Below are positions 1 through 64,000 of a DNA stretch of 64,000 bases, in pieces. The DNA is from an uncultured Gemmatimonadota bacterium (GTDB taxonomy: Bacteria > JAAXHH01), in contig OX638340.1 in assembly GCA_951812955.1 (NCBI GenBank), positions 3,424,001 through 3,488,000 of the forward strand. The letters are read 5' to 3'. Made by a program: the position numbers and the translations under genes. How positions within the stretch are numbered: position 1 is the first letter of the stretch; every line of letters begins with the position of its first letter. A model generated the notes under the pieces. The model searched no databases. It worked only from the letters and a program-made list of their open reading frames with translations, and had not been told where the DNA came from.

Positions 1-165
1 GATCATCCAGTAGGAATCGCATTTACTCTTTCTGTACCCGAAAACGCGGCGAACGGCGAGCTTCGGGTCACGCTGAGTCACTATGATGACACACCCAAGG
101 ATGGTGTGAACCCGAGCGACGAGACGGACATCGACGTGATTTTCCAGGTCTTTGTGCGCCCGTAG
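1..165 (+). CDS. 3' end of an upstream CDS (partial, hypothetical protein)
   Basis: Open frame 1 runs from the window edge to TAG at 163-165 (…VTLSHYDDTPKDGVNPSDETDIDVIFQVFVRP*). I recognise no domain. Confidence 0.35.
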   Translation, partial: DHPVGIAFTLSVPENAANGELRVTLSHYDDTPKDGVNPSDETDIDVIFQVFVRP

Positions 166-216
166 TACGATCGCAGTTGTGAACTTATCGAGGAAACGCG
201 CGCCAGGGATATACAT

Positions 217-2568
217 ATGAACGTAACAAGAATCCTGTGTGCCATCCTGGCGATTGCCTTGTCCGGCATCGTTATTCTCGCAGAGGCGCGGGCCGCCACG
301 GTGCGCGGCAAGGTGCTGGACGAGACCGGCGAGCCGTTACAGGCCGTGACCGTTGCCTTTTCCGTACTAGAAATCGGGACGTTCACAGACGAGCGTGGCG
401 AATTCCGCCTGGAGAATGTACCGCAGGGCAGCCACACAATCGAATTTCGATTCGTCGGCTACCGGACGATCCGAAGCGAGATCCTCGTCACCGAAAACAG
501 GGCGACCGCGCTCGAAGTAACCATGGAGCCGGAACCCCTTATCGGCGAGGAGGTCACCGTAACCGGCGACCGCGACCTGGCAGGAGAACTCACGGGTTCC
601 AGCCAGTCCGTACTCGTACTGCCCCCTTCGGCCCTGGAAGAACGCCGCGGCCAGACGCTGGGCGAGACGCTGGAGTCCCTGCCGGGCGTGTCCAGCCTGA
701 CCACGGGTCCCGCTGTTTCAAAGCCCGTGCTGCGCGGCGTTCACAGCGCTCGGGTGCTGGTGCTCAACGCCGGGATTACCCAGGAGGGACAGCAGTGGGG
801 CGGGGACCACGCCCCGGAGATCGATCCCTTTTCACCGGCTCGCATCGAGGTACTCAAAGGCGCCGCCAGTGTTCAATATGGCGCCGGCGCCATCGGAGGG
901 GTCATTCGCATCGAACCCCCGGAACTGCCCACGAGACCGGGAATCGGCGGCAGGATAAACTCGAACCTGTTTTCTAACAACAGGCAAGGCGCAGGTTCCG
1001 TGATGGTACAGGGCGCCCTGCGCCGCCTGGCGGGACTCAAGTGGCGGGTGCAGGGAAGCCTGCGGCGCGCGGGGAACGCCCGGGCGCCGGTCCACGTCAT
1101 CCGGAATTCCGGTTTCGACGAGCGGGACTATTCCGCCGCCCTGGGCCTGACGACGGACTGGATGGACACCGAAGCTTATTTCAGCCATTTCGGTACCTGG
1201 ATCGGGATATTCAAAGGCGCCCACATCGGCAATACCACGGACCTGAGAAGGACCATCGAACGGGGCGACCCGAGCATCGTGGGCTCCTTCACCTACGAAA
1301 TCGACAACCCTCGCCAGCGGGTGGATCACGACCTGCTGTCGCTTCGGTCCCTGATACGTTTAGGGAGAAAGGGCAATCTCGAGCTTCGTTACGGCCAGCA
1401 GTACAACCGGCGTGAGGAGTGGGACTCCCAGGCCCGGGGCGGCGGAGCGCCGCCGAAACCCGGCTTCTCCCAGGGCCTGCAGACCCATAGCGGGGAAATG
1501 ATCTTCCAGCACCGCAACATTGGTAACTGGTACGGCAAATTCGGCGTCAGCGGCATGCGCCAACGAAACACGCGCTTCACCACAGGGTTTCTGATTCCGG
1601 ACTTTCAGGCCTACAGTTTCGGCGTGTTTGCCCTGGAATCCTGGACTAAGGGCAGGGCCACGGTAGAGACCGGGTTGCGCTATGACTACCGGTGGATGGA
1701 GATCTACTCTAACGAGGGGCGTCGCGCCACCGAGATTGTCGAGGGGGGCATCCACACCTACAGCAACGTGACGGGGGTGCTTGGCCTGATCTACGAACTG
1801 GCCCCGACCCTGGCAATTGCCGCAAACGTCGGCCGGGCCTGGCGTCCGCCGGGGGTGAACGAGTTGTACAGCCACGGTGTCCATCACGGGACGGCACAAT
1901 TCGAGGTCGGGGACAAGGAACTGGGCACGGAAGCAAGCCTGAATACGGACCTCACCCTGCGTTACCGAGGGGAACGGGGCCGCGGCGAACTGGGGGTATT
2001 TCGTTCGCAATACAGTAATTTCATCTCGCTTTTGCCGGCAGACGACCTCGTCTTGACAATTCGGGGCGCATTCCCTAAATTCACCTACGTCCAATCCAAC
2101 GCGGTAATACAGGGATTCGACGGGTACCTCGAGTACGATCTGACGAGGTATATGGACACCTACCTGTCCGCCTCCCTCGTCCGGGGGCGGGATACGGCCG
2201 AAGACCAGCCCCTGTACCAGATGCCGTCCACCCGGTTAATCGCCGGCCTGGATTTCCATCTGCCCACTACCGGGCGACTACTGGAGGCCGGGATCGGGTT
2301 CGAAGGACGCTTCGTCATGCAGCAGAAAAGCTTTCCCGAAGGAATCGATTACGCGGACCCTCCGGCCGGCTACAGCCTCTTCGACGTACACCTGCACGCG
2401 GAATTCGCCGTAGCCGACCAACCGGTTCGCATGCAATTCGGAGTACATAACCTGTTCAATGAGCGGTACCGGGACTACCTGAGCCGTTTCAGGTACTTCA
2501 TTGACAACCCGGGCCGCAACATAACTTTCGGCTTGTCCATTCCCTTCGGACAGCCCATGGAGGAATAG
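217..2568 (+). CDS. TonB-dependent outer-membrane receptor (CarboxypepD_reg-like N-terminal domain + plug + beta-barrel)
   Basis: 783 aa. Signal peptide MNVTRILCAILAIALSGIVILAEARA. N-terminal VRGKVLDETGEPLQAVTVAF... motif typical of the CarboxypepD_reg/TonB-receptor family. Plug region (VLKGAASVQYGAGAIGGVIRI). Long beta-barrel ending in an aromatic-rich C-terminus. Confidence 0.85.
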   Translation: MNVTRILCAILAIALSGIVILAEARAATVRGKVLDETGEPLQAVTVAFSVLEIGTFTDERGEFRLENVPQGSHTIEFRFVGYRTIRSEILVTENRATALEVTMEPEPLIGEEVTVTGDRDLAGELTGSSQSVLVLPPSALEERRGQTLGETLESLPGVSSLTTGPAVSKPVLRGVHSARVLVLNAGITQEGQQWGGDHAPEIDPFSPARIEVLKGAASVQYGAGAIGGVIRIEPPELPTRPGIGGRINSNLFSNNRQGAGSVMVQGALRRLAGLKWRVQGSLRRAGNARAPVHVIRNSGFDERDYSAALGLTTDWMDTEAYFSHFGTWIGIFKGAHIGNTTDLRRTIERGDPSIVGSFTYEIDNPRQRVDHDLLSLRSLIRLGRKGNLELRYGQQYNRREEWDSQARGGGAPPKPGFSQGLQTHSGEMIFQHRNIGNWYGKFGVSGMRQRNTRFTTGFLIPDFQAYSFGVFALESWTKGRATVETGLRYDYRWMEIYSNEGRRATEIVEGGIHTYSNVTGVLGLIYELAPTLAIAANVGRAWRPPGVNELYSHGVHHGTAQFEVGDKELGTEASLNTDLTLRYRGERGRGELGVFRSQYSNFISLLPADDLVLTIRGAFPKFTYVQSNAVIQGFDGYLEYDLTRYMDTYLSASLVRGRDTAEDQPLYQMPSTRLIAGLDFHLPTTGRLLEAGIGFEGRFVMQQKSFPEGIDYADPPAGYSLFDVHLHAEFAVADQPVRMQFGVHNLFNERYRDYLSRFRYFIDNPGRNITFGLSIPFGQPMEE

Positions 2569-2571
2569 TAA

Positions 2572-4878
2572 ATGTCTTGGATCTGCGCCTGCATGTATGA
2601 TTTATTCGCCTGCGTGCGCGCACCGGCTGCGCCTTGCATCAAGCGTGCGGCGACCGCGTTCTGTATGGTCGCGCTGCTGTCTATGCAGTCCGCAGGCACT
2701 GCATCGGCACAGGAGCGGGAACTCGTACCCCTTCGCATCCTGGAATCGCTGCACATGGACGGGGTGCTGGACGAGGGCATCTGGCAGAACGCCCTGGCGG
2801 CCAGCGGTTTCACCCAGCAGCGTCCCGACGAAGGGCAGCCATCGACCGAGCGGACCGAGGTGCGGGTCCTCTACGACGAGCAGACCCTGTACATCGGCGT
2901 ATGGGCCTACGACTCGGACCCTACCCAGATTATCGCCACCCAGATGGCCCGGGACGGCGATCTGGCCGACGACGACTACTTCCAGATCATCCTGGATACG
3001 TATATGGACCGGCAGAACGGCATTCTTTTTGCCACCAATCCCGACGGCGCCCGCTATGACGCCCAGGTCCGCAACGAAGGCCGGTCAGAGGGGCGCTTCA
3101 ATACCAACGTCCTGACGGACTGGAACGGCGTGTGGGACGTATACACCTCCCGGAACGAGGAGGGGTGGTACGCCGAGATGGCCATTCCCTGGAGCACGCT
3201 GCGCTTTGAAACCGGCGATGACGTCGATTTCGGCATAAACCTGGAGCGCCAGATCCGCCGCCGCAACGAACAGGCCTTCTGGGCGCCCGTCATCCGGCCT
3301 TTCAACATCTCCCAGGTGTCGGTTGCCGGGACCCTGGCGGGCATGAACCTTACGCGGCACGACCACCGCTACCTGCAGGTCACCCCCTATTCACTGGGCG
3401 GCGCCACCTGGACGTTCCAGCCCGGGACGACCGAACGGGACGACGACTTCGATGGCGGGGTGGACGTCAAGTACGGCCTGACCAACAACCTGTCGCTCGA
3501 CCTGACGTACAACACGGATTTCTCCCAGGTGGAAGTGGACGACGCGCAGGTCAACCTCACCCAGTTCAACCTGTTCTTTCCCGAAAAGCGGGCTTTTTTC
3601 CTCGAGAACGCCGGGCTGTTCCGCTTCGGCGTGGCCCGGGAGACGGAGTTGTTCTACAGCCGAAACGTCGGCCTGGTGCGCGACGCAAGCGGAACCTTGA
3701 GACAGGTGCCGATAACCGGCGGCGGCCGGCTGACGGGCAAGGCTGATCGCACGAACCTGGGCTTGCTGCTCATGCGGACGGGTGACGAGCGGTTCGGGGA
3801 CAACAAGATCGAGGACAATATTTACGCTGTGGCGCGGGTCAGCCAGGACGTGGGCGAGAAATCAAATGTCGGGTTCATTCTGACCAATCAGCGGGTCGGC
3901 GGAGGGGACTACAACCGGGCGGCCGGTGCCGATTTCAACCTGGCCATCGGACCGAAACTGGCCGTCAGCGGTTTCCTCGCCGGGACCACCTTTGAACAAG
4001 GCGAAAGCAGCGAATCGGGTTTCGCGGGACGGCTGTGGTCGCGCTGGAACGGTCCGCTGTGGCAGTTCGAGGGTCTCTACATGGGCGTGTCCGAGTTCTT
4101 CGATCCCGGTATGGGTTTTTTCAGCCGCAGGTCCCTGGCCCGGAACTTCGGCGGGTTTCACGAGGTTTCCGCCCGTGCGTTCTTTACGCCCGAGCCCACG
4201 AACAGCATCGTCCGGCGGTACTTTCCCCATATCGTGCTGTCCGCCACTTTCGGGGACGACGGCACGCAACTGACCCGGCGGGAACACTACCACTGGGAGT
4301 TGTTCTTTACCGGGGGCGAACAGGCGGGGATCACGCTGGACCGCGCATACCGTCGAATCAGCGCGGACACCCGGCCCATCCTGGGCGTCAAGTTGCCGGT
4401 GGGGAATTACACCGATGCGTCAACGCGCATGCACTACACGACGAACCTGAGCAAGCCGCTGTTCGCCGACTTTCAGCTTATCCTGGGACAATACATCAAC
4501 GGCGACCGCCGCTCGCTGAATCTCGAAGGCGGCGTGCGAACCGGGTCGAAGTTCGCGATCGGACCCCGGTACGAGCTGAACGACGTGACGCTCACCGATA
4601 CCGCCAATATGGAGCGGGAGGTCACCACCCACCTCTTCGGCGTCAGGACCAGCTATTCCTTTTCACCCGATGTATCGCTCAACGCGCTGGTGCAGTGGGA
4701 TACCAACCAGGACCGGTTCGTATCGAATTTCCGGTTCAACTACATCATCAGTCCCGGCAGCAATCTTTACGTCGTGTACAACGAGAACCGCGACAACGGG
4801 GACATGACGGACGCCCTGCTGGGCGATCCGCTGGACCGGACACTGATCGTCAAGCTGGCCTACCTGTTCGATATTTGA
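2572..4878 (+). CDS. CBM9-like / DUF5916 family protein (secreted, carbohydrate-binding-family-9-like N-terminus)
   Basis: 768 aa. Residues LHMDGVLDEGIWQNA... resemble the CBM9/DOMON-like start of DUF5916 proteins that commonly follow TonB receptors. The start is uncertain (alternative in-frame ATGs at 2596 and 2665). Confidence 0.55.
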   Translation: MSWICACMYDLFACVRAPAAPCIKRAATAFCMVALLSMQSAGTASAQERELVPLRILESLHMDGVLDEGIWQNALAASGFTQQRPDEGQPSTERTEVRVLYDEQTLYIGVWAYDSDPTQIIATQMARDGDLADDDYFQIILDTYMDRQNGILFATNPDGARYDAQVRNEGRSEGRFNTNVLTDWNGVWDVYTSRNEEGWYAEMAIPWSTLRFETGDDVDFGINLERQIRRRNEQAFWAPVIRPFNISQVSVAGTLAGMNLTRHDHRYLQVTPYSLGGATWTFQPGTTERDDDFDGGVDVKYGLTNNLSLDLTYNTDFSQVEVDDAQVNLTQFNLFFPEKRAFFLENAGLFRFGVARETELFYSRNVGLVRDASGTLRQVPITGGGRLTGKADRTNLGLLLMRTGDERFGDNKIEDNIYAVARVSQDVGEKSNVGFILTNQRVGGGDYNRAAGADFNLAIGPKLAVSGFLAGTTFEQGESSESGFAGRLWSRWNGPLWQFEGLYMGVSEFFDPGMGFFSRRSLARNFGGFHEVSARAFFTPEPTNSIVRRYFPHIVLSATFGDDGTQLTRREHYHWELFFTGGEQAGITLDRAYRRISADTRPILGVKLPVGNYTDASTRMHYTTNLSKPLFADFQLILGQYINGDRRSLNLEGGVRTGSKFAIGPRYELNDVTLTDTANMEREVTTHLFGVRTSYSFSPDVSLNALVQWDTNQDRFVSNFRFNYIISPGSNLYVVYNENRDNGDMTDALLGDPLDRTLIVKLAYLFDI

Positions 4879-5004
4879 TAAAGTCGCATTTAAGGCTGGA
4901 TCTTCGCGCGGCCGGGTCGCAACGTGCGGCCGGGTCGCAAACGGTGGCGCGAAAAAACCTTCCTGCAGTCCGACTCGGGACCACTACATGCTCGGGATCA
5001 CTTC

Positions 5005-5364
5005 ATGAACGTACTCGGCGGATCACTCACCGGCTGTTCGACGGACCCCCTGACCGGGTTCTACCGTGACGGAGCGTGCAATACCGGTTCGGGCGATTCC
5101 GGCGTCCACGCCGTCTGCGCGGTGATGACCGAGGAGTTCCTGGTTTTTTCCAAGGCGACCGGAAACGATCTCAGCACACCCGTGCCGGCCTTCGGCTTCC
5201 AGTGCCTCAAACCCGGTGACCGCTGGTGCGTGTGCGTGAACCGGTGGAAAGAGGCCTACGACGCGGGCGTGGCGGCGCCGGTCGTACTGAGCGCCACCCA
5301 CATCATGGCCCTGGAGTTCGTGACAATGGACGAATTGCGGGCGTGTGCCGTTGAAGAGGCCTAG
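5005..5364 (+). CDS. DUF2237 family protein
   Basis: MNVLGGSLTGCSTDPLTGFYRDGACNTGSGDSGVHAVCAVMTEEFLVFSKATGNDLSTP...GDRWCVCVNRWKEAYDAGVAAPVVL matches the conserved Cys pattern of DUF2237. The ORF track began at an upstream in-frame ATG (4924). The internal ATG at 5005 fits family length. Confidence 0.7.
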   Translation: MNVLGGSLTGCSTDPLTGFYRDGACNTGSGDSGVHAVCAVMTEEFLVFSKATGNDLSTPVPAFGFQCLKPGDRWCVCVNRWKEAYDAGVAAPVVLSATHIMALEFVTMDELRACAVEEA

Positions 5365-5503
5365 GAAGAAGCTAGGGAGAGGCGTAGGGAGAGGCGTAGG
5401 CTGATCTGTTTTATTTCCTTGATTTTACCGGACGTACTCATTAAATTTGAGCGCTGATTGGTAAAACCGGCATTCTGAAGATACGTTCGCCTGGGAGTAC
5501 AGC

Positions 5504-5665
5504 ATGGCCAAGAGCAAAAACCGTGACCTCGTAAAACTCAAGAGCACGGAAAGCGCGCATTGTTACTACACGAAGAAGAACCGGCGTAACACGACCGCCC
5601 GCGTGGAACTCAAGAAGTACGATCCCACGCTGCGGCGGCACGTCATGTACCGGGAGACGCGGTAA
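5504..5665 (+). CDS. rpmG: 50S ribosomal protein L33
   Basis: 53-aa [56 protein letters not shown], below the ORF-track size cutoff. Classic L33 sequence. Sits directly upstream of rpmB. Confidence 0.8.
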
Positions 5666-5688
5666 CGGCGTTCCTGGAGGTTTATCCG

Positions 5689-5928
5689 ATGTCAAGAAAA
5701 TGCAAGTTGACCGGAAAAGGACCCCTGGTCGGCTACAACATTTCCCACGCACATAACAAGACCAAGCGGCGTCAGTATCCCAATCTCCAGCTGAAGCGTA
5801 TCTACGTGCCCGAACTGGGCCGGACGGTGCGCATCAAGATGTCCGTCAGCGCCCTGCGGACGGTCACGAAGATCGGGCTGATGCCTTTCCTGAAGAAACA
5901 GGGACTGCGGCTGCAGGACGTGCTGTAG
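5689..5928 (+). CDS. rpmB: 50S ribosomal protein L28
   Basis: [34 protein letters not shown]... is the canonical L28 N-terminus. 79 aa. Confidence 0.85.
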
Positions 5929-5939
5929 AATCCGGTCTC

Positions 5940-6455
5940 ATGTCATCGAAAAGCGCTTCGTTCCACAAATCCCTCGCCGCCGAGCGCGGGCCTCTGGGCG
6001 TCGCCGTCGTAACGGTGAGCGATTCCCGCACGCCTGAAACCGATACCAACGGAAATTACCTCAAGGGGTGCATCGAAGAAGCGGGCCACCGGGTCGCCGG
6101 CTACCGGCTGATCCGGGACGAGCCGGACGAGGTGGCGGCCGCCCTTGAATCGTCGACCGGCGAGGACGTGCAGGTCGTGATATTCAACGGGGGCACCGGG
6201 ATCTCCCGGCGGGACCGGACCTTCGACGTGCTGGACCGCAAGCTGGAAAAGCCCCTTCCCGGATTCGGCGAGATCTTTCGCATGCTCAGTTACGAACAGG
6301 TCGGTTCCGCGGCCATGATGTCCCGCGCCACGGCAGGCGTGTACCGCAACACGGTGGTCATCTCCACGCCCGGCTCTCCCGCCGCGGTGAAACTCGCCTG
6401 GGAGAAACTGATCGCACCGGAAATCTCCCACATGGGCTGGGAACTGACCCGGTAG
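5940..6455 (+). CDS. molybdenum cofactor biosynthesis protein, MogA/MoaB family
   Basis: 171 aa. [19 protein letters not shown]...[19 protein letters not shown]...STPGSPAAV motifs of the MoaB/MogA fold. Confidence 0.8.
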
Positions 6456-6572
6456 TCGCCGCAAGCTTCCGCGGACCGGGAACCGAACTGGTGGTCTTCG
6501 ATGGCGGGAACCTGCCCCTTATCGCCGCGGATCGGATCATTTTAAAAGCCGTTTCTACCCACGGAGGTCTTC

Positions 6573-8051
6573 ATGCTTTCTCCGCACCAAGGCAACATAC
6601 TTGGGATCGCGCGCAAGGCGATCCTGCCCTTTTCTCTGTCTTTTATCCTGGCGGCTACACTGGCTGTCGCGCTGGCGATTTCAGCGATCTTCCCCCGCGA
6701 AGTCCGCGCCCAGACCCAGACCGAGGACGAGCAGACTGTCACTGCCATCTTCAATGAACGGTTGACGACAGGCGAGATGTACTACCTCCTCGAAGACCTG
6801 TGCAAGAGCATTGGACCGCGCCTGAGTGGTTCCGAAGGCGCAGAACGGGCCGTGGCATGGGCCAAAGAGGTGATGGAAGGCTACGGATTCGACCGCGTGT
6901 ACCTCCAGGAAGTCATGGTGCCCCATTGGGAACGGGGCGATCCGGAGCAGGTGCGGATCGTCGACGTCGAGGAAGGGATGATCGAGCTGCGTGCCCTGGC
7001 CATCGGCGGATCGGTGCCGACCGCGCCGACGGGGATCACGGCTCCGGTGGTCGTGGTCCACTCCATCGAAGAAGTGGAGGAACTCGGACGCGATGCCATT
7101 GAAGGGAAGATCGTTTTCTATAACCGTGCGTTCGACCAGACCGTGATCGGAACGGGAGCCGGATATGGCGGGGCGGTGGGACAGCGGTCCGCCGGTCCGT
7201 CCCAGGCTGCGAAGTATGGCGCCGTGGGCGTCGTAATCCGTTCGGTCGCCTCTAACTTCGACGACGCGCCCCACACCGGCGGCCTGCGTTATCTCGCGGA
7301 CGTGGAGCGCATCCCCGCCGCGGCGCTGGGTTTCCAGTCCGCCGACCGGCTGGTCCGAGTGCTAGAGGAGCAGCCCGACGCCCGGCTTTTCATGCATCTT
7401 TCCAGCAAGTGGCATCCCGACGCCCTGTCGCATAACGTGATCGGCGAGATCCGGGGCAGCGAACGGCCGGACGAGATCATCCTGGTGGGCGGCCACCTCG
7501 ATTCGTGGGACGTGGCCGAAGGCGCCCATGACGACGGCGCCGGCAGCGTCCACGCCATCGGCGTGCTGCGTACCTTCATGAAACTGGGCATACGGCCCCG
7601 GCACACCATCCGGGCCGTCCTGTTCATGAACGAGGAGAATGGTCTCCGCGGCGGCATCAAGTACGCCGAGGTGGCGAAGGAAACGGGTGAGAAGCACCTG
7701 ATCGCCCTGGAGAGCGACGCGGGCGGATTCAGTCCCAGGGGATTCGGCGCGTCCGTCGACGATGATGTCCTCGAACGGTTCCGCTCGTGGCTGCCCCTCT
7801 TTCCCCAGAACACGATCTCCTATATCAACAAGGGCGGTGGCGGGGCCGACATCGGTCCGCTACGACGGGAGACGGGCACGCCGACCATCGGATTCATCCC
7901 GGATTCGCAGCGGGCGTTCGACTACCACCACGCGCCCACCGACGTTTTCGAGGCGGTGAACCGCCGGGAACTGGAACTGGGTGGTGCGTCCATTGCCTCG
8001 CTCATCTACCTGATCGACAAGTACGGCCTCAAGGGCGAGATGGCCCAGTAA
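6573..8051 (+). CDS. M28 family zinc aminopeptidase (secreted or membrane-anchored)
   Basis: 492 aa. N-terminal hydrophobic anchor, PA-like insert, and metal-binding segment HNVIGEIRGSERPDEIILVGGHLDSWDVAEGAHDDGAGS typical of M28 peptidases. Confidence 0.8.
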   Translation: MLSPHQGNILGIARKAILPFSLSFILAATLAVALAISAIFPREVRAQTQTEDEQTVTAIFNERLTTGEMYYLLEDLCKSIGPRLSGSEGAERAVAWAKEVMEGYGFDRVYLQEVMVPHWERGDPEQVRIVDVEEGMIELRALAIGGSVPTAPTGITAPVVVVHSIEEVEELGRDAIEGKIVFYNRAFDQTVIGTGAGYGGAVGQRSAGPSQAAKYGAVGVVIRSVASNFDDAPHTGGLRYLADVERIPAAALGFQSADRLVRVLEEQPDARLFMHLSSKWHPDALSHNVIGEIRGSERPDEIILVGGHLDSWDVAEGAHDDGAGSVHAIGVLRTFMKLGIRPRHTIRAVLFMNEENGLRGGIKYAEVAKETGEKHLIALESDAGGFSPRGFGASVDDDVLERFRSWLPLFPQNTISYINKGGGGADIGPLRRETGTPTIGFIPDSQRAFDYHHAPTDVFEAVNRRELELGGASIASLIYLIDKYGLKGEMAQ

Positions 8052-8085
8052 GATGCCCGGTAGGAAGCCCGGTAGGAAGAGGGCG

Positions 8086-8676
8086 ATGAAGACTTTCCGG
8101 ATCCTCCTTTGCCTCCTGTTCGTTCCCGCGGTCGAGCCGGTTTTGGACCTAGTCCTGGGTCCGGCATCGGTCCTGGGTCCGGCCCCAGTATTGGGTCCGG
8201 TATCGGTCCTGGGTCCGGCCACTGCGCAGGCCCACGTGTTCTATGTGAGTATCGTCCGGGTCAAATGGAACGCGGAGGAAGCGCGTCTCGACGTGACCGT
8301 GCGGATTTTCACGGACGACCTGGAGGAGGCCATCCTGGCGGAAGGCGGCCCGCGACTGCGGCTCTGGACCGACCAGGCACGGGAAGACCGCGACCGGCAC
8401 GTTGCGGACTACCTGCTTTCCAGGATGGCCTTCCGTGTCAACGGCCAAGAGCGCGAGTTGGCCTATACCGGAATGGAGGACGCGCTTGACGCCACGGCCT
8501 GTCTGGTGCAGATTACGAATGTGGACCGGGTGGAAACGATCGAGGTCGAGAACCGGATCCTGATCGATATGTTCGACACACAGGCCAACGTGATGCGGTT
8601 CGAAGTCGGCGGCGAGAAGAAGTACGTAAACCTGGGCAAGGGAACCGTCAAGGGCCTGGTCCGCTTCGGTTCCTGA
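8086..8676 (+). CDS. secreted hypothetical protein, DUF6702-like
   Basis: Start moved to ATG 8086, which has an AGGAAG RBS (the track started at 8053). Signal peptide carries 18-nt in-frame tandem repeats (VLGPASVLGPAPVLGPVSVLGP). HVFYVSIVRVKWNAEEARLDVTVRIFTDDLEEAIL resembles the DUF6702 family often adjacent to HupE/UreJ genes. Confidence 0.5.
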   Translation: MKTFRILLCLLFVPAVEPVLDLVLGPASVLGPAPVLGPVSVLGPATAQAHVFYVSIVRVKWNAEEARLDVTVRIFTDDLEEAILAEGGPRLRLWTDQAREDRDRHVADYLLSRMAFRVNGQERELAYTGMEDALDATACLVQITNVDRVETIEVENRILIDMFDTQANVMRFEVGGEKKYVNLGKGTVKGLVRFGS

Positions 8677-8728
8677 GGATGTGGCACCGAGCCCTGTCGG
8701 CGGTCCGTCTATGGCGCCGGACGGAGCT

Positions 8729-8862
8729 CGAATGTGACCGATCCGCGTCGCCGGCTGGATCCCGAATGTGACCTATCTGCTGCGACGGCCGAACTTGATG
8801 TGACCGATCCGCGGGGCCGGCCGAATTCGAATGTGACCGGTCCGCGGCGATGGCCAGAATTA
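8729..8862. repeat. degenerate ~34-bp tandem repeat x4 (core gaatgtgaccgatccgcg) between the DUF6702-like gene and hupE/ureJ
   Basis: Four successive units beginning cgaatgtgaccgatccgcg / cgaatgtgacctatctgctg / gatgtgaccgatccgcgg / gaatgtgaccggtccgcgg, seen directly in the sequence. Confidence 0.7.
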
Positions 8863-8872
8863 TGGCGGGAAG

Positions 8873-9445
8873 ATGTCTGAATTTCAAGTCTATCTGCAAA
8901 TCGGTTTCGACCATATATCGGACCTGAACGCCTACGATCACATCGTTTTCATCATCGCCCTGTGCGCCGCCTATCCGCTGAACCGGTGGCGCTCGGTGCT
9001 TCTGCTCGTTACGGCTTTCACGATCGGGCACTCGATCACCCTGGCGCTGGCCACGATGCGCGTCATACTGGTCCCATCGGACTTGGTCGAGACGCTGATC
9101 CTATTGACGATACTGGCGACCTGCCTGATGAACGTTTACCGGCCGTTCGAGGGCAAAATCGGCCGCAAGACAAGTTACGGACTGGCCCTGTTCTTCGGCC
9201 TGATCCACGGCCTGGGTTTCTCGAACTACCTGAGGGCGCTTCTCGGCATGGAGGAATCGATCATCGTGCCGCTCCTGTCCTTCAACATCGGGCTGGAACT
9301 GGGCCAGTTGATGATCGTGGGGCTCTTCACGGTCGCAGCCTTCGTGTTTCTCAGGGTGCTCGGAACGCCGCACCGACAATGGAACCTGTTCGTATCGGGC
9401 GCGGCCGCAGGTGTTTCAGCCATGTTGCTGTTGGGGGCGGGTTGA
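8873..9445 (+). CDS. HupE/UreJ family metal (Ni/Co) transporter
   Basis: 190 aa, 6 TM. Signature GFDHISDLNAYDHIVFII and GHSITLALA motifs of HupE/UreJ. Confidence 0.75.
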   Translation: MSEFQVYLQIGFDHISDLNAYDHIVFIIALCAAYPLNRWRSVLLLVTAFTIGHSITLALATMRVILVPSDLVETLILLTILATCLMNVYRPFEGKIGRKTSYGLALFFGLIHGLGFSNYLRALLGMEESIIVPLLSFNIGLELGQLMIVGLFTVAAFVFLRVLGTPHRQWNLFVSGAAAGVSAMLLLGAG

Positions 9446-9646
9446 AAAGCTGCCGGGGCGGGTTGGCATAGGGGTTGAACATGGCGACGGGACTGGCCTG
9501 ATCCGCGGAGCGGTCGAACTGAACTGGGACAAGTTGTAGAGCTGCCGGGATGAGTTGCGCATGGCGCCGCCCGGGTCGGATCTGCATCGCATCAAGTAAG
9601 CGCTGCATCCGAAAGTCGAATCTCGTGATATGGAGGACGCACCATC

Positions 9647-10075
9647 GTGACGCTGGACACGACGATAGAAGAAGTGCTGGAAGACTTCGAATACCTGGAT
9701 GACTGGGAAGAACGCTACCAGGAAATCATCGACCTGGGCAGGAAGCTGCCGGTCCTGGACGATTCCTACAGGACGGAAGCGTACCGGGTCAAGGGATGCG
9801 TGAGCCAGGTCTGGTTCGTACCCCACGTCGCGGATACCCTGCCGCCCACCATCTCCTTCCAGGCCGACAGCGACGCCCATATAGTCCGCGGCCTCGTGGC
9901 CATCCTGCTCATGGTCTACTCGGGCAAGACCGCGCGCCAGATCCTGGAAGCCGATATCGAAGGCATCTTCAACAGGCTGGACCTCGCGTCCCACCTCAGC
10001 CCAAGCCGAAGCAATGGTTTCCGGTCCATGGTGAAGAAGATCCGGTCCATCGCGGACGCCGCAATGGCAAACTAG
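9647..10075 (+). CDS. sufE: SufE-like cysteine desulfuration protein
   Basis: GTG start. Conserved YRVKGCVSQVWFV active-site cysteine motif of SufE. 142 aa. Confidence 0.75.
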   Translation: MTLDTTIEEVLEDFEYLDDWEERYQEIIDLGRKLPVLDDSYRTEAYRVKGCVSQVWFVPHVADTLPPTISFQADSDAHIVRGLVAILLMVYSGKTARQILEADIEGIFNRLDLASHLSPSRSNGFRSMVKKIRSIADAAMAN

Positions 10076-10102
10076 CTCCTACCTGCCTGATCATCCCCTC
10101 AT

Positions 10103-10260
10103 CGGAACCGTCGCGGCCACTGACCACAGGACTCGATCACGGTTCCGTCGCGGCCACATGACTCGGTCACGGTTCCGTCGCGGCCACATGACTCGGGCAA
10201 GGTTTCGTCGCGGCCACAGGACTCGGGCAAGGTTCCATCGTGGCCACTCAACTCGGCCAA
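10103..10260. repeat. 30-bp tandem repeat (~5 copies) immediately 3' of sufE
   Basis: Unit ggttccgtcgcggccacatgactcggtcac repeated with minor variants. In frame it reads MTRSRFRRGHMTRARFRRGH..., but there is no supported CDS. Confidence 0.75.
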
Positions 10261-10299
10261 TTTACAGTATTATCCACTCGACCCTGTCACGGTGCAGTC

Positions 10300-11250
10300 C
10301 TATCCACCCAATTCGGACACGAGCCCATCGAGTTGCGTTCGATGTTCGTCGGACAGTTCCCAACCCACTGAGTCGACGTTCTGCTCGACCTGGGCCGGTC
10401 GCGTTGCACCGCACAGGACCGACGTGATGCCGGGCTGCCGGGACGTCCAGTGGATGACGAGCTGGGCGAGGGATTTGCCATATTCATCCGCGATAGACTT
10501 CATTCGGCCGAGCATGTCGAGGGTTCGGGCCAGTTCCTCCCCCTGGAACCTGGGATCGTCGTTGCGTGAGTCGCCTTCCGGAAACCGGTGGCCCCTTCCG
10601 TATTTGCCTGTCAGCAGGCCCTTGTACAGCGGCCAGTAGGAGATCACCCCGATGTTGTTATCGCGGCAGTGGGGGAGAATCTGAGCCTCGATGTCGCGGA
10701 TGAGCATGTTGTAGGGCGGCTGATCCGAGTGCAGCGGCGCATGGCGTGCGAAGTCCTCCATTTGCGCCACGTCGTAATTGCTTACGCCAATCGCCCGGAT
10801 CTTGCCCTGTTCTTTCAGTTCGGCCAGGGTGACTGCCGTTTCCTCAAAGGGTGTGTTCTCGTCCGGCGCGTGCACCTGGTACAGGTCGATGTAGTCCGTA
10901 TTCAGACGTCGCAGACTCTCCTCGACCTGCTCCAGGACGCGTTTCCTGGAGCTGTCGCGCAGCAGCGTGGTGCCGTCCCAGTACAGTCCGCATTTCGTCG
11001 CAAGGACGATCTCGTCCCGTCGGCCTGAGATAGCCCGGCCTACCAGTCGTTCCGATTCGCCGCTGCGCCCGTACATGTAGGCGGTGTCGATGAGGGTTAT
11101 CCCGCCGTCCATGGCGCTTTCCAGCGCAGCCAGGGACGCGTTGTCGTCGATTCCGGTCCATCCGACGCCGGCCATAGGCCAGCAGCCCATGCCGATGACC
11201 GATACCGACAATCCCGATTCACCGAGCGCTCTGTATTCCATATTCGCCAT
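10300..11250 (-). CDS. aldo/keto reductase family oxidoreductase
   Basis: Start trimmed to MANMEYRALGESGLSVSVIGMGCW (ATG at 11250). The track ORF extends 107 codons further upstream, with no homology. Typical AKR motifs. Confidence 0.8.
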   Translation of the reverse strand: MANMEYRALGESGLSVSVIGMGCWPMAGVGWTGIDDNASLAALESAMDGGITLIDTAYMYGRSGESERLVGRAISGRRDEIVLATKCGLYWDGTTLLRDSSRKRVLEQVEESLRRLNTDYIDLYQVHAPDENTPFEETAVTLAELKEQGKIRAIGVSNYDVAQMEDFARHAPLHSDQPPYNMLIRDIEAQILPHCRDNNIGVISYWPLYKGLLTGKYGRGHRFPEGDSRNDDPRFQGEELARTLDMLGRMKSIADEYGKSLAQLVIHWTSRQPGITSVLCGATRPAQVEQNVDSVGWELSDEHRTQLDGLVSELGG

Positions 11251-11586
11251 CCTTTGACGGAAGATCCGGGCACGTTCAGGTCCGTCCGGAGAAGGCCGGC
11301 GGACCGCCCGCGATCGATACGATTTCCAATTGACGAGGTGGGGCGGGAAACATATATTGAATGTAATTACGTGTTCCCGGTACGGTAGAATATACCACGT
11401 AACTTTTAAGCATTCAATCGATATAGACCAGGAAACTGCAGCATAGACCAGGAAACTGCAGTATATACCAGGAATAGGCAGTGACCGGCCTTCGGTTGCG
11501 CTCAATCGGTCGACCAGCCGGCAGTTAACTCCGGTAAATCCGAAAAATCTCATAAATCTCATAAATCCCATGGCAGGGAGGTAGAT

Positions 11587-12234
11587 ATGTTGAAAACCGG
11601 TTTAACCCTGATGGTCGCGATGGTTCTTGCGGCGTCTCCGGCAATGGCGGGTTCTCCGACGGTTACCGGCGATTACGTGGAAGTGCGCTCCAACCACATC
11701 CTGGGCGGCGGCTGCACCTATTCGGCGGAAGCCGGCGGCGATGCCAACCAGGCCGTCGTGGCGTGGCGCGTCCGTGACGGAGCGCTGGCCGATCTGTCCG
11801 TCGTTGCCGTCATTCTCGGGAAAGGCAACCTGCAACTCGGTCACCATGCACGCGAAACCGTGCTGCTGATCGACAGCCGGGCCACGCCGACCCAGCGCCA
11901 GGTCTTGAAGAGCACCTTCACGGCACGCTACGGCGAACTTTTCGGTACGGTGAAGACGGTGAAACCCACCGACATTTCCTTCCGCCACGACGGCGGGGAC
12001 ACCTACGCGGTTTCGGTGGACGGCCAGGTTCGCGTTTCTACCCGGACCATGGTTGCGACCGACCATGAGCCCAACTGCGACCGCATGGTTTGGTACGATC
12101 CCTTCACGAAGGACGCGTCGGCTTCGCTGGTCCAGACCGCGGCCCACGCATACAGCGGATCTGACCTGATCGCCACGTGGAGCATCCCGAACAAGCGCAG
12201 CGCTTACGTGGGAACCTTCTCCTTCACGCCGTAA
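11587..12234 (+). CDS. secreted hypothetical protein (possibly DUF1326-like)
   Basis: GGGAGG RBS. Signal peptide MLKTGLTLMVAMVLAASPAMA. 215 aa. Weak resemblance to DUF1326 C-terminal segments. Confidence 0.4.
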   Translation: MLKTGLTLMVAMVLAASPAMAGSPTVTGDYVEVRSNHILGGGCTYSAEAGGDANQAVVAWRVRDGALADLSVVAVILGKGNLQLGHHARETVLLIDSRATPTQRQVLKSTFTARYGELFGTVKTVKPTDISFRHDGGDTYAVSVDGQVRVSTRTMVATDHEPNCDRMVWYDPFTKDASASLVQTAAHAYSGSDLIATWSIPNKRSAYVGTFSFTP

Positions 12235-12377
12235 ACTGAATCGGCGACCATGAACCAAGATAAGAAGCCGGCGAGGCGGTGTTCGTTCGCCGGCTTCTGT
12301 TATTTATCTACTTAGTCTCTTGATATCTATCTACTTAGTCTAAGGACGGAGAGCAGACCACGGCGCTCGGACTCCTA

Positions 12378-13214
12378 TTGCTGATCACCGCGACCGTCGT
12401 TACGTCGTGCTTCGGCCTGATTCTAAAATCCGCCCACCACAACGGACGAAATGCACTGGCGGTGGGCAGCCTGAATTACGGCGCGGGCGCCGTAATCTCC
12501 GGCCTGCTAATGCTCTTTGACACGGGCTGGGTCTGGCACGGGACCACCATACTGATCGGTGCGGCCAGCGGATTCTTCTATTTCGTAGCCTTCCGATTTC
12601 TGATCCAGGCGCTTCTGCAGGGCGGCGTCGCCGTTACCCTGGCGATCGTTCGCCTGTCCGTCCTGATCCCCATCCTCTGTTCCATCGTAATCTGGTATGA
12701 AGTCCCCAATCTGCCGCAGATTGCGGGAATCATCACGGTTTGCCTCGCACTGCCGCTCCTGACACTCGGCGTGGGCAGGCAGTCCGATCTGTCGCTGCGC
12801 GGCGTCGCCTGGCTGGTCGGAGCCCTCTTCATCACCACGGGATTCTGTCACCTGTCACCGAAGGTATTCAGCGAACTCGCGCCGCAGAGCCAGATGTCGC
12901 TCTACCTATTCTCACTCTTTGCCGTATCCGGATTCATGGGGCTGTGCTACATCTGGTACAAACCGATCCGGGTGCGACTGCCAGAAGTGTGGTGGAGCGG
13001 CATACTGGGCGCGTGCAACGTCGCGGGGACCTGGCTCCTCGTTCTCACGCTCAAGTTCCTCCCCGGTACCGTCGTCTTTCCTTTCGTCAGCGCGGTCGGC
13101 CTTGTCATCACCACGCTCGTGGCTATATTGTACTGGAAAGAACAGGTTCGCAGACTCGCCTACGTCGGCATCGGCCTGACCCTGTTAGCGGTCGTCCTTG
13201 TGAACAGCGGCTGA
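12378..13214 (+). CDS. multi-pass membrane protein (DMT/EamA-like transporter candidate)
   Basis: About 9 hydrophobic helices. No in-frame ATG near the 5' end, so a TTG start at 12378 is assumed. Confidence 0.45.
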   Translation: MLITATVVTSCFGLILKSAHHNGRNALAVGSLNYGAGAVISGLLMLFDTGWVWHGTTILIGAASGFFYFVAFRFLIQALLQGGVAVTLAIVRLSVLIPILCSIVIWYEVPNLPQIAGIITVCLALPLLTLGVGRQSDLSLRGVAWLVGALFITTGFCHLSPKVFSELAPQSQMSLYLFSLFAVSGFMGLCYIWYKPIRVRLPEVWWSGILGACNVAGTWLLVLTLKFLPGTVVFPFVSAVGLVITTLVAILYWKEQVRRLAYVGIGLTLLAVVLVNSG

Positions 13215-13242
13215 GGCAGGCGGCGATCCGTACGACTGACCG

Positions 13243-13350
13243 CGCGTCGGCGGCGAATCCGCGTTGATTACCGAGCGCGTTGGCGGCGAATCCGCGTCGA
13301 TTGGTGAGCGCGTCGGCGGCGAATCCGCGTTGATTTCCGAGCGCGGTCTG
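13243..13350. repeat. 34-36-bp tandem repeat x3 immediately 3' of the membrane-protein gene
   Basis: gcgcgtcggcggcgaatccgcgttgattaccgagc repeated three times with point variants. Confidence 0.75.
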
Positions 13351-13531
13351 CTATATATGTAAAACACAATTTGAATGTTGATTCTTATTTTGATCAATGT
13401 TGACAATATAAAAATCCACGTTTCTAGATAAAGCGGCCACCCGCGTGTTACAACCGCGAGTATCGGGCGCAACTACGCAACACGGAGCGGAAGTACCACT
13501 CCCCCGCGCAGTGCCTTAGAGGTGATATTTC

Positions 13532-15271
13532 GTGATCCTGGACATTGACCGCACAGGCAGGATAGTGGGCATCGGCAGCAACGTCATGGACGTGATCTAT
13601 CGGGTAAACCGAATCGCGGGACCGGAGGAAAAAACCTATATCCTGCCGAATGAACATGGCGCGGTCGTGACCGAGGTAACAGGCGGCGTGACGCTGAACC
13701 ATCTGGCGTGGACGGCCCAGATGGGCGTCCCCGCCGGTCTTTTTGGATTTCAAGGGGACGACCGGTTCGGCGCTATGATCCGGGACGAAATGGACCGCCA
13801 CGGTATCGATCGGTCGGCCGTTCGGGTCCTCGAGGGCCGCGCATCCGGTTTTTCGGTGGTGAACGTGGCCGACGACGCGGACCGGGCAATTTACATGGCC
13901 CGCGCTCTGACGGCGGAGACCTCGGCTGCGGACGTAGAGACGTATTTTGCCGGGTACATTTGTTCCGCCGCGATGGTGACGACGGAAATATCCCAACTCC
14001 CGCTGGACGCCGTTATCGCGGTCCTGCGCATAGCCCGCGAGGCTGGCGTGCCGACCGTGCTGGACGTGGACGTCCCGCCGGAATTCGCCACCGAAGTGGC
14101 CGGACTCGGTTCCGCCGAAGATTTCGAAGAGGCCCTGCGTCTCGCCGACGTCGTGAAACCCGCCAAGGCCGCCGCATCGCAGATAGCAGCAGCCGAGAGT
14201 TCAGAGGAACGGGCCGAGCGTATTTTCAACCGGTACGGCGCCCGGCTGGTGGCCATCACCGAAGGGGCGCAAGGTTCGGTCGTCACCGACGGGAAGCAGA
14301 CGATCCGCACGCCTGCGAAACCCGTGGAAGCCCGGGACACCACCGGCGCGGGAGATGCCTTTCTGGGCGGCCTGATTGCGGGTATATACCACGGATTTGC
14401 GTTACAGGACATCGCATCGCTCGCCAATGCCTGCGGCGCTGTATGTTGCCGCATCCCGGGGGCCTTCCCGCAACTGGGTTCGAGCCGGGACGACGTTATC
14501 AGCCTGTACGAAGGCACTCCGATTCCTGCCGGGACCGCATCGGAATCGGTTGCAGGTCCGGAACCTGGGATCATCCCGGAGTCGGGGATCGTCCCGCAGT
14601 CGGAGATCGTCCCGCAGTCGGGGGTTGTGACCGAAAGCCTTGACGATTCCGGTTCAGCGACCGCGGGTGCAGCCGGCCTGAATGCCGTGCGGCGGACCGC
14701 TGCCGCCCTTTCCGGACTGTATGACGGCATGTCTGACACCTACTTTGACGAAGCCGTCGCGATTATCCGGAAGGCAGAAGCGGCCGGCGGGCGCGTACAC
14801 GTCACCGGTGTGGGGAAGTCCCGGCACATCGGCCACAAGCTGGCGGCCACGCTGCAGAGCACGGGAACGAAGGCGTATTTCCTCGATCCAGTCGACTGCA
14901 ACCACGGAGACAGTGGACAGGTAGCGGAAGGGGACGTGGTCGTCGCCCTGTCTCACAGCGGGGAGACGGAGGAACTGATGGCAGCCGTTGAAACCCTCGC
15001 CGCGATCGGTGCGATACTCATCGCAATCACCGGGCACGCCGCATCCAGTCTGGCCCGTTCGAGTGCGGCGACCCTGCACGTTCCCGTTGACCGCGAAGGC
15101 GGTCCCCTGGGACTCGCGCCGACCGTGAGCACGTCCTGCCAACTCGCCGTGGCCGACGGACTCGCCATGGCCCTGAAGGCCTGCCGTGGGTTTACCCGGG
15201 AAGACTTCGCCCGGTACCATCCCGGCGGGCGTATTGGAAGGCAACTGCGGGACAGTGAAGCCGAAAACTGA
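13532..15271 (+). CDS. fusion protein: PfkB-family sugar kinase (N-terminus) + KpsF/GutQ-like SIS sugar-phosphate isomerase domain (C-terminus)
   Basis: GTG start with AGAGGTGA RBS. PfkB motifs GIGSNVMDV... and DTTGAGDAFLGGLIAG. Linker with in-frame repeats (PESGIVPQSEIVPQSGVV). C-terminal VHVTGVGKSRHIGHKLAATLQSTGTKAYFLDPVDCNHGDSGQV matches SIS domains of arabinose-5-phosphate isomerases. Confidence 0.75.
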   Translation: MILDIDRTGRIVGIGSNVMDVIYRVNRIAGPEEKTYILPNEHGAVVTEVTGGVTLNHLAWTAQMGVPAGLFGFQGDDRFGAMIRDEMDRHGIDRSAVRVLEGRASGFSVVNVADDADRAIYMARALTAETSAADVETYFAGYICSAAMVTTEISQLPLDAVIAVLRIAREAGVPTVLDVDVPPEFATEVAGLGSAEDFEEALRLADVVKPAKAAASQIAAAESSEERAERIFNRYGARLVAITEGAQGSVVTDGKQTIRTPAKPVEARDTTGAGDAFLGGLIAGIYHGFALQDIASLANACGAVCCRIPGAFPQLGSSRDDVISLYEGTPIPAGTASESVAGPEPGIIPESGIVPQSEIVPQSGVVTESLDDSGSATAGAAGLNAVRRTAAALSGLYDGMSDTYFDEAVAIIRKAEAAGGRVHVTGVGKSRHIGHKLAATLQSTGTKAYFLDPVDCNHGDSGQVAEGDVVVALSHSGETEELMAAVETLAAIGAILIAITGHAASSLARSSAATLHVPVDREGGPLGLAPTVSTSCQLAVADGLAMALKACRGFTREDFARYHPGGRIGRQLRDSEAEN

Positions 15272-15290
15272 AGGTTCAGGAAGGAACGCC

Positions 15291-16199
15291 ATGATTGCCG
15301 AAGCACCGAAAGCAAATACCGAAACACCCGAAATAAGACTGATCGCTTTCGATCAGGACGATACGGCCCTGCTGCCCGACGGCAAGCCCTCCTCCGAGGG
15401 TTTGGCCGCCATCGAAGCCGCTCTCGACCAGGGACTGATCGTGAGCTCCGTGAGCGGCCGCAACATAGATCGCAGCGGCGAGCCCTTCAGCGGCGCTCGT
15501 CAGCTGTTCGACCGGCTCTACCTGATCGCCAACAACGGCGGGATCATACTCGGGCCAGCCGAAGGGGGCCGAAGACCGCTGCTGTTCGAAAAGCGCATGT
15601 CTACCGGCGCTTTCCTGGACCTGCTCGACTTCATCGAAGAAAACGGTTTCAATTTCGTATACAGCTGGCTGCGCGTGACGGAGGCCGGTCCCCTGGACAG
15701 CGTAATAGCCGACCGGTATACTCCGTCCATCGCAGCCATAGAGGAGCAGAGCCGCGCCGCCGTCGACCGGGACGACGACCTGCTGGCGAAACTGAGACAG
15801 GGCGCATACCCGCCGCCGCCCAAGATGCTGATTCTTCCAGGCCTGGAACGGCGCGAGGCGGTGCTGTCGGAGTTGAAGGCCCGTTTCGACTCCCGTCTCT
15901 ACCTCGTCAAGACGAATCCGGACCGGATCGAAGCCATGCACGCCGACGTCAACAAGAAGGTCGCCGTGGAGTTCATCGCGCGCGAGCACGGAATATCCCT
16001 CAATAACGTGATGGCAGTCGGGGACGGCGACAACGACCTGCCCATGCTCTTCAACGCGGGCCTGGGGGTGATCATGGAAAACGCCCAGGACGCGGTCAAA
16101 GAAGCGGGCCGGGCGCAAGGTCTGGTCATTGCTCCGCCGAACCACGAGAACGGCTTTGCCTGGGCGGTACGTCGATACGCGTTAAACAACGGCCGTTAA
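15291..16199 (+). CDS. HAD-superfamily (Cof-like, IIB) sugar phosphatase
   Basis: IRLIAFDQDDTALL (motif I), VSSVSGRN (motif II), and C-terminal GDGDNDLPM (motif IV). Start set at ATG 15291 after AGGAAG. Confidence 0.75.
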   Translation: MIAEAPKANTETPEIRLIAFDQDDTALLPDGKPSSEGLAAIEAALDQGLIVSSVSGRNIDRSGEPFSGARQLFDRLYLIANNGGIILGPAEGGRRPLLFEKRMSTGAFLDLLDFIEENGFNFVYSWLRVTEAGPLDSVIADRYTPSIAAIEEQSRAAVDRDDDLLAKLRQGAYPPPPKMLILPGLERREAVLSELKARFDSRLYLVKTNPDRIEAMHADVNKKVAVEFIAREHGISLNNVMAVGDGDNDLPMLFNAGLGVIMENAQDAVKEAGRAQGLVIAPPNHENGFAWAVRRYALNNGR

Positions 16200-16325
16200 G
16201 CGGCGACTGTTGAACCGCGACCGTCGAGCGGTAGCTGATGAGCGGGACGCGTCGATTCGTGTAATAACGACGGACGGTGGCCGGCATACCGGACCGTGCC
16301 CGCGGCTCTAACGGAACTCCTCCCC

Positions 16326-18284
16326 ATGACCACTTCCCTTCTTGATCATCTTAGATCTTCCCTGCTGGTGGCTGATGGCGCGAGCGGAACCATGCTGTAC
16401 GCCCGCGGCGTTCCGATAGAGGTCTGTTTCGACGAGATCAACCAGAGCCGACCCGACCTGATCCGGCGTATCCACGAGGAATACGTGGATGCGGGAGCCG
16501 GTCTGATCGAGGCCAACACCTTCGGGGCCAATGCCCTGTCTCTCTCCAAGTACAACCTCGAGGACCAGGCGGAATCACTGAACGCCCGCGGCGTCGAGAT
16601 CGCCCGGGCGGCGGCAGGATCCCGGGCCTACGTAGCGGGGGCCGTCGGGCCGGCCCGCGGCCTACCCCACCTGGAATACACCGAAGCGGACTACGACAGG
16701 GTCTACCGTGAACAGATCTCGGCCCTGGCCGGCGGCGGTGCGGACGCGATCATCCTGGAGACCTTCCTCCGGCTCAATGAACTGACCGGGGCGCTGGCGG
16801 TCTGCCGCGACGTCTGCGACCTCCCCGTGATCTGCCAACTCGCGGTGGACCAGTCGGGACAGACCGATGACGGGTACGGCGTCGCGAATGCCTTCGATCA
16901 ACTGCGCGCGGCCGGCGCCGACGTGGTGGGGGTGAACTGCCGCAGCGGCCCCAAGGGCCTGCTGGACGCGCTTGCGCCGGTTCCCCTTGAGGATGGGCTC
17001 ATCCTCTCGGCCTTCCCCAACGCAGGCTCCCCGGTATACGTGGACGGACGATTCATCTACGAGGCTACGCCCGAGTACTTCGCAACGAGCGCGCTCCGGC
17101 TGCGCGACCAGGGCGTGCGCCTGATCGGCGGGTGCTGCGGGACCATGCCCGATCACGTCCGGGCCATGGCCCAGGCGCTCGAAGGCAGGGAGATCGTCAC
17201 GCGGAAGAAGGTCGTCCCGGTGGCAGTCCGAGCTCCGGCCAGCAAGGCCAGCACGGCCAGCAAGGCTCCCCCGGCCCGCCCTGACCGCCCTGGCCGACCG
17301 ACTCGTCCTGGCCGTCCCGACCAACCTGGTCAGCCTGACCACACTGACTATCCGCCGCGCAAACCCCCGGCGGCCGAACCGTCGATCGTGGACCTGGTCC
17401 GCAAGCGGGTGACCGTCATCGTTGAGCTCGACCCGCCCCGTGACCTGGACCACGAACCCATCGTAAGGGGCGCCATGGCCCTGAAGGAGGCGGGCGCCGA
17501 CGCCTTGACCATGGCCGACAATTCCCTCGCCGTCACGCGGATCAGCAACATGGCCATGGGACAGATCGTCAAGGAGGAAGCGGGTATCCGGCCGCTGTTG
17601 CACATCACCTGCCGGGACAGGAACCTGGCCAGCCTGCAGTCCCAGGTGCTCGGCCTGCATGCCCTGGGTATCGACCACGTCCTCGCCGTCACGGGCGACC
17701 CCGTCAAATTCGGCGATCAGCCGGGAGCCAGCAACGTCTACGACGTTTCCTCATTCGAACTGATCAGACTAATAAAGCAAATGAACGAGGGAGTGGGTTT
17801 TTCGGGCCGGCCCTTAAACGGCAAAACCGGATTCACCGTCGCGGCGGCCTTCGACCCCAATGGTACCAACCTGGACAGAAGGATCCGGAGGCTGGAACGA
17901 AAAGTCGAGGCAGGCGCCGACCTGATCATGACGCAACCGCTGTTCGACCGACGCCAGGCCAGGGCGCTTTACGAAGCAACCCGCGATGCCGGCGTCCCCA
18001 TACTGCCGGGCGTCATGCCCCTGGTCAGCGAAGGAAACACGGAATTCCTCCACAACGAAGTACCGGGATTCGTGGTGACCGACGACGTTCGTGCGCGCAT
18101 GGCCCGCGCGGGCCGGGGTAGAAAGGCCCGACGGGAGGGCATCGCAATCGCCAGGGAGATCATCGAATCCGTCCTGACCTACTTCAACGGTCTATACCTG
18201 ATCACGCCCTTCAACCGTTATCCCATGACGGTGGAGCTGACGGAATTCGCCCTGCAGGGCGTTGAACGCTCCGAATCCCGATAG
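16326..18284 (+). CDS. bifunctional homocysteine S-methyltransferase / 5,10-methylenetetrahydrofolate reductase (YitJ-like)
   Basis: N-terminal Hcy-binding domain (LVADGASGTMLY...GCCGT). Pro-rich linker (PDRPGRPTRPGRPDQPGQPD). C-terminal MetF-like TIM barrel (VELDPPRD...HITCRDRN...AGADLIMTQPLFD). Confidence 0.8.
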   Translation: MTTSLLDHLRSSLLVADGASGTMLYARGVPIEVCFDEINQSRPDLIRRIHEEYVDAGAGLIEANTFGANALSLSKYNLEDQAESLNARGVEIARAAAGSRAYVAGAVGPARGLPHLEYTEADYDRVYREQISALAGGGADAIILETFLRLNELTGALAVCRDVCDLPVICQLAVDQSGQTDDGYGVANAFDQLRAAGADVVGVNCRSGPKGLLDALAPVPLEDGLILSAFPNAGSPVYVDGRFIYEATPEYFATSALRLRDQGVRLIGGCCGTMPDHVRAMAQALEGREIVTRKKVVPVAVRAPASKASTASKAPPARPDRPGRPTRPGRPDQPGQPDHTDYPPRKPPAAEPSIVDLVRKRVTVIVELDPPRDLDHEPIVRGAMALKEAGADALTMADNSLAVTRISNMAMGQIVKEEAGIRPLLHITCRDRNLASLQSQVLGLHALGIDHVLAVTGDPVKFGDQPGASNVYDVSSFELIRLIKQMNEGVGFSGRPLNGKTGFTVAAAFDPNGTNLDRRIRRLERKVEAGADLIMTQPLFDRRQARALYEATRDAGVPILPGVMPLVSEGNTEFLHNEVPGFVVTDDVRARMARAGRGRKARREGIAIAREIIESVLTYFNGLYLITPFNRYPMTVELTEFALQGVERSESR

Positions 18285-18424
18285 TCAGCCAGCGCTGCCG
18301 GCAAGGCAACCAGCCCGGCCGGACACCGGCGAGTCCGGCAATCAGCGCGTCCGAAAATCGGTGTGTCCGAATACGTGAGCCTGCGCGGCCGGAATTCAGC
18401 GCGTCCCGGATCGCACCGGCGCGG

Positions 18425-20458
18425 TCAGGAAGCCGGCCGATTGCGGTAGTAAAGGTAGGATACGGCGGTGAGGATAGCGCTCAGGGCGAGGAAGCCGATG
18501 ATGCGATACAGCGTGTCCAGCATCATGAGGTCGAAGACGAAGGCTTTCACCACGGTGCATCCGAAGTAGACGATGGCCGCGGCGCGAAGTGCCCGGATAT
18601 CCAGCAAACGCCCGAGGAGCATGACGAGGGTCGCGCCAATCAGCCAAACGCCCGAAACGGCCAGCTGGCGCAAGTTTTCCAATTGATTCAGCGAACCATC
18701 CCCAAGTGTGATGATCCGGTACTGGAAATAGCTCAGGATTTCCACCGTACCCCAGACCAGGAGAAGAAACGACCAGGCCACGTGAAAGATCGAAAACAGC
18801 ACGCGGTCACGCCTCGTTTCGTCGCTCCTCGTTTCCTCGCTCCTCGTTTCGTCGCTCCCTGTTTCCTCGCTCCTCGTTTCATCGCGGCCCTGCAGCATGC
18901 CGGCGCAGACAAGCAGCAGTCCTCCCACCACCCAGTAAGCACCGGTGCGCAACGATAGAATCGGCACATAAGCAGAAACGAGGTTGGACACGATCGTCCC
19001 GCCGTGGAGGAATATCGCTACGAACGAAAGGGCAGCCAGTGCCGTCCCGGCGTGACGGACCGGTCGCGTGCCGTAGTGGACACCAAACCAGAACAACGCG
19101 AAGGCTTCGAGGGCCCAGGCAATGATCACGCCGTAACTGAAGAAAAAGCTTATCGGTGCGAGCACCGCAAGCAGCACGGCTACCGTCGCGTGCTCCGCGG
19201 CCGCGGGCCGGTCATCGGTTCGCCGGACAATCCACGCCGTGAGCCCGAAGTACACCAGCGATAGGACCGCGGTCGCGACACCCCCGGAATAGTCCGCAGC
19301 GTGCTGCTCGTACTGAAACTGGACGCCGAAAAAGTCCCACAGGCCTTCCGTGTGCCACGTAAGGCGCATGAGCATCACGTAGTAGCCCAGTACGTTGATC
19401 GCTATTGCCGCCCGCCGCCACCACCTGTTCCCCGGGTCGCCCGTGACCGAGCGCAAGAGGTTCGTCCCCGCAAACAGCATCCACCAAAGCGTCAAAAAGG
19501 CCAGGGCGGTTCCGAGACCTTCGGGCAGGTCCGCCCGGAACGACCAGGTCAGGTAGATTCCGTAAGTGGCCGCGACAGCCAGCAGTTCGAGCAGCCGCCA
19601 TCTGCGCCGCCTCACCAGGATGGCGATCAGGCCGGCGTCGAGCAGCGTAAGGTATACGAAGAGACCGAGGGTGTTCAGTTCGGCCGTGACGAGGAGGAGG
19701 GGGGTCAGGAATCCGCCGGCCCATCCCAGCAGGGCGATGGCCCGCGCGTCGTAGTACAGGGAAATCAGCAGGGCGGCGGCCGTTACCAGGGTCATGAGGA
19801 AAAAGGCGACGGGCTGCGGCACAAGATGGTAGAAGTCGAAAGCTGCGTAGATCGACAGGTATAGAATCGCCACGCCCGCGCCGGTCAGCCCATGGGAGAA
19901 AACGGACATTTGACGCCGATGGAATCGGTAGCCACCGGCGATCAGCAACATGCCGGCCGCTCCGCCCAGGATCACGCGCGCGGTTTCATTCAACCAGTCG
20001 TTGTCGAAAGCATATTTCAGGAAGAATCCCGCGGCGAGAATGAGCGCCAGGGCGCCCGCACGGTTCAACAGCTTGCCGCCGAAAAGAATCTCCCACTCTT
20101 CTCGGGTGCGTGGCCGCAGCATGTGGGCAACCCGGCCGGGCGTTCGATGCGGTACGGGTTCACTCGCCAGTGCCCCTCCCGCCAGTGCCCCTCCCGCCAG
20201 TGCCCCTCCCGCTAGTGCCCCTCCCGCCGCCGGAGATTCCTCCGTTGTTTCTTCTATCGTTTCTTTTGCCGTTTCCTTCGTGGTCTCTTCCGTTTCTTCT
20301 GTCGTCTCCTCAACTCCCCGTCCGGCTGGCGCCGTACCGGTTGTCCCGGTCTTCCGTCTTATGACCTCCTCGAGTTTCCGGACTCGTCCCGATAGAGACA
20401 GGTACGTCCCGACGAGGAAAAGGATTAGCAAGATGTTGAAAACGATCAGTAGTTCCAT
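18425..20458 (-). CDS. DUF2339-like polytopic membrane protein with in-frame microsatellites
   Basis: 677 aa. N-terminal TM plus coiled coil (RVRKLEEVIRRK). More than 12 TM helices. In-frame repeats TEETEETTKETAKETIEETTEE, GGALAGGALAGGALAGGALA and ETRSEETGSDETRSEETRSDE. Confidence 0.6.
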   Translation of the reverse strand: MELLIVFNILLILFLVGTYLSLSGRVRKLEEVIRRKTGTTGTAPAGRGVEETTEETEETTKETAKETIEETTEESPAAGGALAGGALAGGALAGGALASEPVPHRTPGRVAHMLRPRTREEWEILFGGKLLNRAGALALILAAGFFLKYAFDNDWLNETARVILGGAAGMLLIAGGYRFHRRQMSVFSHGLTGAGVAILYLSIYAAFDFYHLVPQPVAFFLMTLVTAAALLISLYYDARAIALLGWAGGFLTPLLLVTAELNTLGLFVYLTLLDAGLIAILVRRRRWRLLELLAVAATYGIYLTWSFRADLPEGLGTALAFLTLWWMLFAGTNLLRSVTGDPGNRWWRRAAIAINVLGYYVMLMRLTWHTEGLWDFFGVQFQYEQHAADYSGGVATAVLSLVYFGLTAWIVRRTDDRPAAAEHATVAVLLAVLAPISFFFSYGVIIAWALEAFALFWFGVHYGTRPVRHAGTALAALSFVAIFLHGGTIVSNLVSAYVPILSLRTGAYWVVGGLLLVCAGMLQGRDETRSEETGSDETRSEETRSDETRRDRVLFSIFHVAWSFLLLVWGTVEILSYFQYRIITLGDGSLNQLENLRQLAVSGVWLIGATLVMLLGRLLDIRALRAAAIVYFGCTVVKAFVFDLMMLDTLYRIIGFLALSAILTAVSYLYYRNRPAS

Positions 20459-20687
20459 GATCGTGCATACTAAGCCCCCCGAAGGCGCCGTGTCAAGTTA
20501 CTCCTCCGGTCTCGAGATCCTGGCGGCGGTGTGATCACATCTCTGGAGAATCCGGGATCGTTGACATGGTTCATACAGCCGTCTATATTCCGTTCGCTTG
20601 CCGATACACACCTTAGTGAACAAGCGAAAGTGAATAAGCGGATCCTTCGCGGAATCGAATTCAATAAGTTTCAGAGAGGAGCCTTTG

Positions 20688-21776
20688 ATGTCCACGGTCT
20701 ATCGCGTCGGCATAATCGGGTGCGGCAGCATCTCGCACCTCCACATGAAGGGATACCTGGGCGAAGAGCGGTTCGAGGTCGTCGCACTATCGGACCCGGT
20801 TGCCGAGGCCAGGAAGGATTTCGGTGACCGCTACGGAATCGAAAAACGCTATGCCGATGTCCGTGAGATGATGGACACCGAGGGCCTGGACGTCGTCAGC
20901 ATCTGCACCTGGCACAAGCTGCACGCCCCCCTGACCATCGCCGCCTGCGCGCGTCGGCCGAAGGCCATCCTGTGCGAGAAGCCCATGGCCGTCAACATGG
21001 GGGAGTGCGACGAGATGATGATCGCGGCGCGGCGGAACGACGTGAAGCTCGCCATCGCCCACCAGCGCCGTTTCAATCCGGTCTGGACCGACGCCCGGAA
21101 CCTGGTGGCGGAAGGGGCGATCGGCGACGTGCGCCACGTCCACTGCAGTGGCAGCCAGGGCCTGCTGAACGACTGCTCCCACATGTTCGATTTCATGCGC
21201 TACGTCCTGGGCGATCCCGCGCCGGAGTGGGTGATGGGGAACATCGAACGCAAGACCGACCGGTACGAGCGGGATATCCGCATCGAGGACCGCAGCGCGG
21301 GAATCGTGGGCTTTGACAACGGCGCCGTGGGACAACTCCTGCAGGAGCTTCATCCGGAACGCCGCCAGGGCGGTTACCTCTACGGAACTGACGGCATGAT
21401 GGACGTGAACGAGCAGCGCGTTCTGCTTATCAATTCGAAGACCGGCGGCTGGGAGGAACGGCCGTCCACCGGCGAGGATCCGAGTGTGGGCCAGGCCGTG
21501 GAACTGGCTGACTGGATCGAAGGCAAGTCGGAACACCGGGGAGAGGCCTCGAACGGCCGGGCTGCCGTGGAGATCATCATGGGGATCTACGAGTCGGCGC
21601 GGCTTCACGAGGTCGTCCAGATGCCCGTGCGCACCCACAGTTCGCCCATCGAGGAAATGCTCGAGGCTGGCGACCTGCCCGTGGAACGCCCCGGCCGGTA
21701 CGACATTCGCGCCTTCCTCCTGCGCGGGGAGTCCATGCAGGGTGAGGAGCCGGACGAAGAAGATGAGGAAGAATGA
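20688..21776 (+). CDS. Gfo/Idh/MocA family NAD(P)-dependent oxidoreductase
   Basis: Rossmann motif VGIIGCGSISHLHMKGY. EKP motif LCEKPMAV. Acidic C-terminal tail EEPDEEDEEE. Confidence 0.8.
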   Translation: MSTVYRVGIIGCGSISHLHMKGYLGEERFEVVALSDPVAEARKDFGDRYGIEKRYADVREMMDTEGLDVVSICTWHKLHAPLTIAACARRPKAILCEKPMAVNMGECDEMMIAARRNDVKLAIAHQRRFNPVWTDARNLVAEGAIGDVRHVHCSGSQGLLNDCSHMFDFMRYVLGDPAPEWVMGNIERKTDRYERDIRIEDRSAGIVGFDNGAVGQLLQELHPERRQGGYLYGTDGMMDVNEQRVLLINSKTGGWEERPSTGEDPSVGQAVELADWIEGKSEHRGEASNGRAAVEIIMGIYESARLHEVVQMPVRTHSSPIEEMLEAGDLPVERPGRYDIRAFLLRGESMQGEEPDEEDEEE

Positions 21777-21791
21777 CCGGTCACGGTCCCG

Positions 21792-21866
21792 TGACCACGC
21801 TCAGACCGACGAGACCCGCGACCACGCTCAGACCGACGAGGCCCGTGACCACGCTCAGCAGGGCGA
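21792..21866. repeat. 27-bp tandem repeat x~3 immediately 3' of the Gfo/Idh/MocA gene
   Basis: gaccacgctcagaccgacgagacccgc x2 plus a partial copy. Preceded by the perfect hairpin ccggtcacgg-tc-ccgtgacc. Confidence 0.75.
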
Positions 21867-21930
21867 AGTTCGATCCGAGGCGGATATCGGCGGAGCAGGC
21901 GACGGTGCACAGATCGGCGAAGCACGCAAA

Positions 21931-22929
21931 ATGGCGGAGATCGGCCGAACGGGGTTGATGGTCAGCCGCCTGGGTCTGGGCGGCGCACCGCTGGCCGGTC
22001 TGTACCAGGGGGTTTCCGACGAGCAGGCCTCCCGGGTTGTGAACACCTACCTCGATCACGGCCCCGGATTTATCGACACGGCCCCGCTCTACGGCAGCGG
22101 CGTGAGCGAGACAAGGTTGGGCGCCGTACTATCGGAGCGAGTCCGCAATGCGCGCGTATTCTGCGACGGTCGCGGTTCCTTTGTGCTCGCCACCAAGGTG
22201 GGCCGCCTCCTCGTGCCCGACCCGGCGCGGGACCAGGACGTGTGGTCTGAGGATCTCCCGCCCGTCGGCCCCGTCTTCGACTACAGCTACGACGGCACGC
22301 TACGGTCTCTCGATGAGAGTCTCGCTCGCCTTGGCCTGGATAAGGTGGATATCCTCCATATCCACGACCCGGACAACCACTACGATGAGGCGATGAGGGG
22401 CAGCTACCGGGCGCTCGTAAGAATGCGCGACGAGGGAGTCATCCGGGCGGTCGGCGTTGGCATGAACCAGGCGAAAATGCTGGCCCGTTTTTCCCAGGAA
22501 GGTGACTTCGACTGTTTTCTTTGTGCGGGCAGATACACCCTGGTGGACCACACGGCGCTCAAGCGGCTGCTGCCCCTGTGCGAAGAACGCAAGATCAGCC
22601 TCATTATCGGCGGGCCCTACAACAGCGGCATCCTGGCGCAGGGCGCTGTGGAAGGGGCGAAGTTCGATTACCGGAAAGCACCGCCCGGGATCGTGGAGCG
22701 GGTTCGTCGCGTCGAAACGGTGTGCGGCCGCCACGGCACGCCCCTGAAGGCGGCGGCGCTGCAGTTCCCCCTGGCCCATCCAGCGGTGGCAGCGGTCATT
22801 CCGGGTGCGCGTTCGCCTGAGGAAGTGGATGAGAACGTGGCGATGGCGGAGTTTGAGATTCCGGCGGATTTCTGGGCGGAACTTCGACAGGAAGGGTTGA
22901 TCCCTGACGAGGCGCCCACGCCCGGATAG
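21931..22929 (+). CDS. aldo/keto reductase family oxidoreductase
   Basis: MAEIGRTGLMVSRLGLGGAPLAG... The track ORF began 149 codons upstream, inside the tandem-repeat region, and was trimmed. Confidence 0.8.
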   Translation: MAEIGRTGLMVSRLGLGGAPLAGLYQGVSDEQASRVVNTYLDHGPGFIDTAPLYGSGVSETRLGAVLSERVRNARVFCDGRGSFVLATKVGRLLVPDPARDQDVWSEDLPPVGPVFDYSYDGTLRSLDESLARLGLDKVDILHIHDPDNHYDEAMRGSYRALVRMRDEGVIRAVGVGMNQAKMLARFSQEGDFDCFLCAGRYTLVDHTALKRLLPLCEERKISLIIGGPYNSGILAQGAVEGAKFDYRKAPPGIVERVRRVETVCGRHGTPLKAAALQFPLAHPAVAAVIPGARSPEEVDENVAMAEFEIPADFWAELRQEGLIPDEAPTPG

Positions 22930-23128
22930 TGAAGTAGGTCGCATGTATATCTAAAAACGCGGAAAAATATATTGTCAATATTGATGAAAATAACAATCAA
23001 CCTATAAATCCGGTTTTGATATATATGAGGGACGCCCCTCGCCACGGTCCGCTGCCGGTAGTGTGCGCCTCGCGCCCGGCTGGCTCCGTGCCCCTCAGTC
23101 CGCGAAACGCACTTGAAAGGAGATCCCA

Positions 23129-23485
23129 ATGACCGCATCTGAGAACGCATCTGAAGCCACTCCCCAACGCTATGGCATGGTCCTCAAGGTCAAGCCTGAC
23201 CGGATCGAGGAATACAAGGCATACCACGCCGAGGTCTGGCCCGGCGTTGCGAAGAGGATCACGGAAAGCAACATCACCAACTACTCCATCTATCTGAAGG
23301 ACGATTACCTCTTCTCCTATTTCGAGTACGTCGGGGACGATTTCGAGGCGGACATGGCTAAAATGGCCGCCGACCCGGTCACGCAGGAGTGGTGGGACGT
23401 GATGATGCCGATGCAGGACCCCCTGCCAACGCGGAAGGAAGGCGAATGGTGGGCGAATATGGAGGAAGTCTTTCACCAGGATTGA
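23129..23485 (+). CDS. rhaM: L-rhamnose mutarotase
   Basis: AAAGGAG RBS. YGMVLKVKPDRIEEYKAYHAEVWPGV...NYSIYLKDDYLFSYFEY...WWDVMMPMQ...EEVFH matches the RhaM family end-to-end. Confidence 0.75.
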   Translation: MTASENASEATPQRYGMVLKVKPDRIEEYKAYHAEVWPGVAKRITESNITNYSIYLKDDYLFSYFEYVGDDFEADMAKMAADPVTQEWWDVMMPMQDPLPTRKEGEWWANMEEVFHQD

Positions 23486-23778
23486 GTACAAACACTTCCC
23501 AGACGGACTTTCATATGTTCGTTCGTCTTAGACCGTTGCCAATGAACCGATTGTCGATTATGTTTTCGGGTACTACCCATCCGGTATTGTTTGAGAAATA
23601 ACAGTCCGGTATTGTGCGAGTACTACTCATCCGGCATCGTGCGAGTAATTCTTTTCAGGTATTGAATGAACGCACCAATGATAAGGTTTGAGAAAAGTTA
23701 ATGATGAGATTAAAGAAGAGTTTTAAAAGAAAACTCAGGATATCATAGGAAAACATAGGAGAACATAGGAGAACGTCC

Positions 23779-24672
23779 ATGGCCCTGACTGAAGCGCAAC
23801 TGGCTGAATTCCACGACCGCGGATTGGTGGTCGTGGAAGACGTGCTGGCCGACGCCGATCTCGATCCCGTGATCGACGCGATGACGGAGTATGTCGACCT
23901 GCAGGCACGGAAACTGCAGGCCGAGGGCAAGATCGCCGACCTGCATGAAGACGAACCCTTCCTGACACGATACGCCCGGTTGTTCGCCCAAAGCACGGAG
24001 ATCGGCCACGGGATGGATATCTACGACCTGCGGGCGAAGGCGGTCTTCGATTTCCTGCGGAACGACAACCTGCTCGACGCCGTGGAATCCCTGGTGGGAT
24101 CCGAAATCACCTGCTCGCCGATCCAGCACCTGCGGGCCAAGCCGCCGTCCCGCCTTGACGCCAGCCCGTCCTATAACGTGCCCTGGCACCAGGATTCCGG
24201 GGTGAGCTGGGCGGAGTCCGACAAGACCCTGGCGCTGACCTGCTGGCTGCCCCTCGTGGACGCCACGGTGGAGCGGGGCTGCCTGGAGGTGATCCCGGAC
24301 GTGATCAAGGTCGGCCATCTCGACCACGTGTCGGACGCCGGAACGCGTATAAAACCGGACCTCATGCCCGAGACCGAAGCGCTACCGGCTGAAGTGCGCA
24401 AGGGCGGGGTCGTTTTCCTGAGCCAGTATACACCGCACCGTTCGACGCCCAACCTGACGCAGTGGGATGTGCGCTGGAGCCTTGACCTGCGGTACGTGGC
24501 CTACGGTGAGCCGACTGGGCGGCCCTTCTTTCCCGATTTCTGCGTGCGGAGCCGCACCCATCCTGAACGGGTCCTGACCGATCACCAGGTCTGGGCCGAC
24601 AGCTGGGTCGCGGCCCTTGAGGAACAAATACGCAATCCCAAGCAGGCCCACCGTGTCGCCCAGGAACCCTGA
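23779..24672 (+). CDS. phytanoyl-CoA dioxygenase (PhyH) family Fe(II)/2-oxoglutarate oxygenase
   Basis: LTEAQLAEFHDRGLVVVEDVL... WHQD His motif and C-terminal His. The RBS region carries three copies of aacataggag. Confidence 0.7.
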   Translation: MALTEAQLAEFHDRGLVVVEDVLADADLDPVIDAMTEYVDLQARKLQAEGKIADLHEDEPFLTRYARLFAQSTEIGHGMDIYDLRAKAVFDFLRNDNLLDAVESLVGSEITCSPIQHLRAKPPSRLDASPSYNVPWHQDSGVSWAESDKTLALTCWLPLVDATVERGCLEVIPDVIKVGHLDHVSDAGTRIKPDLMPETEALPAEVRKGGVVFLSQYTPHRSTPNLTQWDVRWSLDLRYVAYGEPTGRPFFPDFCVRSRTHPERVLTDHQVWADSWVAALEEQIRNPKQAHRVAQEP

Positions 24673-24709
24673 GGACACCTGATCCAAGAGGCACACCATG
24701 CTTTGAGGC

Positions 24710-24919
24710 CTGACCTCAGGCGCCAGGTTCGGCGCCCTTCTCGGCAGTCTGATCATTCCCGGTCTGGGACAGTTGTACCAGGGTCGCAGGCCGGCCGCGG
24801 TCATACACTTCATCCTCGCGGTCGTGATCTGGTTGATCGGCTACGGCTGGATCGTTCATCTGTATTCCGCGGTCGACGCGGCATTTCAGGCACCGCGCGG
24901 CGAAGGCTGCAAAACGTAA
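24710..24919 (+). CDS. possible small membrane protein (PGLGQLYQG motif)
   Basis: Open frame ...LGSLIIPGLGQLYQGRRPAAVIHFILAVVIWLIGYGWIVHLYS... ending at TAA 24917-24919. No ATG start (CTG or other non-canonical start only). Low confidence. Confidence 0.25.
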   Translation: MTSGARFGALLGSLIIPGLGQLYQGRRPAAVIHFILAVVIWLIGYGWIVHLYSAVDAAFQAPRGEGCKT

Positions 24920-24941
24920 ACCTTACAGTCCTGGTTACGGT

Positions 24942-25058
24942 GAACGCATCGGCGCCCGCCGGCAGGGGTGCGCGTCTCTGATCGCATCGGCGCCCGCTGG
25001 CAGGTGCGCGTCTATGAACGCATCGGTGCTCGCCGGCAGGGGTGCACGTCTGCGAACC
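24942..25058. repeat. ~40-bp tandem repeat x3
   Basis: gaacgcatcggcgcccgccggcaggggtgcgcgtct(ctgatc) repeated three times with variants. Confidence 0.75.
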
Positions 25059-25098
25059 ATAAACCAGACAAACCACATTCAACAGGAAGAGGTCATGC

Positions 25099-25965
25099 AT
25101 GAGTTTCGGTAACGGGGCCTACAGGTACGAGGTGCAGGAAAACTGGTGGAAGCTTCCTGAAGGGTGGTCCTTCGGATGGATAACCGGAGTCGCCTGCGAT
25201 TCAAAGGACCAGGTGTACGTCTATTCCCGAAGCGAGCATCCCCTGGTGGTCTTCGACCGCGACGGAACGTTTGTCAAGACCATCGGCGACGGCATACTGA
25301 AGGACGCTCATGGTATATACATCGACGGAGAGGACAACATCTTCCTGGTCGACTGGCTGGACCACTGCGTCCGCAAGTTCGACGCGGACGGGAACCAGGT
25401 CCTGGTGATTGGCACGCCCGGTGTTCCGAGCGACAACGACGGTGATCCTTTCCGCAAGCCGACGGAAGCGGTCGTCGCGCCGAACGGAGATATCTACGTG
25501 TCCGACGGGTACGACAACGCCCGGGTACACCGGTACGACGCCGAAGGGAACCACATCCACTCCTGGGGCAGCTGGGGTGACGGCCCCTCCCAGTTCGCGC
25601 TGAGCCACTGCGTCCGCATTGACCGGCATGACCGGCTGTGGGTGTGTGATCGTGAAAACCAGCGCATCCAGCTATTCGACCTGGAAGGCAAGTTTATCGA
25701 GGAGCGACACGTTCCTGGCAAACCCGACACCGTCTACTTTGATCCGGTAGAAGATATAGCGTACGTGGCCGAGCTGGAACAACAGGTGGGTATCTACACC
25801 CTGGACGGCGACCTGGTCAGCAGCTGGGGCGGCGGTAAGCGGAGCGATCGGCCGGGCGAATTCGCCGGCTGTCCCCACGGCATCTGGATGGACTCCCACG
25901 GCGACCTCTATGTCGGCGAAGTTCAGGCCGACGCCAGGCTGCAGAAGTTCGTGAGATCGAGGTAA
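25099..25965 (+). CDS. NHL-repeat beta-propeller protein
   Basis: 288 aa. Repeated ...VYVSDGYDNARVHRYD..., ...LWVCDRENQRIQLFD..., ...DLYVGEV... blades typical of NHL repeats. Confidence 0.7.
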   Translation: MSFGNGAYRYEVQENWWKLPEGWSFGWITGVACDSKDQVYVYSRSEHPLVVFDRDGTFVKTIGDGILKDAHGIYIDGEDNIFLVDWLDHCVRKFDADGNQVLVIGTPGVPSDNDGDPFRKPTEAVVAPNGDIYVSDGYDNARVHRYDAEGNHIHSWGSWGDGPSQFALSHCVRIDRHDRLWVCDRENQRIQLFDLEGKFIEERHVPGKPDTVYFDPVEDIAYVAELEQQVGIYTLDGDLVSSWGGGKRSDRPGEFAGCPHGIWMDSHGDLYVGEVQADARLQKFVRSR

Positions 25966-26070
25966 TTAGGCAATCGAGGACACTCGGCGACCGAGGTAAT
26001 CCGGCAATCGAGGACACTCGGCGATCGAGGTAATTCGGCAATCGAGGACACTCGGCGACCGAAGTAATAC
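25958..26070. repeat. 36-bp tandem repeat x3 anchored on the NHL gene's stop codon
   Basis: Copy 1 includes the last codons and the TAA of the NHL gene. Unit cgaggtaatccggcaatcgaggacactcggcgac. Confidence 0.8.
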
Positions 26071-26210
26071 GTGCGATCGGGGGAATACGCAGTACGGTTC
26101 CGGTCGACGAGTCCTCAGGTCCTACAGATTCCCTTCTGGCCCTGCAATTCCACGTAGCAGATCCCTTCTAGGTTTAGACCAGGATTCACCAAAACCTCCG
26201 GCTGCTGGAA

Positions 26211-28613
26211 ATGACCGATACTGACGAACGACATCGTGATACCCGCACGGACCGAGACCGGCTCGTGAGGCTGAGCCAGGCCAGTCTGCGCATAAGCGAA
26301 AGCCTGGATGTCGATACCGTGCTGCACGAGGTCGTGGAGAGCGCGTGCGAATTAACGGGTGCCGCAGCCGGGGGGATCGTCGCGGTGGATCACACAGGAA
26401 GTGTAAAGGATTTCGTTACGTATGGGGTGCGTCCCGAGGAGTACCAGAAGTGTCTTGACCTGCCGATCGGACCGAGATTGTGGGAAACCCTTCGCCGGTT
26501 GACGCAACCGCTAAGAATCAACGACCTTTCGTCCCATCTCGTATCGCAGGGTTTTCCTGACGATCCATGGCTGGCCCGGAGCTTTCTGGGTGTGCCTGTT
26601 CGGCATCAGGGCGATTTCATCGGATTCTTCTGTCTTACCGACAAGAGAGCTGGTGAGACCTTCACTGACGAAGACGAGGGGATCCTGGTCCTGTTCGCTT
26701 CTCAGGCCGCCGCCGCGATTGTCAATGCCCGCAGGCATGGCGAAATGCAGCGGGCAAGGGCCGACCTCGAAGTTTTGATCGACACCTCTCCCGTGGGTGT
26801 AGTGGTATTCGATGCCAGAACCGGAAAAATAACATCGTATAACCGGGAGACGCAACGCATTGTGGAGGAGCTCCTGGATCCTGGCCAGCCGACCGAAGAA
26901 CTAATGGACATACTCAGTGTGCAGCGCGCCGATGGACGTGAGATCGTGCTGGAGGACTCCGATCCGGCCGAGGTGTTCATGGACGCCACGGCGATCCGGG
27001 CCGAGGAGATTGTCCTCGTCGTTCCGGACGGACGAAAAATATCCACGCTGGTCAACGCCACCCCGATCTGCACCGAAAAGGGCGAGGTGGAGACGGTGGT
27101 CGTCACCTTGCAGGACATGACGTCCCGGGAGGACCTCGAGCGCATGCGTACCCAGTTCCTGGGCATGGTGAGTCACGAACTGAGAGCGCCGCTTACGTCG
27201 ATCAAGGGTTGCGCGGCTACTGCGTTGGGGACCCCGTCGATACTGGATCCGGCCGAGGTCCGGCAGTTTTTCCGCATCATCGATGAACAGGCGGATAACA
27301 TGCGTGAACTGATCGGCGACCTGCTGGATGCGGTCCACATCGATACAGGCACACTGTCTGTAACCCCGGAACCTGTGGAACTGGCTATCATGCTGGACCA
27401 GGCCCGTAACATGTACTTGAGCAGCGGAAGGAGAAGTCCGGTCAGTGTTGATCTGCCGGCTGATCTGCCGAAGGTGAAGGCGGACCGGCAGCGCGTCATA
27501 CAGGTGCTGGTGAATCTCCTATCCAATGCCTCCCGGCACGCGCCCGAGTCGTCTACGATACGGGTACAGGTGGTGCAGGAAGACTACCATGTAGCAATTT
27601 CAGTAATCGACGAGGGCCGGGGGATACCAGAGGATCGCCTGCCCCACCTGTTCCAGAAATTCGTTCAAAGTGGCCGGGAGGACCGCGGCCGCGGCGTAGG
27701 GGAGGGCCTCGGGCTGGCGATATGCAAGGGTCTGGTAGAAGCGCATGGTGGCCGAATCTGGGCTGAAAGCGAAGCCGACGGACTCGGCACGCGATTCACG
27801 TTTACTTTACCCGTGGTTGAAGTGGCCAAAGCAGAATTCGAAGTGACTTCAACAGGGCCCGAAGTGACTTCAACAGGGTCCGAAGTGACTTCAGCACGGG
27901 AGAAAGAGGGCAAGGATCGGAGAGTCCGGCATACGCCTTGCATACTCGCGGTGGATGACGATCCGATGGCTCTGGGACAGATCCGGGAGATCCTCAAGGG
28001 CGCGGGATTCACGCCACTTATCACGGGAGATCCCAAAGAGGTGCCGGACCTGATAGAAACCCGTCAGCCCGACCTGGTACTGCTGGATCTGCTGCTGCCG
28101 AAGAGCGATGGGATCGAACTGATGCAAAGCGAGCCTGCCTTGGCTGATCAGCCGGTCATCTTCCTGTCGGCGTACGGCCGGGACGAGACCATAGTCAAGG
28201 CCCTGGAAGTGGGTGCGGTCGACTACATAGTCAAGCCGTTCTCACCGTCGGAACTCGTGGCCAGGATACAGTCGGCACTTCGTAAGCATGACAGCGCGCC
28301 AGAGCCATTTCAGTCCGGCAGTCTCTATATCAACTATGAAGAACGGAATGCCGTTCTGGATGGCCGGCCACTGAAGCTGACCGCCACCGAGTACGGTCTG
28401 CTCAGGTTGCTTTCAGTCAACGCGGGTCGGGTGGTCACCCATGACAAGCTGCTACGTAGTGTGTGGCGGTCGAGTAAACCTGGTGACGCCCGGGTGGTGC
28501 ACGCGTTCGTGAAGAAACTCCGCCAGAAGCTGGGCGATGAAAGCAGCAATCCTACCTACATTTTCACCGAACACCGGGTTGGCTACCGAATGGCACGACC
28601 GGATGATGCATAA
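26211..28613 (+). CDS. all-in-one two-component regulator: GAF-PAS sensor / histidine kinase / receiver / OmpR-type winged-helix DNA-binding domain
   Basis: 800 aa. GAF (LRISESLDVDTVLHEVVESACELTGAAAGGIVAVD...). PAS. HisKA H-box MVSHELRAPLTSIKG. HATPase_c (VIDEGRGIP...GLGLAICKGLVEAHGG). Linker with 21-bp repeats (EVTSTGPEVTSTGSEVTS). REC (ILAVDDDPMALGQIREIL...VLLDLLLP). C-terminal trans_reg_C (LTATEYGLLRLL...VKKLRQKL...YIFTEHRVGYRM). Confidence 0.85.
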   Translation: MTDTDERHRDTRTDRDRLVRLSQASLRISESLDVDTVLHEVVESACELTGAAAGGIVAVDHTGSVKDFVTYGVRPEEYQKCLDLPIGPRLWETLRRLTQPLRINDLSSHLVSQGFPDDPWLARSFLGVPVRHQGDFIGFFCLTDKRAGETFTDEDEGILVLFASQAAAAIVNARRHGEMQRARADLEVLIDTSPVGVVVFDARTGKITSYNRETQRIVEELLDPGQPTEELMDILSVQRADGREIVLEDSDPAEVFMDATAIRAEEIVLVVPDGRKISTLVNATPICTEKGEVETVVVTLQDMTSREDLERMRTQFLGMVSHELRAPLTSIKGCAATALGTPSILDPAEVRQFFRIIDEQADNMRELIGDLLDAVHIDTGTLSVTPEPVELAIMLDQARNMYLSSGRRSPVSVDLPADLPKVKADRQRVIQVLVNLLSNASRHAPESSTIRVQVVQEDYHVAISVIDEGRGIPEDRLPHLFQKFVQSGREDRGRGVGEGLGLAICKGLVEAHGGRIWAESEADGLGTRFTFTLPVVEVAKAEFEVTSTGPEVTSTGSEVTSAREKEGKDRRVRHTPCILAVDDDPMALGQIREILKGAGFTPLITGDPKEVPDLIETRQPDLVLLDLLLPKSDGIELMQSEPALADQPVIFLSAYGRDETIVKALEVGAVDYIVKPFSPSELVARIQSALRKHDSAPEPFQSGSLYINYEERNAVLDGRPLKLTATEYGLLRLLSVNAGRVVTHDKLLRSVWRSSKPGDARVVHAFVKKLRQKLGDESSNPTYIFTEHRVGYRMARPDDA

Positions 28614-28892
28614 AGAGTGGATTTTCGACGAACTGAAGTGTGAATTACCGACAACGTAATGTGTGGATTTACGACGGAACGCACTTCTTTGAATACGATC
28701 AGTCCATTACGGCATCGGGCCGCTCCTCCTGACCTGTCGATGCACCTTTCCTGCTGGAAGCTATTTCACCGGTAATTGTCTTTCCATGTGGCCCCCTCAC
28801 TTTCTCCTTGATAATATCCCTGCCGTTTCATCATTTTAGCTATTCGTTTTTGACACTCCATTGATACTCCTGACTCCAGTATAGGGGCGTTC

Positions 28893-29723
28893 ATGCGTAT
28901 CATCGACCCCCACACCCACGTCTGGATCAACGACCCCGCCTTTCCCTGGCCGGCGGAAAGTACAGGCCAGGTCCCCGAGGACAGGACGGCGGAGATGCTC
29001 CTTGACCTGATGGACCGTCACGGCGTGGAGAAGACTGTCCTGGTTCAGTATATCGGATTCCGATGGGACAACTCGTACGTGTCCCACGTTCTGCGCAAGT
29101 ACCCCGACAAATTCGCTGGGGTCTGCCGCGTCAATCCCGAAGATCCGGCCGCGCCGGACCACCTGAGCCACTGGGTGGAAGAACACGGATTCCAAGGGGT
29201 GCGGCTCAGCCCCTCCGCGGGACCGGAAGGAGACTGGTTCACGGGTCCCCTCATGCCGCCGATCTTCCGGCGCGCCGAGGACCTTCGTGTACCACTGCTC
29301 ATGCTCACGCGTCCCGGACGTCTTACGGACCTGGCCCGGCTTTTGGACCGCTTTCCGGATCTCGACGTGGTCGTGGACCACATGGCCGACGCGCGCCCCG
29401 ACCGTCCGGAGGAGATCCGGGCCGTCCTCGACCTGGCGCGGTACCCTAACGTCTACGTGAAGATCAGCCATACGTGGTCCATTTCGAATCAGGACTATCC
29501 CTGGCCGGACACCCATGACATGGTCGAGGCGGTATACCAGGCCTTCGGAGGACGCCGTATCATGTGGAGCACCGACTGGCCTGTCTGCCTCCCGAAGGCC
29601 GATTACGGCCAGACCCTTTCCGTCGTCCGCGACGAGATGCGGTTCATCTCACCTGAAGATCTGGTCCGCGTGCTGGGTGGCACGGCCCTGGGGCTGTGGA
29701 CCTTCGAAGATCGGAAGGCCTGA
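28893..29723 (+). CDS. amidohydrolase_2 family metal-dependent hydrolase (sugar-acid lactonase-like TIM barrel)
   Basis: MRIIDPHTHVWINDPAFPWP... HxH and downstream His/Asp pattern of PF04909. Confidence 0.7.
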   Translation: MRIIDPHTHVWINDPAFPWPAESTGQVPEDRTAEMLLDLMDRHGVEKTVLVQYIGFRWDNSYVSHVLRKYPDKFAGVCRVNPEDPAAPDHLSHWVEEHGFQGVRLSPSAGPEGDWFTGPLMPPIFRRAEDLRVPLLMLTRPGRLTDLARLLDRFPDLDVVVDHMADARPDRPEEIRAVLDLARYPNVYVKISHTWSISNQDYPWPDTHDMVEAVYQAFGGRRIMWSTDWPVCLPKADYGQTLSVVRDEMRFISPEDLVRVLGGTALGLWTFEDRKA

Positions 29724-30013
29724 AGTGATCAATCGGCCAGGGGCACGATTCCAGGGCACGCTGCCGGGCCGCATGCGGAATGGTCACCGCGTGAACCTTG
29801 ATTATATTAGTCGGAAGAGTCATGGCAGTTCTCGAATAAAAAACTTAAAACCGCAGAAACTGCGGCATTTTCGGTATCCGCAGCAACTTTAGCATCTGGA
29901 GTACCAGTAGCATCCGCGTGAACCGCGTGAACCGCGTCAACTGCGGCACCTGTAGCAACCACGGCATCGATAGCATATGATGAACGCACGATATCACGCT
30001 CAAAGGAGTACCC

Positions 30014-30781
30014 ATGAATATCCTGATCACCGGCGCCGCGAGCAGGCTGGGACAAGCGGTGGCCGAGGCCCTTCAAGGCCACATGCTTCGCCTCATGGAC
30101 GAGTCGCCCGTCGACCTGCCCGGGGAGGGCGATACCGTCGACGTGCCTGCGGAAAGCGATTCCGTCGAAGGCAGCCTGCTGGACCAGGACTTCGTATGGC
30201 GGGCGGTCCGCGGCATGGAAGCCGTCATCCACACGGGCGAGCCTCCTCAGGACCTTCCCGAGTCCGACGTGGAGCGCGAGAAGCACCTCCTGGAACTGGC
30301 TACGAGGGGCACCCACCAGCTCTTCAAGGCCGCTGTGGAGGTCGGCGTCAAGCGCTTCGTCTACGGCGGAACCCTCGACCTCTTCCGGCCCTATCCCGAC
30401 GATGTTTACATCAGCGAGCTTTGGAAGCCGCTGCCCGAACCGGACATGCCGGCCATGTCCCGCTATCTGGGAGAGCACACCGCCCGGGAATTCGCCCGGG
30501 ACTACATGGTGACGGTCACGGGGCTTCGTCTGGGGACGCTGGTCTGCGAGGAGGAAGTCGCCGGCCAGGCGCCCGACCTGCTGTGGCTGGACTACCGCGA
30601 CGCCGCCCAGGCCTTCAAACTGGCCCTGGAGCGCGACGCCTCGGACCAGGTATGGTGGACGAGCCGTTACGCCATTTACCACGTCTGCGCCGACCTGGAG
30701 AATCCGAAATACCTCATCAACCAGGCCCGCAACCTCGGCTACGCGCCGGTCCACAACTTCGCCGCAAACTGGAAGGACTGA
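30014..30781 (+). CDS. NAD-dependent epimerase/dehydratase-like SDR
   Basis: MNILITGAASRLGQAVAEAL Rossmann start. 255 aa. Confidence 0.7.
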   Translation: MNILITGAASRLGQAVAEALQGHMLRLMDESPVDLPGEGDTVDVPAESDSVEGSLLDQDFVWRAVRGMEAVIHTGEPPQDLPESDVEREKHLLELATRGTHQLFKAAVEVGVKRFVYGGTLDLFRPYPDDVYISELWKPLPEPDMPAMSRYLGEHTAREFARDYMVTVTGLRLGTLVCEEEVAGQAPDLLWLDYRDAAQAFKLALERDASDQVWWTSRYAIYHVCADLENPKYLINQARNLGYAPVHNFAANWKD

Positions 30782-30906
30782 GGCGCGGCAACGGAAATGA
30801 AATCCCGGAGCGGCCATGGCCTGCCGGTCGTTGTAACCGGCCGTAGTAAACGGTAGTTGCACCGGCCGCGCTAGTCCGGCGTTTCAACAATCGTGAGGAG
30901 ACGTAC

Positions 30907-31629
30907 TTGAAGAAAATCCTGCTGCTTGGCGCGTCCGGACTCATCGCGCCACATATCATCCCTGTGCTTGAGAAGGATTACGACCTGCGGCTGGCCGACA
31001 TCAAGGACCATCCGGACGGAAAACCGATCCAAACCGTGGACGTGCGCGACTACGGCCAGGTGCGTGAGGCCGTGGAGGGCATGGACGCGGTCATGAATTT
31101 CACGGTCCTGCGCCATGACGACACGCTCAGTTTTCAGGTCAATACCATCGGGGCGTGGAACGTCATGAAAGCGGTGGCCGACGCCGGCATCAAGAAAGTG
31201 ATCCATACCGGTCCAGCCCAGACGCTCCTGTTGTATGCCCATGATATGGACGTCCCGGTCGACGCTCCCGACGCGCCGTCCAGCGACTACTACTTCATCA
31301 CCAAGCATCTTTCAAACGAGATCGTCCGGAGCTTCGCCCGGCGGCACGAAATCCACACGGTCTGCTACCTGTTCCAGGGCCTGGCGCCCCGGCCGACTGA
31401 ACCCGCCAGCAAAACGTCGACCCGGGACTTCCTCATCATCTATGACGACCTGGCCGTGGCCTGCCGCCAGGGACTCGAACTCCCTTCGGTGCCCGGCTTC
31501 TACCAGGCGTTCAACCTGCACAGCCATTACGGGCCGGGCAAGTACAACCTGGAAAAGGCAGAGCGCATCCTGGGATACGCCCCGCAGGAGGCCTGGTGGG
31601 ATTGGCAGCGGAGGCCGACGGAAGATTGA
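30907..31629 (+). CDS. NAD-dependent epimerase/dehydratase-like SDR (paralog of the preceding gene)
   Basis: TTG start after GAGGAG RBS. KKILLLGASGLIAPHIIPVL Rossmann motif. Overall similarity to the 30014 product. Confidence 0.65.
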   Translation: MKKILLLGASGLIAPHIIPVLEKDYDLRLADIKDHPDGKPIQTVDVRDYGQVREAVEGMDAVMNFTVLRHDDTLSFQVNTIGAWNVMKAVADAGIKKVIHTGPAQTLLLYAHDMDVPVDAPDAPSSDYYFITKHLSNEIVRSFARRHEIHTVCYLFQGLAPRPTEPASKTSTRDFLIIYDDLAVACRQGLELPSVPGFYQAFNLHSHYGPGKYNLEKAERILGYAPQEAWWDWQRRPTED

Positions 31630-31756
31630 GGTTGGTGGACCTGGCAGCGGCGGCCAGTGGATCAGCGGACGCAGGATTCGGTTGTTTTAAGTAGCGTGGG
31701 GACGGGAACAGGTATTAAGGAGTTGACCAACGACGGGTAATTATGCAGTGTCTATT

Positions 31757-31984
31757 TCATCCAACGTTCGACACCGAACTCAGGCCTCTCAAGAACCAAC
31801 CTGCCAGAACACCGACGATAGCAATGATGATCTTAAGTACATGATCCACTGTTCTCTCTCGACGACGTACACCTTCTTCCAATCGTCCAATTGATCGACC
31901 TATTTCCAGGATGCCCGTATCAAAAGAAGAGCTATGTGACCGTTGTGCTAATTGTTCAAGTATTCCTCTGATATCCTGACTCAC
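31757..31984 (-). CDS. hypothetical small protein with C-terminal transmembrane helix (second gene of the cassette)
   Basis: 75 aa. GTG start overlapping the upstream stop. C-terminal LKIIIAIVGVLAGWFL helix. Confidence 0.35.
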   Translation of the reverse strand: MSQDIRGILEQLAQRSHSSSFDTGILEIGRSIGRLEEGVRRRERTVDHVLKIIIAIVGVLAGWFLRGLSSVSNVG

Positions 31985-32250
31985 CCTACAGCTCCTGGAG
32001 AACGAATATAGGCTTGTTCACAAATCTGTTCGGGAGAGTCCAGAACGATGAAGTAGACCTGTTCGTGTAGCCCTTTTCCTGTCGTTTTCCTGACCTGTTG
32101 CTCAGCTTCTTGGAATATACGTTTGACATCAATTTGTATCGGCTCCAAGTTGGGCAAATACACGACAATAGCCGGATACTCATTTCCATCTCGGAATAAG
32201 GTCTTGACCTTGTACTCATATCCTTGTGAGGTCTCTGTTAGTTGTGTCAT
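31981..32250 (-). CDS. hypothetical protein (first gene of a low-GC two-gene cassette)
   Basis: 89 aa, no recognisable domain. Lies in a conspicuously AT-rich island (31690-32440). Its stop overlaps the start of the next ORF (GTGA). Confidence 0.4.
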   Translation of the reverse strand: MTQLTETSQGYEYKVKTLFRDGNEYPAIVVYLPNLEPIQIDVKRIFQEAEQQVRKTTGKGLHEQVYFIVLDSPEQICEQAYIRSPGAVG

Positions 32251-32446
32251 ATCAACCTCTCACCGATCTTCGATACGTGTTTTAAAACTTCCCGGTCGCG
32301 TTCCCAAATAGTCGAGATAAACCGGAAAATCTCGGACTGTTTTTATAGATGAAAGACATTATGAATTACAAGACAAATGAAATCGTTTGCAAAAGGATGC
32401 CAATTTAGTAACAAAATCACTCCCACCTGACAAGGAGATTCGTTAA

Positions 32447-33517
32447 ATGCCCAGTACCGCCCGTACCGTACGCGTGTTCGTCGGAACCTATACCCAGACC
32501 ACCAGCAAGGGTATCTACGTATATGACGTCGATACCGCCACCGGCGTCATGGAATACGTCAGCCACGTGGAAGGCATCACGAATCCGTCCTTCCTGACCC
32601 TGACGCCCGACGCCCGCTTCCTCTACGCCGTCGGCGAGACGGGCGATCCCCACGGCGGCGTCTTCGCCTATGCCGTGGACGCGTCGGGTTCGCTGACGCC
32701 CCTGAACAACCAGTCCTCCGGGGGATCCGGCCCCTGTTCCATCGACGTGCACCGCAGCGGAAAGGCCGTGCTCGTGGCCAACTACGGCGGCGGGTCCGTA
32801 TCCTCCTTTCCCGTGAACGATGACGGATCCCTGGGCGAGGCGGCATCGGTGATACAGCACACTGGCTCGAGCGTCGACCAGAGCCGCCAGAAGGAACCCC
32901 ATGCACACATGATCCGCCACGACCTGGATTACAACTTCGTATTCTCGCCGGACCTGGGTACCGACAAGGTGATGATCTACGTCCTCGATTCGGACACGGC
33001 CGTGCTGACCCCCCACGGGGAGGCTTCCGTACCGCCCGGATCCGGACCCCGGCACATCGAGTTTCATCCCAATCGCAGGTTCGCTTACGTAATCAACGAG
33101 ATGGGCAACACGATCACGGCCTTCGCCTATGACGGATCGGCCGGTACGCTCACCGCGATGGAATCGGTGACGACGCTTCCAGACGGTTATGACGAGGTCA
33201 GCCACACGGCGGACATCCATATCACCGACGACGGCCGGTACCTATACGGCTCCAACCGGGGTCACGACAGCCTCGCCATGTACGCCGTCGACGGGGATTC
33301 GGGCCGCCTGACGCCCCTCGGCATCGTGCCCACGGGCGGCGAAAACCCGCGCAACTTCGGGATCGATCCGACCGGCAGCTTCGTACTCGTCGGCAACCAG
33401 AGCTCGGATACGGTCACCTACCACCGTCTCGACCCGGACACGGGTCTTCTCCATCTCTCGGGCATCGTGGCCGAAATCCCCATGTCGGTGTGCCTGAAGA
33501 TGATTGTGGTGGACTGA
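32447..33517 (+). CDS. 7-bladed beta-propeller lactonase (6-phosphogluconolactonase / 3-carboxymuconate-cyclase-like)
   Basis: VRVFVGTYTQTTSKGIYVYDVD... and repeated blade pattern of Lactonase_7bladed (PF10282). Confidence 0.8.
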   Translation: MPSTARTVRVFVGTYTQTTSKGIYVYDVDTATGVMEYVSHVEGITNPSFLTLTPDARFLYAVGETGDPHGGVFAYAVDASGSLTPLNNQSSGGSGPCSIDVHRSGKAVLVANYGGGSVSSFPVNDDGSLGEAASVIQHTGSSVDQSRQKEPHAHMIRHDLDYNFVFSPDLGTDKVMIYVLDSDTAVLTPHGEASVPPGSGPRHIEFHPNRRFAYVINEMGNTITAFAYDGSAGTLTAMESVTTLPDGYDEVSHTADIHITDDGRYLYGSNRGHDSLAMYAVDGDSGRLTPLGIVPTGGENPRNFGIDPTGSFVLVGNQSSDTVTYHRLDPDTGLLHLSGIVAEIPMSVCLKMIVVD

Positions 33518-33700
33518 ACCCGGCCGATGTGCGCGCAACGCCGAAACCCAGAGTCCGGCAATCCGGACCTCGCCCGCCCGGACGCGTCCCCCCAGGACGC
33601 CTCCCGACAGGACCCCGCCCGCCCGGGCGCCTCCCCCCCTGACCCCGCGCGGCAGGACCGGGCCTGGTGGGAGTTCGTCGACCGGTCGCGGCGCGAGTCC

Positions 33701-35848
33701 ATGCCCTTCGAGGCCCACCTGGCGGCTTTCAGGCGCATATTCGAAGGGCGCCGGCCGGAGGACGGGCCGCCCGTGGTCTGGGCGCCCGACGAATCGGTAC
33801 GCCGCCGGTCCAATCTCCAGGCGAGCATGGCAGCCGTGGGCATCGACGAGTATGACGATTTCCACGCATGGTCCGTCCGCGACCGCACCGCCTTCTGGAC
33901 CCACACCCTCGAACGGCTCGGGATCGTATTCACGAAACCTCCGGACGCCATTCTGGACACGGGTGGAAGCGTCCGGGACCCCCGGTGGCTGCCGGGCGCG
34001 GAACTCAACATCGTCGACAGCTGCTTCACCGCGGATCCCGCCCGTCCCGCGGTCGTCACGCCCGGTCCGGACGGCCAGCCGCTTGTCAGGACATCCTACG
34101 GCGAACTGGAAGGCCTCGTCAACCGCGTCGCCAACGGCCTGCGCGACCGGAACCTGGCGCCCGGTCAGGCCATCGCGCTCTACATGCCGCTGAACCTGGA
34201 ATGCGTGATCGCCTACCTGGCCATCATCCGCGCGGGTTCGCACGTTGTCTCCATCGCCGACAGCTTCCCGGTATCGGAGGTCCGGCGTCGCATGGCCATT
34301 GCCGGCGCGAGCTGTGCGGTCACCATGGACCGGTACGTCCGCTCGGGCAAGACCATACCGCTCTACGACACGGTCGCCGAGGCGGGCGCGTCCACGATCA
34401 TCGTCGTGCCGTCCGGCGGCGCCACACCAGTGGACGATGTCCTGTCTCCAGGTTGCGCCGCGAAATCGGGCGATGTGCCGCCACCGGGCGCTGACGATTC
34501 CGCGGCCACATCAGATTCGTCCCGGCACCACCCCGCCGACGCTTCCACTGCCGCATCGAACGCGCCCCGACTCCGTCCGGGCGACATCGCCTGGTCCGAC
34601 CTCCTCTCCTCTGAAGACGTCTTTGAATCAGTGACGGGCGACCCCTATCGCACGACCAATATCCTGTTCTCCTCGGGAACCACCGGCGAGCCGAAGGCCA
34701 TTCCGTGGAACCATCTGACCCCCATCAAGAGCGCCATGGACGGATACTACCACCAGGACGTCCACGGGGACGACGTCACAACCTGGCCGACCAACATCGG
34801 CTGGATGATGGGGCCGTGGCTCATCTACGCCACCCTGATCAACGGCGCGTGTATGGCCCTGTATCCGGGCGCTGCCAATACCGCCGAATACCTCCGGTTC
34901 CTCCGGCGCGCCGGGGTTACCATGCAGGGCGTCATTCCCTCCCTGGTGCGGACCTGGAGGCGCGGCGGCGCGGCCGAGAACATCGACTGGCCGTCCATCC
35001 GCGTATTCAGTTCAACGGGTGAGCCCGCCAGCCGGGCCGACTACCTGTGGCTCATGAGCCGGGCCGGTTACCGGGCGCCCGTGATCGAATACCTCGGCGG
35101 CACCGAGATAGGGGGCGGCCACCTGGCCTGCACGGTGTTGCAACCTTGCTCACCCGCGGTATTTACCACGGCGAACCTGGGTGTGGATTTCGCTATCCTG
35201 GACGAGACCGGCGCGGAGGTCGGAGAGGACGGTACGGGCGAACTCTTCCTTATGCCCCCCGCATTGGGCATGTCTCAGCGGCTGCTCAACGGAGACCACG
35301 ACGCAGTCTATTACGAAGGCTGTCCGGCCGGACCTGAAGGCAGAATACTGCGTAGGCACGGGGACAATACGCAGAGACTTCACCAGGGTCGTTTCCGGGC
35401 CCAGGGAAGGGCGGACGACGGAATGAACCTGGGCGGCATCAAGATCAGCCCCCTTGAACTGGAACGGATCGTGGACGGACACCCCGCGGTCTACGAGAGC
35501 GCGGCCGTAGCGGTGCAGCCCGAGGGGGAAGGGGCGGAAAGGCTCGTCGTTTTCGTCGTTCAAGAAGGCGGAGACGGCCCCGCAAGTTTTCGAGCAGATG
35601 CCAGGGCGGGTTCATCGCCGATTAGCCAGGCCGACACATCCCCTGCCGTCCCAACCGATTCACATGCCGGCCTTGATCACGATCTCGACCCCAATGCGCT
35701 TAAGTCGGAACTCCAGGACATGGTCTCCTCCGGACTGAACCCGTTGTTCAAAATCTACCACGTCATCGTAGTGGACGAACTCCCCCATACCGCTTCAGGC
35801 AAGCTGGTCCGCCGTATTCTGAGAGATCGGATGAAGTCAGGCGACTAG
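33701..35848 (+). CDS. AMP-dependent synthetase/ligase (acyl- or acetyl-CoA synthetase-like)
   Basis: AMP-binding motifs ILFSSGTTGEPKAI, YGGTEIGGG, and C-terminal GKLVRRIL. Start taken at MPFEAHL (33701). An in-frame upstream ATG at 33527 would add a Pro/Asp-rich repeat extension. A low-complexity insert sits near the C-terminus. Confidence 0.7.
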   Translation: MPFEAHLAAFRRIFEGRRPEDGPPVVWAPDESVRRRSNLQASMAAVGIDEYDDFHAWSVRDRTAFWTHTLERLGIVFTKPPDAILDTGGSVRDPRWLPGAELNIVDSCFTADPARPAVVTPGPDGQPLVRTSYGELEGLVNRVANGLRDRNLAPGQAIALYMPLNLECVIAYLAIIRAGSHVVSIADSFPVSEVRRRMAIAGASCAVTMDRYVRSGKTIPLYDTVAEAGASTIIVVPSGGATPVDDVLSPGCAAKSGDVPPPGADDSAATSDSSRHHPADASTAASNAPRLRPGDIAWSDLLSSEDVFESVTGDPYRTTNILFSSGTTGEPKAIPWNHLTPIKSAMDGYYHQDVHGDDVTTWPTNIGWMMGPWLIYATLINGACMALYPGAANTAEYLRFLRRAGVTMQGVIPSLVRTWRRGGAAENIDWPSIRVFSSTGEPASRADYLWLMSRAGYRAPVIEYLGGTEIGGGHLACTVLQPCSPAVFTTANLGVDFAILDETGAEVGEDGTGELFLMPPALGMSQRLLNGDHDAVYYEGCPAGPEGRILRRHGDNTQRLHQGRFRAQGRADDGMNLGGIKISPLELERIVDGHPAVYESAAVAVQPEGEGAERLVVFVVQEGGDGPASFRADARAGSSPISQADTSPAVPTDSHAGLDHDLDPNALKSELQDMVSSGLNPLFKIYHVIVVDELPHTASGKLVRRILRDRMKSGD

Positions 35849-35867
35849 GCTTCTGTCGCTCAGCGCT

Positions 35868-35952
35868 GCTCTGCGAGTCAGTTTTAAAACGCTCACTCCC
35901 GTCCTTGCGTCAACGGCTTGACTGCCCCCTCCACGCGTCCGAGCCTTATTCT
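35868..35952. repeat. ~85-bp copy of the 3' end of the small coiled-coil gene family, fused to a ctcgaacttttt promoter-element core
   Basis: gctctgcgagtcag...gctcactcccgtccttgcgtcaacggcttgactgccccctccacgcgtccgagcc aligns nearly base-for-base with 37833-37917 (the 3' coding end of the 37850..38227 minus gene) and partly with 49185-49230. It is followed by ttattctcgaacttttt. Confidence 0.7.
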
Positions 35953-36167
35953 CGAACTTTTTACGAAAACACGAAAAACACCCTTTGACATATACCTTTA
36001 TTTATCAGATATTTCACAATACCTCATGACGGAGTAATCATATCTCCGGAAGTATCCTTCGGTAAAGTAGGTAACACTCTTCCAGCCAACGGCTTTCCCA
36101 TCCTTACTAAAATCGTCAAATGGGCGTGTAGGTATAATCCCACATTGTCCCCTCCGAAAGGATTGTC

Positions 36168-37343
36168 ATGACACGCTTGTGTCTTAGACTCGTGTGCATT
36201 GCGTTACTGCCGGCATCCCTGTTTGTGCTTTCCACCTGCGGCAAGGATAGTTCCACCGCCCCAAGCGCTCCAACACCCCCTGCCCCGGTACCCGCCAGCA
36301 TCGAAATCACACCGGCGTCCGCTACGTTGAACGCCATCGATCAGACCGTTCAGTTGGCCCCAATGGTACTTGACGAGAATGGTGCTGAGATCGCCGATGC
36401 TTCGGTTACGTGGACTAGTGGCGCCGTGGACGTTGCGACGGTTAACGATCAAGGCCTGGTCACGGCGGTCAACAACGGGTCCGCGGTGATCACAGCACAG
36501 TCGGGCAGTCTTTCGGCATCGGCGAGTATCACCGTCTCGCAGGTGCCGGTCCGTATCGTAATCGAGATCCCGACCACGGGCCGGCTCATGCAGACGGACA
36601 CGGGCCAGAACATACTGGTAGCCACGGTACAGGATAGAAACGGACATCCGGTGGCCGGAGCGGAAGTGACATGGTCGAGCAGCGATGAATCCGTAGCGAC
36701 CGTCAGCGATCAAGGAGTGGTAAACGAGGTCTCGAGCGGGAGAACTCAGATCACAGCCCGATCGGGAGACCTGTCAGACTCGGTTAATTATGGTGTCTCG
36801 GCAAGGATTGCACTGGCCAGGTTGTATGAGGCGACAAATGGTCCGGATTGGACACAAAATACGAACTGGTTGACTGATGCACCGGTGGAAGAATGGCACG
36901 GTGTTACGGTCGGCTTGTTTGGACAGCTTACGATACTGAACCTGAACAATAACAACCTGGGTGGTTCGATTCCGATGGATGTGGGACAACTGTGGCCTCT
37001 TGAAGAACTGAATCTGGGATCCAATCGGATATCGGGCGAGATTCCCGCAACGATAGGAAAGCTGGAATATCTCGGCAAACTGAACCTGAGCGACAACCAG
37101 TTGTCAGGTGAGATACCGGCCGAACTTGGTTACCTTGCTAACCTCCGGGGTTTATTCCTACAAGACAATGAATCATTGAGCGGACCTCTGCCTGATTCGT
37201 TTACGAATCTCGAGCTTCAAACCCTGAACCTGGATGGAACAGAGCTTTGCGTGCCGGCCAGCTCGGAGTTCCAGACCTGGATCGAAGGGATTGAAAACGT
37301 AACCGCTTCCCCGTGCCCCAATCCGGAGACGGAAGTCCCCTGA
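36168..37343 (+). CDS. surface lipoprotein: 2x Big_2 (bacterial Ig-like) domains + plant-type LRR module (LRR paralog 1)
   Basis: Lipobox LFVLSTCGKDS. Pro-rich linker. Big_2 motifs (ASATLNAIDQTVQL...VTWTSGAVDVATVNDQGLVTAVNNGSAVITAQSG). LRRNT-like cap (LYEATNGPDWTQNTNWLTDAPVEEWHGVT). LxxLxLxxNxLSGxIPxxLG repeats. Cys-containing C-terminal cap (GTELCVPASSEFQTWIEGIENVTASPCP). Confidence 0.8.
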   Translation: MTRLCLRLVCIALLPASLFVLSTCGKDSSTAPSAPTPPAPVPASIEITPASATLNAIDQTVQLAPMVLDENGAEIADASVTWTSGAVDVATVNDQGLVTAVNNGSAVITAQSGSLSASASITVSQVPVRIVIEIPTTGRLMQTDTGQNILVATVQDRNGHPVAGAEVTWSSSDESVATVSDQGVVNEVSSGRTQITARSGDLSDSVNYGVSARIALARLYEATNGPDWTQNTNWLTDAPVEEWHGVTVGLFGQLTILNLNNNNLGGSIPMDVGQLWPLEELNLGSNRISGEIPATIGKLEYLGKLNLSDNQLSGEIPAELGYLANLRGLFLQDNESLSGPLPDSFTNLELQTLNLDGTELCVPASSEFQTWIEGIENVTASPCPNPETEVP

Positions 37344-37544
37344 CGGCACCTTACATTGTGGTCTGAGCTGGTTTTCCGAGTGAATTGAAGCGGGATACAC
37401 CGCGCACAAGCCGTTATTCATAGCGTACATCCTAGTAGTTACGGCAGTGAAAAGAACACAGACGGCGGCAAGCGCCTGGATGAATACGATCTGTTTCCGA
37501 ACACTCGAACTTCTCGCGACAATTAGATCTGCTCTTGCCCGTTG

Positions 37545-37790
37545 TTACTGCGTGTGCTCTCCGTGAACGCCGGCCGGGTGTTGACCTTTGACGTCCTGAT
37601 CTCCCAGGGTCTGGGGAGAATATGGCTACGCCAACCACAAACTGGTGCGCAGCCTGATTAAATCGCTCCGCCGCAAGATCGGTGACGACGCGCGCACTCC
37701 GGACTACATCCTCAACGTGCGCGGGGTCGGGTACCGAATGGCCCGGTCCGTGGAACTCAATGTGGAAACTCTAGCGCGGGATATCCCTGC
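37545..37790 (+). pseudogene. remnant of the C-terminal (OmpR-type wHTH) end of a paralogous all-in-one histidine-kinase regulator
   Basis: DNA aligns with 48556-48790 of the intact paralog (LRVLSVNAGRV..., ...LRRKIGDDARTPDYILNVRGVGYRMARSVELNVE) but carries a 2-nt deletion/frameshift and lacks everything upstream. Preceded at ~37440-37500 by a minus-strand fragment of the coiled-coil gene N-terminus. Confidence 0.6.
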
Positions 37791-37849
37791 GGTTTAATGC
37801 ACCTGGTGCGGATGACCTCGCTCCGCTCTGCAGATCAGGTCCATAAGGC

Positions 37850-38227
37850 TCACTCCCGGCCTTCCGTCAACGCCCTGACCTCCCCCTCCACGCGTCCAAG
37901 CCGCTTGTTCATTGCATGTATTTCCACCTGGATGGCTGCATGCTCTTCGCGCATCTCTTCTCTGATGGCGGCGTGCTCTTCGCGCATCTCTTCACGCATT
38001 GAGGTGTGCTCTTCGCGCATCTCTTCTCTGATGGCGGCGTGCTCTTCACGCATCGCATTTCTGAACGATAGGAATTGCTCCTGCATTTCCGTCCGAAACG
38101 ACCGGAATTCCTCTCGCATTTCGATGCGCAGTTCGCTGGTGGGTTGCCTGGTCCAGGTGATTACAGCAAAAACGAGGATGCCGACGGCCGCCAGCGCCTG
38201 GATGAATACGATCAGTTTCTGATACAT
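37850..38227 (-). CDS. small membrane-anchored coiled-coil protein with 33-bp in-frame repeats (EEMREEHAAIR x4), DUF1640-like
   Basis: 125 aa. N-terminal TM (LIVFIQALAAVGILVFAVI). Tandem heptad repeats. C-terminal HAMNKRLGRVEGEV resembles the FTRMDKRFDTLEKKV of the 48848 ORF. Confidence 0.5.
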   Translation of the reverse strand: MYQKLIVFIQALAAVGILVFAVITWTRQPTSELRIEMREEFRSFRTEMQEQFLSFRNAMREEHAAIREEMREEHTSMREEMREEHAAIREEMREEHAAIQVEIHAMNKRLGRVEGEVRALTEGRE

Positions 38228-38400
38228 TCCGTTCCTCTCTACCGTTCCTCTTTATCGTACCTCTCTACCGTTCCTCTTTATCGTTCCTCGTCCACAGTTC
38301 AGTACGATTGAAGAAACCGGATCACACCCCGTACGCCGCATCCGATACACCGCATCTCATACGCCGTATTCCGTACACCGCAACCCCTACCGCCTCCCAT

Positions 38401-38735
38401 GCGACGTGTCTGTTATAAGTAACAGTCGGAGTCTAATTGGAATTCTCGAACTTTTTCTTATGATAAATCGATTTTCAAACACCAATTCTTCACTTACGAC
38501 ATGTCTGCTAATAGCAATAGTCAGCTTCCAATCAGGAACATCAAAATTTCCTGACATATTTCGATTGTCACTTATTCTTCACCTACGACGTGTCTGTTAT
38601 TAGTAACAGTCGGGGATCATTCATATATCTAGAACTATGTTTATTGTAATACGACTTTTACATGATTACATTGCCAATGACGTGTATGTTATTTATACGG
38701 AGTCCAATCGGAAATCTCGAGTTTTTCTGCAATAA
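38401..38735. repeat. cluster of 4 copies (2 well conserved, 2 degenerate) of a dispersed ~55-100-bp AT-rich element (consensus acgacgtgtCTGTtattagtaACAGtcggagtccaatcggaatctcgaactttttt)
   Basis: Copies start at about 38401, 38487 (degenerate), 38583 and 38676. The copies at 38410-38425 and 38595-38610 contain perfect CTGT-N8-ACAG palindromes. The cluster lies in the divergent region between the coiled-coil gene and LRR paralog 2. Confidence 0.7.
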
Positions 38736-38923
38736 TAATAAGAAGTACTTTTGTCTCATTCCTTCATCCATTGAACAATGCGCAAAACACCTTGTTAGTA
38801 CAAACACAACCATCGAAACAACTTAAATAAATCAGGTATCACCCTCCTGGCCTTCAGTTTACCCGTTTTTACTTAAAATCAAAGAGTGGGTAATTGTCTT
38901 TTTCCCCTTCCCGAAGGATTGTC

Positions 38924-49093: not shown

Positions 49094-49246
49094 TTCAATT
49101 CCCCTTTCTAACCAATGTATTTAAACAGGCATATATCGACACCATATCGGTATATGACATGTATATGCTACATAAGGAAATCAACTCTCCACGCGTTCGA
49201 GCCTTCTGTTCATTGCGTTGAATGATCAATATTCAACCCAGTTCGA

Positions 49247-49385
49247 CACACCTGTTATTGGTTATAGTCGGAATCCAATCCGGAATCTCGAACGTTTTTT
49301 AAAAATAATGTTAAAAAGTTCCGTTACCTCGTTCCTTCGTCCAAAGAACATCGGGCGAACATCCCGAATGAAGAATCAAGGCGCC
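49247..49385. repeat. copy G of the dispersed element (orphan LRR-gene leader) upstream of the thiolase gene, preceded at 49185-49230 by a coiled-coil-gene 3' fragment
   Basis: cctgttattggttatagtcggaatccaatccggaatctcgaacgttttttaaaaataatgttaaaaagttccgttacctcgttccttcgtccaaagaacatcgggcgaacatcc. Confidence 0.65.
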
Positions 49386-49536
49386 CCTTGATTCGTCCTC
49401 GTATATAGGATATTAATACCATAATATAGAGCACGCTCATCACAGTTGATCTCGCTCTGGCTAGCACGCTCATCACAGTTGAACTCGCACTGGCTATGTA
49501 CTCGAGATTCTGATCCGAGATAGAAAGGCACCCGAA

Positions 49537-50658
49537 ATGAACAACAAGCGCGTCGCCATCGTCGCGGGCGGCCGGACGCCCTTCATAAAGTCGGGCAAGG
49601 CCTTCGCCGAAATCGATTCCCTGGCCATGGCCGTCCACGCCACACGGGGCATGCTGGACCGGAGCGGGATCGACCTGGAGCTGATCGAATCGGTCGTTTT
49701 CGGCACGATGACGCCCGATCCCTTGAAGCCCAACCTGGCCCGGGAGCTCGTCTTCGAGGCGGGGCTGCCGATCCGCGCCGAGGCCCATACCGTGGCTTCC
49801 TACTGCATCACTGGCCTGCGGGCGGTCACGGTCGTCGCCGACGCCATCGCCGGCGGCCGCATCGACGTGGGCCTGGCAGGCGGGGTCGATTCGCTGACGC
49901 GCGCCTCCATGGACCTCTTCCGCGAGCCGTCCACCGGCCTGAACATGGGCCAGCACATGGAGTTGACGTGCAAGGAGTGGGATATTCCGCGCGAAAGGCA
50001 GGACGAGGTGGCCCTGGCCAGCCACCGCAACGCCGTGGCCGCGCGCGAGAAGCTGGCCGGGGAAATCCACCCGCTGGCGGGTGAGGAAGCCGATTCGGGA
50101 CCGAGGGCGGACACCTCGCTCGAGGCCCTGGCCGCGCTGAAGCCCGTATTCGACCCGGAAAACGGCACGCTCACGGCGGGGAATTCGTCGCCTGTGACCG
50201 ACGGCGCCGCGGCGGTGCTGCTGATGAGCGAGGAGAAAGCCGCTCAATGCGGCCTGGAACCGCTGGCGTACATCGGGGGCATGGCCTACGCCGCCCATGA
50301 CCCTGCCGAGGGCCTGCTCATGGCGCCGGCCATCGCCGTGCCCCGGCTCCTGGAAAGCCGGAACCTGGCCATGGCCGACATGGACCTGGTGGAGATCCAC
50401 GAAGCCTTCGCGGCCCAGGCGTTGGCCAGCGCGGCGGCGTGGGAAAGGGGCTGGAAGGGTGCGCCGACGGGCCCGGTCGACTGGACCCGCGTGAACGTCA
50501 ACGGCAGTTCAATCGCCGTGGGCCATCCGTGGGCGGCCACCGGTACACGCATCCTGACGACCCTGGCCAACGAGATGGCCAGGCGCGACGCCCGCTACGG
50601 CCTGGTCAGCATCTGCGCCGCTGGAGCCATGGCGGGCGCGTTCCTGCTGGAGCGGTAG
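49537..50658 (+). CDS. thiolase (acetyl-CoA C-acyltransferase) family
   Basis: 373 aa. N-terminal VAIVAGGRTPF. Active-site regions NSSPVTDGAAAVLLMSEE and C-terminal NVNGSSIAVGHPWAATGTRIL...ICAAGAMAGAFLLE. Confidence 0.8.
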   Translation: MNNKRVAIVAGGRTPFIKSGKAFAEIDSLAMAVHATRGMLDRSGIDLELIESVVFGTMTPDPLKPNLARELVFEAGLPIRAEAHTVASYCITGLRAVTVVADAIAGGRIDVGLAGGVDSLTRASMDLFREPSTGLNMGQHMELTCKEWDIPRERQDEVALASHRNAVAAREKLAGEIHPLAGEEADSGPRADTSLEALAALKPVFDPENGTLTAGNSSPVTDGAAAVLLMSEEKAAQCGLEPLAYIGGMAYAAHDPAEGLLMAPAIAVPRLLESRNLAMADMDLVEIHEAFAAQALASAAAWERGWKGAPTGPVDWTRVNVNGSSIAVGHPWAATGTRILTTLANEMARRDARYGLVSICAAGAMAGAFLLER

Positions 50659-50783
50659 GCGGCATGGCTAGTAGGTTGGTGTTGTTTCTCTGAAGAAGAT
50701 TCCTGTCGGATCGCTGATGAATGGTTCTTCCTTCTCCAGATATTCTGAACTTTGTCAATCAGGAGTCGATTACCCGTTGTAGT

Positions 50784-50987
50784 CTACTCTAGCAACGACT
50801 TGATCAGCGGAACGACGACGCACGCCAGCACGACGCCAAGTGTCCATTTAATCAGTTTTATATCGCTCTGCATGGATGATAGTTTCCGCTCAAAGTCCGC
50901 TATTTCTTCGGCGGCTTCGCTGGCGGCTGCTTCCGGAGCGCCCGCGGCTACGAGTGCGGCATAGGTCTTGGAAAGCATGATGGGCAT
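50784..50987 (-). CDS. small C-terminally membrane-anchored protein, DUF1640-like (C-terminal half)
   Basis: 67 aa. ...KLSSMQSDIKLIKWTLGVVLACVVVPLI resembles the C-terminal coiled coil plus TM of DUF1640/XhlA-like proteins. Same strand as lptD and immediately downstream of it. Confidence 0.45.
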   Translation of the reverse strand: MPIMLSKTYAALVAAGAPEAAASEAAEEIADFERKLSSMQSDIKLIKWTLGVVLACVVVPLIKSLLE

Positions 50988-51236
50988 GATATGATCTATT
51001 GATCGAGCGTTCTTACCATCTGTAAACGAAATCTACGGCACGCGTATGATATTCGTTGCTTCTAATTTAAGTCCCTAATAAATCCTACACGAATTAATTA
51101 CCTAACAGCGCGATGATGCTCCAAACTGGTCCTGCCCTGCCGAGACCTGCCCTTCACTTATGCTAGTCGGAAACCAGGTAACTTTTCTCGATTTTTATTT
51201 TCAAGGATGGTATTGGGCGATGAGATCATCCTCACC

Positions 51237-51372
51237 TTTACCCTACTCTCCGCCGCGCCGTACCTGCTCTAAATTCACGTCTGGATGGGCGATGAGATCG
51301 GTTACTCGTCCGCCCTACTCCCCTCCCCGCCGTTCCTGCTCGAACTTCACGTCCGGATGGGCGATGAGGTTG
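51237..51372. repeat. ~66-bp tandem duplication of the lptD 3' coding terminus
   Basis: The 51306-51372 coding end of lptD is repeated at 51237-51300 just past the stop (ccctactc.ccgccgcgccgt.cctgctc.aa.ttcacgtc.ggatgggcgatgag). Confidence 0.7.
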
Positions 51373-53801
51373 ATCCGGAAGTAGATCCCCTTGTTGATGC
51401 CGTTCGGCACCCACCTGAAGGTGAACTCCCAGCAGTGCAGGGACCTGTACAGGTCCAGGCTGTGGGAGACGATTTCCTTGCGGCGGTAGTCGTAGTTGAT
51501 CGAGTGCTGGACGCGCCAGTTGTCTGTCACGCGATTGGAAATCCTGAGCGGGTTGGTGATGTCGGCCAGGGCGAACCGGTTCGTGGCCCGGATTTCGTGA
51601 CTGCTGGTGCTGAATCCCTTCTCGTCATCGGGTTTGCTGCGCCGGATGGAGTAGCGGTGGGAAAGCCGCACCGTCCAGGGGCCCTTCACCTGGGAGAAGC
51701 GCTGGTTGAACCGGTCGTCTCCGTACCCGCCGTACCCGCCGAAGTCGTTGCCGAGCCCTCCGCCGGAAAACCCTCCACCCGACCCTAGCCCTCCGCCGGA
51801 AAACCCGTCGCCGAACTGGTCGTCCCCGAAGCCCTGTCCGCGCTCGTCTCTGCGCGGTCCCACGAGGTTGAAAGACGTATTCAGCGTCATGCGCTCCAGC
51901 CACGGCCGGCGGAACGCTTCGGTATCGGGATCGTAGAAATCGTGGCGCAGCGACAGGTCCAGATTGAATCGGCGGCTCGGGATGCGCACGGTGGTCGCCA
52001 GGTCCGCCAGCTTCTTCGTATCGTTCTGGAAGTTGTAGGAGGTCGAGGATTTGACGTACACCAGCTTGTTGTACTTCTTCTCGCGGCCATTGTGCTCCGT
52101 CCTGGCCTGCAGGATGTTGTTCACGGAGAAACGCAGCGACTTCCGGACGCTTCCCCCGCCGGACTGGGTGAAGGAGATGTTGGGCGTGACCACGTGGCGT
52201 ATCGCGTTCAGCCGGCCGATCTTCGGCTCGAAGAGGCCGTACAGCGTCGTGGTGGCCGACATGCCCACCGAATGGTCTTCCGTCGTTTCGATATTCCCGT
52301 CGGACTCTTCGCCCGTGTCCTGCTCCCAGGTCCGGGTGTACCGGGCCTGTGGGCGCAGCTTCAGCCAGTCCCCGATCTTCTGCGGCGCGCTCAGGTTGAA
52401 GGCGTTGGAGAAGGTCCGTATGGTGTCGTGCCGGTAGTTGTACCGGATATCCGGGCCGGTATAGGTCGTGTCCCTGTCGAGCCGCACGTTGTTCCTGCGG
52501 TTTCTCAGCGTGTTGTTGAAGCCGAAGAGGAAGGAGTGGTACCAGCGGCTCTCGATCTGCGTGCGGGGCCGGCTGAAGTCGGGCATGCTGCCCCGCCGGG
52601 TCTGCCGCTTGGGTGGCTGGATGATCGGGCGCGTCGCGAACCGGAACCGGAGCGTGGTGGTCGGCCGGCTCGGCTTGCCCGACGAGCTGGTCGAGGACGT
52701 GCTCAGGTTGAGGCTGTTCCGGCCGAACTTCTTGTCCACCGCGAAGCTGGAACGGGTCGTGGACCGCAGGAGCCCGGGGTCCGTCCCCCGCGTCGTCGAA
52801 TGCAGGTACCGCAGCGACTGGGCGAAGTTGCCCTGGCCGCGTACCGTCAGCCCGGGGAGCAGTTCCTGCCGGTGCCGGGCGGCCACGTCCCAGCCGGTCG
52901 TCTTCCCGTTGAAATCGGTCCGCCAGGAGCCGCTCGCCGAACCCCTCAGCCGGCGGTCCTGCCGGTACTGGAACCGCTGTCTCAGCAGGAACCCAGTCTT
53001 GGCCTCCACATCCCCGGTGACTTTCAGGTCGAAGTATTCGTTCGGTGCCCAGTAGTAGCCCAGGTTGCGCAGGTAACGGCCTTCCTCCACGCCGCTGCCG
53101 TAGTTCGGCACCGTAAGCCCGGACTGCCGGCCCGTCTTCACCGAGAAGACGTATACGGGCAGATAGATCACCGGTATGCCCAGAATGTAGCCCGTCACGT
53201 TCCGGACGACCGCTTTGTCTTCGGGGACGATCTTCGCCTTGTTGATCCGGAGATAGTAGTGCAGGTGGTTCGGATTGTCGCAGGTGGTGTAGGTCCCTTC
53301 TTCTATTTCGTAGGTCCTGTCGGCGTTGAGCCGCATGACATCGCCGTTGAAGAACCCTTGATCGTAGCGGATGCGGCCCTTCCATATCTGCCCCTCGCCC
53401 GTCTTCATGTCGTACTGCATGCGCTCCCCGACCACGATGTTGTCGGCGTCCTGCAACCTGGGGTAGGTATTGGTTTCCGGATCGATGTCCGGCGAAGGCG
53501 GCAGGAAGTCCGCGGTCAGCAACTCGGTATAGGTGTGGAATCTAAGCCGGCCGGCCGTCAGCTCGACGTCGCCGTACTGCAGCTCGGCGCTTCCGGCCAG
53601 CACAAGCGTGCTGTCGCCGAACACGTACTCGATGCGGTCCGCGTTGTATTCGATCTCCGGCAATCCGGTCGTATCGGCCTCCGCGCCCGCCGTGCCCGTA
53701 CCCGAGGAAGGGAACTGCGCGAAGGACGCCTCGGGGAGGGACAACAGCAGCAGGCCGAGCAGCAGGCAGACCGGCAGAAACCGTTTAGCAGCGGCCGTCA
53801 T
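51315..53801 (-). CDS. lptD: LPS-assembly outer-membrane protein LptD (OstA family)
   Basis: 828 aa. Signal peptide. OstA-N region (...LTAGRLRFHTYTELLTADF). Large C-terminal barrel. Gly-rich low-complexity insert (GFSGGGLGSGGGFSGGGLGNDFGGYGGYG). Ends ...FEQERRGGE. Confidence 0.8.
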   Translation of the reverse strand: MTAAAKRFLPVCLLLGLLLLSLPEASFAQFPSSGTGTAGAEADTTGLPEIEYNADRIEYVFGDSTLVLAGSAELQYGDVELTAGRLRFHTYTELLTADFLPPSPDIDPETNTYPRLQDADNIVVGERMQYDMKTGEGQIWKGRIRYDQGFFNGDVMRLNADRTYEIEEGTYTTCDNPNHLHYYLRINKAKIVPEDKAVVRNVTGYILGIPVIYLPVYVFSVKTGRQSGLTVPNYGSGVEEGRYLRNLGYYWAPNEYFDLKVTGDVEAKTGFLLRQRFQYRQDRRLRGSASGSWRTDFNGKTTGWDVAARHRQELLPGLTVRGQGNFAQSLRYLHSTTRGTDPGLLRSTTRSSFAVDKKFGRNSLNLSTSSTSSSGKPSRPTTTLRFRFATRPIIQPPKRQTRRGSMPDFSRPRTQIESRWYHSFLFGFNNTLRNRRNNVRLDRDTTYTGPDIRYNYRHDTIRTFSNAFNLSAPQKIGDWLKLRPQARYTRTWEQDTGEESDGNIETTEDHSVGMSATTTLYGLFEPKIGRLNAIRHVVTPNISFTQSGGGSVRKSLRFSVNNILQARTEHNGREKKYNKLVYVKSSTSYNFQNDTKKLADLATTVRIPSRRFNLDLSLRHDFYDPDTEAFRRPWLERMTLNTSFNLVGPRRDERGQGFGDDQFGDGFSGGGLGSGGGFSGGGLGNDFGGYGGYGDDRFNQRFSQVKGPWTVRLSHRYSIRRSKPDDEKGFSTSSHEIRATNRFALADITNPLRISNRVTDNWRVQHSINYDYRRKEIVSHSLDLYRSLHCWEFTFRWVPNGINKGIYFRINLIAHPDVKFEQERRGGE

Positions 53802-54516
53802 GCATCTATCTTTACTTTTTTGATAATTAATATTAATGATATTCCTCAGTTATTCAGAATTGACTTGTAAATACGGACAGATTATGTATTATAGTCTGCA
53901 TGGTTCCTTTAGTTCCTTAAATAATCTAAGGACTACGGGAATCCGGCGAAAGCGTTTCGTCTCCTGATTTCGCGAAAGTCGGTCTCATGGAAGCCGCTTA
54001 TTCCGGATAGGGCGATTCAGACGAAACGAAGGCCGGAAGGAACAGGATAGGACCGGGGATCGGAGCGGAATATGCATCCCGGAGTTTGTACAGTTAAGTA
54101 GCGGTCGGCCGCGTATGCCGGCGCGAAAGCCCGGTGGACAAAAGAATTCTTGAAGAAAAAAGTTTGACATCCGTAATGGCTATCACTATACTGGCAATTA
54201 GTATTGACTTTTCGGGCGGAATCCTTTATGGAGCATTGGATGCTGCCTGGCAAAGGCAGGCAAGCTTCCGGTCTACCAAACCGACATTGCGTTACGGGCA
54301 ATACCAGCCCGCCGAAGAATGGCAAATGTTCCGGCTCCATCCCTTTCGGATTCAAAACTGGTTCTTTGAAAACTTGTACGGTCAGTTGGAGTTATGGAAG
54401 CAGCAGGGAAGGAATGCGTTGTGATACGATGCAGTAAAAAGATTCATTTTTTCCTTGCGTTATCGAAACAAAACATATTATATGGGTTCAAATCACGTAC
54501 TTTTGTGTGAGGAGAT

Positions 54517-55020
54517 ATGGCAAGAATCGTATTTCTTTTAATAGCCACGCTTGTATGCCATAACGCATACGCCCAGTTGGATCTCAACGTGGGAGTGGCC
54601 GGCAGCAGGTCCTATGCCTGTCTCGCAGATCAAACCGATTCGGGAATCGGGATCGGCATTCGCGGTGAAATGGCGGCGGATTTGAACGATCGGTTTCAGT
54701 TCATCGGAAACTTGTCGCTTGAACGGCACAATAGCGATTTCTTGTCCCTCCCGGTCATGGCCGGGTTGAGGGTGTCTACCACATCGGATGACGACATGTT
54801 CTGTTTCGTCCAGGCCACGGGAGGAAGGTCGTACAGGGTCTATGGCGATGAAGACAACCAGTCCGCTTGGATTATGAACGCAGGCATCGGTACGGTGTGG
54901 AACAGGCTGGGCGCGATTGTGGAGTACAATACATCACGCAGCAATGTGTACAATGATGCACGCGATAAGTGGAGTTGGATTTCTGTTCGTACATTCTTAA
55001 GGTTACCACTTGGTTTTTAG
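54517..55020 (+). CDS. small outer-membrane beta-barrel protein
   Basis: Signal peptide MARIVFLLIATLVCHNAYAQ. Alternating amphipathic strands. C-terminal ...RLPLGF (terminal Phe). Confidence 0.6.
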   Translation: MARIVFLLIATLVCHNAYAQLDLNVGVAGSRSYACLADQTDSGIGIGIRGEMAADLNDRFQFIGNLSLERHNSDFLSLPVMAGLRVSTTSDDDMFCFVQATGGRSYRVYGDEDNQSAWIMNAGIGTVWNRLGAIVEYNTSRSNVYNDARDKWSWISVRTFLRLPLGF

Positions 55021-55126
55021 TGTCCATGCCAATACTTAGGGCATAAGGGAAAGGAGTGCATATAGATTGCATACTTTTGTACAAGAGAAGATAGTTAAGT
55101 GCAGTTCTCATCTACGGGAGATACAG

Positions 55127-56599
55127 ATGCATTATTTCATAGTAGTACTGATTGCGTTCGCTCTCAGTATGTATGGATGCGAAGGTAAGACAGGTCCGGC
55201 GGGTCCTAGCGGCTCGGCGGGTACCGCGGGTCCGGCAGGTCCGGCGGGCCCGCAGGGCTCGACTGGTCCGGCAGGCCCGGCAGGTGCTGACGGCGCTGAT
55301 GGCGCGACTGGTCCGGCAGGTGCTGACGGCGCTGATGGCGCGACTGGTCCGGCAGGTCCGGCAGGCGCTGATGGCGCTGACGGTGCTGATGGCGCGACTG
55401 GTCCGGCAGGCCCGGCAGGTGCTGACGGTGCTGATGGTGCTGATGGCGCTGACGGTGCTGACGGTGCTGATGGCGCGACTGGTCCGGCAGGTCCGGCAGG
55501 TCCTCAAGGCCCGGCTGGTATCCCGGACACGGGTGGTATTGATCCCATCGAACTGGCTCAGGCGCACCACATCGCCTTCGTGATAGGTGATGCGGATGCT
55601 GACATGGCTCCCTCTTCAGTCATTTTGAGGGTAGGCGAAGAAACTATGGTCATCGCGGCTGCCGGTGCGCAGAGCGGCAGGAAGCTTCCAAGCGTTTCAG
55701 CTACTGTTACTATGGCGATCACCGATGACGATGACGAAGCCATCACGCTGGAAGATGGCGTGCTCACCGCCGTAGGGGCTGGAACAGCCGAGATCACGGC
55801 TGAGTCGGCAATCGCCGGTATCGCCGGTAAGCTCACCGTCACGGTTACCAAGCCCATCGATGAGATCGTTTTCGATGCGTCCAGTGATCTTAACTTGGCC
55901 GCAGGCGAGTCGACTGGTGAAATAACTGCCACGGCCCATGATGAAGATGGCGAAGTAATTATGCCGCGTTCTGACTGGTCCTGGGCGAGTTCCGACGGGT
56001 CCGTTGCCTCTGTCGCGCAAAAGAAGGATGCCGACAATAAGTTGGTGGATGGCGGCAGAATCGCCACGATAACCGGCAAGGGTTCTGGTGACGCCGATAT
56101 TACGGCGACGGTCGAAGGCGTAAGTGGCAGTATCGCCGTGAACGTCACAGGCCAGAGCGTCACGAGAGTTATCGATCCCAGTTCCTCAAGCGAAGGCAAC
56201 GTATTTGTATGGGATATAGGGTTGGAAACGCCGGGATGGACAGATGCTGGCGCACCGGAAGATGGCACCGAATTTACCGTCAATCTACGTGACAGAGTTT
56301 CCAACAGCCTGATCGATAATTGGACATTGTCGGTTACGCCGACAAGTGCGGCTGCAGGAACTGCCGCCACTGAAGAAGATGCTCAAGTTGATCCAGTACT
56401 CGGCGCGGTAATGGATCCCGCCGATGGAGCAGCAACCACTGGTGCCATTGAGGTGACGATTGCGCCTCATACTGATGGTGTTACCGATGGGATTACTGTT
56501 GGCACGTATCATACTTTTGTTTCCCTGACGTCTACGGGAGCGAGAGAGGCGCGTCTACAGTTTACCATCAGTGTCATAGACTCGACGCCAGACGAATAG
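55127..56599 (+). CDS. collagen-like triple-helix repeat lipoprotein with C-terminal Big_2-like domains
   Basis: GGGAG RBS. Start [20 protein letters not shown]. About 115 residues of Gly-X-Y ([22 protein letters not shown]..., a long GADGADGAT run encoded by 36-bp DNA tandem repeats). Then Ig-like regions ([28 protein letters not shown]). Confidence 0.7.
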
Positions 56600-56773
56600 T
56601 TAACGTCGGAATAATCCGGACTCGCAATAAGGGTCTGGAAAGCATCCAGTGATCGGTGAGTGGTTGTGCCTGCCTAAGGATATGGCCACTCACCAGAATA
56701 AAAGGAACTGTTCCCGAGACTCTTTTATTAGCAGTATCCAAATACAGAATACACCGCTTAACCGTGTATCTTC

Positions 56774-56826
56774 CCGTCCGTCCTTAGTAGGAGCTTCAGC
56801 GACCGAACAGGGCGGACGGTTTTTTT
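56774..56826 (+). terminator. candidate Rho-independent terminator downstream of the collagen-like gene
   Basis: ccgtccg...(33-nt loop)...cggacgg followed by T7 (56820-56826). Confidence 0.35.
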
Positions 56827-57248
56827 GTTCCTTTTTGCACATTGAGTTTATTGTGCGCTACAGGTCCAAAGGATATTTCGAATAAAAACGTCGTCTAGCC
56901 GATACGATTGACATGCTGCCTGTAAAATCCAATTTAAAACTAGTTTTCAGAAGCTAGACCAGCATCACCATGCCGACAGATAACTTGACGAATTGAGCGT
57001 TATACAAAAAAACATAGATTTTACTCGAGATAATCAACATGACTTCGACTAATAAATAAGAACATACTTCATGGCGTAGCAGAACTGTAAGAGAAGACGT
57101 TTGCTAGAATCCCGAAACCGTCGTGAATAGCGAGATCTAATTTACATCGCTGTATACGCTAAACGCTTCCGTAAACCTAAACCCAATATCGCTTCATGTC
57201 TTTATGAGCCACGCAACGGGAAATCGTTCCCGCTGCCTGCTTGACTAA

Positions 57249-57290
57249 GCCCCGGATGATAGATACTTTCTTCATCGCGGGGTTTCTTTT
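57249..57290 (+). terminator. candidate Rho-independent terminator or hairpin inside the long AT-rich intergenic region
   Basis: gccccggatg...catcgcgggg followed by tttctttt. Confidence 0.3.
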
Positions 57291-57417
57291 ACCGGGTACG
57301 TCCAACTCGGCGCAGCATCACGTCCGGTTTATAAAAACCTAAAGATATCCGTTTGCATCAATAGAACACCGGAATACGTTCACTAAACTGCCCGCGACAA
57401 TTCCCGGAGGCCCAATC

Positions 57418-58452
57418 GTGTTACGCCATGCTACCAGTCTGTTACTCTTTGTTGTAGTTCTTGCCTGCGAAGGTCCGGCGGGTCCGGCGGGTCCGGCGGG
57501 TCCGGCTGGTTCGGCGGGAGTGGCAGGCGCCGCGGGTCCCTCGGGAGTCCAGGGCCCGGCCGGGCCGCAGGGTGAATCAGGGGAAACGCTGGACTGGTCG
57601 GACGTCATTGCAGACCAGAATCTGGGTAACGCGGTCTATGCGATCGGCGTGCAGGTACAGGGGAAGAATTACATACTGGGGACGGGTTTCGTCGCGCACT
57701 TCTATAATGCGATCTGGACCAACGTGCACATCGTGCAGGCTGTGCTCATCACGACCCAGTTCATAGAGGATCTCAACCCCCGACCCTTTGCCGTCAAATC
57801 GGGCACCGAGGTCGGCGGCGCTGATACGTACTGGCTGAATACTTTCTGGGTTCATCCCGATTACGACGGTACGGCCGGATCCCCCGATGTAGCCCTGCTT
57901 TCCATAGACGCAAATATCACGAACCTTCCGTTCTTCCTGCCCAGGGACCAGGCCCAGGGACTGCAGGTGGGTCAGCCGATCGGCACGATTGGTTTTCTCG
58001 AAGAACTTTCGGGTGAGTCCGTCACAGTACCCATCGCCACGTTCAGAGACGGAACGATCAGCGCGCTGAGGCCCTTTGAAGACGAGATCCCGACGCCCGA
58101 GAACAGCCGGGTCATTCAGCATAATCTGGACGTGACCGGCCTTACGAGCGGCAGTCTCATTTTCGATCACCAGGGATATATCGTCGGCATGAACTTCGCC
58201 GGTTACTTTCGCGTCGCATATGACCAGCGTACCGGAGAACCCACGCGCATCCCTACGGAAAACCCCGGATACGGCATTCGCGTCGACGAACTGTGGCGTC
58301 TTTACGACGTGGCAAGAGGGCGCAGGGTCGTACCTGATGTGGCGGGGAGACGCACGGACGTTCCGATCGTAATGCAGCCCGAGCAGGACTATCCGAACGA
58401 ATCCTATATGCCCTTCCCCGACAACTGGAACGGGGAGACGAGTTTGCCGTAG
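57418..58452 (+). CDS. lipoprotein with short collagen-like segment + trypsin-like (S1/HtrA-like) serine peptidase domain
   Basis: Signal/lipobox [49 protein letters not shown]. Then GTGFVAHFYNAIWTNVHIV (His), DVALLSIDANI (Asp), GLTSGSLIFDHQGYIVGMNFAG (Ser region). Confidence 0.55.
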   Translation: MLRHATSLLLFVVVLACEGPAGPAGPAGPAGSAGVAGAAGPSGVQGPAGPQGESGETLDWSDVIADQNLGNAVYAIGVQVQGKNYILGTGFVAHFYNAIWTNVHIVQAVLITTQFIEDLNPRPFAVKSGTEVGGADTYWLNTFWVHPDYDGTAGSPDVALLSIDANITNLPFFLPRDQAQGLQVGQPIGTIGFLEELSGESVTVPIATFRDGTISALRPFEDEIPTPENSRVIQHNLDVTGLTSGSLIFDHQGYIVGMNFAGYFRVAYDQRTGEPTRIPTENPGYGIRVDELWRLYDVARGRRVVPDVAGRRTDVPIVMQPEQDYPNESYMPFPDNWNGETSLP

Positions 58453-58692
58453 TGTGCCGGTAAACTGAAAGCACACAATGCAGATGTACTGGTTGAAGGC
58501 GCTTAAGAAAACAACTGCCCTGTTTGTGGCACGGTTACAGGGTTAGTTTTTGATATTTCAGTACGGACACTATATACTTAGTTTAACGTTTCGGAGAAGC
58601 CTCGATCAAGCGTCCGGCTATGTCCGCTTAGCCGTGACATGTGAATACCTATGATCTTCCGATTGATGTAAAAGTATAAGGAGAATCTGCAT

Positions 58693-64000: not shown

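Follow-up and report, generated by a model that had tools for sequence, protein, structure and literature searches.

The region analysed here is a continuous 64-kb stretch of DNA from an uncultured bacterium (hereafter the window) whose genes include those for DUF2237, an M28 peptidase, DUF6702, HupE, SufE, two aldo/keto reductases, an EamA protein, a PfkB-SIS protein, DUF2339 and the hybrid kinases HK1 and HK2. Short tandem arrays lie in the gaps between these genes and inside several of the coding sequences (Table 1). Defining an array as a Tandem Repeats Finder match with a unit of at least 10 bp and a score of at least 50, we counted 30 in the window, or about 470 per Mb, against a mean of 0.33 and a maximum of 2 in 100 dinucleotide-preserving shuffles. 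Units are 10-130 bp long (median 21 bp), and the total sample comprised the window, 19 syntenic loci, each some 22 kb long, and five other regions.

Table 1. Tandem arrays of the window, as unit length x copy number (TRF, Tandem Repeats Finder)
Position	Strand	Array and setting	Further observations	Basis
4974-5007		17 bp x2.0, ends at DUF2237 start codon (5005)	start placed from 119-aa gene calls in relatives	TRF
5355-5400		12 bp x3.9, spans DUF2237 stop TAG (5362-5364)	TAG in every copy	TRF
8043-8079		12 bp x3.1, spans M28 peptidase stop TAA (8049-8051)	in 34-nt gap preceding DUF6702	TRF
8152-8219	+	18 bp x3.8, in frame within DUF6702	span between flanking anchors 66, 84, 102 or 138 nt by strain	TRF
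8713-8849		34 bp x4.1, DUF6702-HupE gap, 36 nt past stop	about 1, 3 or 4 copies in relatives (gap 97, 164, 196 nt)	TRF
10124-10260		30 bp x4.1, convergent SufE / aldo/keto reductase gap	gap 100, 137, 189, 215, 221 or 248 nt; SufE protein identical in strains differing in gap length	TRF
11422-11474		20 bp x2.7, divergent (5'-5') promoter region		TRF
13242-13345		33 bp x3.2, 27 nt past EamA stop	x3.9 in L016; conserved promoter and leader follow downstream	TRF
14558-14621	+	18 bp x3, in frame, PfkB-SIS inter-domain linker	81 or 99 nt by strain (one unit)	TRF, Pfam limits
17235-17322	+	9/18 bp, in frame, linker of homocysteine methyltransferase-MTHFR fusion	68, 86, 95, 104 or 113 nt across strains	TRF
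18305-18369		degenerate 32 bp x2.0, convergent gap, +20 nt from MetH-like gene		TRF
18812-18885	-	15/30 bp, in frame within DUF2339	59, 89, 104 or 119 nt across strains	TRF, Pfam limits
20165-20308	-	two in-frame arrays (15 bp x4.3; 21 bp x2.8), variable N-terminal region of DUF2339		TRF
21788-21858		27 bp x2.6, 11 nt past GFO stop	in frame with an upstream ATG overlapping GFO; could extend the second aldo/keto reductase at its N terminus; single copy in L016	TRF
23570-23774		three adjoining arrays (25 bp x3.1; 23 bp x2.0; 10/20 bp x2.3-4.6), rhaM-PhyH gap	first at 23570-23647; last duplicates an AGGAG Shine-Dalgarno motif 4 nt ahead of start codon	TRF
24941-25051		38 bp x3.0, 21 nt past stop of conserved small ORF (24710-24919)		TRF
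25958-26068		34 bp x3.3, first unit holds NHL last codons and TAA stop	cgaggtaa recurs in later copies	TRF
27839-27893	+	21 bp x2.6, in frame (EVTSTGP repeats), HATPase-receiver linker of hybrid kinase HK1	missing in paralogue HK2	TRF
28611-28676		degenerate 23 bp x2.9, begins with HK1 stop TAA (28611-28613)	copies open with taa, tga, taa in turn	TRF
29914-29945		weak 9 bp x3.6, 190 nt past amidohydrolase stop		TRF
30108-30168	+	27 bp x2.3, in frame within first epimerase gene		TRF
33563-33659	+	15/45 bp, in frame, N-terminal part of AMP-ligase ORF	ORF 773 aa in window, 737 aa in L091	TRF
37931-38054	-	33 bp x3.8, within doubtful 125-aa coiled-coil ORF (37850-38227)		TRF
38229-38382		two non-coding arrays (13/26 bp x2.3-4.7; 14 bp x3.6), ahead of large LRR protein gene		TRF
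49430-49496		33 bp x2.0 (94% match), 41 nt ahead of thiolase start		TRF

A first-pass annotation of this DNA had listed ten intergenic repeats and one at 33560, and a TRF array lies at each, offset by about 20 nt at most. Its in-frame arrays in the PfkB-SIS, HK and DUF2339 linkers and in the N-terminal part of the AMP ligase (14558-14621, 27839-27893, 18812-18885, 20165-20308 and 33563-33659) were borne out against Pfam domain limits, and the NHL stop codon that it placed inside the unit at 25958 is indeed there (TAA, 25963-25965). The statement that almost every gap is occupied was too strong: in the first 31 kb, arrays are found in 13 of the 20 gaps that are at least 60 bp long. Likewise, the description of repeats as typically starting at or just after a stop codon overstates the case. 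Of the 16 non-coding arrays in the first 32 kb, about 10 lie within 50 nt of a stop, and the others do not fit: the array at 11422 sits in a divergent promoter region and is a counter-example to 3' anchoring, those at 4974 and 23729 adjoin start codons, and those at 23570, 23677 and 29914 lie 84-243 nt past a stop. Non-coding array density falls eight-fold along the window, from 3.4 per kb in the first 32 kb to 0.41 per kb in the second. This drop counts against the explanation favoured below: either duplication does not proceed at one rate throughout, or the number of arrays is tied to the G+C content or residence time of the DNA.

The abundance of arrays is a property of a lineage. The window and its 19 syntenic relatives carry 0.5-8.6 arrays per 10 kb, and independent regions of related genomes carry 2.3-4.9, whereas 55 outgroup loci from Bacillaceae, Verrucomicrobiota, Geobacteraceae and Chloroflexota, with G+C up to 0.65, mostly carry 0-0.5 (roughly 0-50 per Mb). 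Array density is about twenty times that of the other bacteria compared and is common to this bacterium and its close relatives, a clade labelled Gemmatimonadota or Latescibacterota at NCBI and probably associated with sponges or corals. The excess is far less marked in a sister subclade and among the unrelated bacteria used for comparison; one low-repeat genome has no array in 22 kb syntenic with a region that holds 8. The suggestion of an unusual slippage or duplication signature is supported by this lineage excess, which recurs in independent genome regions and is nearly absent from the outgroup loci of similar G+C, and by the strain differences, microhomology and frame filter described below.

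Comparison of strains, which had been proposed as a check on the signature, shows whole-unit differences in copy number at 92-99.9% identity. Ten loci show such differences among strains at 92-95% identity, and length differences of 14, 58 and 71 nt, equal to 1, 2 and 4 units, are seen even among strains at 99.0-99.9% identity. Relative L016 has one copy at sites where the window has 2.6-4; single-copy alleles such as that at 21788 would fit either expansion or collapse. Across the 19 syntenic relatives, orthologous gaps hold arrays of differing unit length or none, the DUF1326 stop is accompanied by units of 10, 13, 15, 22 and 52 bp in different relatives, and in the compact relatives of the sister subclade the same junctions are only 4-40 nt long and lack an array. 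The sequences are metagenome-assembled, and repeats may shrink or grow during short-read assembly, so mis-assembled or chimeric repeats in metagenome bins were considered as a source of the arrays. We attach next to no probability to such an artefact: the same arrays, identical in length, recur across five independent assemblies from a single population (L080, L083, L085-L087), arrays are found in chromosome-scale contigs (up to 3.9 Mb) as well as in 5-30 kb contigs from other samples, they are shorter than 250 bp, and those in coding DNA respect the reading frame.

The repeat units are locus-specific and arose in situ. Between arrays, unit similarity is at the level of shuffled units (mean pairwise similarity 5.53, against 5.55 expected), and, on sequence comparison, each array has its own unit, unlike a REP- or MIRU-like family. 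Enrichment does not exceed 2-fold for any 4-mer, and GATC shows none. Arrays that straddle a stop codon repeat the last codons and stop of their own host gene, as in examples of 26 bp x2.9 (98% match), 46 bp x2.1 (100%) and 57 bp x3.1 (97%). Microhomology flanks the isolated duplications: among 27 perfect two-copy cases, an extra match of at least 4 nt is present in 52% (expected 1.9%) and no extra flanking match in 18.5% (expected 54%), some of the large values possibly representing partial third copies. A dispersed repeat family inserting between genes, whether MIRU-, REP-, MITE- or degenerate CRISPR-like, would share the intergenic position inside operon-like gene strings and the overlap of some units with stop codons, a trait also described for MIRUs. 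Such a family is nevertheless very improbable given the dissimilarity of the units and their copying of host gene ends; spacers and terminal inverted repeats are absent, no cas genes lie nearby, and Rfam gave no match.

Selection has left an imprint on which duplications persist. A reading-frame filter operates in coding DNA, where 53 of 58 units across the lineage are divisible by three, compared with 20 of 56 intergenic units (Fisher p = 3e-10); in the window alone the counts are 14/14 and 7/19 (p = 1.6e-4). Non-coding units are divisible by three at the chance rate only and show neither a frame nor a length constraint. Density in non-coding DNA is about 6-9 times that in coding DNA (lineage, 1.45 per kb intergenic versus 0.17 coding; window, 1.57 non-coding versus 0.27). 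At gene junctions a second filter is evident: in co-directional gaps the upstream gene's own stop is duplicated in 19 of 61 arrays (8.4 expected, P = 0.00025), and start-straddling arrays number 3 (8.5 expected, P = 0.02). In the window, the arrays at 5355-5400, 8043-8079, 25958-26068 and 28611-28676 hold the upstream stop; in independent regions, 4 of the 7 arrays just past a stop contain that stop. The 3' anchoring claimed from the window is therefore real as a statistical tendency that applies to roughly a third to half of arrays, and is not a rule.

This bias is most simply explained by tolerance, because a duplication that straddles the stop leaves the upstream protein unchanged. Tolerance alone may fall short of the full effect, since stop-straddling is about 2.3 times above a uniform-placement null that already permits straddling, and a mutational hot spot may exist at gene ends. 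One alternative takes this further and holds that the anchoring is mutational, with duplications born preferentially at stop codons through template switching at gene ends; RNA polymerase or ribosome stalling, R-loops, transcription-replication conflicts and terminator hairpins are candidate triggers. The duplication mechanism would be the same, and only the positional bias would have another cause. In keeping with this idea, the DUF1326 stop has been duplicated independently in different relatives, with other unit boundaries each time, and convergent gaps hold the most arrays per kb (3.7, against 2.05 in co-directional and 1.0 in divergent gaps). Yet ancestral gaps were only 4-40 nt long, so that nearly any nearby duplication of 20-40 bp includes a gene end, and together with the depletion of start-including arrays these short gaps are enough to predict a stop bias with no hot spot at all. 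Arrays also occur in divergent promoter regions, beside start codons and within genes, and have no excess hairpin potential. We regard a mutational origin of the anchoring as unlikely.

Many arrays lie directly past stop codons, and the first-pass annotation had suggested a role as terminators or RNA-stability elements. Selected 3' elements of this kind could be intrinsic or Rho-dependent terminators, REP-type stabilisers of mRNA 3' ends, or insulating spacers. The slightly higher G+C of arrays than of the rest of the gap (0.613 versus 0.574) and the persistence of some arrays (13242, 23570) between genomes about 92-95% identical are consistent with such a role. The arrays fold no more stably than shuffled sequences, however (mean z-score -0.3, range -2.6 to +1.6), a T-rich tail follows only 6 of 61, a search for an excess of C over G gave a C-G skew of 0.004, and a scan for terminator-like sites found 18 against 15.2 expected, no clear excess. 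Sequence, period and presence are unconserved at orthologous gaps, where sister genomes lack the array, copy number is polymorphic within a species, and non-coding units are free of frame or length constraint. The sole clear canonical terminator hairpin, at about 12262-12305, is a separate element conserved in sequence. Lacking excess structure, T tails, C>G skew and conservation, the arrays do not bear out the suggested role, a functional reading is distinctly improbable, and the arrays probably have no selected function, to judge from their lack of conservation and structure.

The explanation that we favour, and consider probable, is that the arrays are locus-specific minisatellites of VNTR type produced by elevated microhomology-mediated tandem duplication and slippage and filtered by selection. 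A short native stretch of 10-130 bp would be duplicated head-to-tail between short direct microhomologies by replication slippage or template switching, and the arrays would then gain or lose whole units through further slippage or unequal recombination, at a rate unusually high in the clade of uncultured bacteria to which the window belongs. In coding DNA only in-frame duplications would survive, mostly at linkers and termini; in non-coding DNA units of any length would do so. At compact junctions, the duplications that persist would mainly include the upstream stop codon, and those including a start codon or ribosome-binding site would mostly be purged, which together would yield the apparent 3' anchoring. 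Most plausibly, then, the arrays are surviving traces of frequent replication slippage rather than functional elements. The slippage mechanism itself is what we infer from these patterns, and we conjecture that the elevated duplication rate has a genetic cause.

The arrays belong to a familiar class of element and stand out by their unusual density. Like the bacterial VNTR or minisatellite loci used in MLVA typing, they have locus-specific units of 10-100 bp arranged head-to-tail, are intergenic or in-frame genic, and differ between strains by whole units; unlike those loci, they reach about 470 per Mb in the window and 1.4-3.4 per kb of non-coding DNA, as against roughly 0-50 per Mb in the outgroup loci scanned, occupy 13 of 20 gaps in the first 31 kb, and include a large class that duplicates the upstream stop. 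In fission yeast, microhomology-mediated tandem duplications (MTDs) form between microhomology pairs of 5-8 bp, with GC-rich microhomology strongly favoured, show a frame bias confined to essential genes, are described as rare subclonal variants, and are about 20-fold rarer in E. coli (PMC8639346). The arrays resemble MTDs in the duplication of short segments between 4-10 nt microhomologies, in a frame-preserving bias seen in coding and not intergenic DNA, and in an apparently reversible return to one copy. They differ in being fixed, expanded to 2-10 copies and old enough for the copies to have diverged by 3-30%, and in dominating intergenic DNA across a bacterial clade. MIRUs are likewise strain-variable intergenic minisatellites in co-directional gene strings that overlap stops or starts (PMC3635867, PMC12548453); in the literature they are described as a single, apparently mobile sequence family whose insertions are at start codons, with a translationally coupled ORF (PMC12548453), whereas here the unit differs from locus to locus, 64% of intergenic units have a length not divisible by three, and stop codons are favoured over start codons. 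REP/BIME palindromes and intrinsic terminators share the position downstream of genes; the arrays have no shared consensus, excess hairpin stability or U tract.

Tandem repeats in E. coli undergo template switching, which single-strand exonucleases help to suppress and which is a process of the sort that would create, expand and contract such arrays. It is independent of RecA and is suppressed by Uup and RadD (PMC7145654). By analogy, the genes for Uup, RadD and the single-strand exonucleases are candidates whose loss could raise the duplication rate.

Tandem Repeats Finder (TRF) analysis of the window revealed minisatellites at a density far above chance. With units of at least 10 bp and scores of at least 50, 30 non-overlapping arrays were found, whereas 100 dinucleotide-preserving shuffles in 2-kb blocks averaged 0.33 and never exceeded 2; at scores of at least 80, the window held 19 arrays and the shuffles none. 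All ten arrays listed by the first-pass annotation were recovered within ~20 nt, as was the one at the start of the AMP-ligase ORF, and head-to-tail copies are visible by direct reading of the sequence at several of them. Units are at least 9 bp long and the copies are contiguous, without spacers. Genes were mapped from codon-usage scores and Pfam, adjusted by gene calls on near-identical contigs, with L33 and one small ORF added. On this map the 12.1 kb of non-coding DNA contains 19 arrays (1.57/kb) and the 51.9 kb of coding DNA contains 14 (0.27/kb). Non-coding arrays are far sparser in the second half of the window, which includes an island of LRR, Ig-like and collagen-like genes at lower G+C, than in the first 32 kb (0.41/kb vs 3.4/kb). 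Within the first 31 kb, 13 of 20 gaps of at least 60 bp are occupied, so the description of arrays in almost every gap was too strong.

A search with the homocysteine-methyltransferase/MTHFR fusion protein retrieved 19 syntenic loci that share 82-95% amino-acid identity with it. They belong to metagenome-assembled genomes, which carry the label Gemmatimonadetes, Candidatus Latescibacterota or simply 'bacterium' and include several complete chromosomes of 3.7-3.97 Mb. Their isolate names suggest sponge and coral hosts, and the eukaryote-like LRR, NHL and collagen proteins of the window agree with a published account of sponge Latescibacterota (PMC12993501). Across all loci, TRF counts per 10 kb were 0.5-8.6 arrays in this lineage vs 0-0.5 in most of the 55 outgroup loci found with the same query, including those with a G+C of 0.60-0.65, a density roughly 20 times the outgroup level. 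Four low-repeat relatives (L008, L012, L015 and L027) have compact intergenic gaps. Among the complete chromosomes of the clade, OY762445.1, OZ220749.1 and OZ241920.1 are rich in repeats over the region sampled and OZ241838.1 is intermediate; OZ245326.1, OZ252103.1 and OZ253560.1 are poor in them. The comparison base comprised the window, the 19 syntenic loci and five other regions beyond the shared synteny, reached via paralogous LRR and kinase genes. The relatives represent one syntenic region, in which arrays of the same gap are partly dependent, and this is offset by counting distinct periods and by the five other regions. Among these independent regions, 11 arrays were found in L092, 5 in L093, 8 in L094 and 3 in the part of L090 beyond the window, whereas L095, from the low-repeat genome OZ253560.1, has none though it is syntenic with L094.

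The arrays turn over between relatives. At orthologous junctions, relatives carry arrays with another unit length or no array at all, and gaps without an array are short: the DUF6702-HupE gap spans 5-30 nt in compact genomes vs 196-375 nt with arrays, and the GFO-second aldo/keto reductase gap 4 nt vs 157-246 nt. Copy-number variation between strains, a check proposed in the first-pass annotation, was borne out as whole-unit differences at two depths of divergence. Ten loci show whole-unit differences between the window and contigs at 92-95% nucleotide identity whose SufE protein is identical; the gap at 8713 measures 97, 164 or 196 nt among these strains, that at 10124 falls into six length classes from 100 to 248 nt, and coding arrays vary in steps of 18, 9 and 15 nt. 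Even between strains at 99.0-99.9% identity, some arrays differ by 14, 58 or 71 nt, corresponding to 1, 2 and 4 units. At every locus tested, five assemblies obtained independently for one population are in exact agreement; the arrays are no assembly artefact.

The units themselves are locally derived. An all-against-all comparison of consensus units gave a similarity equal to the shuffled expectation and a 4-mer enrichment scan, GATC included, gave no signal for a common repeat family, so a dispersed family was dropped. Stop-straddling arrays are literal repeats of the last codons of their own gene together with its stop codon, and where the window has 2.6-4 copies the relative L016 has about one. 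A mobile element is excluded by this single copy in L016 and by the copying of units from the gene's own 3' end. Further evidence on mechanism came from 27 isolated perfect two-copy duplications in the lineage, at which identity extended at least 4 nt beyond the two full units in 52% vs 1.9% expected (values of 10 nt or more may be partial third copies), and was lacking altogether in 18.5% vs 54% expected by chance. This extra match gives the m-X-m-X-m pattern that marks slippage or template switching from one short direct repeat to another. In published work, microhomology-mediated tandem duplication uses microhomology pairs of 5-8 bp with a strong preference for GC-rich ones, is biased in frame solely in sequence under selection, and was seen in E. 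coli 20-fold less often than in fission yeast (PMC8639346). Candidate determinants of the duplication rate in the present lineage would include Uup, RadD and single-strand exonucleases. In E. coli, single-strand exonucleases suppress RecA-independent template switching at tandem repeats. Uup and RadD likewise suppress it there (PMC7145654).

Selection on reading frame is evident throughout. In the window, every one of the 14 coding arrays has a unit divisible by three, compared with 7 of the 19 non-coding ones (Fisher p = 1.6e-4); across the lineage the counts are 53/58 for coding vs 20/56 for intergenic arrays (p = 3e-10), and array density is 0.17/kb for coding vs 1.45/kb for intergenic sequence. 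As first described, the arrays of PfkB-SIS, HK1, DUF2339 and the AMP-ligase ORF start are in frame; they lie outside Pfam domains.

The claim that arrays are anchored at gene 3' ends holds as a genuine statistical bias that covers only roughly a third to half of them. Among 61 arrays of co-directional gaps with exactly placed stop codons, 26 begin no more than 15 nt from the upstream stop and 19 contain the stop codon itself, vs only 7 whose end lies that close to the next start. Under a null in which the first or last unit may straddle a gene end, stop-straddling is in excess (19 observed vs 8.4 expected, P = 0.00025) and start-straddling is depleted (3 vs 8.5, P = 0.02). The 19 stop-straddling arrays represent 18 distinct gap/period combinations, and the events count as independent because unit boundaries differ at one and the same stop codon, for example that of DUF1326. 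Arrays per kb of gap fall from 3.7 in convergent through 2.05 in co-directional to ~1.0 in divergent gaps. In the window itself the upstream stop lies within the array at DUF2237, M28, NHL and HK1, the NHL stop falling inside the 25958 unit as had been claimed, and six further arrays start 11-48 nt past a stop codon; the gene preceding the 24941 array is a conserved small ORF rather than PhyH. Counter-examples to 3' anchoring are the array at 11422, in a divergent promoter region, and those at 4974 and 23729, which abut start codons.

We favor an account of this bias based on tolerance. Ancestral junctions would have been too short for a 20-40 bp duplication to avoid a gene end; a copy carrying the stop codon would keep the protein intact, and a copy carrying the ribosome-binding site and start would not. 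The 3' bias may thus arise because stop-containing duplications are tolerated and start-containing ones are not. A mutational hot spot at gene ends could also be its source, and the stop-straddling excess is ~2.3-fold above a null that already permits straddling, which speaks for such a hot spot; tolerance nevertheless remains our preferred reading.

The proposal that the arrays act as terminators or RNA-stability elements gained no support. RNAs from 19 array strands are no more stably folded than their shuffles (mean z = -0.3), a promoter/terminator scan found terminator-like sites at background (18 vs 15.2 expected), the only one tied to an array end being a minus-strand hairpin, and a T-rich tail follows the array in only 6 of 61 cases. 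Sense-strand C-G skew is close to zero (mean 0.004, sd 0.32), and no Rfam families or tRNAs were found in the window. The arrays are also unconserved at orthologous gaps, polymorphic within species and absent from the sister subclade. With no signal in folding, site scan, T-tail or skew counts, either role was dropped. A textbook terminator hairpin does follow DUF1326; its sequence is conserved in most relatives, missing from compact ones and distinct from the arrays, and in relatives with arrays at this gene they lie between the stop codon and the hairpin.

On every testable feature, the arrays classify as VNTR-type minisatellites that originate by microhomology-mediated tandem duplication, changes in them being seen between strains. 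They match bacterial VNTR loci in their head-to-tail units of ~10-100 bp far above chance, in whole-unit copy-number differences between strains and in locus-specific units drawn from local sequence, and they match microhomology-mediated duplication in the short identity bounding the duplicated segment (m-X-m-X-m) and in a frame preserved in genes and not in intergenic DNA. Other systems were rejected as the identity of the arrays. MIRUs are described as a single, apparently mobile sequence family inserting at start codons and carrying a coupled ORF (PMC12548453); the arrays lack a consensus common to dispersed loci, 36 of 56 intergenic units are not the multiples of three expected of a coupled small ORF, and stops (19) are favored over starts (3). 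REP/BIME elements are imperfect palindromes with a stable hairpin and a family consensus, whereas these arrays show neither folding beyond shuffles nor a common sequence. Intrinsic terminators have a G+C-rich hairpin followed by a U tract, which the arrays do not show beyond background, and Rho-dependent, rut-like regions are C-rich and G-poor unstructured RNA, unlike the near-zero skew here. CRISPR arrays alternate identical repeats with unique, similarly long spacers and usually lie near cas genes; here there are no spacers, and no cas domains occur among the neighboring genes. Phase-variation contingency loci switch expression by frameshifts in 1-7 nt repeats of promoters or 5' coding regions, whereas here units are longer, the coding arrays of the window are all in frame and the non-coding ones are biased to 3' ends. 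The papers found on sponge-associated Latescibacterota or PAUC34f make no mention of tandem DNA repeats, and the general literature found is mainly eukaryotic or organellar.

Several neighboring features were also noted (see table). The hybrid kinase HK1 is missing from most relatives, where NHL and the amidohydrolase are 19 nt apart, and present in contig ptg000768l; nearly 8000 database matches to its family at E<=1e-50 suggest a large expansion in sponge-associated lineages. At the GFO/reductase junction, the 27-bp array may be a coding N-terminal extension rather than intergenic, because it is in frame with the GFO-overlapping ATG and the gene call on the related locus L091 is a 388-aa reductase overlapping GFO. 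The small ORF before the 24941 array has a non-canonical start codon or has lost its start, because ATG CTT TGA precedes it. The leader upstream of PfkB-SIS is conserved in L016 and partly in the related locus L070, unlike the adjoining array; it could be a regulatory 5' UTR, and a permissive Rfam search of 13330-13560 returned only a chance miRNA match. The array duplicating a Shine-Dalgarno motif before PhyH, a similar duplication of which occurs in L016, might affect translation initiation, and start-adjacent arrays are rare. The collagen-like repeats are protein-level and distinct from the minisatellites. The MetH-like/DUF2339 gap measures 640-1190 nt in many relatives (L014, L010, L008, L011, L012 and others) vs 140 nt in the window; the extra DNA carries long repeats with units of 33, 54, 75, 96, 117 and 129 bp, all multiples of three, which points to an additional repeat-protein gene lacking in the window.

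Coordinates of arrays and neighboring features (window positions unless stated otherwise)
Feature	Position	Description
AMP-ligase ORF array	33563-33659	
DUF1326 terminator hairpin	~12262-12305	AAGCCGGCGA...TCGCCGGCTT, then T-rich tail
Terminator-like hairpin at array end	21778-21797	minus strand
HK1	26211-28613	hybrid kinase, GAF-PAS-HisKA-HATPase-receiver-winged-helix; 53% identical to HK2; arrays on both flanks
HK2	46414-48807	hybrid kinase, same architecture as HK1
GFO/second aldo-keto reductase junction	21760-21935	reductase ATG overlaps GFO 3' end in compact relatives (ATGAAGAAGGATGA)
Small ORF	24710-24919	69 aa, hydrophobic, conserved; 81% nucleotide identity in L070; weak DUF6677-like match (E = 1e-4, under Pfam cutoff)
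PfkB-SIS leader	13346-13531	AT-rich promoter-like stretch, then ~110-nt G+C-rich leader before GTG start
Shine-Dalgarno array	23729-23774	10/20-bp array duplicating AGGAG, ending 4 nt before PhyH start codon
LRR island	36168-45514	three LRR + bacterial Ig-like 'eukaryote-like' proteins (391, 1618, 535 aa); G+C 0.52-0.55, below rest of window; paralogues scattered in related genomes
Collagen-like genes	55067-56599; 57418-58452	Gly-Pro-Ala repeats (GGTCCGGCG), up to ~10 copies, 27-54 bp higher-order units; one of the two proteins fused to trypsin-like peptidase domain
CARDB/cadherin-like protein repeat	20577-21587 of L090	in-frame 351-bp x2.9 repeat in 1836-aa protein, just past window-syntenic region

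The arrays are not a new molecular system; what is unusual is their scale, with most gaps of the core region filled, prominent duplications of a C-terminus plus stop codon, and a sharp contrast with the sister subclade. The intergenic DNA of this clade is largely being built by one mutational process, through which the 4-40 nt gaps of compact relatives have grown to 100-400 nt by tandem duplication. We also consider, as an improbable reading, that a discrete lineage-specific change in replication or repair placed this symbiont clade, and not its sister, in a hyper-duplication mutator state, with events born preferentially at gene 3' ends owing to transcription or translation termination; a lost suppressor of template switching or a gained slippage-prone polymerase would be examples. 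If true, the arrays would be a readable record of collisions between replication and gene expression, and the determinant could be mapped by comparing high-repeat with low-repeat chromosomes.

As tandem duplications, the arrays illustrate a fast route to longer spacers, protein linkers and N- or C-terminal tails in bacteria. Gene callers will misplace starts and stops near them, and several long ORFs here begin within arrays. They also supply dozens of VNTR markers per 20 kb for tracing strains of an uncultured symbiont across hosts. The high- and low-repeat sister subclades constitute a natural experiment on how bacteria control the rate of short tandem duplication, and the arrays offer a possible route to the genes that exert this control.

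Follow-up and report, generated by a model that had tools for sequence, protein, structure and literature searches.

The window, by which we mean the whole 64,000-nucleotide stretch of DNA that was analyzed, carries three paralogous genes whose products combine sensor, kinase, receiver, and winged-helix output in a single polypeptide, as an earlier note on this DNA had proposed. Copy A is an open reading frame (ORF) of 800 amino acids at positions 26211..28613, copy B is one of 797 amino acids at 46414..48807, and copy C (62881..64000) is cut by the window end after its HisKA domain, leaving 373 amino acids visible; these and all features below lie on the + strand unless indicated otherwise. 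Copy A has an N-terminal helix, GAF, PAS, HisKA, and HATPase_c domains, a tether, a receiver (REC), and an OmpR-type winged helix-turn-helix (wHTH), and copy B follows the same six-domain order. In both, GAF/GAF_2 (residues 32-170), PAS (185-305), HisKA (312-380), HATPase_c (425-535), Response_reg (578-687), and Trans_reg_C (718-794) score above the Pfam gathering cutoffs, which places REC and Trans_reg_C on the same polypeptide. The visible part of copy C is GAF-PAS-HisKA according to Pfam, and the full architecture is present in its orthologue P0091 (792 amino acids), which is syntenic in a related genome. The eight-domain Pfam content is identical across the best 120 database matches. Protein identity is 53% between A and B, 54% between A and C, and 48% between B and C. 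None of the copies contains a hydrophobic segment (maximum Kyte-Doolittle mean over 19 residues, 1.4), in keeping with the soluble, cytoplasmic nature that had been ascribed to them.

The paralogues do not diverge evenly along their length. Identity between A and B is 50% in GAF, 54% in PAS, and 49% in the wHTH, compared with 62 to 63% in HisKA, HATPase, and REC and only 12% in the linker between HATPase and REC, which also differs in length. The earlier description of similar linkers combined with divergent GAF/PAS regions was therefore overstated; the sensor domains do fall below the catalytic core, but only mildly, and the kinase-to-receiver tether is the hypervariable region.

Kinase genes commonly form operons with an OmpR-type regulator gene directly downstream, and many of the weaker matches in our genome scan were exactly such gene pairs. 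Conceivably, two neighboring genes of this kind could have been fused erroneously during sequencing or assembly, or in a chimeric contig. Against this, uninterrupted ORFs recur in independent assemblies and samples and in more than 120 homologues, as well as in 11 full-length metagenome contigs and in chromosome-level metagenome-assembled genomes (MAGs) from other phyla, and in every case the tether preserves the reading frame, varying by whole codons or repeat units. Furthermore, a 2.47-Mb long-read contig from a different sample contains A, B, and C with order and neighbors unchanged. Since the gene order is the same in this independent long-read assembly, the three copies are not chimeras, and the chimeric assembly that the earlier note had named as a potential pitfall is excluded. 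The artefact reading retains a negligible probability and is, in our opinion, already refuted. A contig of 3,813,436 bp carries the exact A and B proteins, the LptD of the window, and a fourth paralogue, P0010, so that A, B, C, and P0010 are found together on one 3.81-Mb contig and this genome has at least four family copies.

The kinase half of copy A consists of a HisKA/DHp domain (27144..27350) and an HATPase_c domain (27483..27815; Pfam E value, 5.3e-31). The HisKA E values in the two complete copies are 5.9e-15 (A) and 5.8e-16. The H-box reads SHELRAPL and includes the predicted phospho-accepting His322 (codon 27174-27176), and together with the Bergerat-fold ATP-binding domain with its N, G1, F, and G2 boxes this gives the features of a class I HisKA kinase. 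The receiver (27942..28271; Response_reg, 4.6e-23) has the acidic pocket, the phospho-accepting Asp626 (codon 28086-28088), and the Ser, Tyr switch, and Lys of OmpR/PhoB regulators, which also carry Trans_reg_C; the corresponding DNA-binding domain of copy A lies at 28362..28592 (Trans_reg_C, 8.1e-21 in A and 1.1e-19 in the other complete copy). In an alignment of 15 sequences, H322, N435, N439, D467, G469, G471, F481, G499, and G501 of the kinase are invariant, as are D582, D583, D626, S653, Y672, and K675 of the receiver. These fifteen catalytic and switch residues, H322 to K675, are present in 87 to 96% of 188 family sequences, so the conservation of the phospho-accepting His and Asp, which had been singled out for checking, extends to most of the family. 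H322 itself is found in 164 of the 188; in about 13% of these aligned family-like sequences the His is missing from the H-box column, owing either to misalignment or to the member being degenerate. The kinase half scores best against the PnpS, WalK, and PhoR models and the regulator half against MtrA, RpaB, and PhoB, although no NCBIfam model reaches its cutoff for these proteins.

The two halves are connected by the hypervariable tether (27816..27941), which in copy A holds a tandem repeat of 21 bp, 2.6 units long (27839-27893), encoding EVTSTG(P/S) units. In the 95% identical relative P0002, this repeat is shorter by one unit. In the AlphaFold2 (AF2) model, the tether (residues 536-573) is disordered (pLDDT, 25 to 32), and continuous helices run from GAF to PAS (residues 153-192) and from PAS into the H-box (304-340). 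With a pTM of 0.32, the predicted arrangement of REC relative to DHp or the wHTH is not interpretable, and the model therefore says nothing on REC docking; a fold search with it yielded segmental matches only.

The GAF domain of copy A (26304..26720) is joined by a predicted helix to the PAS domain (26763..27125; Pfam, 1.3e-07). Its best relative of solved structure is the GAF-A domain of DevS (DosS)/DosT (PDB 2y79, 2w3d, and 4ynr; phmmer E value of ~4e-20 and 36% identity over 145 amino acids without gaps). For DosT the E value is 5e-18, and the next best solved GAF is far behind at 5e-07; the motifs FLGVPVR and LTDK are common to the family GAF and DevS GAF-A. This likeness might be taken to mean that the proteins are heme-based sensors of gas or redox state (O2, NO, or CO), like DevS and DosT of Mycobacterium tuberculosis, and that they report oxygen swings of sponge tissue. 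In line with such a role, 122 of the 188 sequences have Tyr and a further 51 have Phe at the column of DevS Tyr171, that of His139 holds His in 120 of 188, and in the clade of copy C a His sits one residue ahead of the position equivalent to H149. However, His149 of DevS, the proximal heme ligand, is replaced by Pro119 in A and by Leu in B, and the distal Tyr171 by Cys in A and by Phe in B. In the family as a whole, His occupies this column in 13 of 188 sequences, and any His within three residues of it is found in only 33 of 188. The Glu87/His89 network of DevS is likewise missing, with aliphatic residues in its place. The remainder of the protein is also unlike DevS, which has GAF-B, HisKA_3, and a separate NarL-type regulator, DevR, whereas the family has PAS, HisKA (PF00512), and a fused OmpR-type output. 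Because the ligand residues are absent, we rejected the heme-sensor reading of the GAF domain, and gas or redox sensing of this kind seems improbable to us. For the PAS domain, no relative of solved structure was found at an E value of <0.1, and ligand inference by this route was dropped.

Taken at face value, these features point to functional, soluble regulators of a hybrid two-component type in which sensing and transcriptional control are carried out by one protein, and we consider this probable. A homodimeric cytoplasmic protein would sense an intracellular signal with its GAF-PAS module and pass it on through the continuous helices to the PhoR/WalK-like HisKA kinase core. The kinase would then autophosphorylate at His322, and the phosphoryl group might cross the disordered tether of ~30 to 40 residues to the protein's own receiver Asp626, either within the molecule or within the dimer. 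Phosphorylation of the receiver would activate the OmpR/PhoB-type winged helix, which would bind direct repeats and control transcription. In this scheme we infer intramolecular transfer and DNA binding, as well as the targets considered below.

The fate of the phosphoryl group could also be a different one. Most hybrid kinases, such as TorS, ArcB, BarA, and LvrA, use their fused REC as a relay intermediate or sink, and all of these are among the partial NCBIfam matches of the family; TorS, ArcB, and BarA likewise have REC C-terminal to the kinase core. By analogy, the receiver might serve as a phosphorelay intermediate or phosphate sink that signals to a separate HPt protein and regulator, with the wHTH being minor or vestigial. 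Yet, the wHTH is as well conserved as the other domains (R771, G791, Y792, and R793 in 177 to 184 of 188 sequences; mean pairwise identity, 65%), REC and wHTH together match OmpR-family regulators over their full length (MtrA, 2gwr; E value, 5e-38), and the Tyr and Lys switch residues have the spacing that is typical of OmpR/PhoB. Pfam detected no HPt domain in the proteins and none was seen among the annotated neighbors of the copies examined, nor does a gene for a partner regulator adjoin any of these copies. A phosphorelay role is therefore very unlikely in our estimation, and a direct path from the kinase to the fused winged helix remains the preferred reading.

To our knowledge, Bacteroides is the only genus in which two-component systems in a single polypeptide have been studied, and those systems are membrane bound, glycan sensing, and of the AraC type. 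These hybrid systems (HTCS; e.g., BT4124 and BT1754) resemble the present family in uniting sensor, HisKA/HATPase, receiver, and DNA-binding output, in occurring in multiple copies, and in adjoining genes that they presumably control. They differ in that the HTCS sit in the inner membrane with a periplasmic glycan-binding sensor, whereas the family here is soluble with cytoplasmic GAF and PAS domains; in that the HTCS output is of the AraC/XylS type (HTH_18), for which the family has no match, carrying an OmpR/PhoB winged helix instead; and in that HTCS are characteristic of Bacteroidota, whereas the family occurs in MAGs of Gemmatimonadota, Actinomycetota, Chloroflexota, and Pseudomonadota. 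HTCS are the closest known analogue, and the family is a new, soluble form with OmpR output. The PhoR-PhoB, WalK-WalR, and MtrB-MtrA pairs similarly combine cytoplasmic PAS, HisKA, and HATPase_c domains with an OmpR-type regulator half, but they are two proteins with a membrane-anchored kinase, while in the family the halves are fused by a disordered tether and a GAF domain is added at the N terminus. In HTCS and in the family alike, a tether should insulate paralogues from one another and should also require some mechanism for keeping the DNA-binding domains silent in the unstimulated dimer (PMC11253607). A soluble form with GAF/PAS sensing and OmpR output offers a second, independent test of tether insulation of paralogous pathways and of how a dimeric kinase silences its own DNA-binding domains. 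Possibly, compact modules that lead from sensor to promoter in one protein could also be of use in synthetic biology.

The family is not confined to this lineage. At an E value of ≤1e-30 to the sensor module alone, we found 650 clusters at 50% identity. Among the matches listed, full-length relatives with 44 to 59% identity come from MAGs of Acidimicrobiia, Dehalococcoidia/Chloroflexota, and Alpha- and Gammaproteobacteria, the Acidimicrobiia and Dehalococcoidia cases from chromosome-level assemblies, and Gemmatimonadota also hold full-length relatives. One Acidimicrobiia MAG has two family copies within 5 kb of each other. Similarity among members does not track phylogeny, and the copies in the window are closer to proteins of other genomes (66 to 84% identity) than to their paralogues in the same genome (50 to 58%). 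The earlier suggestion of a lineage-specific expansion is contradicted by these relationships; the family is old, diverse, spread over several phyla, and present in multiple copies per genome. The best explanation of its distribution is horizontal exchange with later amelioration. Gene GC content follows that of the flanks (r=0.67), so any transfers are not recent, and recent horizontal transfer was discarded as an explanation on these compositional grounds. Another candidate was also dropped, namely, that shorter tblastn matches represent kinase-REC-wHTH fusions widespread in many phyla; upon inspection of the ORFs, these turned out to be adjacent but separate kinase and regulator genes.

Among the matches listed in two scans, every member with a traceable source comes from a marine-sponge microbiome (MKWU, LXNI, and LXNJ contigs; Ca. 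Palauibacter naming), an association to be read with the facts in mind that habitat labels are missing from most ENA sources and that Palauibacterales are found in sediments too. Sponge symbiont genomes have been described as depleted overall in genes for signal transduction and transcription (PMC5649159).

The regions upstream of the family genes contain a recurrent direct repeat. When all hexamers were scanned without bias at spacings 7 to 16, the top pair was ATGTGA/TGTGAG at spacing 11, in 6 of 24 upstream regions, a count that none of 60 shuffles reached. A fixed word, chosen after the sequences had been inspected, was then tested on independent loci and was present in 3 of 22 (null mean, 0.08; 0 of 2,000 shuffles), always with spacing 11 and always on the coding strand, and in none of 46 coding controls. 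A first, hand-picked pattern, GTGA-N6/7-GTGA, was enriched in the discovery loci but was abandoned with 0 of 18 new metagenome loci carrying it. Overall, a TGTGAG-like repeat is present in ~25% of family upstream regions, ~110 to 180 bp ahead of the gene's own start codon, which suggests autoregulation of the members concerned. At two loci (L083 and L085), a -35-like TTGTGA coincides with the second repeat and is separated by 17 bp from TACAAT or TAGAAT. This is reminiscent of pho boxes, which share the 11-bp phasing of direct repeats and a promoter-proximal repeat at -35; regulators of the OmpR/PhoB family bind tandem direct repeats with a spacing of ~10 to 11 bp.

In the window, the clearest candidate operator belongs to copy C: the direct repeat TGTGAC-TTTAA-CGTGAT (62745..62761), with 11-bp phasing, lies 135 bp ahead of the start codon, is conserved in the C orthologue (L082), and may be a binding site. 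A weaker candidate upstream of copy B, GTGATATCGCGTGA (46279..46292, - strand, 10-bp phasing), is of low confidence since its phasing and strand are unlike those of the other sites, and the region upstream of copy A does not have the direct repeat. Elsewhere in the window, the candidate operator was found only at 32225, upstream of a lactonase gene, which together with the copy C site does not exceed chance. A 12-mer, CCTACAGATTCC, occurs exactly twice in the whole window, 90 bp upstream of A (26121..26132) and 83 bp upstream of C (62798-62809). It was dismissed as an operator because only ~95% relatives retain it and none of the distant homologues has it; a remnant of paralogous promoters is the likelier explanation.

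Each copy had been described as lying beside genes for surface or secreted proteins. This holds for B and C, whose neighbors encode repeat proteins of the secreted or lipoprotein type (Big/LRR/M66, and collagen/Calx-beta proteins with signal peptides). It does not hold for A, whose neighbors, a 288-amino-acid NHL/SGL propeller and an Amidohydro_2 protein, are both without a signal peptide and are cytoplasmic enzymes of what looks like a sugar/lactone catabolic cluster on the same strand. Copy A more likely controls this surrounding cluster. Across loci, repeat-protein genes account for 17 of 86 genes near family members versus 2 to 4 of 76 distal ones (Fisher P of 5e-4 to 5e-3), an enrichment that is marginal without the discovery loci (P of 0.013 to 0.14) and is to be seen against the abundance of such genes in sponge-symbiont genomes. 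The enriched types are LRR, Calx-beta, RCC1, PKD, fn3, and ankyrin. Given this enrichment, the repeat-protein genes are the most likely additional targets of copies B and C.

It is possible, although on the whole we think it unlikely, that the regulators are functional but lie beside surface repeat-protein genes, and downstream of the repeat, by coincidence, with regulons elsewhere and no special link to a host. A conserved neighborhood among orthologues, sought as a route to function, was not found, the repeat-protein genes are very abundant and their enrichment weaker in the independent subset, and the motif occurs upstream of a minority only, all of which would fit coincidence. In contrast, the difference between near and distal genes holds inside the same loci, and the pattern recurs in a different phylum, where two paralogues bracket Calx-beta genes (L002). 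Moreover, at L085 and L148 the family gene and an LRR/cadherin or LRR/PKD gene are divergently oriented, and the repeat lies in the short intergenic stretch between them. At the other extreme, the family, spread horizontally over at least four phyla of sponge microbiomes, might be a dedicated switch for eukaryote-like or adhesin repeat genes (LRR, Calx-beta, cadherin, RCC1, PKD, and ankyrin) thought to mediate host interaction, binding PhoB-style TGTGAG repeats upon an intracellular cue perceived by a heme-less DevS-like GAF. We regard this as a speculative and rather doubtful proposition. We know of no regulators of the repeat-protein genes that are regarded as symbiosis factors, and the link, if true, would provide a handle on when symbionts deploy their host-interaction proteins.

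A fourth trace of the family in the window, noted earlier as a pseudogene remnant, was confirmed at 37545..37790. It corresponds to the last ~85 codons of a B-like wHTH and matches B residues 715-794 in tblastn with 67 to 75% identity in two frames, which means that it is frameshifted. Compared with the B orthologue at the DNA level, it is 83% identical to the 3' end of that gene. The remnant shares a strain-specific insertion with the LRR gene at 36168-37343, and a 95% relative is without this insertion.

The fused two-component regulators of the window are not an artefact. The open reading frames of copy A (26211-28613, 800 aa) and copy B (46414-48807, 797 aa) lie on the + strand where the earlier note had placed them, and a Pfam search finds REC and Trans_reg_C within the same polypeptide in both, with every domain above its gathering score in the order GAF/GAF_2, PAS, HisKA, HATPase_c, Response_reg, and Trans_reg_C. 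Copy C (from 62881) ends after HisKA at the window edge; its 792-aa orthologue in a related genome (P0091) has all six domains. The three copies share 48 to 54% pairwise identity, and none of their 19-residue stretches reaches the hydrophobicity of a membrane helix. Chimeric assembly, the alternative raised with the original claim, is excluded by a 2.47-Mb contig assembled from long reads of a different sample, which matches most of the window at about 95% identity and on which A, B, and C all occur with order and neighbors unchanged. Likewise, the exact A and B proteins are encoded on one 3,813,436-bp contig together with the window's LptD and a fourth paralogue (P0010, 63% identity to A), and domain content is identical in 120 of the 120 best database matches. 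The remnant at 37545-37790 corresponds to the final ~85 residues of a winged helix like that of B and is split between two frames.

All residues of His-Asp phosphotransfer are invariant in an alignment of 15 diverse members, including the phospho-accepting H322 (in SHELRAPL) and D626, whose conservation the earlier note had left to be checked. The remaining invariant positions (copy A numbering) are N435, N439, D467, G469, G471, F481, G499, and G501 in the kinase and D582, D583, S653, Y672, and K675 in the receiver; in a 188-sequence alignment, the same catalytic and switch residues are kept in 87 to 96% of sequences. The best scores come from PnpS, WalK, and PhoR for the kinase half and from MtrA, RpaB, and PhoB for the regulator half; none of the curated NCBIfam models attains its cutoff. 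By every sequence criterion tested, the proteins are bona fide HisKA kinases joined to OmpR/PhoB-type regulators. In the AlphaFold model the individual domains are confident and the overall arrangement is unreliable (pTM 0.32). Its secondary structure shows one helix of ~40 residues joining GAF and PAS, a second that runs unbroken from PAS through the H-box, and disorder at residues 536 to 573, ahead of the receiver. The tether between HATPase_c and REC is the sole hypervariable part (12% identity between A and B, unequal lengths). Part of it is encoded in copy A by a 21-bp tandem repeat (27839-27893, EVTSTG units), and the 95% relative lacks one of these units; tether length is thus polymorphic.

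Beyond these residues, connectors, and tether, which the data show, we infer phosphotransfer and DNA binding from the established behavior of HisKA kinases and OmpR/PhoB regulators. The regulator would be a soluble dimer whose kinase activity is set by a ligand bound to GAF, PAS, or both; the phosphoryl group would then pass to the receiver of the same protein, and the phosphorylated receiver would release or dimerize the OmpR-type winged helices. To our knowledge, the only studied regulators that combine kinase, receiver, and DNA-binding domain in one polypeptide are the hybrid two-component systems (HTCS) of Bacteroides, which the family resembles in working principle. In the HTCS, however, a membrane protein senses in the periplasm and acts through an AraC-type output; since the family has neither the membrane-spanning periplasmic sensor nor the AraC-type output, two of the features that define HTCS, we do not class it with them. 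In the literature we found no paper on the GAF-PAS-HisKA-HATPase_c-REC-Trans_reg_C fusion, and among solved structures none spanning the whole of it.

As for the signal, the GAF domain of copy A aligns with the heme-binding GAF-A of Mycobacterium tuberculosis DevS over 145 residues without a gap (36% identity, E ~4e-20), and likewise ungapped with DosT; the next best solved GAF reaches only 5e-07. Judged by these alignments, its fold family is DevS-like. DevS numbering was fixed with the help of two mutant entries, E87A and E87G. On this numbering, the position of the proximal heme ligand, His149, is occupied by Pro119 in A, by Leu in B, and by His in no more than 13 of 188 family members, and aliphatic residues stand in for Glu87 and His89. 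The absence of these three residues makes heme binding in the DevS manner unlikely. At the Tyr171 equivalent, most members have Tyr or Phe, and A has Cys. No close solved relative of the PAS domain was found. Giant proteins of 1,450 to 3,800 aa, P0138, P0142, P0160, P0169, P0207, and P0239 among others, carry 7 to 17 tandem GAF copies with ~24 to 31% identity to that of the family.

The paralogues had been described as diverging in their GAF and PAS regions, which overstates the case: A/B identity of GAF (50%) and PAS (54%) is only modestly below that of HisKA, HATPase, and REC (62 to 63%), and the winged helix, at 49%, is as divergent as the sensor domains. Its recognition-helix region varies between paralogues, in keeping with separate regulons.

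All copies were also said to sit beside genes for surface or secreted proteins. This holds for B and C, upstream of which lie lipoprotein-like Big/LRR/M66 and collagen/Calx-beta genes, but not for A, which is surrounded by genes for cytoplasmic enzymes on the same strand (20685-35848; also locus L081), a cluster that is kept in the 95% relative and includes no signal peptides. It comprises a GFO/IDH/MocA oxidoreductase, an aldo-keto reductase, the L-rhamnose mutarotase RhaM, a PhyH dioxygenase, a 288-aa NHL/SGL propeller, an Amidohydro_2 protein, two epimerases/dehydratases, a 7-bladed lactonase, and an acyl-CoA synthetase, which looks like sugar or lactone catabolism by a non-phosphorylative deoxy-sugar/lactone pathway. 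Neighbors of orthologues elsewhere differ from those in the window, with large repeat proteins and mobile-element genes recurring: ankyrin with integrase, transposase, and conjugation genes; LRR/M66 and ankyrin; or cadherin/LRR/fn3/Calx-beta and NHL proteins with integrase and IS21. Over 28 loci, such genes make up 17/86 at positions ±1/±2 versus 2-4/76 at ±3 to ±6 (p 5e-4 to 5e-3), and 8/64 near versus 0-2/44 distal without the discovery loci (p 0.013 to 0.14). In the Acidimicrobiia sponge MAG SB0668_bin_6 (L002:1317-12384), two full-length paralogues within 5 kb flank a 646-aa Calx-beta/PKD protein, and after the pair comes a 1,248-aa protein that has ten Calx-beta repeats. The arrangement of the window is reproduced in another phylum.

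At another locus (L083, contig ctg240969, 120 kb), the regulator, adjoined by ankyrin and FGE-sulfatase genes, lies within what looks like an integrative conjugative element, with integrase, DDE transposase, two DNA methylases, a restriction-enzyme fragment, ArdC, TrbC, and VirB3. In the window, GC is 0.52 to 0.55 at 36000-48000 and 54000-58000, where the Big/LRR/M66 and collagen genes are located, versus 0.60 to 0.65 elsewhere, and GC3 is 0.67 to 0.72 in the regulator genes versus 0.79 to 0.85 in metabolic neighbors, consistent with accessory or acquired islands.

Similarity within the family does not track phylogeny. Copy B is 59% identical to a Gammaproteobacteria protein versus 53% to A and 50% to C, one Acidimicrobiia protein is 62% identical to a Chloroflexota protein versus 55% to another from Acidimicrobiia, and for each window copy there are relatives in other genomes (66 to 84%) that are closer than those in its own. 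Gene GC tracks flank GC (r=0.67), so any transfers are not recent. The sensor module alone retrieved 650 clusters (50% identity level, E<=1e-30), full-length matches being mostly 775 to 825 aa. A scan of one genome per species gave, among the matches listed, at least the following full-length relatives at 44 to 53% identity: two chromosome-level Acidimicrobiia assemblies and an Acidimicrobiia MAG, a chromosome-level Dehalococcoidia assembly, a Silicimonas MAG, and a Gammaproteobacteria MAG. NCBI names a Chloroflexota protein of the family. For the host of the window, named relatives of its LptD at 71 to 72% identity carry the annotation Gemmatimonadetes/Gemmatimonadota, and named relatives of the regulators include Candidatus Palauibacter, a genus in which species names refer to two sponges (Ircinia, Rhopaloeides) and a coral (Porites). 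The order of this genus reaches its highest abundance in sponges and in marine sediments (PMC10469786). A family-specific DNA pattern identified at least 11 full-length and at least 7 truncated members on metagenome contigs, and those of identifiable source among the matches listed all come from Aplysina, Sarcotragus, or Petrosia sponge metagenomes (MKWU, LXNI, LXNJ). Provisionally, the family appears restricted to sponge microbiomes, a reading of the listed matches, for which most ENA sources carry no habitat label. Slaby et al. (PMC5649159) report that sponge symbionts are poor in the COG classes for signal transduction and transcription, which makes a shared multi-copy regulator family notable there.

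The remaining metagenome matches, at least ~100 (e.g., L086, L092, L094, L098), are 380- to 600-aa proteins that have only a related GAF in common (same invariant GAF columns, 30 to 40% identity, rest of the architecture absent), apparently an abundant, separate group on contigs whose names look like soil metagenomes. Loci L010, L011, L032, and L007 (Alphaproteobacteria, Dehalococcoidia, SAR202, Vicinamibacterales) match in the C-terminal part only (REC-wHTH or CA-REC-wHTH, 48 to 54% identity) and may hold remnants like that of the window or stand-alone derivatives.

A repeat pattern picked by eye as operator failed on new loci and was rejected. In an unbiased search of all hexamers at spacings 7 to 16, the best direct repeat was ATGTGA/TGTGAG at spacing 11, present in 6 of 24 upstream regions, a number attained in none of 60 shuffles. 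As a fixed word it occurs at 3 of 22 independent loci, at -125 to -181 (null mean, 0.08; 0/2,000 shuffles reach 3), with one occurrence at spacing 13 and none at other spacings, on the opposite strand, or in 46 coding controls. Copy C has a clear candidate operator at 62745-62761; upstream of B there is only an off-phase, opposite-strand version, and upstream of A the repeat was not found. In two homologues the promoter-proximal repeat falls exactly on a -35-like TTGTGA, 17 bp from TACAAT or TAGAAT, which is how pho boxes are arranged. The pattern is suggestive of autoregulation in a subset of the family.

A single TGTGAG-GTCTC-TGTTAG direct repeat at 32225-32241 lies ahead of the lactonase gene of the copy A cluster, within an intergenic region of 817 bp; one such occurrence is about what chance would give in the window. 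Many intergenic regions hold tandem arrays of 2 to 4 copies with units of 13 to 38 bp (mostly 23 to 38 bp) that differ in sequence per array (8713-8849, 10124-10247, 13242-13345, 18305-18369, 23570-23647, 24941-25051, 25958-26068, 28611-28676, 38229-38289, and 49430-49496). These seem to be a genome-wide habit of the organism; the array just upstream of copy A has 3.3 copies of 34 bp at 92% matches, with an internal 17-bp half-period (ATCGAGG...).

Follow-up and report, generated by a model that had tools for sequence, protein, structure and literature searches.

Pseudogene fragments formed by deletional decay are found as gene remnants in the intergenic DNA of bacteria, e.g., Rickettsia and Mycobacterium leprae. 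The hybrid two-component systems of Bacteroides are regulators consisting of one polypeptide, with a periplasmic sensor and an AraC-type output, and function in the use of glycans. Internalin gene clusters of Listeria are variable loci of leucine-rich-repeat (LRR) surface proteins.

The locus described here belongs to an uncultured Gemmatimonadota bacterium and lies in a stretch of 64,000 nucleotides, the whole of which was analysed and is called the window in the following. Between the gene for an LRR protein (LRR paralog 1, 36168-37343, plus strand) and a small coiled-coil gene (37850-38227, minus strand) is a gap of 506 bp (37344-37849), in which a sensor-regulator gene and a small gene for a membrane coiled-coil protein are each represented by a disabled stub, probably left by old deletions. 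The stubs are a real feature of an ordinary kind, namely gene remnants which are truncated, frameshifted and still in their original neighbourhood. As in Rickettsia and M. leprae, such pieces are found in spacer-like DNA, in their original orientation, and successive deletions would have produced them; unlike there, the decay is no genome-wide reduction but a local one, in a single hypervariable island, and all three gene types still have intact paralogs within 11 kb. The parent gene of the regulator stub would resemble the Bacteroides hybrids in that sensor, kinase, receiver and DNA-binding domains are joined and surface-protein genes are adjacent, but it would differ by a cytoplasmic-type GAF-PAS sensor, an OmpR-type output and no evident link to glycans. 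Compared with the winged-helix domain of the OmpR/PhoB type (PF00486), the repaired stub matches the profile, but lacks the N-terminal beta-sheet, the receiver, the upstream domains and a start codon. The surroundings share with the internalin clusters tandem LRR paralogs, mosaic similarity and a gene content which varies between close relatives; in contrast to the internalins, the repeats are combined with Big_2, one paralog has a Peptidase_M66-like domain, and a small, conserved coiled-coil membrane protein is encoded between the LRR genes, where a common intergenic element occurs as well.

Stubs in the gap and their intact counterparts

The window was compared with loci of relatives, which come from marine and host-associated metagenome assemblies and are referred to by their numbers (L001, etc.); the closer contigs were reached via proteins matching the repaired regulator tail and the coiled-coil protein. 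The features of the gap and its surroundings are listed below.

35863-35945, minus strand: coiled-coil 3' stub, i.e., last 17 codons, stop codon and ~30 nt downstream; encodes RLGRVEGAVKPLTQGRE, followed by the stop
35948-35969, plus strand: element core ATTCTCGAACTTTTT..., abutting the 3' stub, upstream of LRR paralog 1
36168-37343, plus strand: LRR paralog 1, intact, 391 aa, Big_2 and leucine-rich repeats (Pfam)
37344-37429, no strand: spacer of 86 nt, 3' of LRR paralog 1; orthologous copies in L081 and L168, and L172 aligns across it
37430-37506, minus strand: coiled-coil N-terminal stub, approximately the first 25 codons, with the membrane segment
37503-37522, plus strand: element core copy CTCGAACTTCTCGCGACAA, where the upstream element of a kinase would sit
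37523-37544, no strand: putative deletion-junction filler; identical in L081 and L168, present in L172
37545-37797, plus strand: regulator tail stub, last 84 codons, with a +1 frameshift
37798-37849, no strand: native convergent spacer of 52 nt from the regulator stop to the coiled-coil stop; the equivalent in L172 has 40 nt
37850-38227, minus strand: intact coiled-coil gene, 125 aa, N-terminal membrane segment and coiled coil, with 33-nt tandem repeats
46414-48807, plus strand: intact hybrid kinase/response regulator/winged-helix paralog, 797 aa, GAF-PAS-HisKA-HATPase_c-receiver-Trans_reg_C (Pfam)

The closest match of the tail stub in the window is the 3' end of the gene 46414-48807: with blastn, 37545-37767 aligned to 48556-48777 (82.1% identity over 223 nt, E 3e-59), and with laxer scoring 37545-37796 aligned to 48556-48806 (79% over 252 nt). 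The stub contains the last 84 of 797 codons, including the stop codon TAA (37795-37797), and has a single net +1 frameshift, which is an extra G in the run at 37607-37609. One frame reads LLLRVLSVNAGRVLTFDVLISQ, and past the extra G the next frame reads VWGEYGYANHKLVRSLIKSLRRKIGDDARTPDYILNVRGVGYRMARS...AV and the stop; by tblastn these were recovered as separate pieces, one per frame, which are 75% and 73% identical at the protein level (E 6e-29). A complete PF00486 domain in one reading frame was not detected in the stub, as only manual repair of the frame yielded a match to positions 13-77 of the 77 positions of Trans_reg_C (63 bits), corresponding to helix 1 through the wing of an OmpR-type domain, followed by the C-terminal extension and the stop. 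The core frame is closed by a TGA at 37596-37598. Only one ORF enters the conserved core, which is also the longest real ORF of the tail (37645-37797, Trans_reg_C positions 48-77 only); its GTG start lies inside the recognition helix and is not preceded by a ribosome-binding motif. Homology begins at 37545; no GAF, PAS, HisKA, HATPase_c or receiver domain is present upstream of the tail, where the coiled-coil stub and unrelated sequence are located. The 38 nt to the left of the tail were considered as a vestige of an LRR 3' end, similar to a junction in L083, but the similarity (~60% over 38 nt) was too weak. One junction string of the gap is GATCTGTTTCCGAACACTCGAACTTCTCGCGACAATTAGATCTGCTCTTGCCCGTTGTTACTGCG, and another is the sequence from the stop codon of LRR paralog 1 to the end of the 86-nt spacer.

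The N-terminal stub shares the minus strand with the intact coiled-coil gene and corresponds to 38152-38229, or about 25 of the 125 codons. Its best part, 37461-37500, is 90% identical to 38183-38222 over 40 nt (blastn within the window, E 8e-10), and a wider match of 37430-37500 to 38152-38222 showed 75% over 71 nt. Residues 3-24, which are the membrane-spanning segment, were recovered by tblastn with 68% amino acid identity. The initial ATG has become GTG and one nucleotide is deleted in codon 2, and thus the frame of the membrane segment is without a start codon. Another stub, which represents the 3' end of such a gene, adjoins the AMP-binding gene 33527-35848 (stop at 35848); 35863-35945 is 80% identical to 37820-37902 over 83 nt, and residues 95-125 of the coiled-coil protein were detected there by tblastn. 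At the site of this 3' stub, next to the AMP-binding gene, L170, L171 and L002 have an intact coiled-coil gene. The 3' stub and the N-terminal stub could stem either from one gene, whose ends would have been separated by the LRR paralog 1 cassette, or from two different genes. Neither of them shows the full layout of the family, in which an N-terminal membrane segment precedes a coiled coil with ...NKRLGRVEGEV... at its end (homologs P0028-P0075, uncurated). Besides the counterparts in L081, L168 and L172, no matches were obtained for 37344-37429 in the window and the relatives' loci, and no further homologs of 37523-37544 were found in the same search.

An earlier note on this DNA had proposed gene remnants between LRR paralog 1 and the coiled-coil gene: a minus-strand copy of the coiled-coil N-terminus at ~37440-37500 and a plus-strand, frameshifted copy of the last ~80 codons of an HK-wHTH paralog at 37545-37790. 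The alignments described above bear this out, the former being present as 37430-37506 (75-90% identity) and the latter as 84 codons at 37545-37797 (79-82%); the E values of 8e-10 and 3e-59 are not those of chance similarity, which the note had put at less than ~60% identity over short stretches. The third stub, 35863-35945, had been missed, and position 37850, taken as the start of the intact coiled-coil gene, is actually its stop-codon end, with the start codon at 38227-38225.

Several additional observations concern the coiled-coil genes. A 33-nt tandem repeat occurs in five copies inside the intact gene (37908-38087) and encodes units of MREEH(A/T)AIREE; the repeat array is the main cause of the different lengths of the protein among relatives (70, 103, 114, 117, 125, 136 and 154 aa). 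Two short tandem arrays precede the start codon immediately on the 5' side, at 38230-38294 (13-nt) and at 38325-38380 (14-nt period). An exact look-up of the protein in the searched collection gave no match. A fourth, tiny coiled-coil stub, from the C-terminal region, is present at 49187-49216 (30 nt, 90% identical to the corresponding part of the coiled-coil gene in L169 and L170); this vestige lies between an 81-aa ORF (48848-49093, minus strand) and the thiolase gene, where L172, L164 and L166 have an intact coiled-coil gene. For 45724-45767, which was also suspected to be such a stub, no significant match was obtained.

As for the regulators, two further hybrid kinase-receiver-winged-helix paralogs are located in the window, a complete one at 26211-28613 (800 aa) and one at 62942-64000, which runs off the window end. 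L168 aligns to 28892-31702 and to 25062-25959, but not to the intervening part with the paralog 26211-28613, which is kept in L171. Upstream of the kinase gene, at 46270-46351, a unit of ~75 nt (GGTGAAATTCACGCGATTTT..CTGCAGAAGT...GGACCGGACGCGGGCGGCCG) occurs once in the window; two to three tandem copies are present in L169 (reverse complement, 795-1000) and L170 (reverse complement, 2080-2240).

Shared junctions and the parent arrangement in relatives

Two assemblies, L081 (a 585-kb contig) and L168 (a 95-kb scaffold), are collinear with the window, beginning in the flank and including the coiled-coil gene; over 37340-37860 both show 99% identity, and their junctions as well as the extra G are those of the window. 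On a 950-kb scaffold, L172, the sequence can be followed with 95% identity from the end of LRR paralog 1 across the 86-nt spacer, the stub and the core to nucleotide 33 of the tail, and other genes come next. Because the junctions recur in these assemblies, in L172 the left one, the arrangement of the gap is genuine and predates the divergence of these genomes. A scan of metagenome contigs with the repaired tail yielded only distant response regulators with at most 59% identity. The window and L168 differ across the gap by four substitutions and one indel, which are too few for a test of neutrality. In L081, 11 clustered and mostly synonymous substitutions against both the window and L168 are found at 6490-6580 (corresponding to window positions 37660-37745), some of which match the state of the intact kinase tail, and the rest of the gap is almost identical; this patch looks like a gene-conversion tract from another copy of the tail.

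The intact parent arrangement, for which orthologous loci had been suggested as a comparison, was encountered in L172 and L169. L172 has a full-length kinase of 787 aa (82% amino acid identity to 46414-48807) and, convergent with it, an intact coiled-coil gene; 40 nt separate the two stop codons, and the thiolase gene comes next. The order in L169 is a coiled-coil gene, ~130 nt, an element with its core, ~600 nt and a full-length kinase; the order in the gap, i.e., coiled-coil start, core at 37503-37522 and tail, is collinear with it. No relative was found with a complete kinase in the interval from LRR paralog 1 to this coiled-coil gene, and therefore the deletion is inferred and the ancestral state is a reconstruction; the same applies to the former presence of a full-length regulator at exactly this place, and to the number and order of the deletions.

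The gap would be the collapsed, non-functional remains of a coiled-coil/element/regulator stretch of ~3.5 kb, an interpretation to which a probability of roughly 75% may be assigned. The ancestral stretch would have consisted of a coiled-coil gene on the minus strand, the repeated element and a GAF-PAS-kinase-receiver-winged helix regulator on the plus strand, which ended convergently against the still intact coiled-coil gene 37850-38227. At least three deletions, rather than one, would have reduced the coiled-coil/element/kinase unit to ~370 nt. One of them would have taken the body and the 3' end of the left coiled-coil gene and left its ~25 first codons at 37430-37506; another would have removed ~200 nt between the start of this gene and the element core at 37503; and a third, of ~2.7 kb, would have begun immediately beyond the core and ended near codon 714 of the regulator, so that the last 84 codons were spared. 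The 1-nt insertion in the tail and the 1-nt deletion in the coiled-coil stub would have followed afterwards. Coiled-coil genes, the ~60-150-nt element and paralogous tails are repeated sequences which offer plentiful substrate for recombination in the island. The earlier suggestion that a deletion or recombination had removed a regulator gene, which is itself an inference, thus gains support from the native convergent position of the tail, the collinearity with L169 and the codon bias described below; it needs refinement insofar as the event is old, would have comprised several steps and is one of many losses at this locus.

Origin and possible function of the truncated tail

In ungapped blocks, the tail and the intact paralog differ by 36 mismatches, which are distributed over codon positions 3, 1 and 2 as 25 : 7 : 4 (P = 1e-5 versus an even spread), and 22 of the 33 changed codons are synonymous. 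Since most mismatches are in third positions, the stub would appear to derive from a paralog which was once functional. It shares an I in SLIK and a V in GVGYRM with other truncated tails, and both residues are absent from the intact paralog of the window and from its orthologs in L081 and L169. Together these data point to a separate paralog lineage, which was probably working for most of its divergence. Gene conversion by working paralogs could have contributed part of the third-position bias and is a confounder here (cf. the patch in L081).

Near matches of the repaired tail in the protein database were all short ORFs. Among the relatives, truncated winged-helix tails are present as ORFs of 68-83 aa:

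L082, 137-382
L164, 147-398
L166, 2115-2321
L083, 4652-4894

In L082, L164 and L166 the 190 nt upstream of the tail are 73-80% identical, and the differences in a 55-codon core at positions 1/2/3 amount to 3/4/12, 8/3/20 and 5/5/21 (dN/dS 0.04-0.10 at dS 0.4-1.0). The tail of L083 is likewise under strong purifying selection on the core of recognition helix and wing (four tails, dN/dS 0.04-0.10). As purifying selection acts on it in three more distant relatives, a truncated tail is not necessarily junk. The tails of L082, L164 and L166 could represent either a mini-protein under selection or repeated conversion by working paralogs. It seems doubtful, if conceivable, that an ORF of ~60-80 residues with recognition helix and wing is kept by selection near coiled-coil and LRR genes and that the copy in the window is a recently frameshifted member of this set; being frameshifted, the tail of the window is outside any such functional set.

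Alternatively, the tail could be the by-product of a duplication or cassette transfer, whose edge inside a regulator gene caused only the last 84 codons to be copied, together with the adjacent coiled-coil gene; it would never have belonged to a working gene at this site, and no regulator would have been lost. Truncated tails in L083 are indeed located between successive LRR genes, as if in a repeated unit, one of them beginning 6 nt past an LRR stop codon, and in the window a segment of 1957 nt is flanked by direct repeats of 83 nt, which represent the coiled-coil 3' end. However, a fragment which was neutral since it was copied (half-neutral history) should have ~44% of its mismatches in third positions, and the observed share was 69% (P = 0.002). 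The coiled-coil start and the core are collinear with the order in L169, so that collapse in place fits better than an imported edge, and the residues in SLIK and GVGYRM group the tail with truncated tails and not with the intact paralog of the window. Taken together, we regard a mere duplication as rather improbable.

Still less credit is given to the suggestion that the region was retained for a function, be it as a mini-protein of recognition helix and wing, or as a terminator, 3' untranslated region or regulator binding site for the convergent genes. It could find support in the low dN/dS (0.03-0.12) of a 46-codon tail core in every pair of tails, in the fact that the truncation junction, a Shine-Dalgarno-like GGGAG and an ATG are common to L082, L164 and L166, whose core differences are mainly in third positions, and in the near identity of the window, L081 and L168 across the gap. 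In the window, however, the core frame is closed by the TGA mentioned above, and the first start is the GTG at 37645. The near identity is not special, since the genomes are mosaics with many bins of 0-2 mismatches, including coding ones; constraint by an RNA or a regulatory site, considered because of 1 mismatch per 300 nt between 37350-37650 and L081, was rejected in view of equally clean coding bins and the three-way mosaic. Moreover, L168 retains only 47 nt of the tail of the sister kinase and L170 none, and so the tails are dispensable. The gap contains no usable ORF, neither stub being translatable as such. With Rfam 15 no match at E <= 1 was obtained for 35800-38950 on both strands; terminator-like sites in the gap were no more frequent than in shuffles, and a promoter scan gave nothing specific for the gap. 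Signs of an insertion sequence or a miniature mobile element were not found, as inverted repeats were absent from 35800-38950 and a transposase-like ORF from the gap. Nothing in these sequence searches indicates a function of the gap, which would agree with the interpretation as collapsed remains.

Chance similarity or an assembly artefact can be regarded as refuted, although the paralogous repeats flanking the gap can confuse assemblers, since E values of 3e-59 and 8e-10 oppose chance, and the same sequence, junctions and frameshift in two independent assemblies from other samples, and the left junction in L172, mean that the arrangement is neither an artefact nor a recent event.

The repeated element and the variable island

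The element has a length of 60-150 nt and consists of a palindrome, CTGTTAT-NAG-TAACAG, followed by AGTCGGAG, the core ATTCTCGAACTTTTT and then GTTCCGTTACCTCGTTCC... The core next to the 3' stub has an exact 15-mer (35948-35962) in common with 38442-38456. The core at 37503-37522, which abuts the 5' stub, is identical to 35951-35969 in 15 of 19 positions and contains the exact 9-mer CTCGAACTT, which would be expected ~0.004 times per 506 nt (estimate from 4^9). Seven copies of the 13-nt core are present in the window versus 0.8 expected, five of them in the island and all of these on the plus strand. Other copies of the element are located at 38395-38786 (three or four), 43836-43920, 45768-45880 and 49252-49364; it is found at each of the cassette boundaries in the island and invariably on the plus strand. 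Among the 172 fetched loci, the core was confined to six close relatives; the element was found also in L002 (from the coiled-coil gene to the thiolase gene) and in L081, L083 and L168-L171. No Rfam match was obtained for it. The element is a candidate for a binding site of a regulator, a promoter or a substrate for recombination and could serve as any of these. In a related reading, as doubtful as that of a selected truncated tail, the island would be built of arrayed cassettes with the core at their boundaries, as a putative site for recombination or regulator binding.

The island extends over 13.7 kb (35849-49536), is flanked by two conserved genes, the AMP-binding gene and a thiolase gene (49537-50658), and contains genes for LRR surface proteins, regulators and coiled-coil genes. 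In L001-L004, the four nearest species-level genomes, the thiolase gene follows the AMP-binding gene directly or within 1-2 kb; since the two are (nearly) adjacent there, 35849-49536 is regarded as an island. They are adjacent in L003 and L004, L002 has only small coiled-coil genes between them, and L001 has a gene for an AAA_21/AbiEii-like ATPase at the island site. LRR paralog 1 is paralogous to 38894-43750 and 43907-45514. LRR paralog 2 (38894-43750, 1618 aa) contains a Peptidase_M66-like segment (residues 1343-1428) after Big_2 and LRR arrays, and LRR/M66 genes similar to it occur in relatives in either orientation. Just 3' of LRR paralog 3 is an ORF of 35 codons (45617-45724, MAYNRKIILGLITAVLVTPTELQAVSPYDYKVPRP) with a hydrophobic stretch, for which no Pfam match was found.

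Close relatives with the same left part differ completely on the right side of the coiled-coil gene. Two LRR genes (7.3 kb) are located there in the window, an AhpC-like gene and small ORFs in L081, and another LRR/M66 gene, oppositely oriented, in L168; in L169 this part is missing, and 38456 is joined to 45768 at copies of the element. The sister kinase 46414-48807 is intact in the window, L169 and L172, and has been damaged or lost in several relatives: two internal deletions are present in L081, 46793-48760 is missing in L168, the whole coding region is gone in L170, and only the tail remains in L164 and in L166. Comparison of these loci shows that the same kinase was lost independently in five other ways among relatives. 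The divergence between the window, L081 and L168 is a mosaic, with many 100-nt bins of 0-2 mismatches and patches of 10-23. That the locus is recombinationally active, as stated in the earlier note, is borne out by the different right-hand cassettes, the different kinase deletions in L081, L168 and L170, and the conversion-like patch in L081.

The stubs alone matter little; their value is that of markers for a former order of coiled-coil gene, element, regulator and coiled-coil gene. Together with the relatives, they show that in this uncultured marine lineage an all-in-one regulator beside LRR surface-protein genes was lost repeatedly while cassettes were swapped. For this reason the 13.7-kb island, rather than the gap, is the object worth studying, as a natural experiment on the loss of regulators and the turnover of surface-protein cassettes, and a small winged-helix-derived protein may have its source there as well.

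Follow-up and report, generated by a model that had tools for sequence, protein, structure and literature searches.

The repeated AT-rich element at this locus is best explained as a cis-regulatory DNA motif; the evidence speaks against a MITE, a structured RNA and an SOS box. Its conserved part was an asymmetric two-box DNA site of about 45 bp, the best reading of which is on the minus strand rather than on the strand that an earlier note on this DNA had used. On the minus strand the core comprised an A-tract, (T)TCGAGA, a spacer of 14-15 nt and (T/C)CGACTAAT, often followed about 6-10 nt later by ATAACAG; on the plus strand the same core read TTAGTCGGA, N13-14, (A/T)TCTCG(AAC) and a T-run. 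The site is predicted to be a promoter that drives small coiled-coil genes and is recognised by one of the alternative sigma factors of this lineage of Gemmatimonadota, a reading to which we assign a probability of roughly 0.45. The general idea of the earlier note, i.e., a cis-regulatory DNA site, fits the evidence, unlike its specific proposals of a LexA operator, a MITE and an RNA leader.

The two-box structure of the core was evident from a gapless alignment of 15 sites, in which the CGAGA and CGACTA boxes were conserved and the 14-15-nt spacer between them was not. All strong sites contained CGAGA, N14-15 and (T/C)CGACTA, i.e., two different boxes whose starts were separated by a fixed distance of approximately 21-22 bp. 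The boxes can also be seen as a weakly repeated unit (TYCGASWA) in direct orientation at a distance of two helical turns, an arrangement that would suit a transcription-factor site. In the window (i.e., the whole 64-kb stretch of DNA that was analysed), TAGTCGGA with no more than one mismatch, followed by N11-15 and TCTCG, occurred seven times as compared with 0.36 expected, and four of these seven sites were not used in defining the pattern. Other sub-patterns of the element were also far above chance in the window (4 observed versus 0.04 expected and 5 versus 0.21). Matches of a core HMM with E<0.02 in the window and related loci were all in intergenic DNA, and in the spacer between lptD and the adjoining small gene, which ranged from 114 to 336 nt in five genomes, the core was the sole invariant block besides the ribosome-binding site. 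The loci compared with the window (L019, L021, L022-L029 and L030-L039) were all from one lineage and most were syntenic with it, which means that the site classes are only partly independent of one another.

A search of the window with an nhmmer profile built from obvious copies identified seven copies and one fragment (H), all matched on the plus strand between 35.9 and 49.4 kb (Table 1). Four of these, in the region 38401-38735, were arranged head to tail as AT-rich units of about 90 nt, and copy A was the only member of this array that kept both boxes. The earlier count of seven or more copies in 11 kb was thus borne out, but the family was not confined to that interval, with further members at 29.8, 32.3, 51.2 and 57.0 kb. 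With a relaxed search, members beyond the cluster were located at 29808 and 51164 and, on the opposite strand, at 57026, together with a weaker one at 32308 and with members at 4869 and 21589 in L028. Members of the family were also present in at least eight related Gemmatimonadota assemblies. The earlier note had named confinement to this locus without conservation in relatives as grounds for giving up its idea; what was found instead were diverged members outside the cluster and copies in relatives. The repeat family is real and conserved within one lineage.

Table 1. Positions in the window of members of the element family and of associated features.
Feature	Position	Strand	Remarks
Copy A	38388-38494	+ (profile match)	first of tandem array A-D, ~90-nt period
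Copy A core	38419-38458	-	both boxes intact, TTCGAGAA-N-CTCCGACTG; core HMM E=9.6e-8
Copies B, C and D	38482-38791	-	decaying tandem duplicates, ~90-nt period
Copy B	38482-38584	+ (profile match)	both boxes mutated
Copy C	38572-38680	+ (profile match)	box 2 mutated/degenerate (TCTAGAAC)
Copy D	38674-38791	+ (profile match)	5-nt deletion in box 1
Copy E	43812-43939 (core 43842-43883)	- reading, + profile match	orphan
Copy F	45702-45896 (profile match 45746-45879; core 45777-45816)	-	orphan
Copy G	49187-49401 (profile match 49230-49364; core 49262-49301)	-	
Fragment H	35935-35978	-	box 2 and T-run only
Diverged member X3	51162-51198	-	between lptD stop and 67-aa gene 50784-50987
Diverged member X4	29804-29836	-	orphan, between two plus-strand genes
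Diverged member X5	57023-57054	+	orientation opposite to other window members
Diverged member X6	32307-32345	-	58 nt upstream of small-gene pair 31981-32250 and 31757-31984
Gene cc1	37850-38227	-	125 aa; EMREEH repeats after an N-terminal membrane helix
Gene cc2	48848-49093	-	81 aa; convergent with hybrid kinase gene 46414-48807
CTGT-N8-ACAG, first	38410-38425		spans CTGTTAT block and CAG of variant CAGTCGGA box
CTGT-N8-ACAG, second	38594-38609		copy C, tandem duplicate of A
Short tandem repeats (13/26-nt and 14-nt units)	38229-38382 (38229-38289, 38332-38382)		between coiled-coil gene start and copy A

A scan of 185,579 species genomes with a strict pattern gave one real match (L001 in OZ241920.1) and one chance match (L002). 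In JGI metagenomes the head pattern matched 16 loci (L003-L018), none of them more than an unrelated chance or coding match, and no matches were noted in the viral contigs scanned. Exact-protein look-ups of two window proteins likewise found nothing. For both the LRR lipoproteins and the hybrid kinase, the closest relatives were from Gemmatimonadetes/Gemmatimonadota MAGs, and the kinase encoded at 46414-48807 shared 100% identity with a protein of a 3.81-Mb contig. The lineage appears to be sponge-associated, as judged from dataset labels, locus tags and record names.

This distribution bears on the possibility that the element is a MITE-like or REP-like intergenic repeat that spreads alone, any regulatory effect being secondary. 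Like such repeats, it is short, AT-rich, multi-copy and intergenic; it occurs as several dispersed copies and one tandem array in AT-rich DNA, some copies are orphans without an obvious target gene, and four or five carry an internal hairpin (GAACTTTTTT/AAAAAAGTTC; found in E, F, G and L1 only, and partly in D). However, only internal hairpins and no terminal inverted repeats were present in E, F, G or the array, and no target-site duplications were noticed in an unsystematic look. Moreover, copies occupied orthologous positions in L021, L028, L031, L037 and L039, their orientation relative to neighbouring genes was constant, and the strict pattern gave a single real match among the species genomes and none in JGI metagenomes or viral contigs. 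A mobile sequence of this kind, as the earlier note had suggested, is very unlikely.

A structured RNA transcribed from either strand, whether as leader, small RNA or riboswitch-like element, is equally hard to credit. Copy E read on the plus strand folded better than shuffled sequences (z=-3.6) because of an A/U hairpin, and copies F and G shared one compensatory change in a downstream hairpin (CTGG/CCAG versus CGGG/CCCG). Fold z-scores for the other single sequences were between -0.2 and -1.8, however, and the internal GAACTTTTTT/AAAAAAGTTC hairpin was missing from most copies. Rfam 15 at gathering thresholds gave no matches in the window, and RNAalifold predicted no pairs from either 13 plus-strand sequences or 15 sequences of the opposite strand. 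Observed pair counts for the palindrome and hairpin were reached in 29 to 144 of 500 shuffles; taken together, the palindrome and the GAACTTTTTT/AAAAAAGTTC hairpin gave a covariation value of 0.126 as compared with 0.101 in shuffles, 29 of 500 of which reached the observed value. The fold and covariation analysis across copies proposed in the earlier note thus spoke against the RNA leader proposed there.

Several other explanations of the core were considered and rejected. Open reading frames over several copies shared a K-S-S-R-F/I-x-I-G-L-R-L peptide, but a coding function was rejected because of stops and frame-breaking spacers in other copies and, as judged by eye, no third-codon substitution bias. 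An integron attC site was rejected on the grounds that the GAAC...GTTC arms are unlike RYYYAAC/GTTRRRY cores, that the hairpin was mostly missing and that the genes form no cassette array. Intrinsic terminators were likewise rejected; only one weak hairpin was flagged on the minus strand at 49351-49367, and predicted terminators were not enriched.

The genomic context of the core suggested an association with a particular type of gene. Nearly every core HMM match pointed at a small gene (59-158 aa) for a coiled-coil or membrane protein. In the window the putative targets were cc1 (the presumed target of copies A-D, with the copy A core 196 nt upstream), cc2 (with the copy G core 172 nt upstream), the 67-aa gene and the XhlA-like pair. 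A 67-74-aa gene downstream of lptD was the putative target in the window, L028, L031, L037 and L039, the core of X3 being kept at the position between lptD and the small gene in five genomes, and a weakly XhlA-like gene pair was the putative target in the window and in L028, where the site orthologous to X6 lay upstream of such a gene. Putative targets in other loci were MYQKLI-type coiled-coil genes (two in L028, two in L037 and one in L039) and a coiled-coil gene of another sequence type in L021. In L030-L034 the core pointed at a 94-aa gene and at a gene for a membrane coiled-coil protein, and in L033 at a 78-aa gene as well. Pfam searches with the small proteins gave only sub-threshold generic coiled-coil matches (CCDC90-like, XhlA and DUF7310). 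The 67-aa coiled-coil/membrane protein is named 'integrase' in some NCBI records; as it lacks an integrase domain, the name looks like a mis-annotation.

The minus-strand reading of the core was favoured by sites with a single possible target. Thus, M1 and L1 in the alternative reading face convergent genes, and X1 and X3 in that reading would run antisense into lptD. Member X5, which points at a collagen-like lipoprotein gene starting at 57418, about 370 nt downstream, was the fourth single-target site to favour the proposed orientation.

The earlier note had assigned the element a different role, that of supplying the leader and start of the LRR lipoprotein genes. This assignment did not hold, as copy E ended at the ribosome-binding site before the ATG at 43943 and between the end of copy D and the ATG at 38924 there were about 100 nt; the element was absent from LRR genes of related genomes (L019, L022-L025 and the second LRR gene of L021). 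It is more likely that the genes served are the small coiled-coil genes on the opposite strand rather than the LRR genes. The 5' leaders of the LRR lipoprotein genes contained a conserved feature of their own, namely a hairpin (ACCC..TTTT / AAAG..GGGT) followed by a T-rich stretch before the ribosome-binding site (38855-38905 in the window; 4865-4905 and approximately 9930-9975 in L021), which could be an attenuator or a leader structure.

A promoter is the favoured reading because the two boxes are unlike and about 21-22 bp apart, an A-tract is present, orientation is constant and the distance from core to start codon is variable (approximately 37 to 200 nt). Promoters of the sigma-70 family have this geometry, i.e., two unlike boxes separated by about 21-22 bp start to start with an upstream A-tract. 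In the proposed arrangement, the A-tract would act as an UP-like element, TCGAGA as the -35 box, CGACTAAT as a long -10 box and ATAACAG as the start region, and the promoter would drive a set of genes for small (59-158 aa) coiled-coil, often single-pass membrane, proteins. We infer both the reader of the site, which would be a sigma factor as part of RNA polymerase and not a transcription factor, and the position of the transcription start. Most site classes were intergenic and oriented towards a gene, the exceptions being four orphan copies in the window and one locus where a box abuts the ATG.

A sigma-70 scan did not pick the core sites, and neither box fitted the housekeeping consensus. 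With promoters of alternative sigma factors of the same family (ECF and sigma-28/FliA) the core shared two asymmetric boxes, a fixed but non-conserved spacer, orientation to genes and an A-tract. The consensus for sigma-28 is TAAA-N15-GCCGATAA, some ECF factors recognise a CGAC/CGTC -10 motif, and ECF -35 boxes have an AAC motif. The (T/C)CGACTAA of the present site was partly similar to the -10 motifs of both types, and this likeness, with neither consensus met, may be taken as a lead only; TCGAGA on the minus strand fitted neither TAAA nor the AAC motif of ECF -35 boxes, and the downstream box had an extra C in comparison with GCCGATAA. A sigma-28 promoter as such was rejected in that the site, read as TCGA-N15-TCCGACTAA, matched the upstream box at two of four positions and had one extra base downstream (comparison by eye). 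Promoters of the sigma-54 type (TGGCAC-N5-TTGC) and of the Bacteroidetes type (TTTG / TAnnTTTG) were also without a match by eye. The site is best described as a new motif of an ordinary kind.

One class of sites did not conform to the promoter as modelled. In L001 and L030-L034 (at approximately 12350, and approximately 700 in L001), the start codon of the 94-aa coiled-coil gene abutted the second box (CGACTA-ATG), and an in-frame 3-nt indel between L030 and L031 suggested that this ATG is real. Since there is no room for a transcription start between box and ATG, the core cannot be the promoter of the 94-aa gene in the form proposed, which makes a transcription-factor operator a serious rival. 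The operator might be bound by, for example, the OmpR/PhoB-type wHTH of the GAF-PAS-kinase-receiver-wHTH hybrids and would control the coiled-coil and possibly the LRR genes. A box abutting an ATG is compatible with such a site, as is the variable distance to start codons. As in OmpR/PhoB operators, a TCGRA-like unit is weakly repeated in direct orientation (as TTCGAGAA and, at a distance of about 21 bp, as T(C)CGACTA); a third, TCGGA-like unit was present between the boxes in the main subfamily. Furthermore, wHTH hybrid kinase genes adjoined several copies, in that a hybrid kinase gene followed by a convergent coiled-coil gene with its site was noted twice in the window, in L028, in L037 and in L039, and in degenerate form in L027. 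On the other hand, half-sites of known OmpR-family operators are 10-11 bp apart as opposed to 21 bp here, the repeats were only loosely alike, and the middle unit was not conserved in diverged members. Many sites were without such a gene nearby, including the lptD spacer, 94-aa, 78-aa and XhlA-like classes, which had no kinase gene within the flanks examined; adjacency to a kinase gene was seen only in syntenic loci and for that reason provides little independent evidence. An operator is possible but doubtful.

Genes encoding hybrids with the GAF-PAS-HisKA-HATPase-receiver-wHTH architecture were present as three paralogues in the 64 kb (46414-48807, 26211-28613 and from approximately 62880 onward), and the family comprised 7937 proteins at E<=1e-100 among the candidates scored in public data. 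Upstream of the second of these genes was a 17/34-nt tandem repeat of about five copies (GATCGAGGTAATTAGGC / AATCGAGGACACTCGGC; 25955-26071).

A back-to-back divergent promoter, in which the near-palindromic box TTCTCGAA would serve as a -35 box on both strands and the plus side would drive the LRR lipoprotein and thiolase genes, is decidedly unlikely. Copies E, D, H and M2, for which a two-way promoter is conceivable, do lie upstream of LRR genes, copy E ending at the ribosome-binding site of the gene at 43943, and an AT-rich -10 box (TAAAAA) would be located 16-18 nt to the right of TTCTCGAA, with TCGAAC-N16-18-TAAAAA in E, F and G and TCGAGT-N16-TAAGAA in D. Retention of perfect boxes by the orphans E and F, which have no coiled-coil gene, would also be in keeping with activity on this side. 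In contrast, neither the right-hand -10-like sequence nor the GAAC of the -35 box was conserved in N1, N2, M1, A, L1 or X1-X6, the LRR genes of L019 and L022-L025 and the second LRR gene of L021 had no element, and the plus direction of M1, L1, X1 and X3 runs into convergent genes. As box 2 is nearly palindromic and located in divergent spacers, it is nevertheless conceivable that the site might be a two-way switch which couples or alternates expression of the coiled-coil and LRR surface proteins.

The orphan copies provided information on the history of the locus. Of the site classes found in the window, roughly one in three (E, F, H and X4) lacked a small gene downstream, although the boxes of E and F were still perfect; the site in these orphans could act on the plus side, on LRR genes or in both directions. 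For orphans E, M2 (in L021) and H, a coiled-coil gene and site were found at the corresponding position in other genomes. Thus, copy E adjoins the stop of a large LRR gene, and in L028 a coiled-coil gene with copy N2 follows that gene; a coiled-coil gene follows the kinase gene in the window and L028 at the position of M2; and a coiled-coil gene with full copy M1 follows the acetyl-CoA synthetase gene in L021 at the position of fragment H. Copy F had no minus-strand gene downstream, and the same copy (F2) was present in a variant contig (L026). In X4, box 2 was followed by an A-run and not by a T-run.

A decayed C-terminal (wHTH) remnant of a hybrid kinase gene was identified at 37432-37797, with 79% DNA identity to 48618-48806, which indicates that a unit of kinase gene, coiled-coil gene and element was duplicated and then partly lost, the locus being a product of segmental duplication and decay. 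The copies in the 11-kb cluster would thus have come from duplication of units comprising a coiled-coil gene plus its upstream region between LRR and kinase genes, with local tandem duplication giving rise to A-D and loss of the coiled-coil gene at some positions leaving the orphans E, F and H. The variant contig L026 (15.7 kb, from another assembly), when compared with the window at 45700-50700, contained an identical kinase gene and a different left flank, in which genes of 387 and 122 aa replaced the LRR genes; the different flank suggests strain-level rearrangement at the locus.

Short tandem repeats were a further feature of the spacer upstream of cc1, and arrays of units of about 14 nt were present at the equivalent place in L037 (approximately 12000-12050 and 14400-14460) and L039 (approximately 12810-12900). 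Such repeats (GGATGCGGCGAGCC-like units) were always located between the core and the start of MYQKLI-type genes and differed in copy number among genomes. Additional binding sites or a leader of variable length are possible roles for them. Other repeats in the window included a 30-nt tandem repeat at 10124-10333 (CCACAGGACTCGATCACGGTTCCGTCGCGG), with 5-7 copies that decayed toward one end, and coding repeats of the collagen-like Gly-X-Y type (GPAGP) within two genes for lipoprotein-like products (55170-55530 and 57457-57550), at the position of which related loci had collagen-plus-trypsin-like genes.

Comparison of the copies also accounted for the two perfect CTGT-N8-ACAG palindromes to which the earlier note drew attention as resembling the E. 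coli-type LexA SOS box. The first was exactly where the note had placed it, the second was at 38594-38609 rather than 38595-38610, and both (in copies A and C) matched the 16-bp consensus exactly. If LexA were to bind there, the flanking genes would be under DNA-damage control. Two matches, however, were not significant, the mean for shuffled sequences being 0.53 per window with two or more in 7 of 100 shuffles, and since A and C are neighbouring tandem copies with near-identical heads, the two palindromes are not independent and amount to one event. Among more than 25 family members the palindrome occurred in these two, and no further match was found in the 413 kb of the window and related loci. 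An alignment of 13 copies indicated that its left half, CTGTTAT, was a conserved block, whereas its right half formed the first part of another conserved element, box (T)TAGTCGGA. In most copies the sequence at this point was ...ATAG or ...TTAG, and other members had TTG or other bases instead of CAG; CAG occurred in A, C and M1 of L021, and ACAG in A and C only. Column pair 27-38 was G-T in seven copies and G-C in three, and pair 28-37 was broken in 9 of 13. The remaining copies were thus not the degenerate palindromes they had been taken for, as most carried CTGTTAT..(A/T)TAG, the right half of which was the start of box TAGTCGGA.

As judged from this alignment, the palindrome arises where the CTGTTAT block meets a T-to-C change in box TAGTCGGA, i.e., at the junction of two unrelated conserved blocks, in contrast with a true SOS box. 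The two palindromes are an accidental product of a single, recent duplication in tandem and would by themselves be without function. Boxes of the CTGT-N8-ACAG type are characteristic of Beta- and Gammaproteobacteria, other phyla using other motifs. Neither lexA nor recA was present in the window or related loci, the genes flanking the palindromes encode LRR lipoproteins and coiled-coil proteins and are not SOS genes, and a literature search for a Gemmatimonadota LexA motif gave nothing relevant. A LexA operator is therefore exceedingly improbable, the SOS reading being unsupported because the palindrome represents one duplicated event and is absent elsewhere in the 413 kb. Thus, a false lead has been removed, in that an SOS box at this locus is most improbable.

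The small coiled-coil genes are located among genes for LRR 'eukaryote-like' surface proteins, which are thought to be relevant to host interaction. That the family represents an undescribed regulon of an alternative sigma factor or dedicated regulator, in which genes for small coiled-coil membrane proteins are interleaved with eukaryote-like LRR lipoprotein genes, is unlikely on present evidence. If the promoter reading is true, the motif would mark a co-regulated set of small coiled-coil membrane proteins and would offer the first handle on gene regulation in this uncultured Gemmatimonadota lineage, and with its help the regulon could be delimited across the genome and the matching sigma factor or regulator sought.
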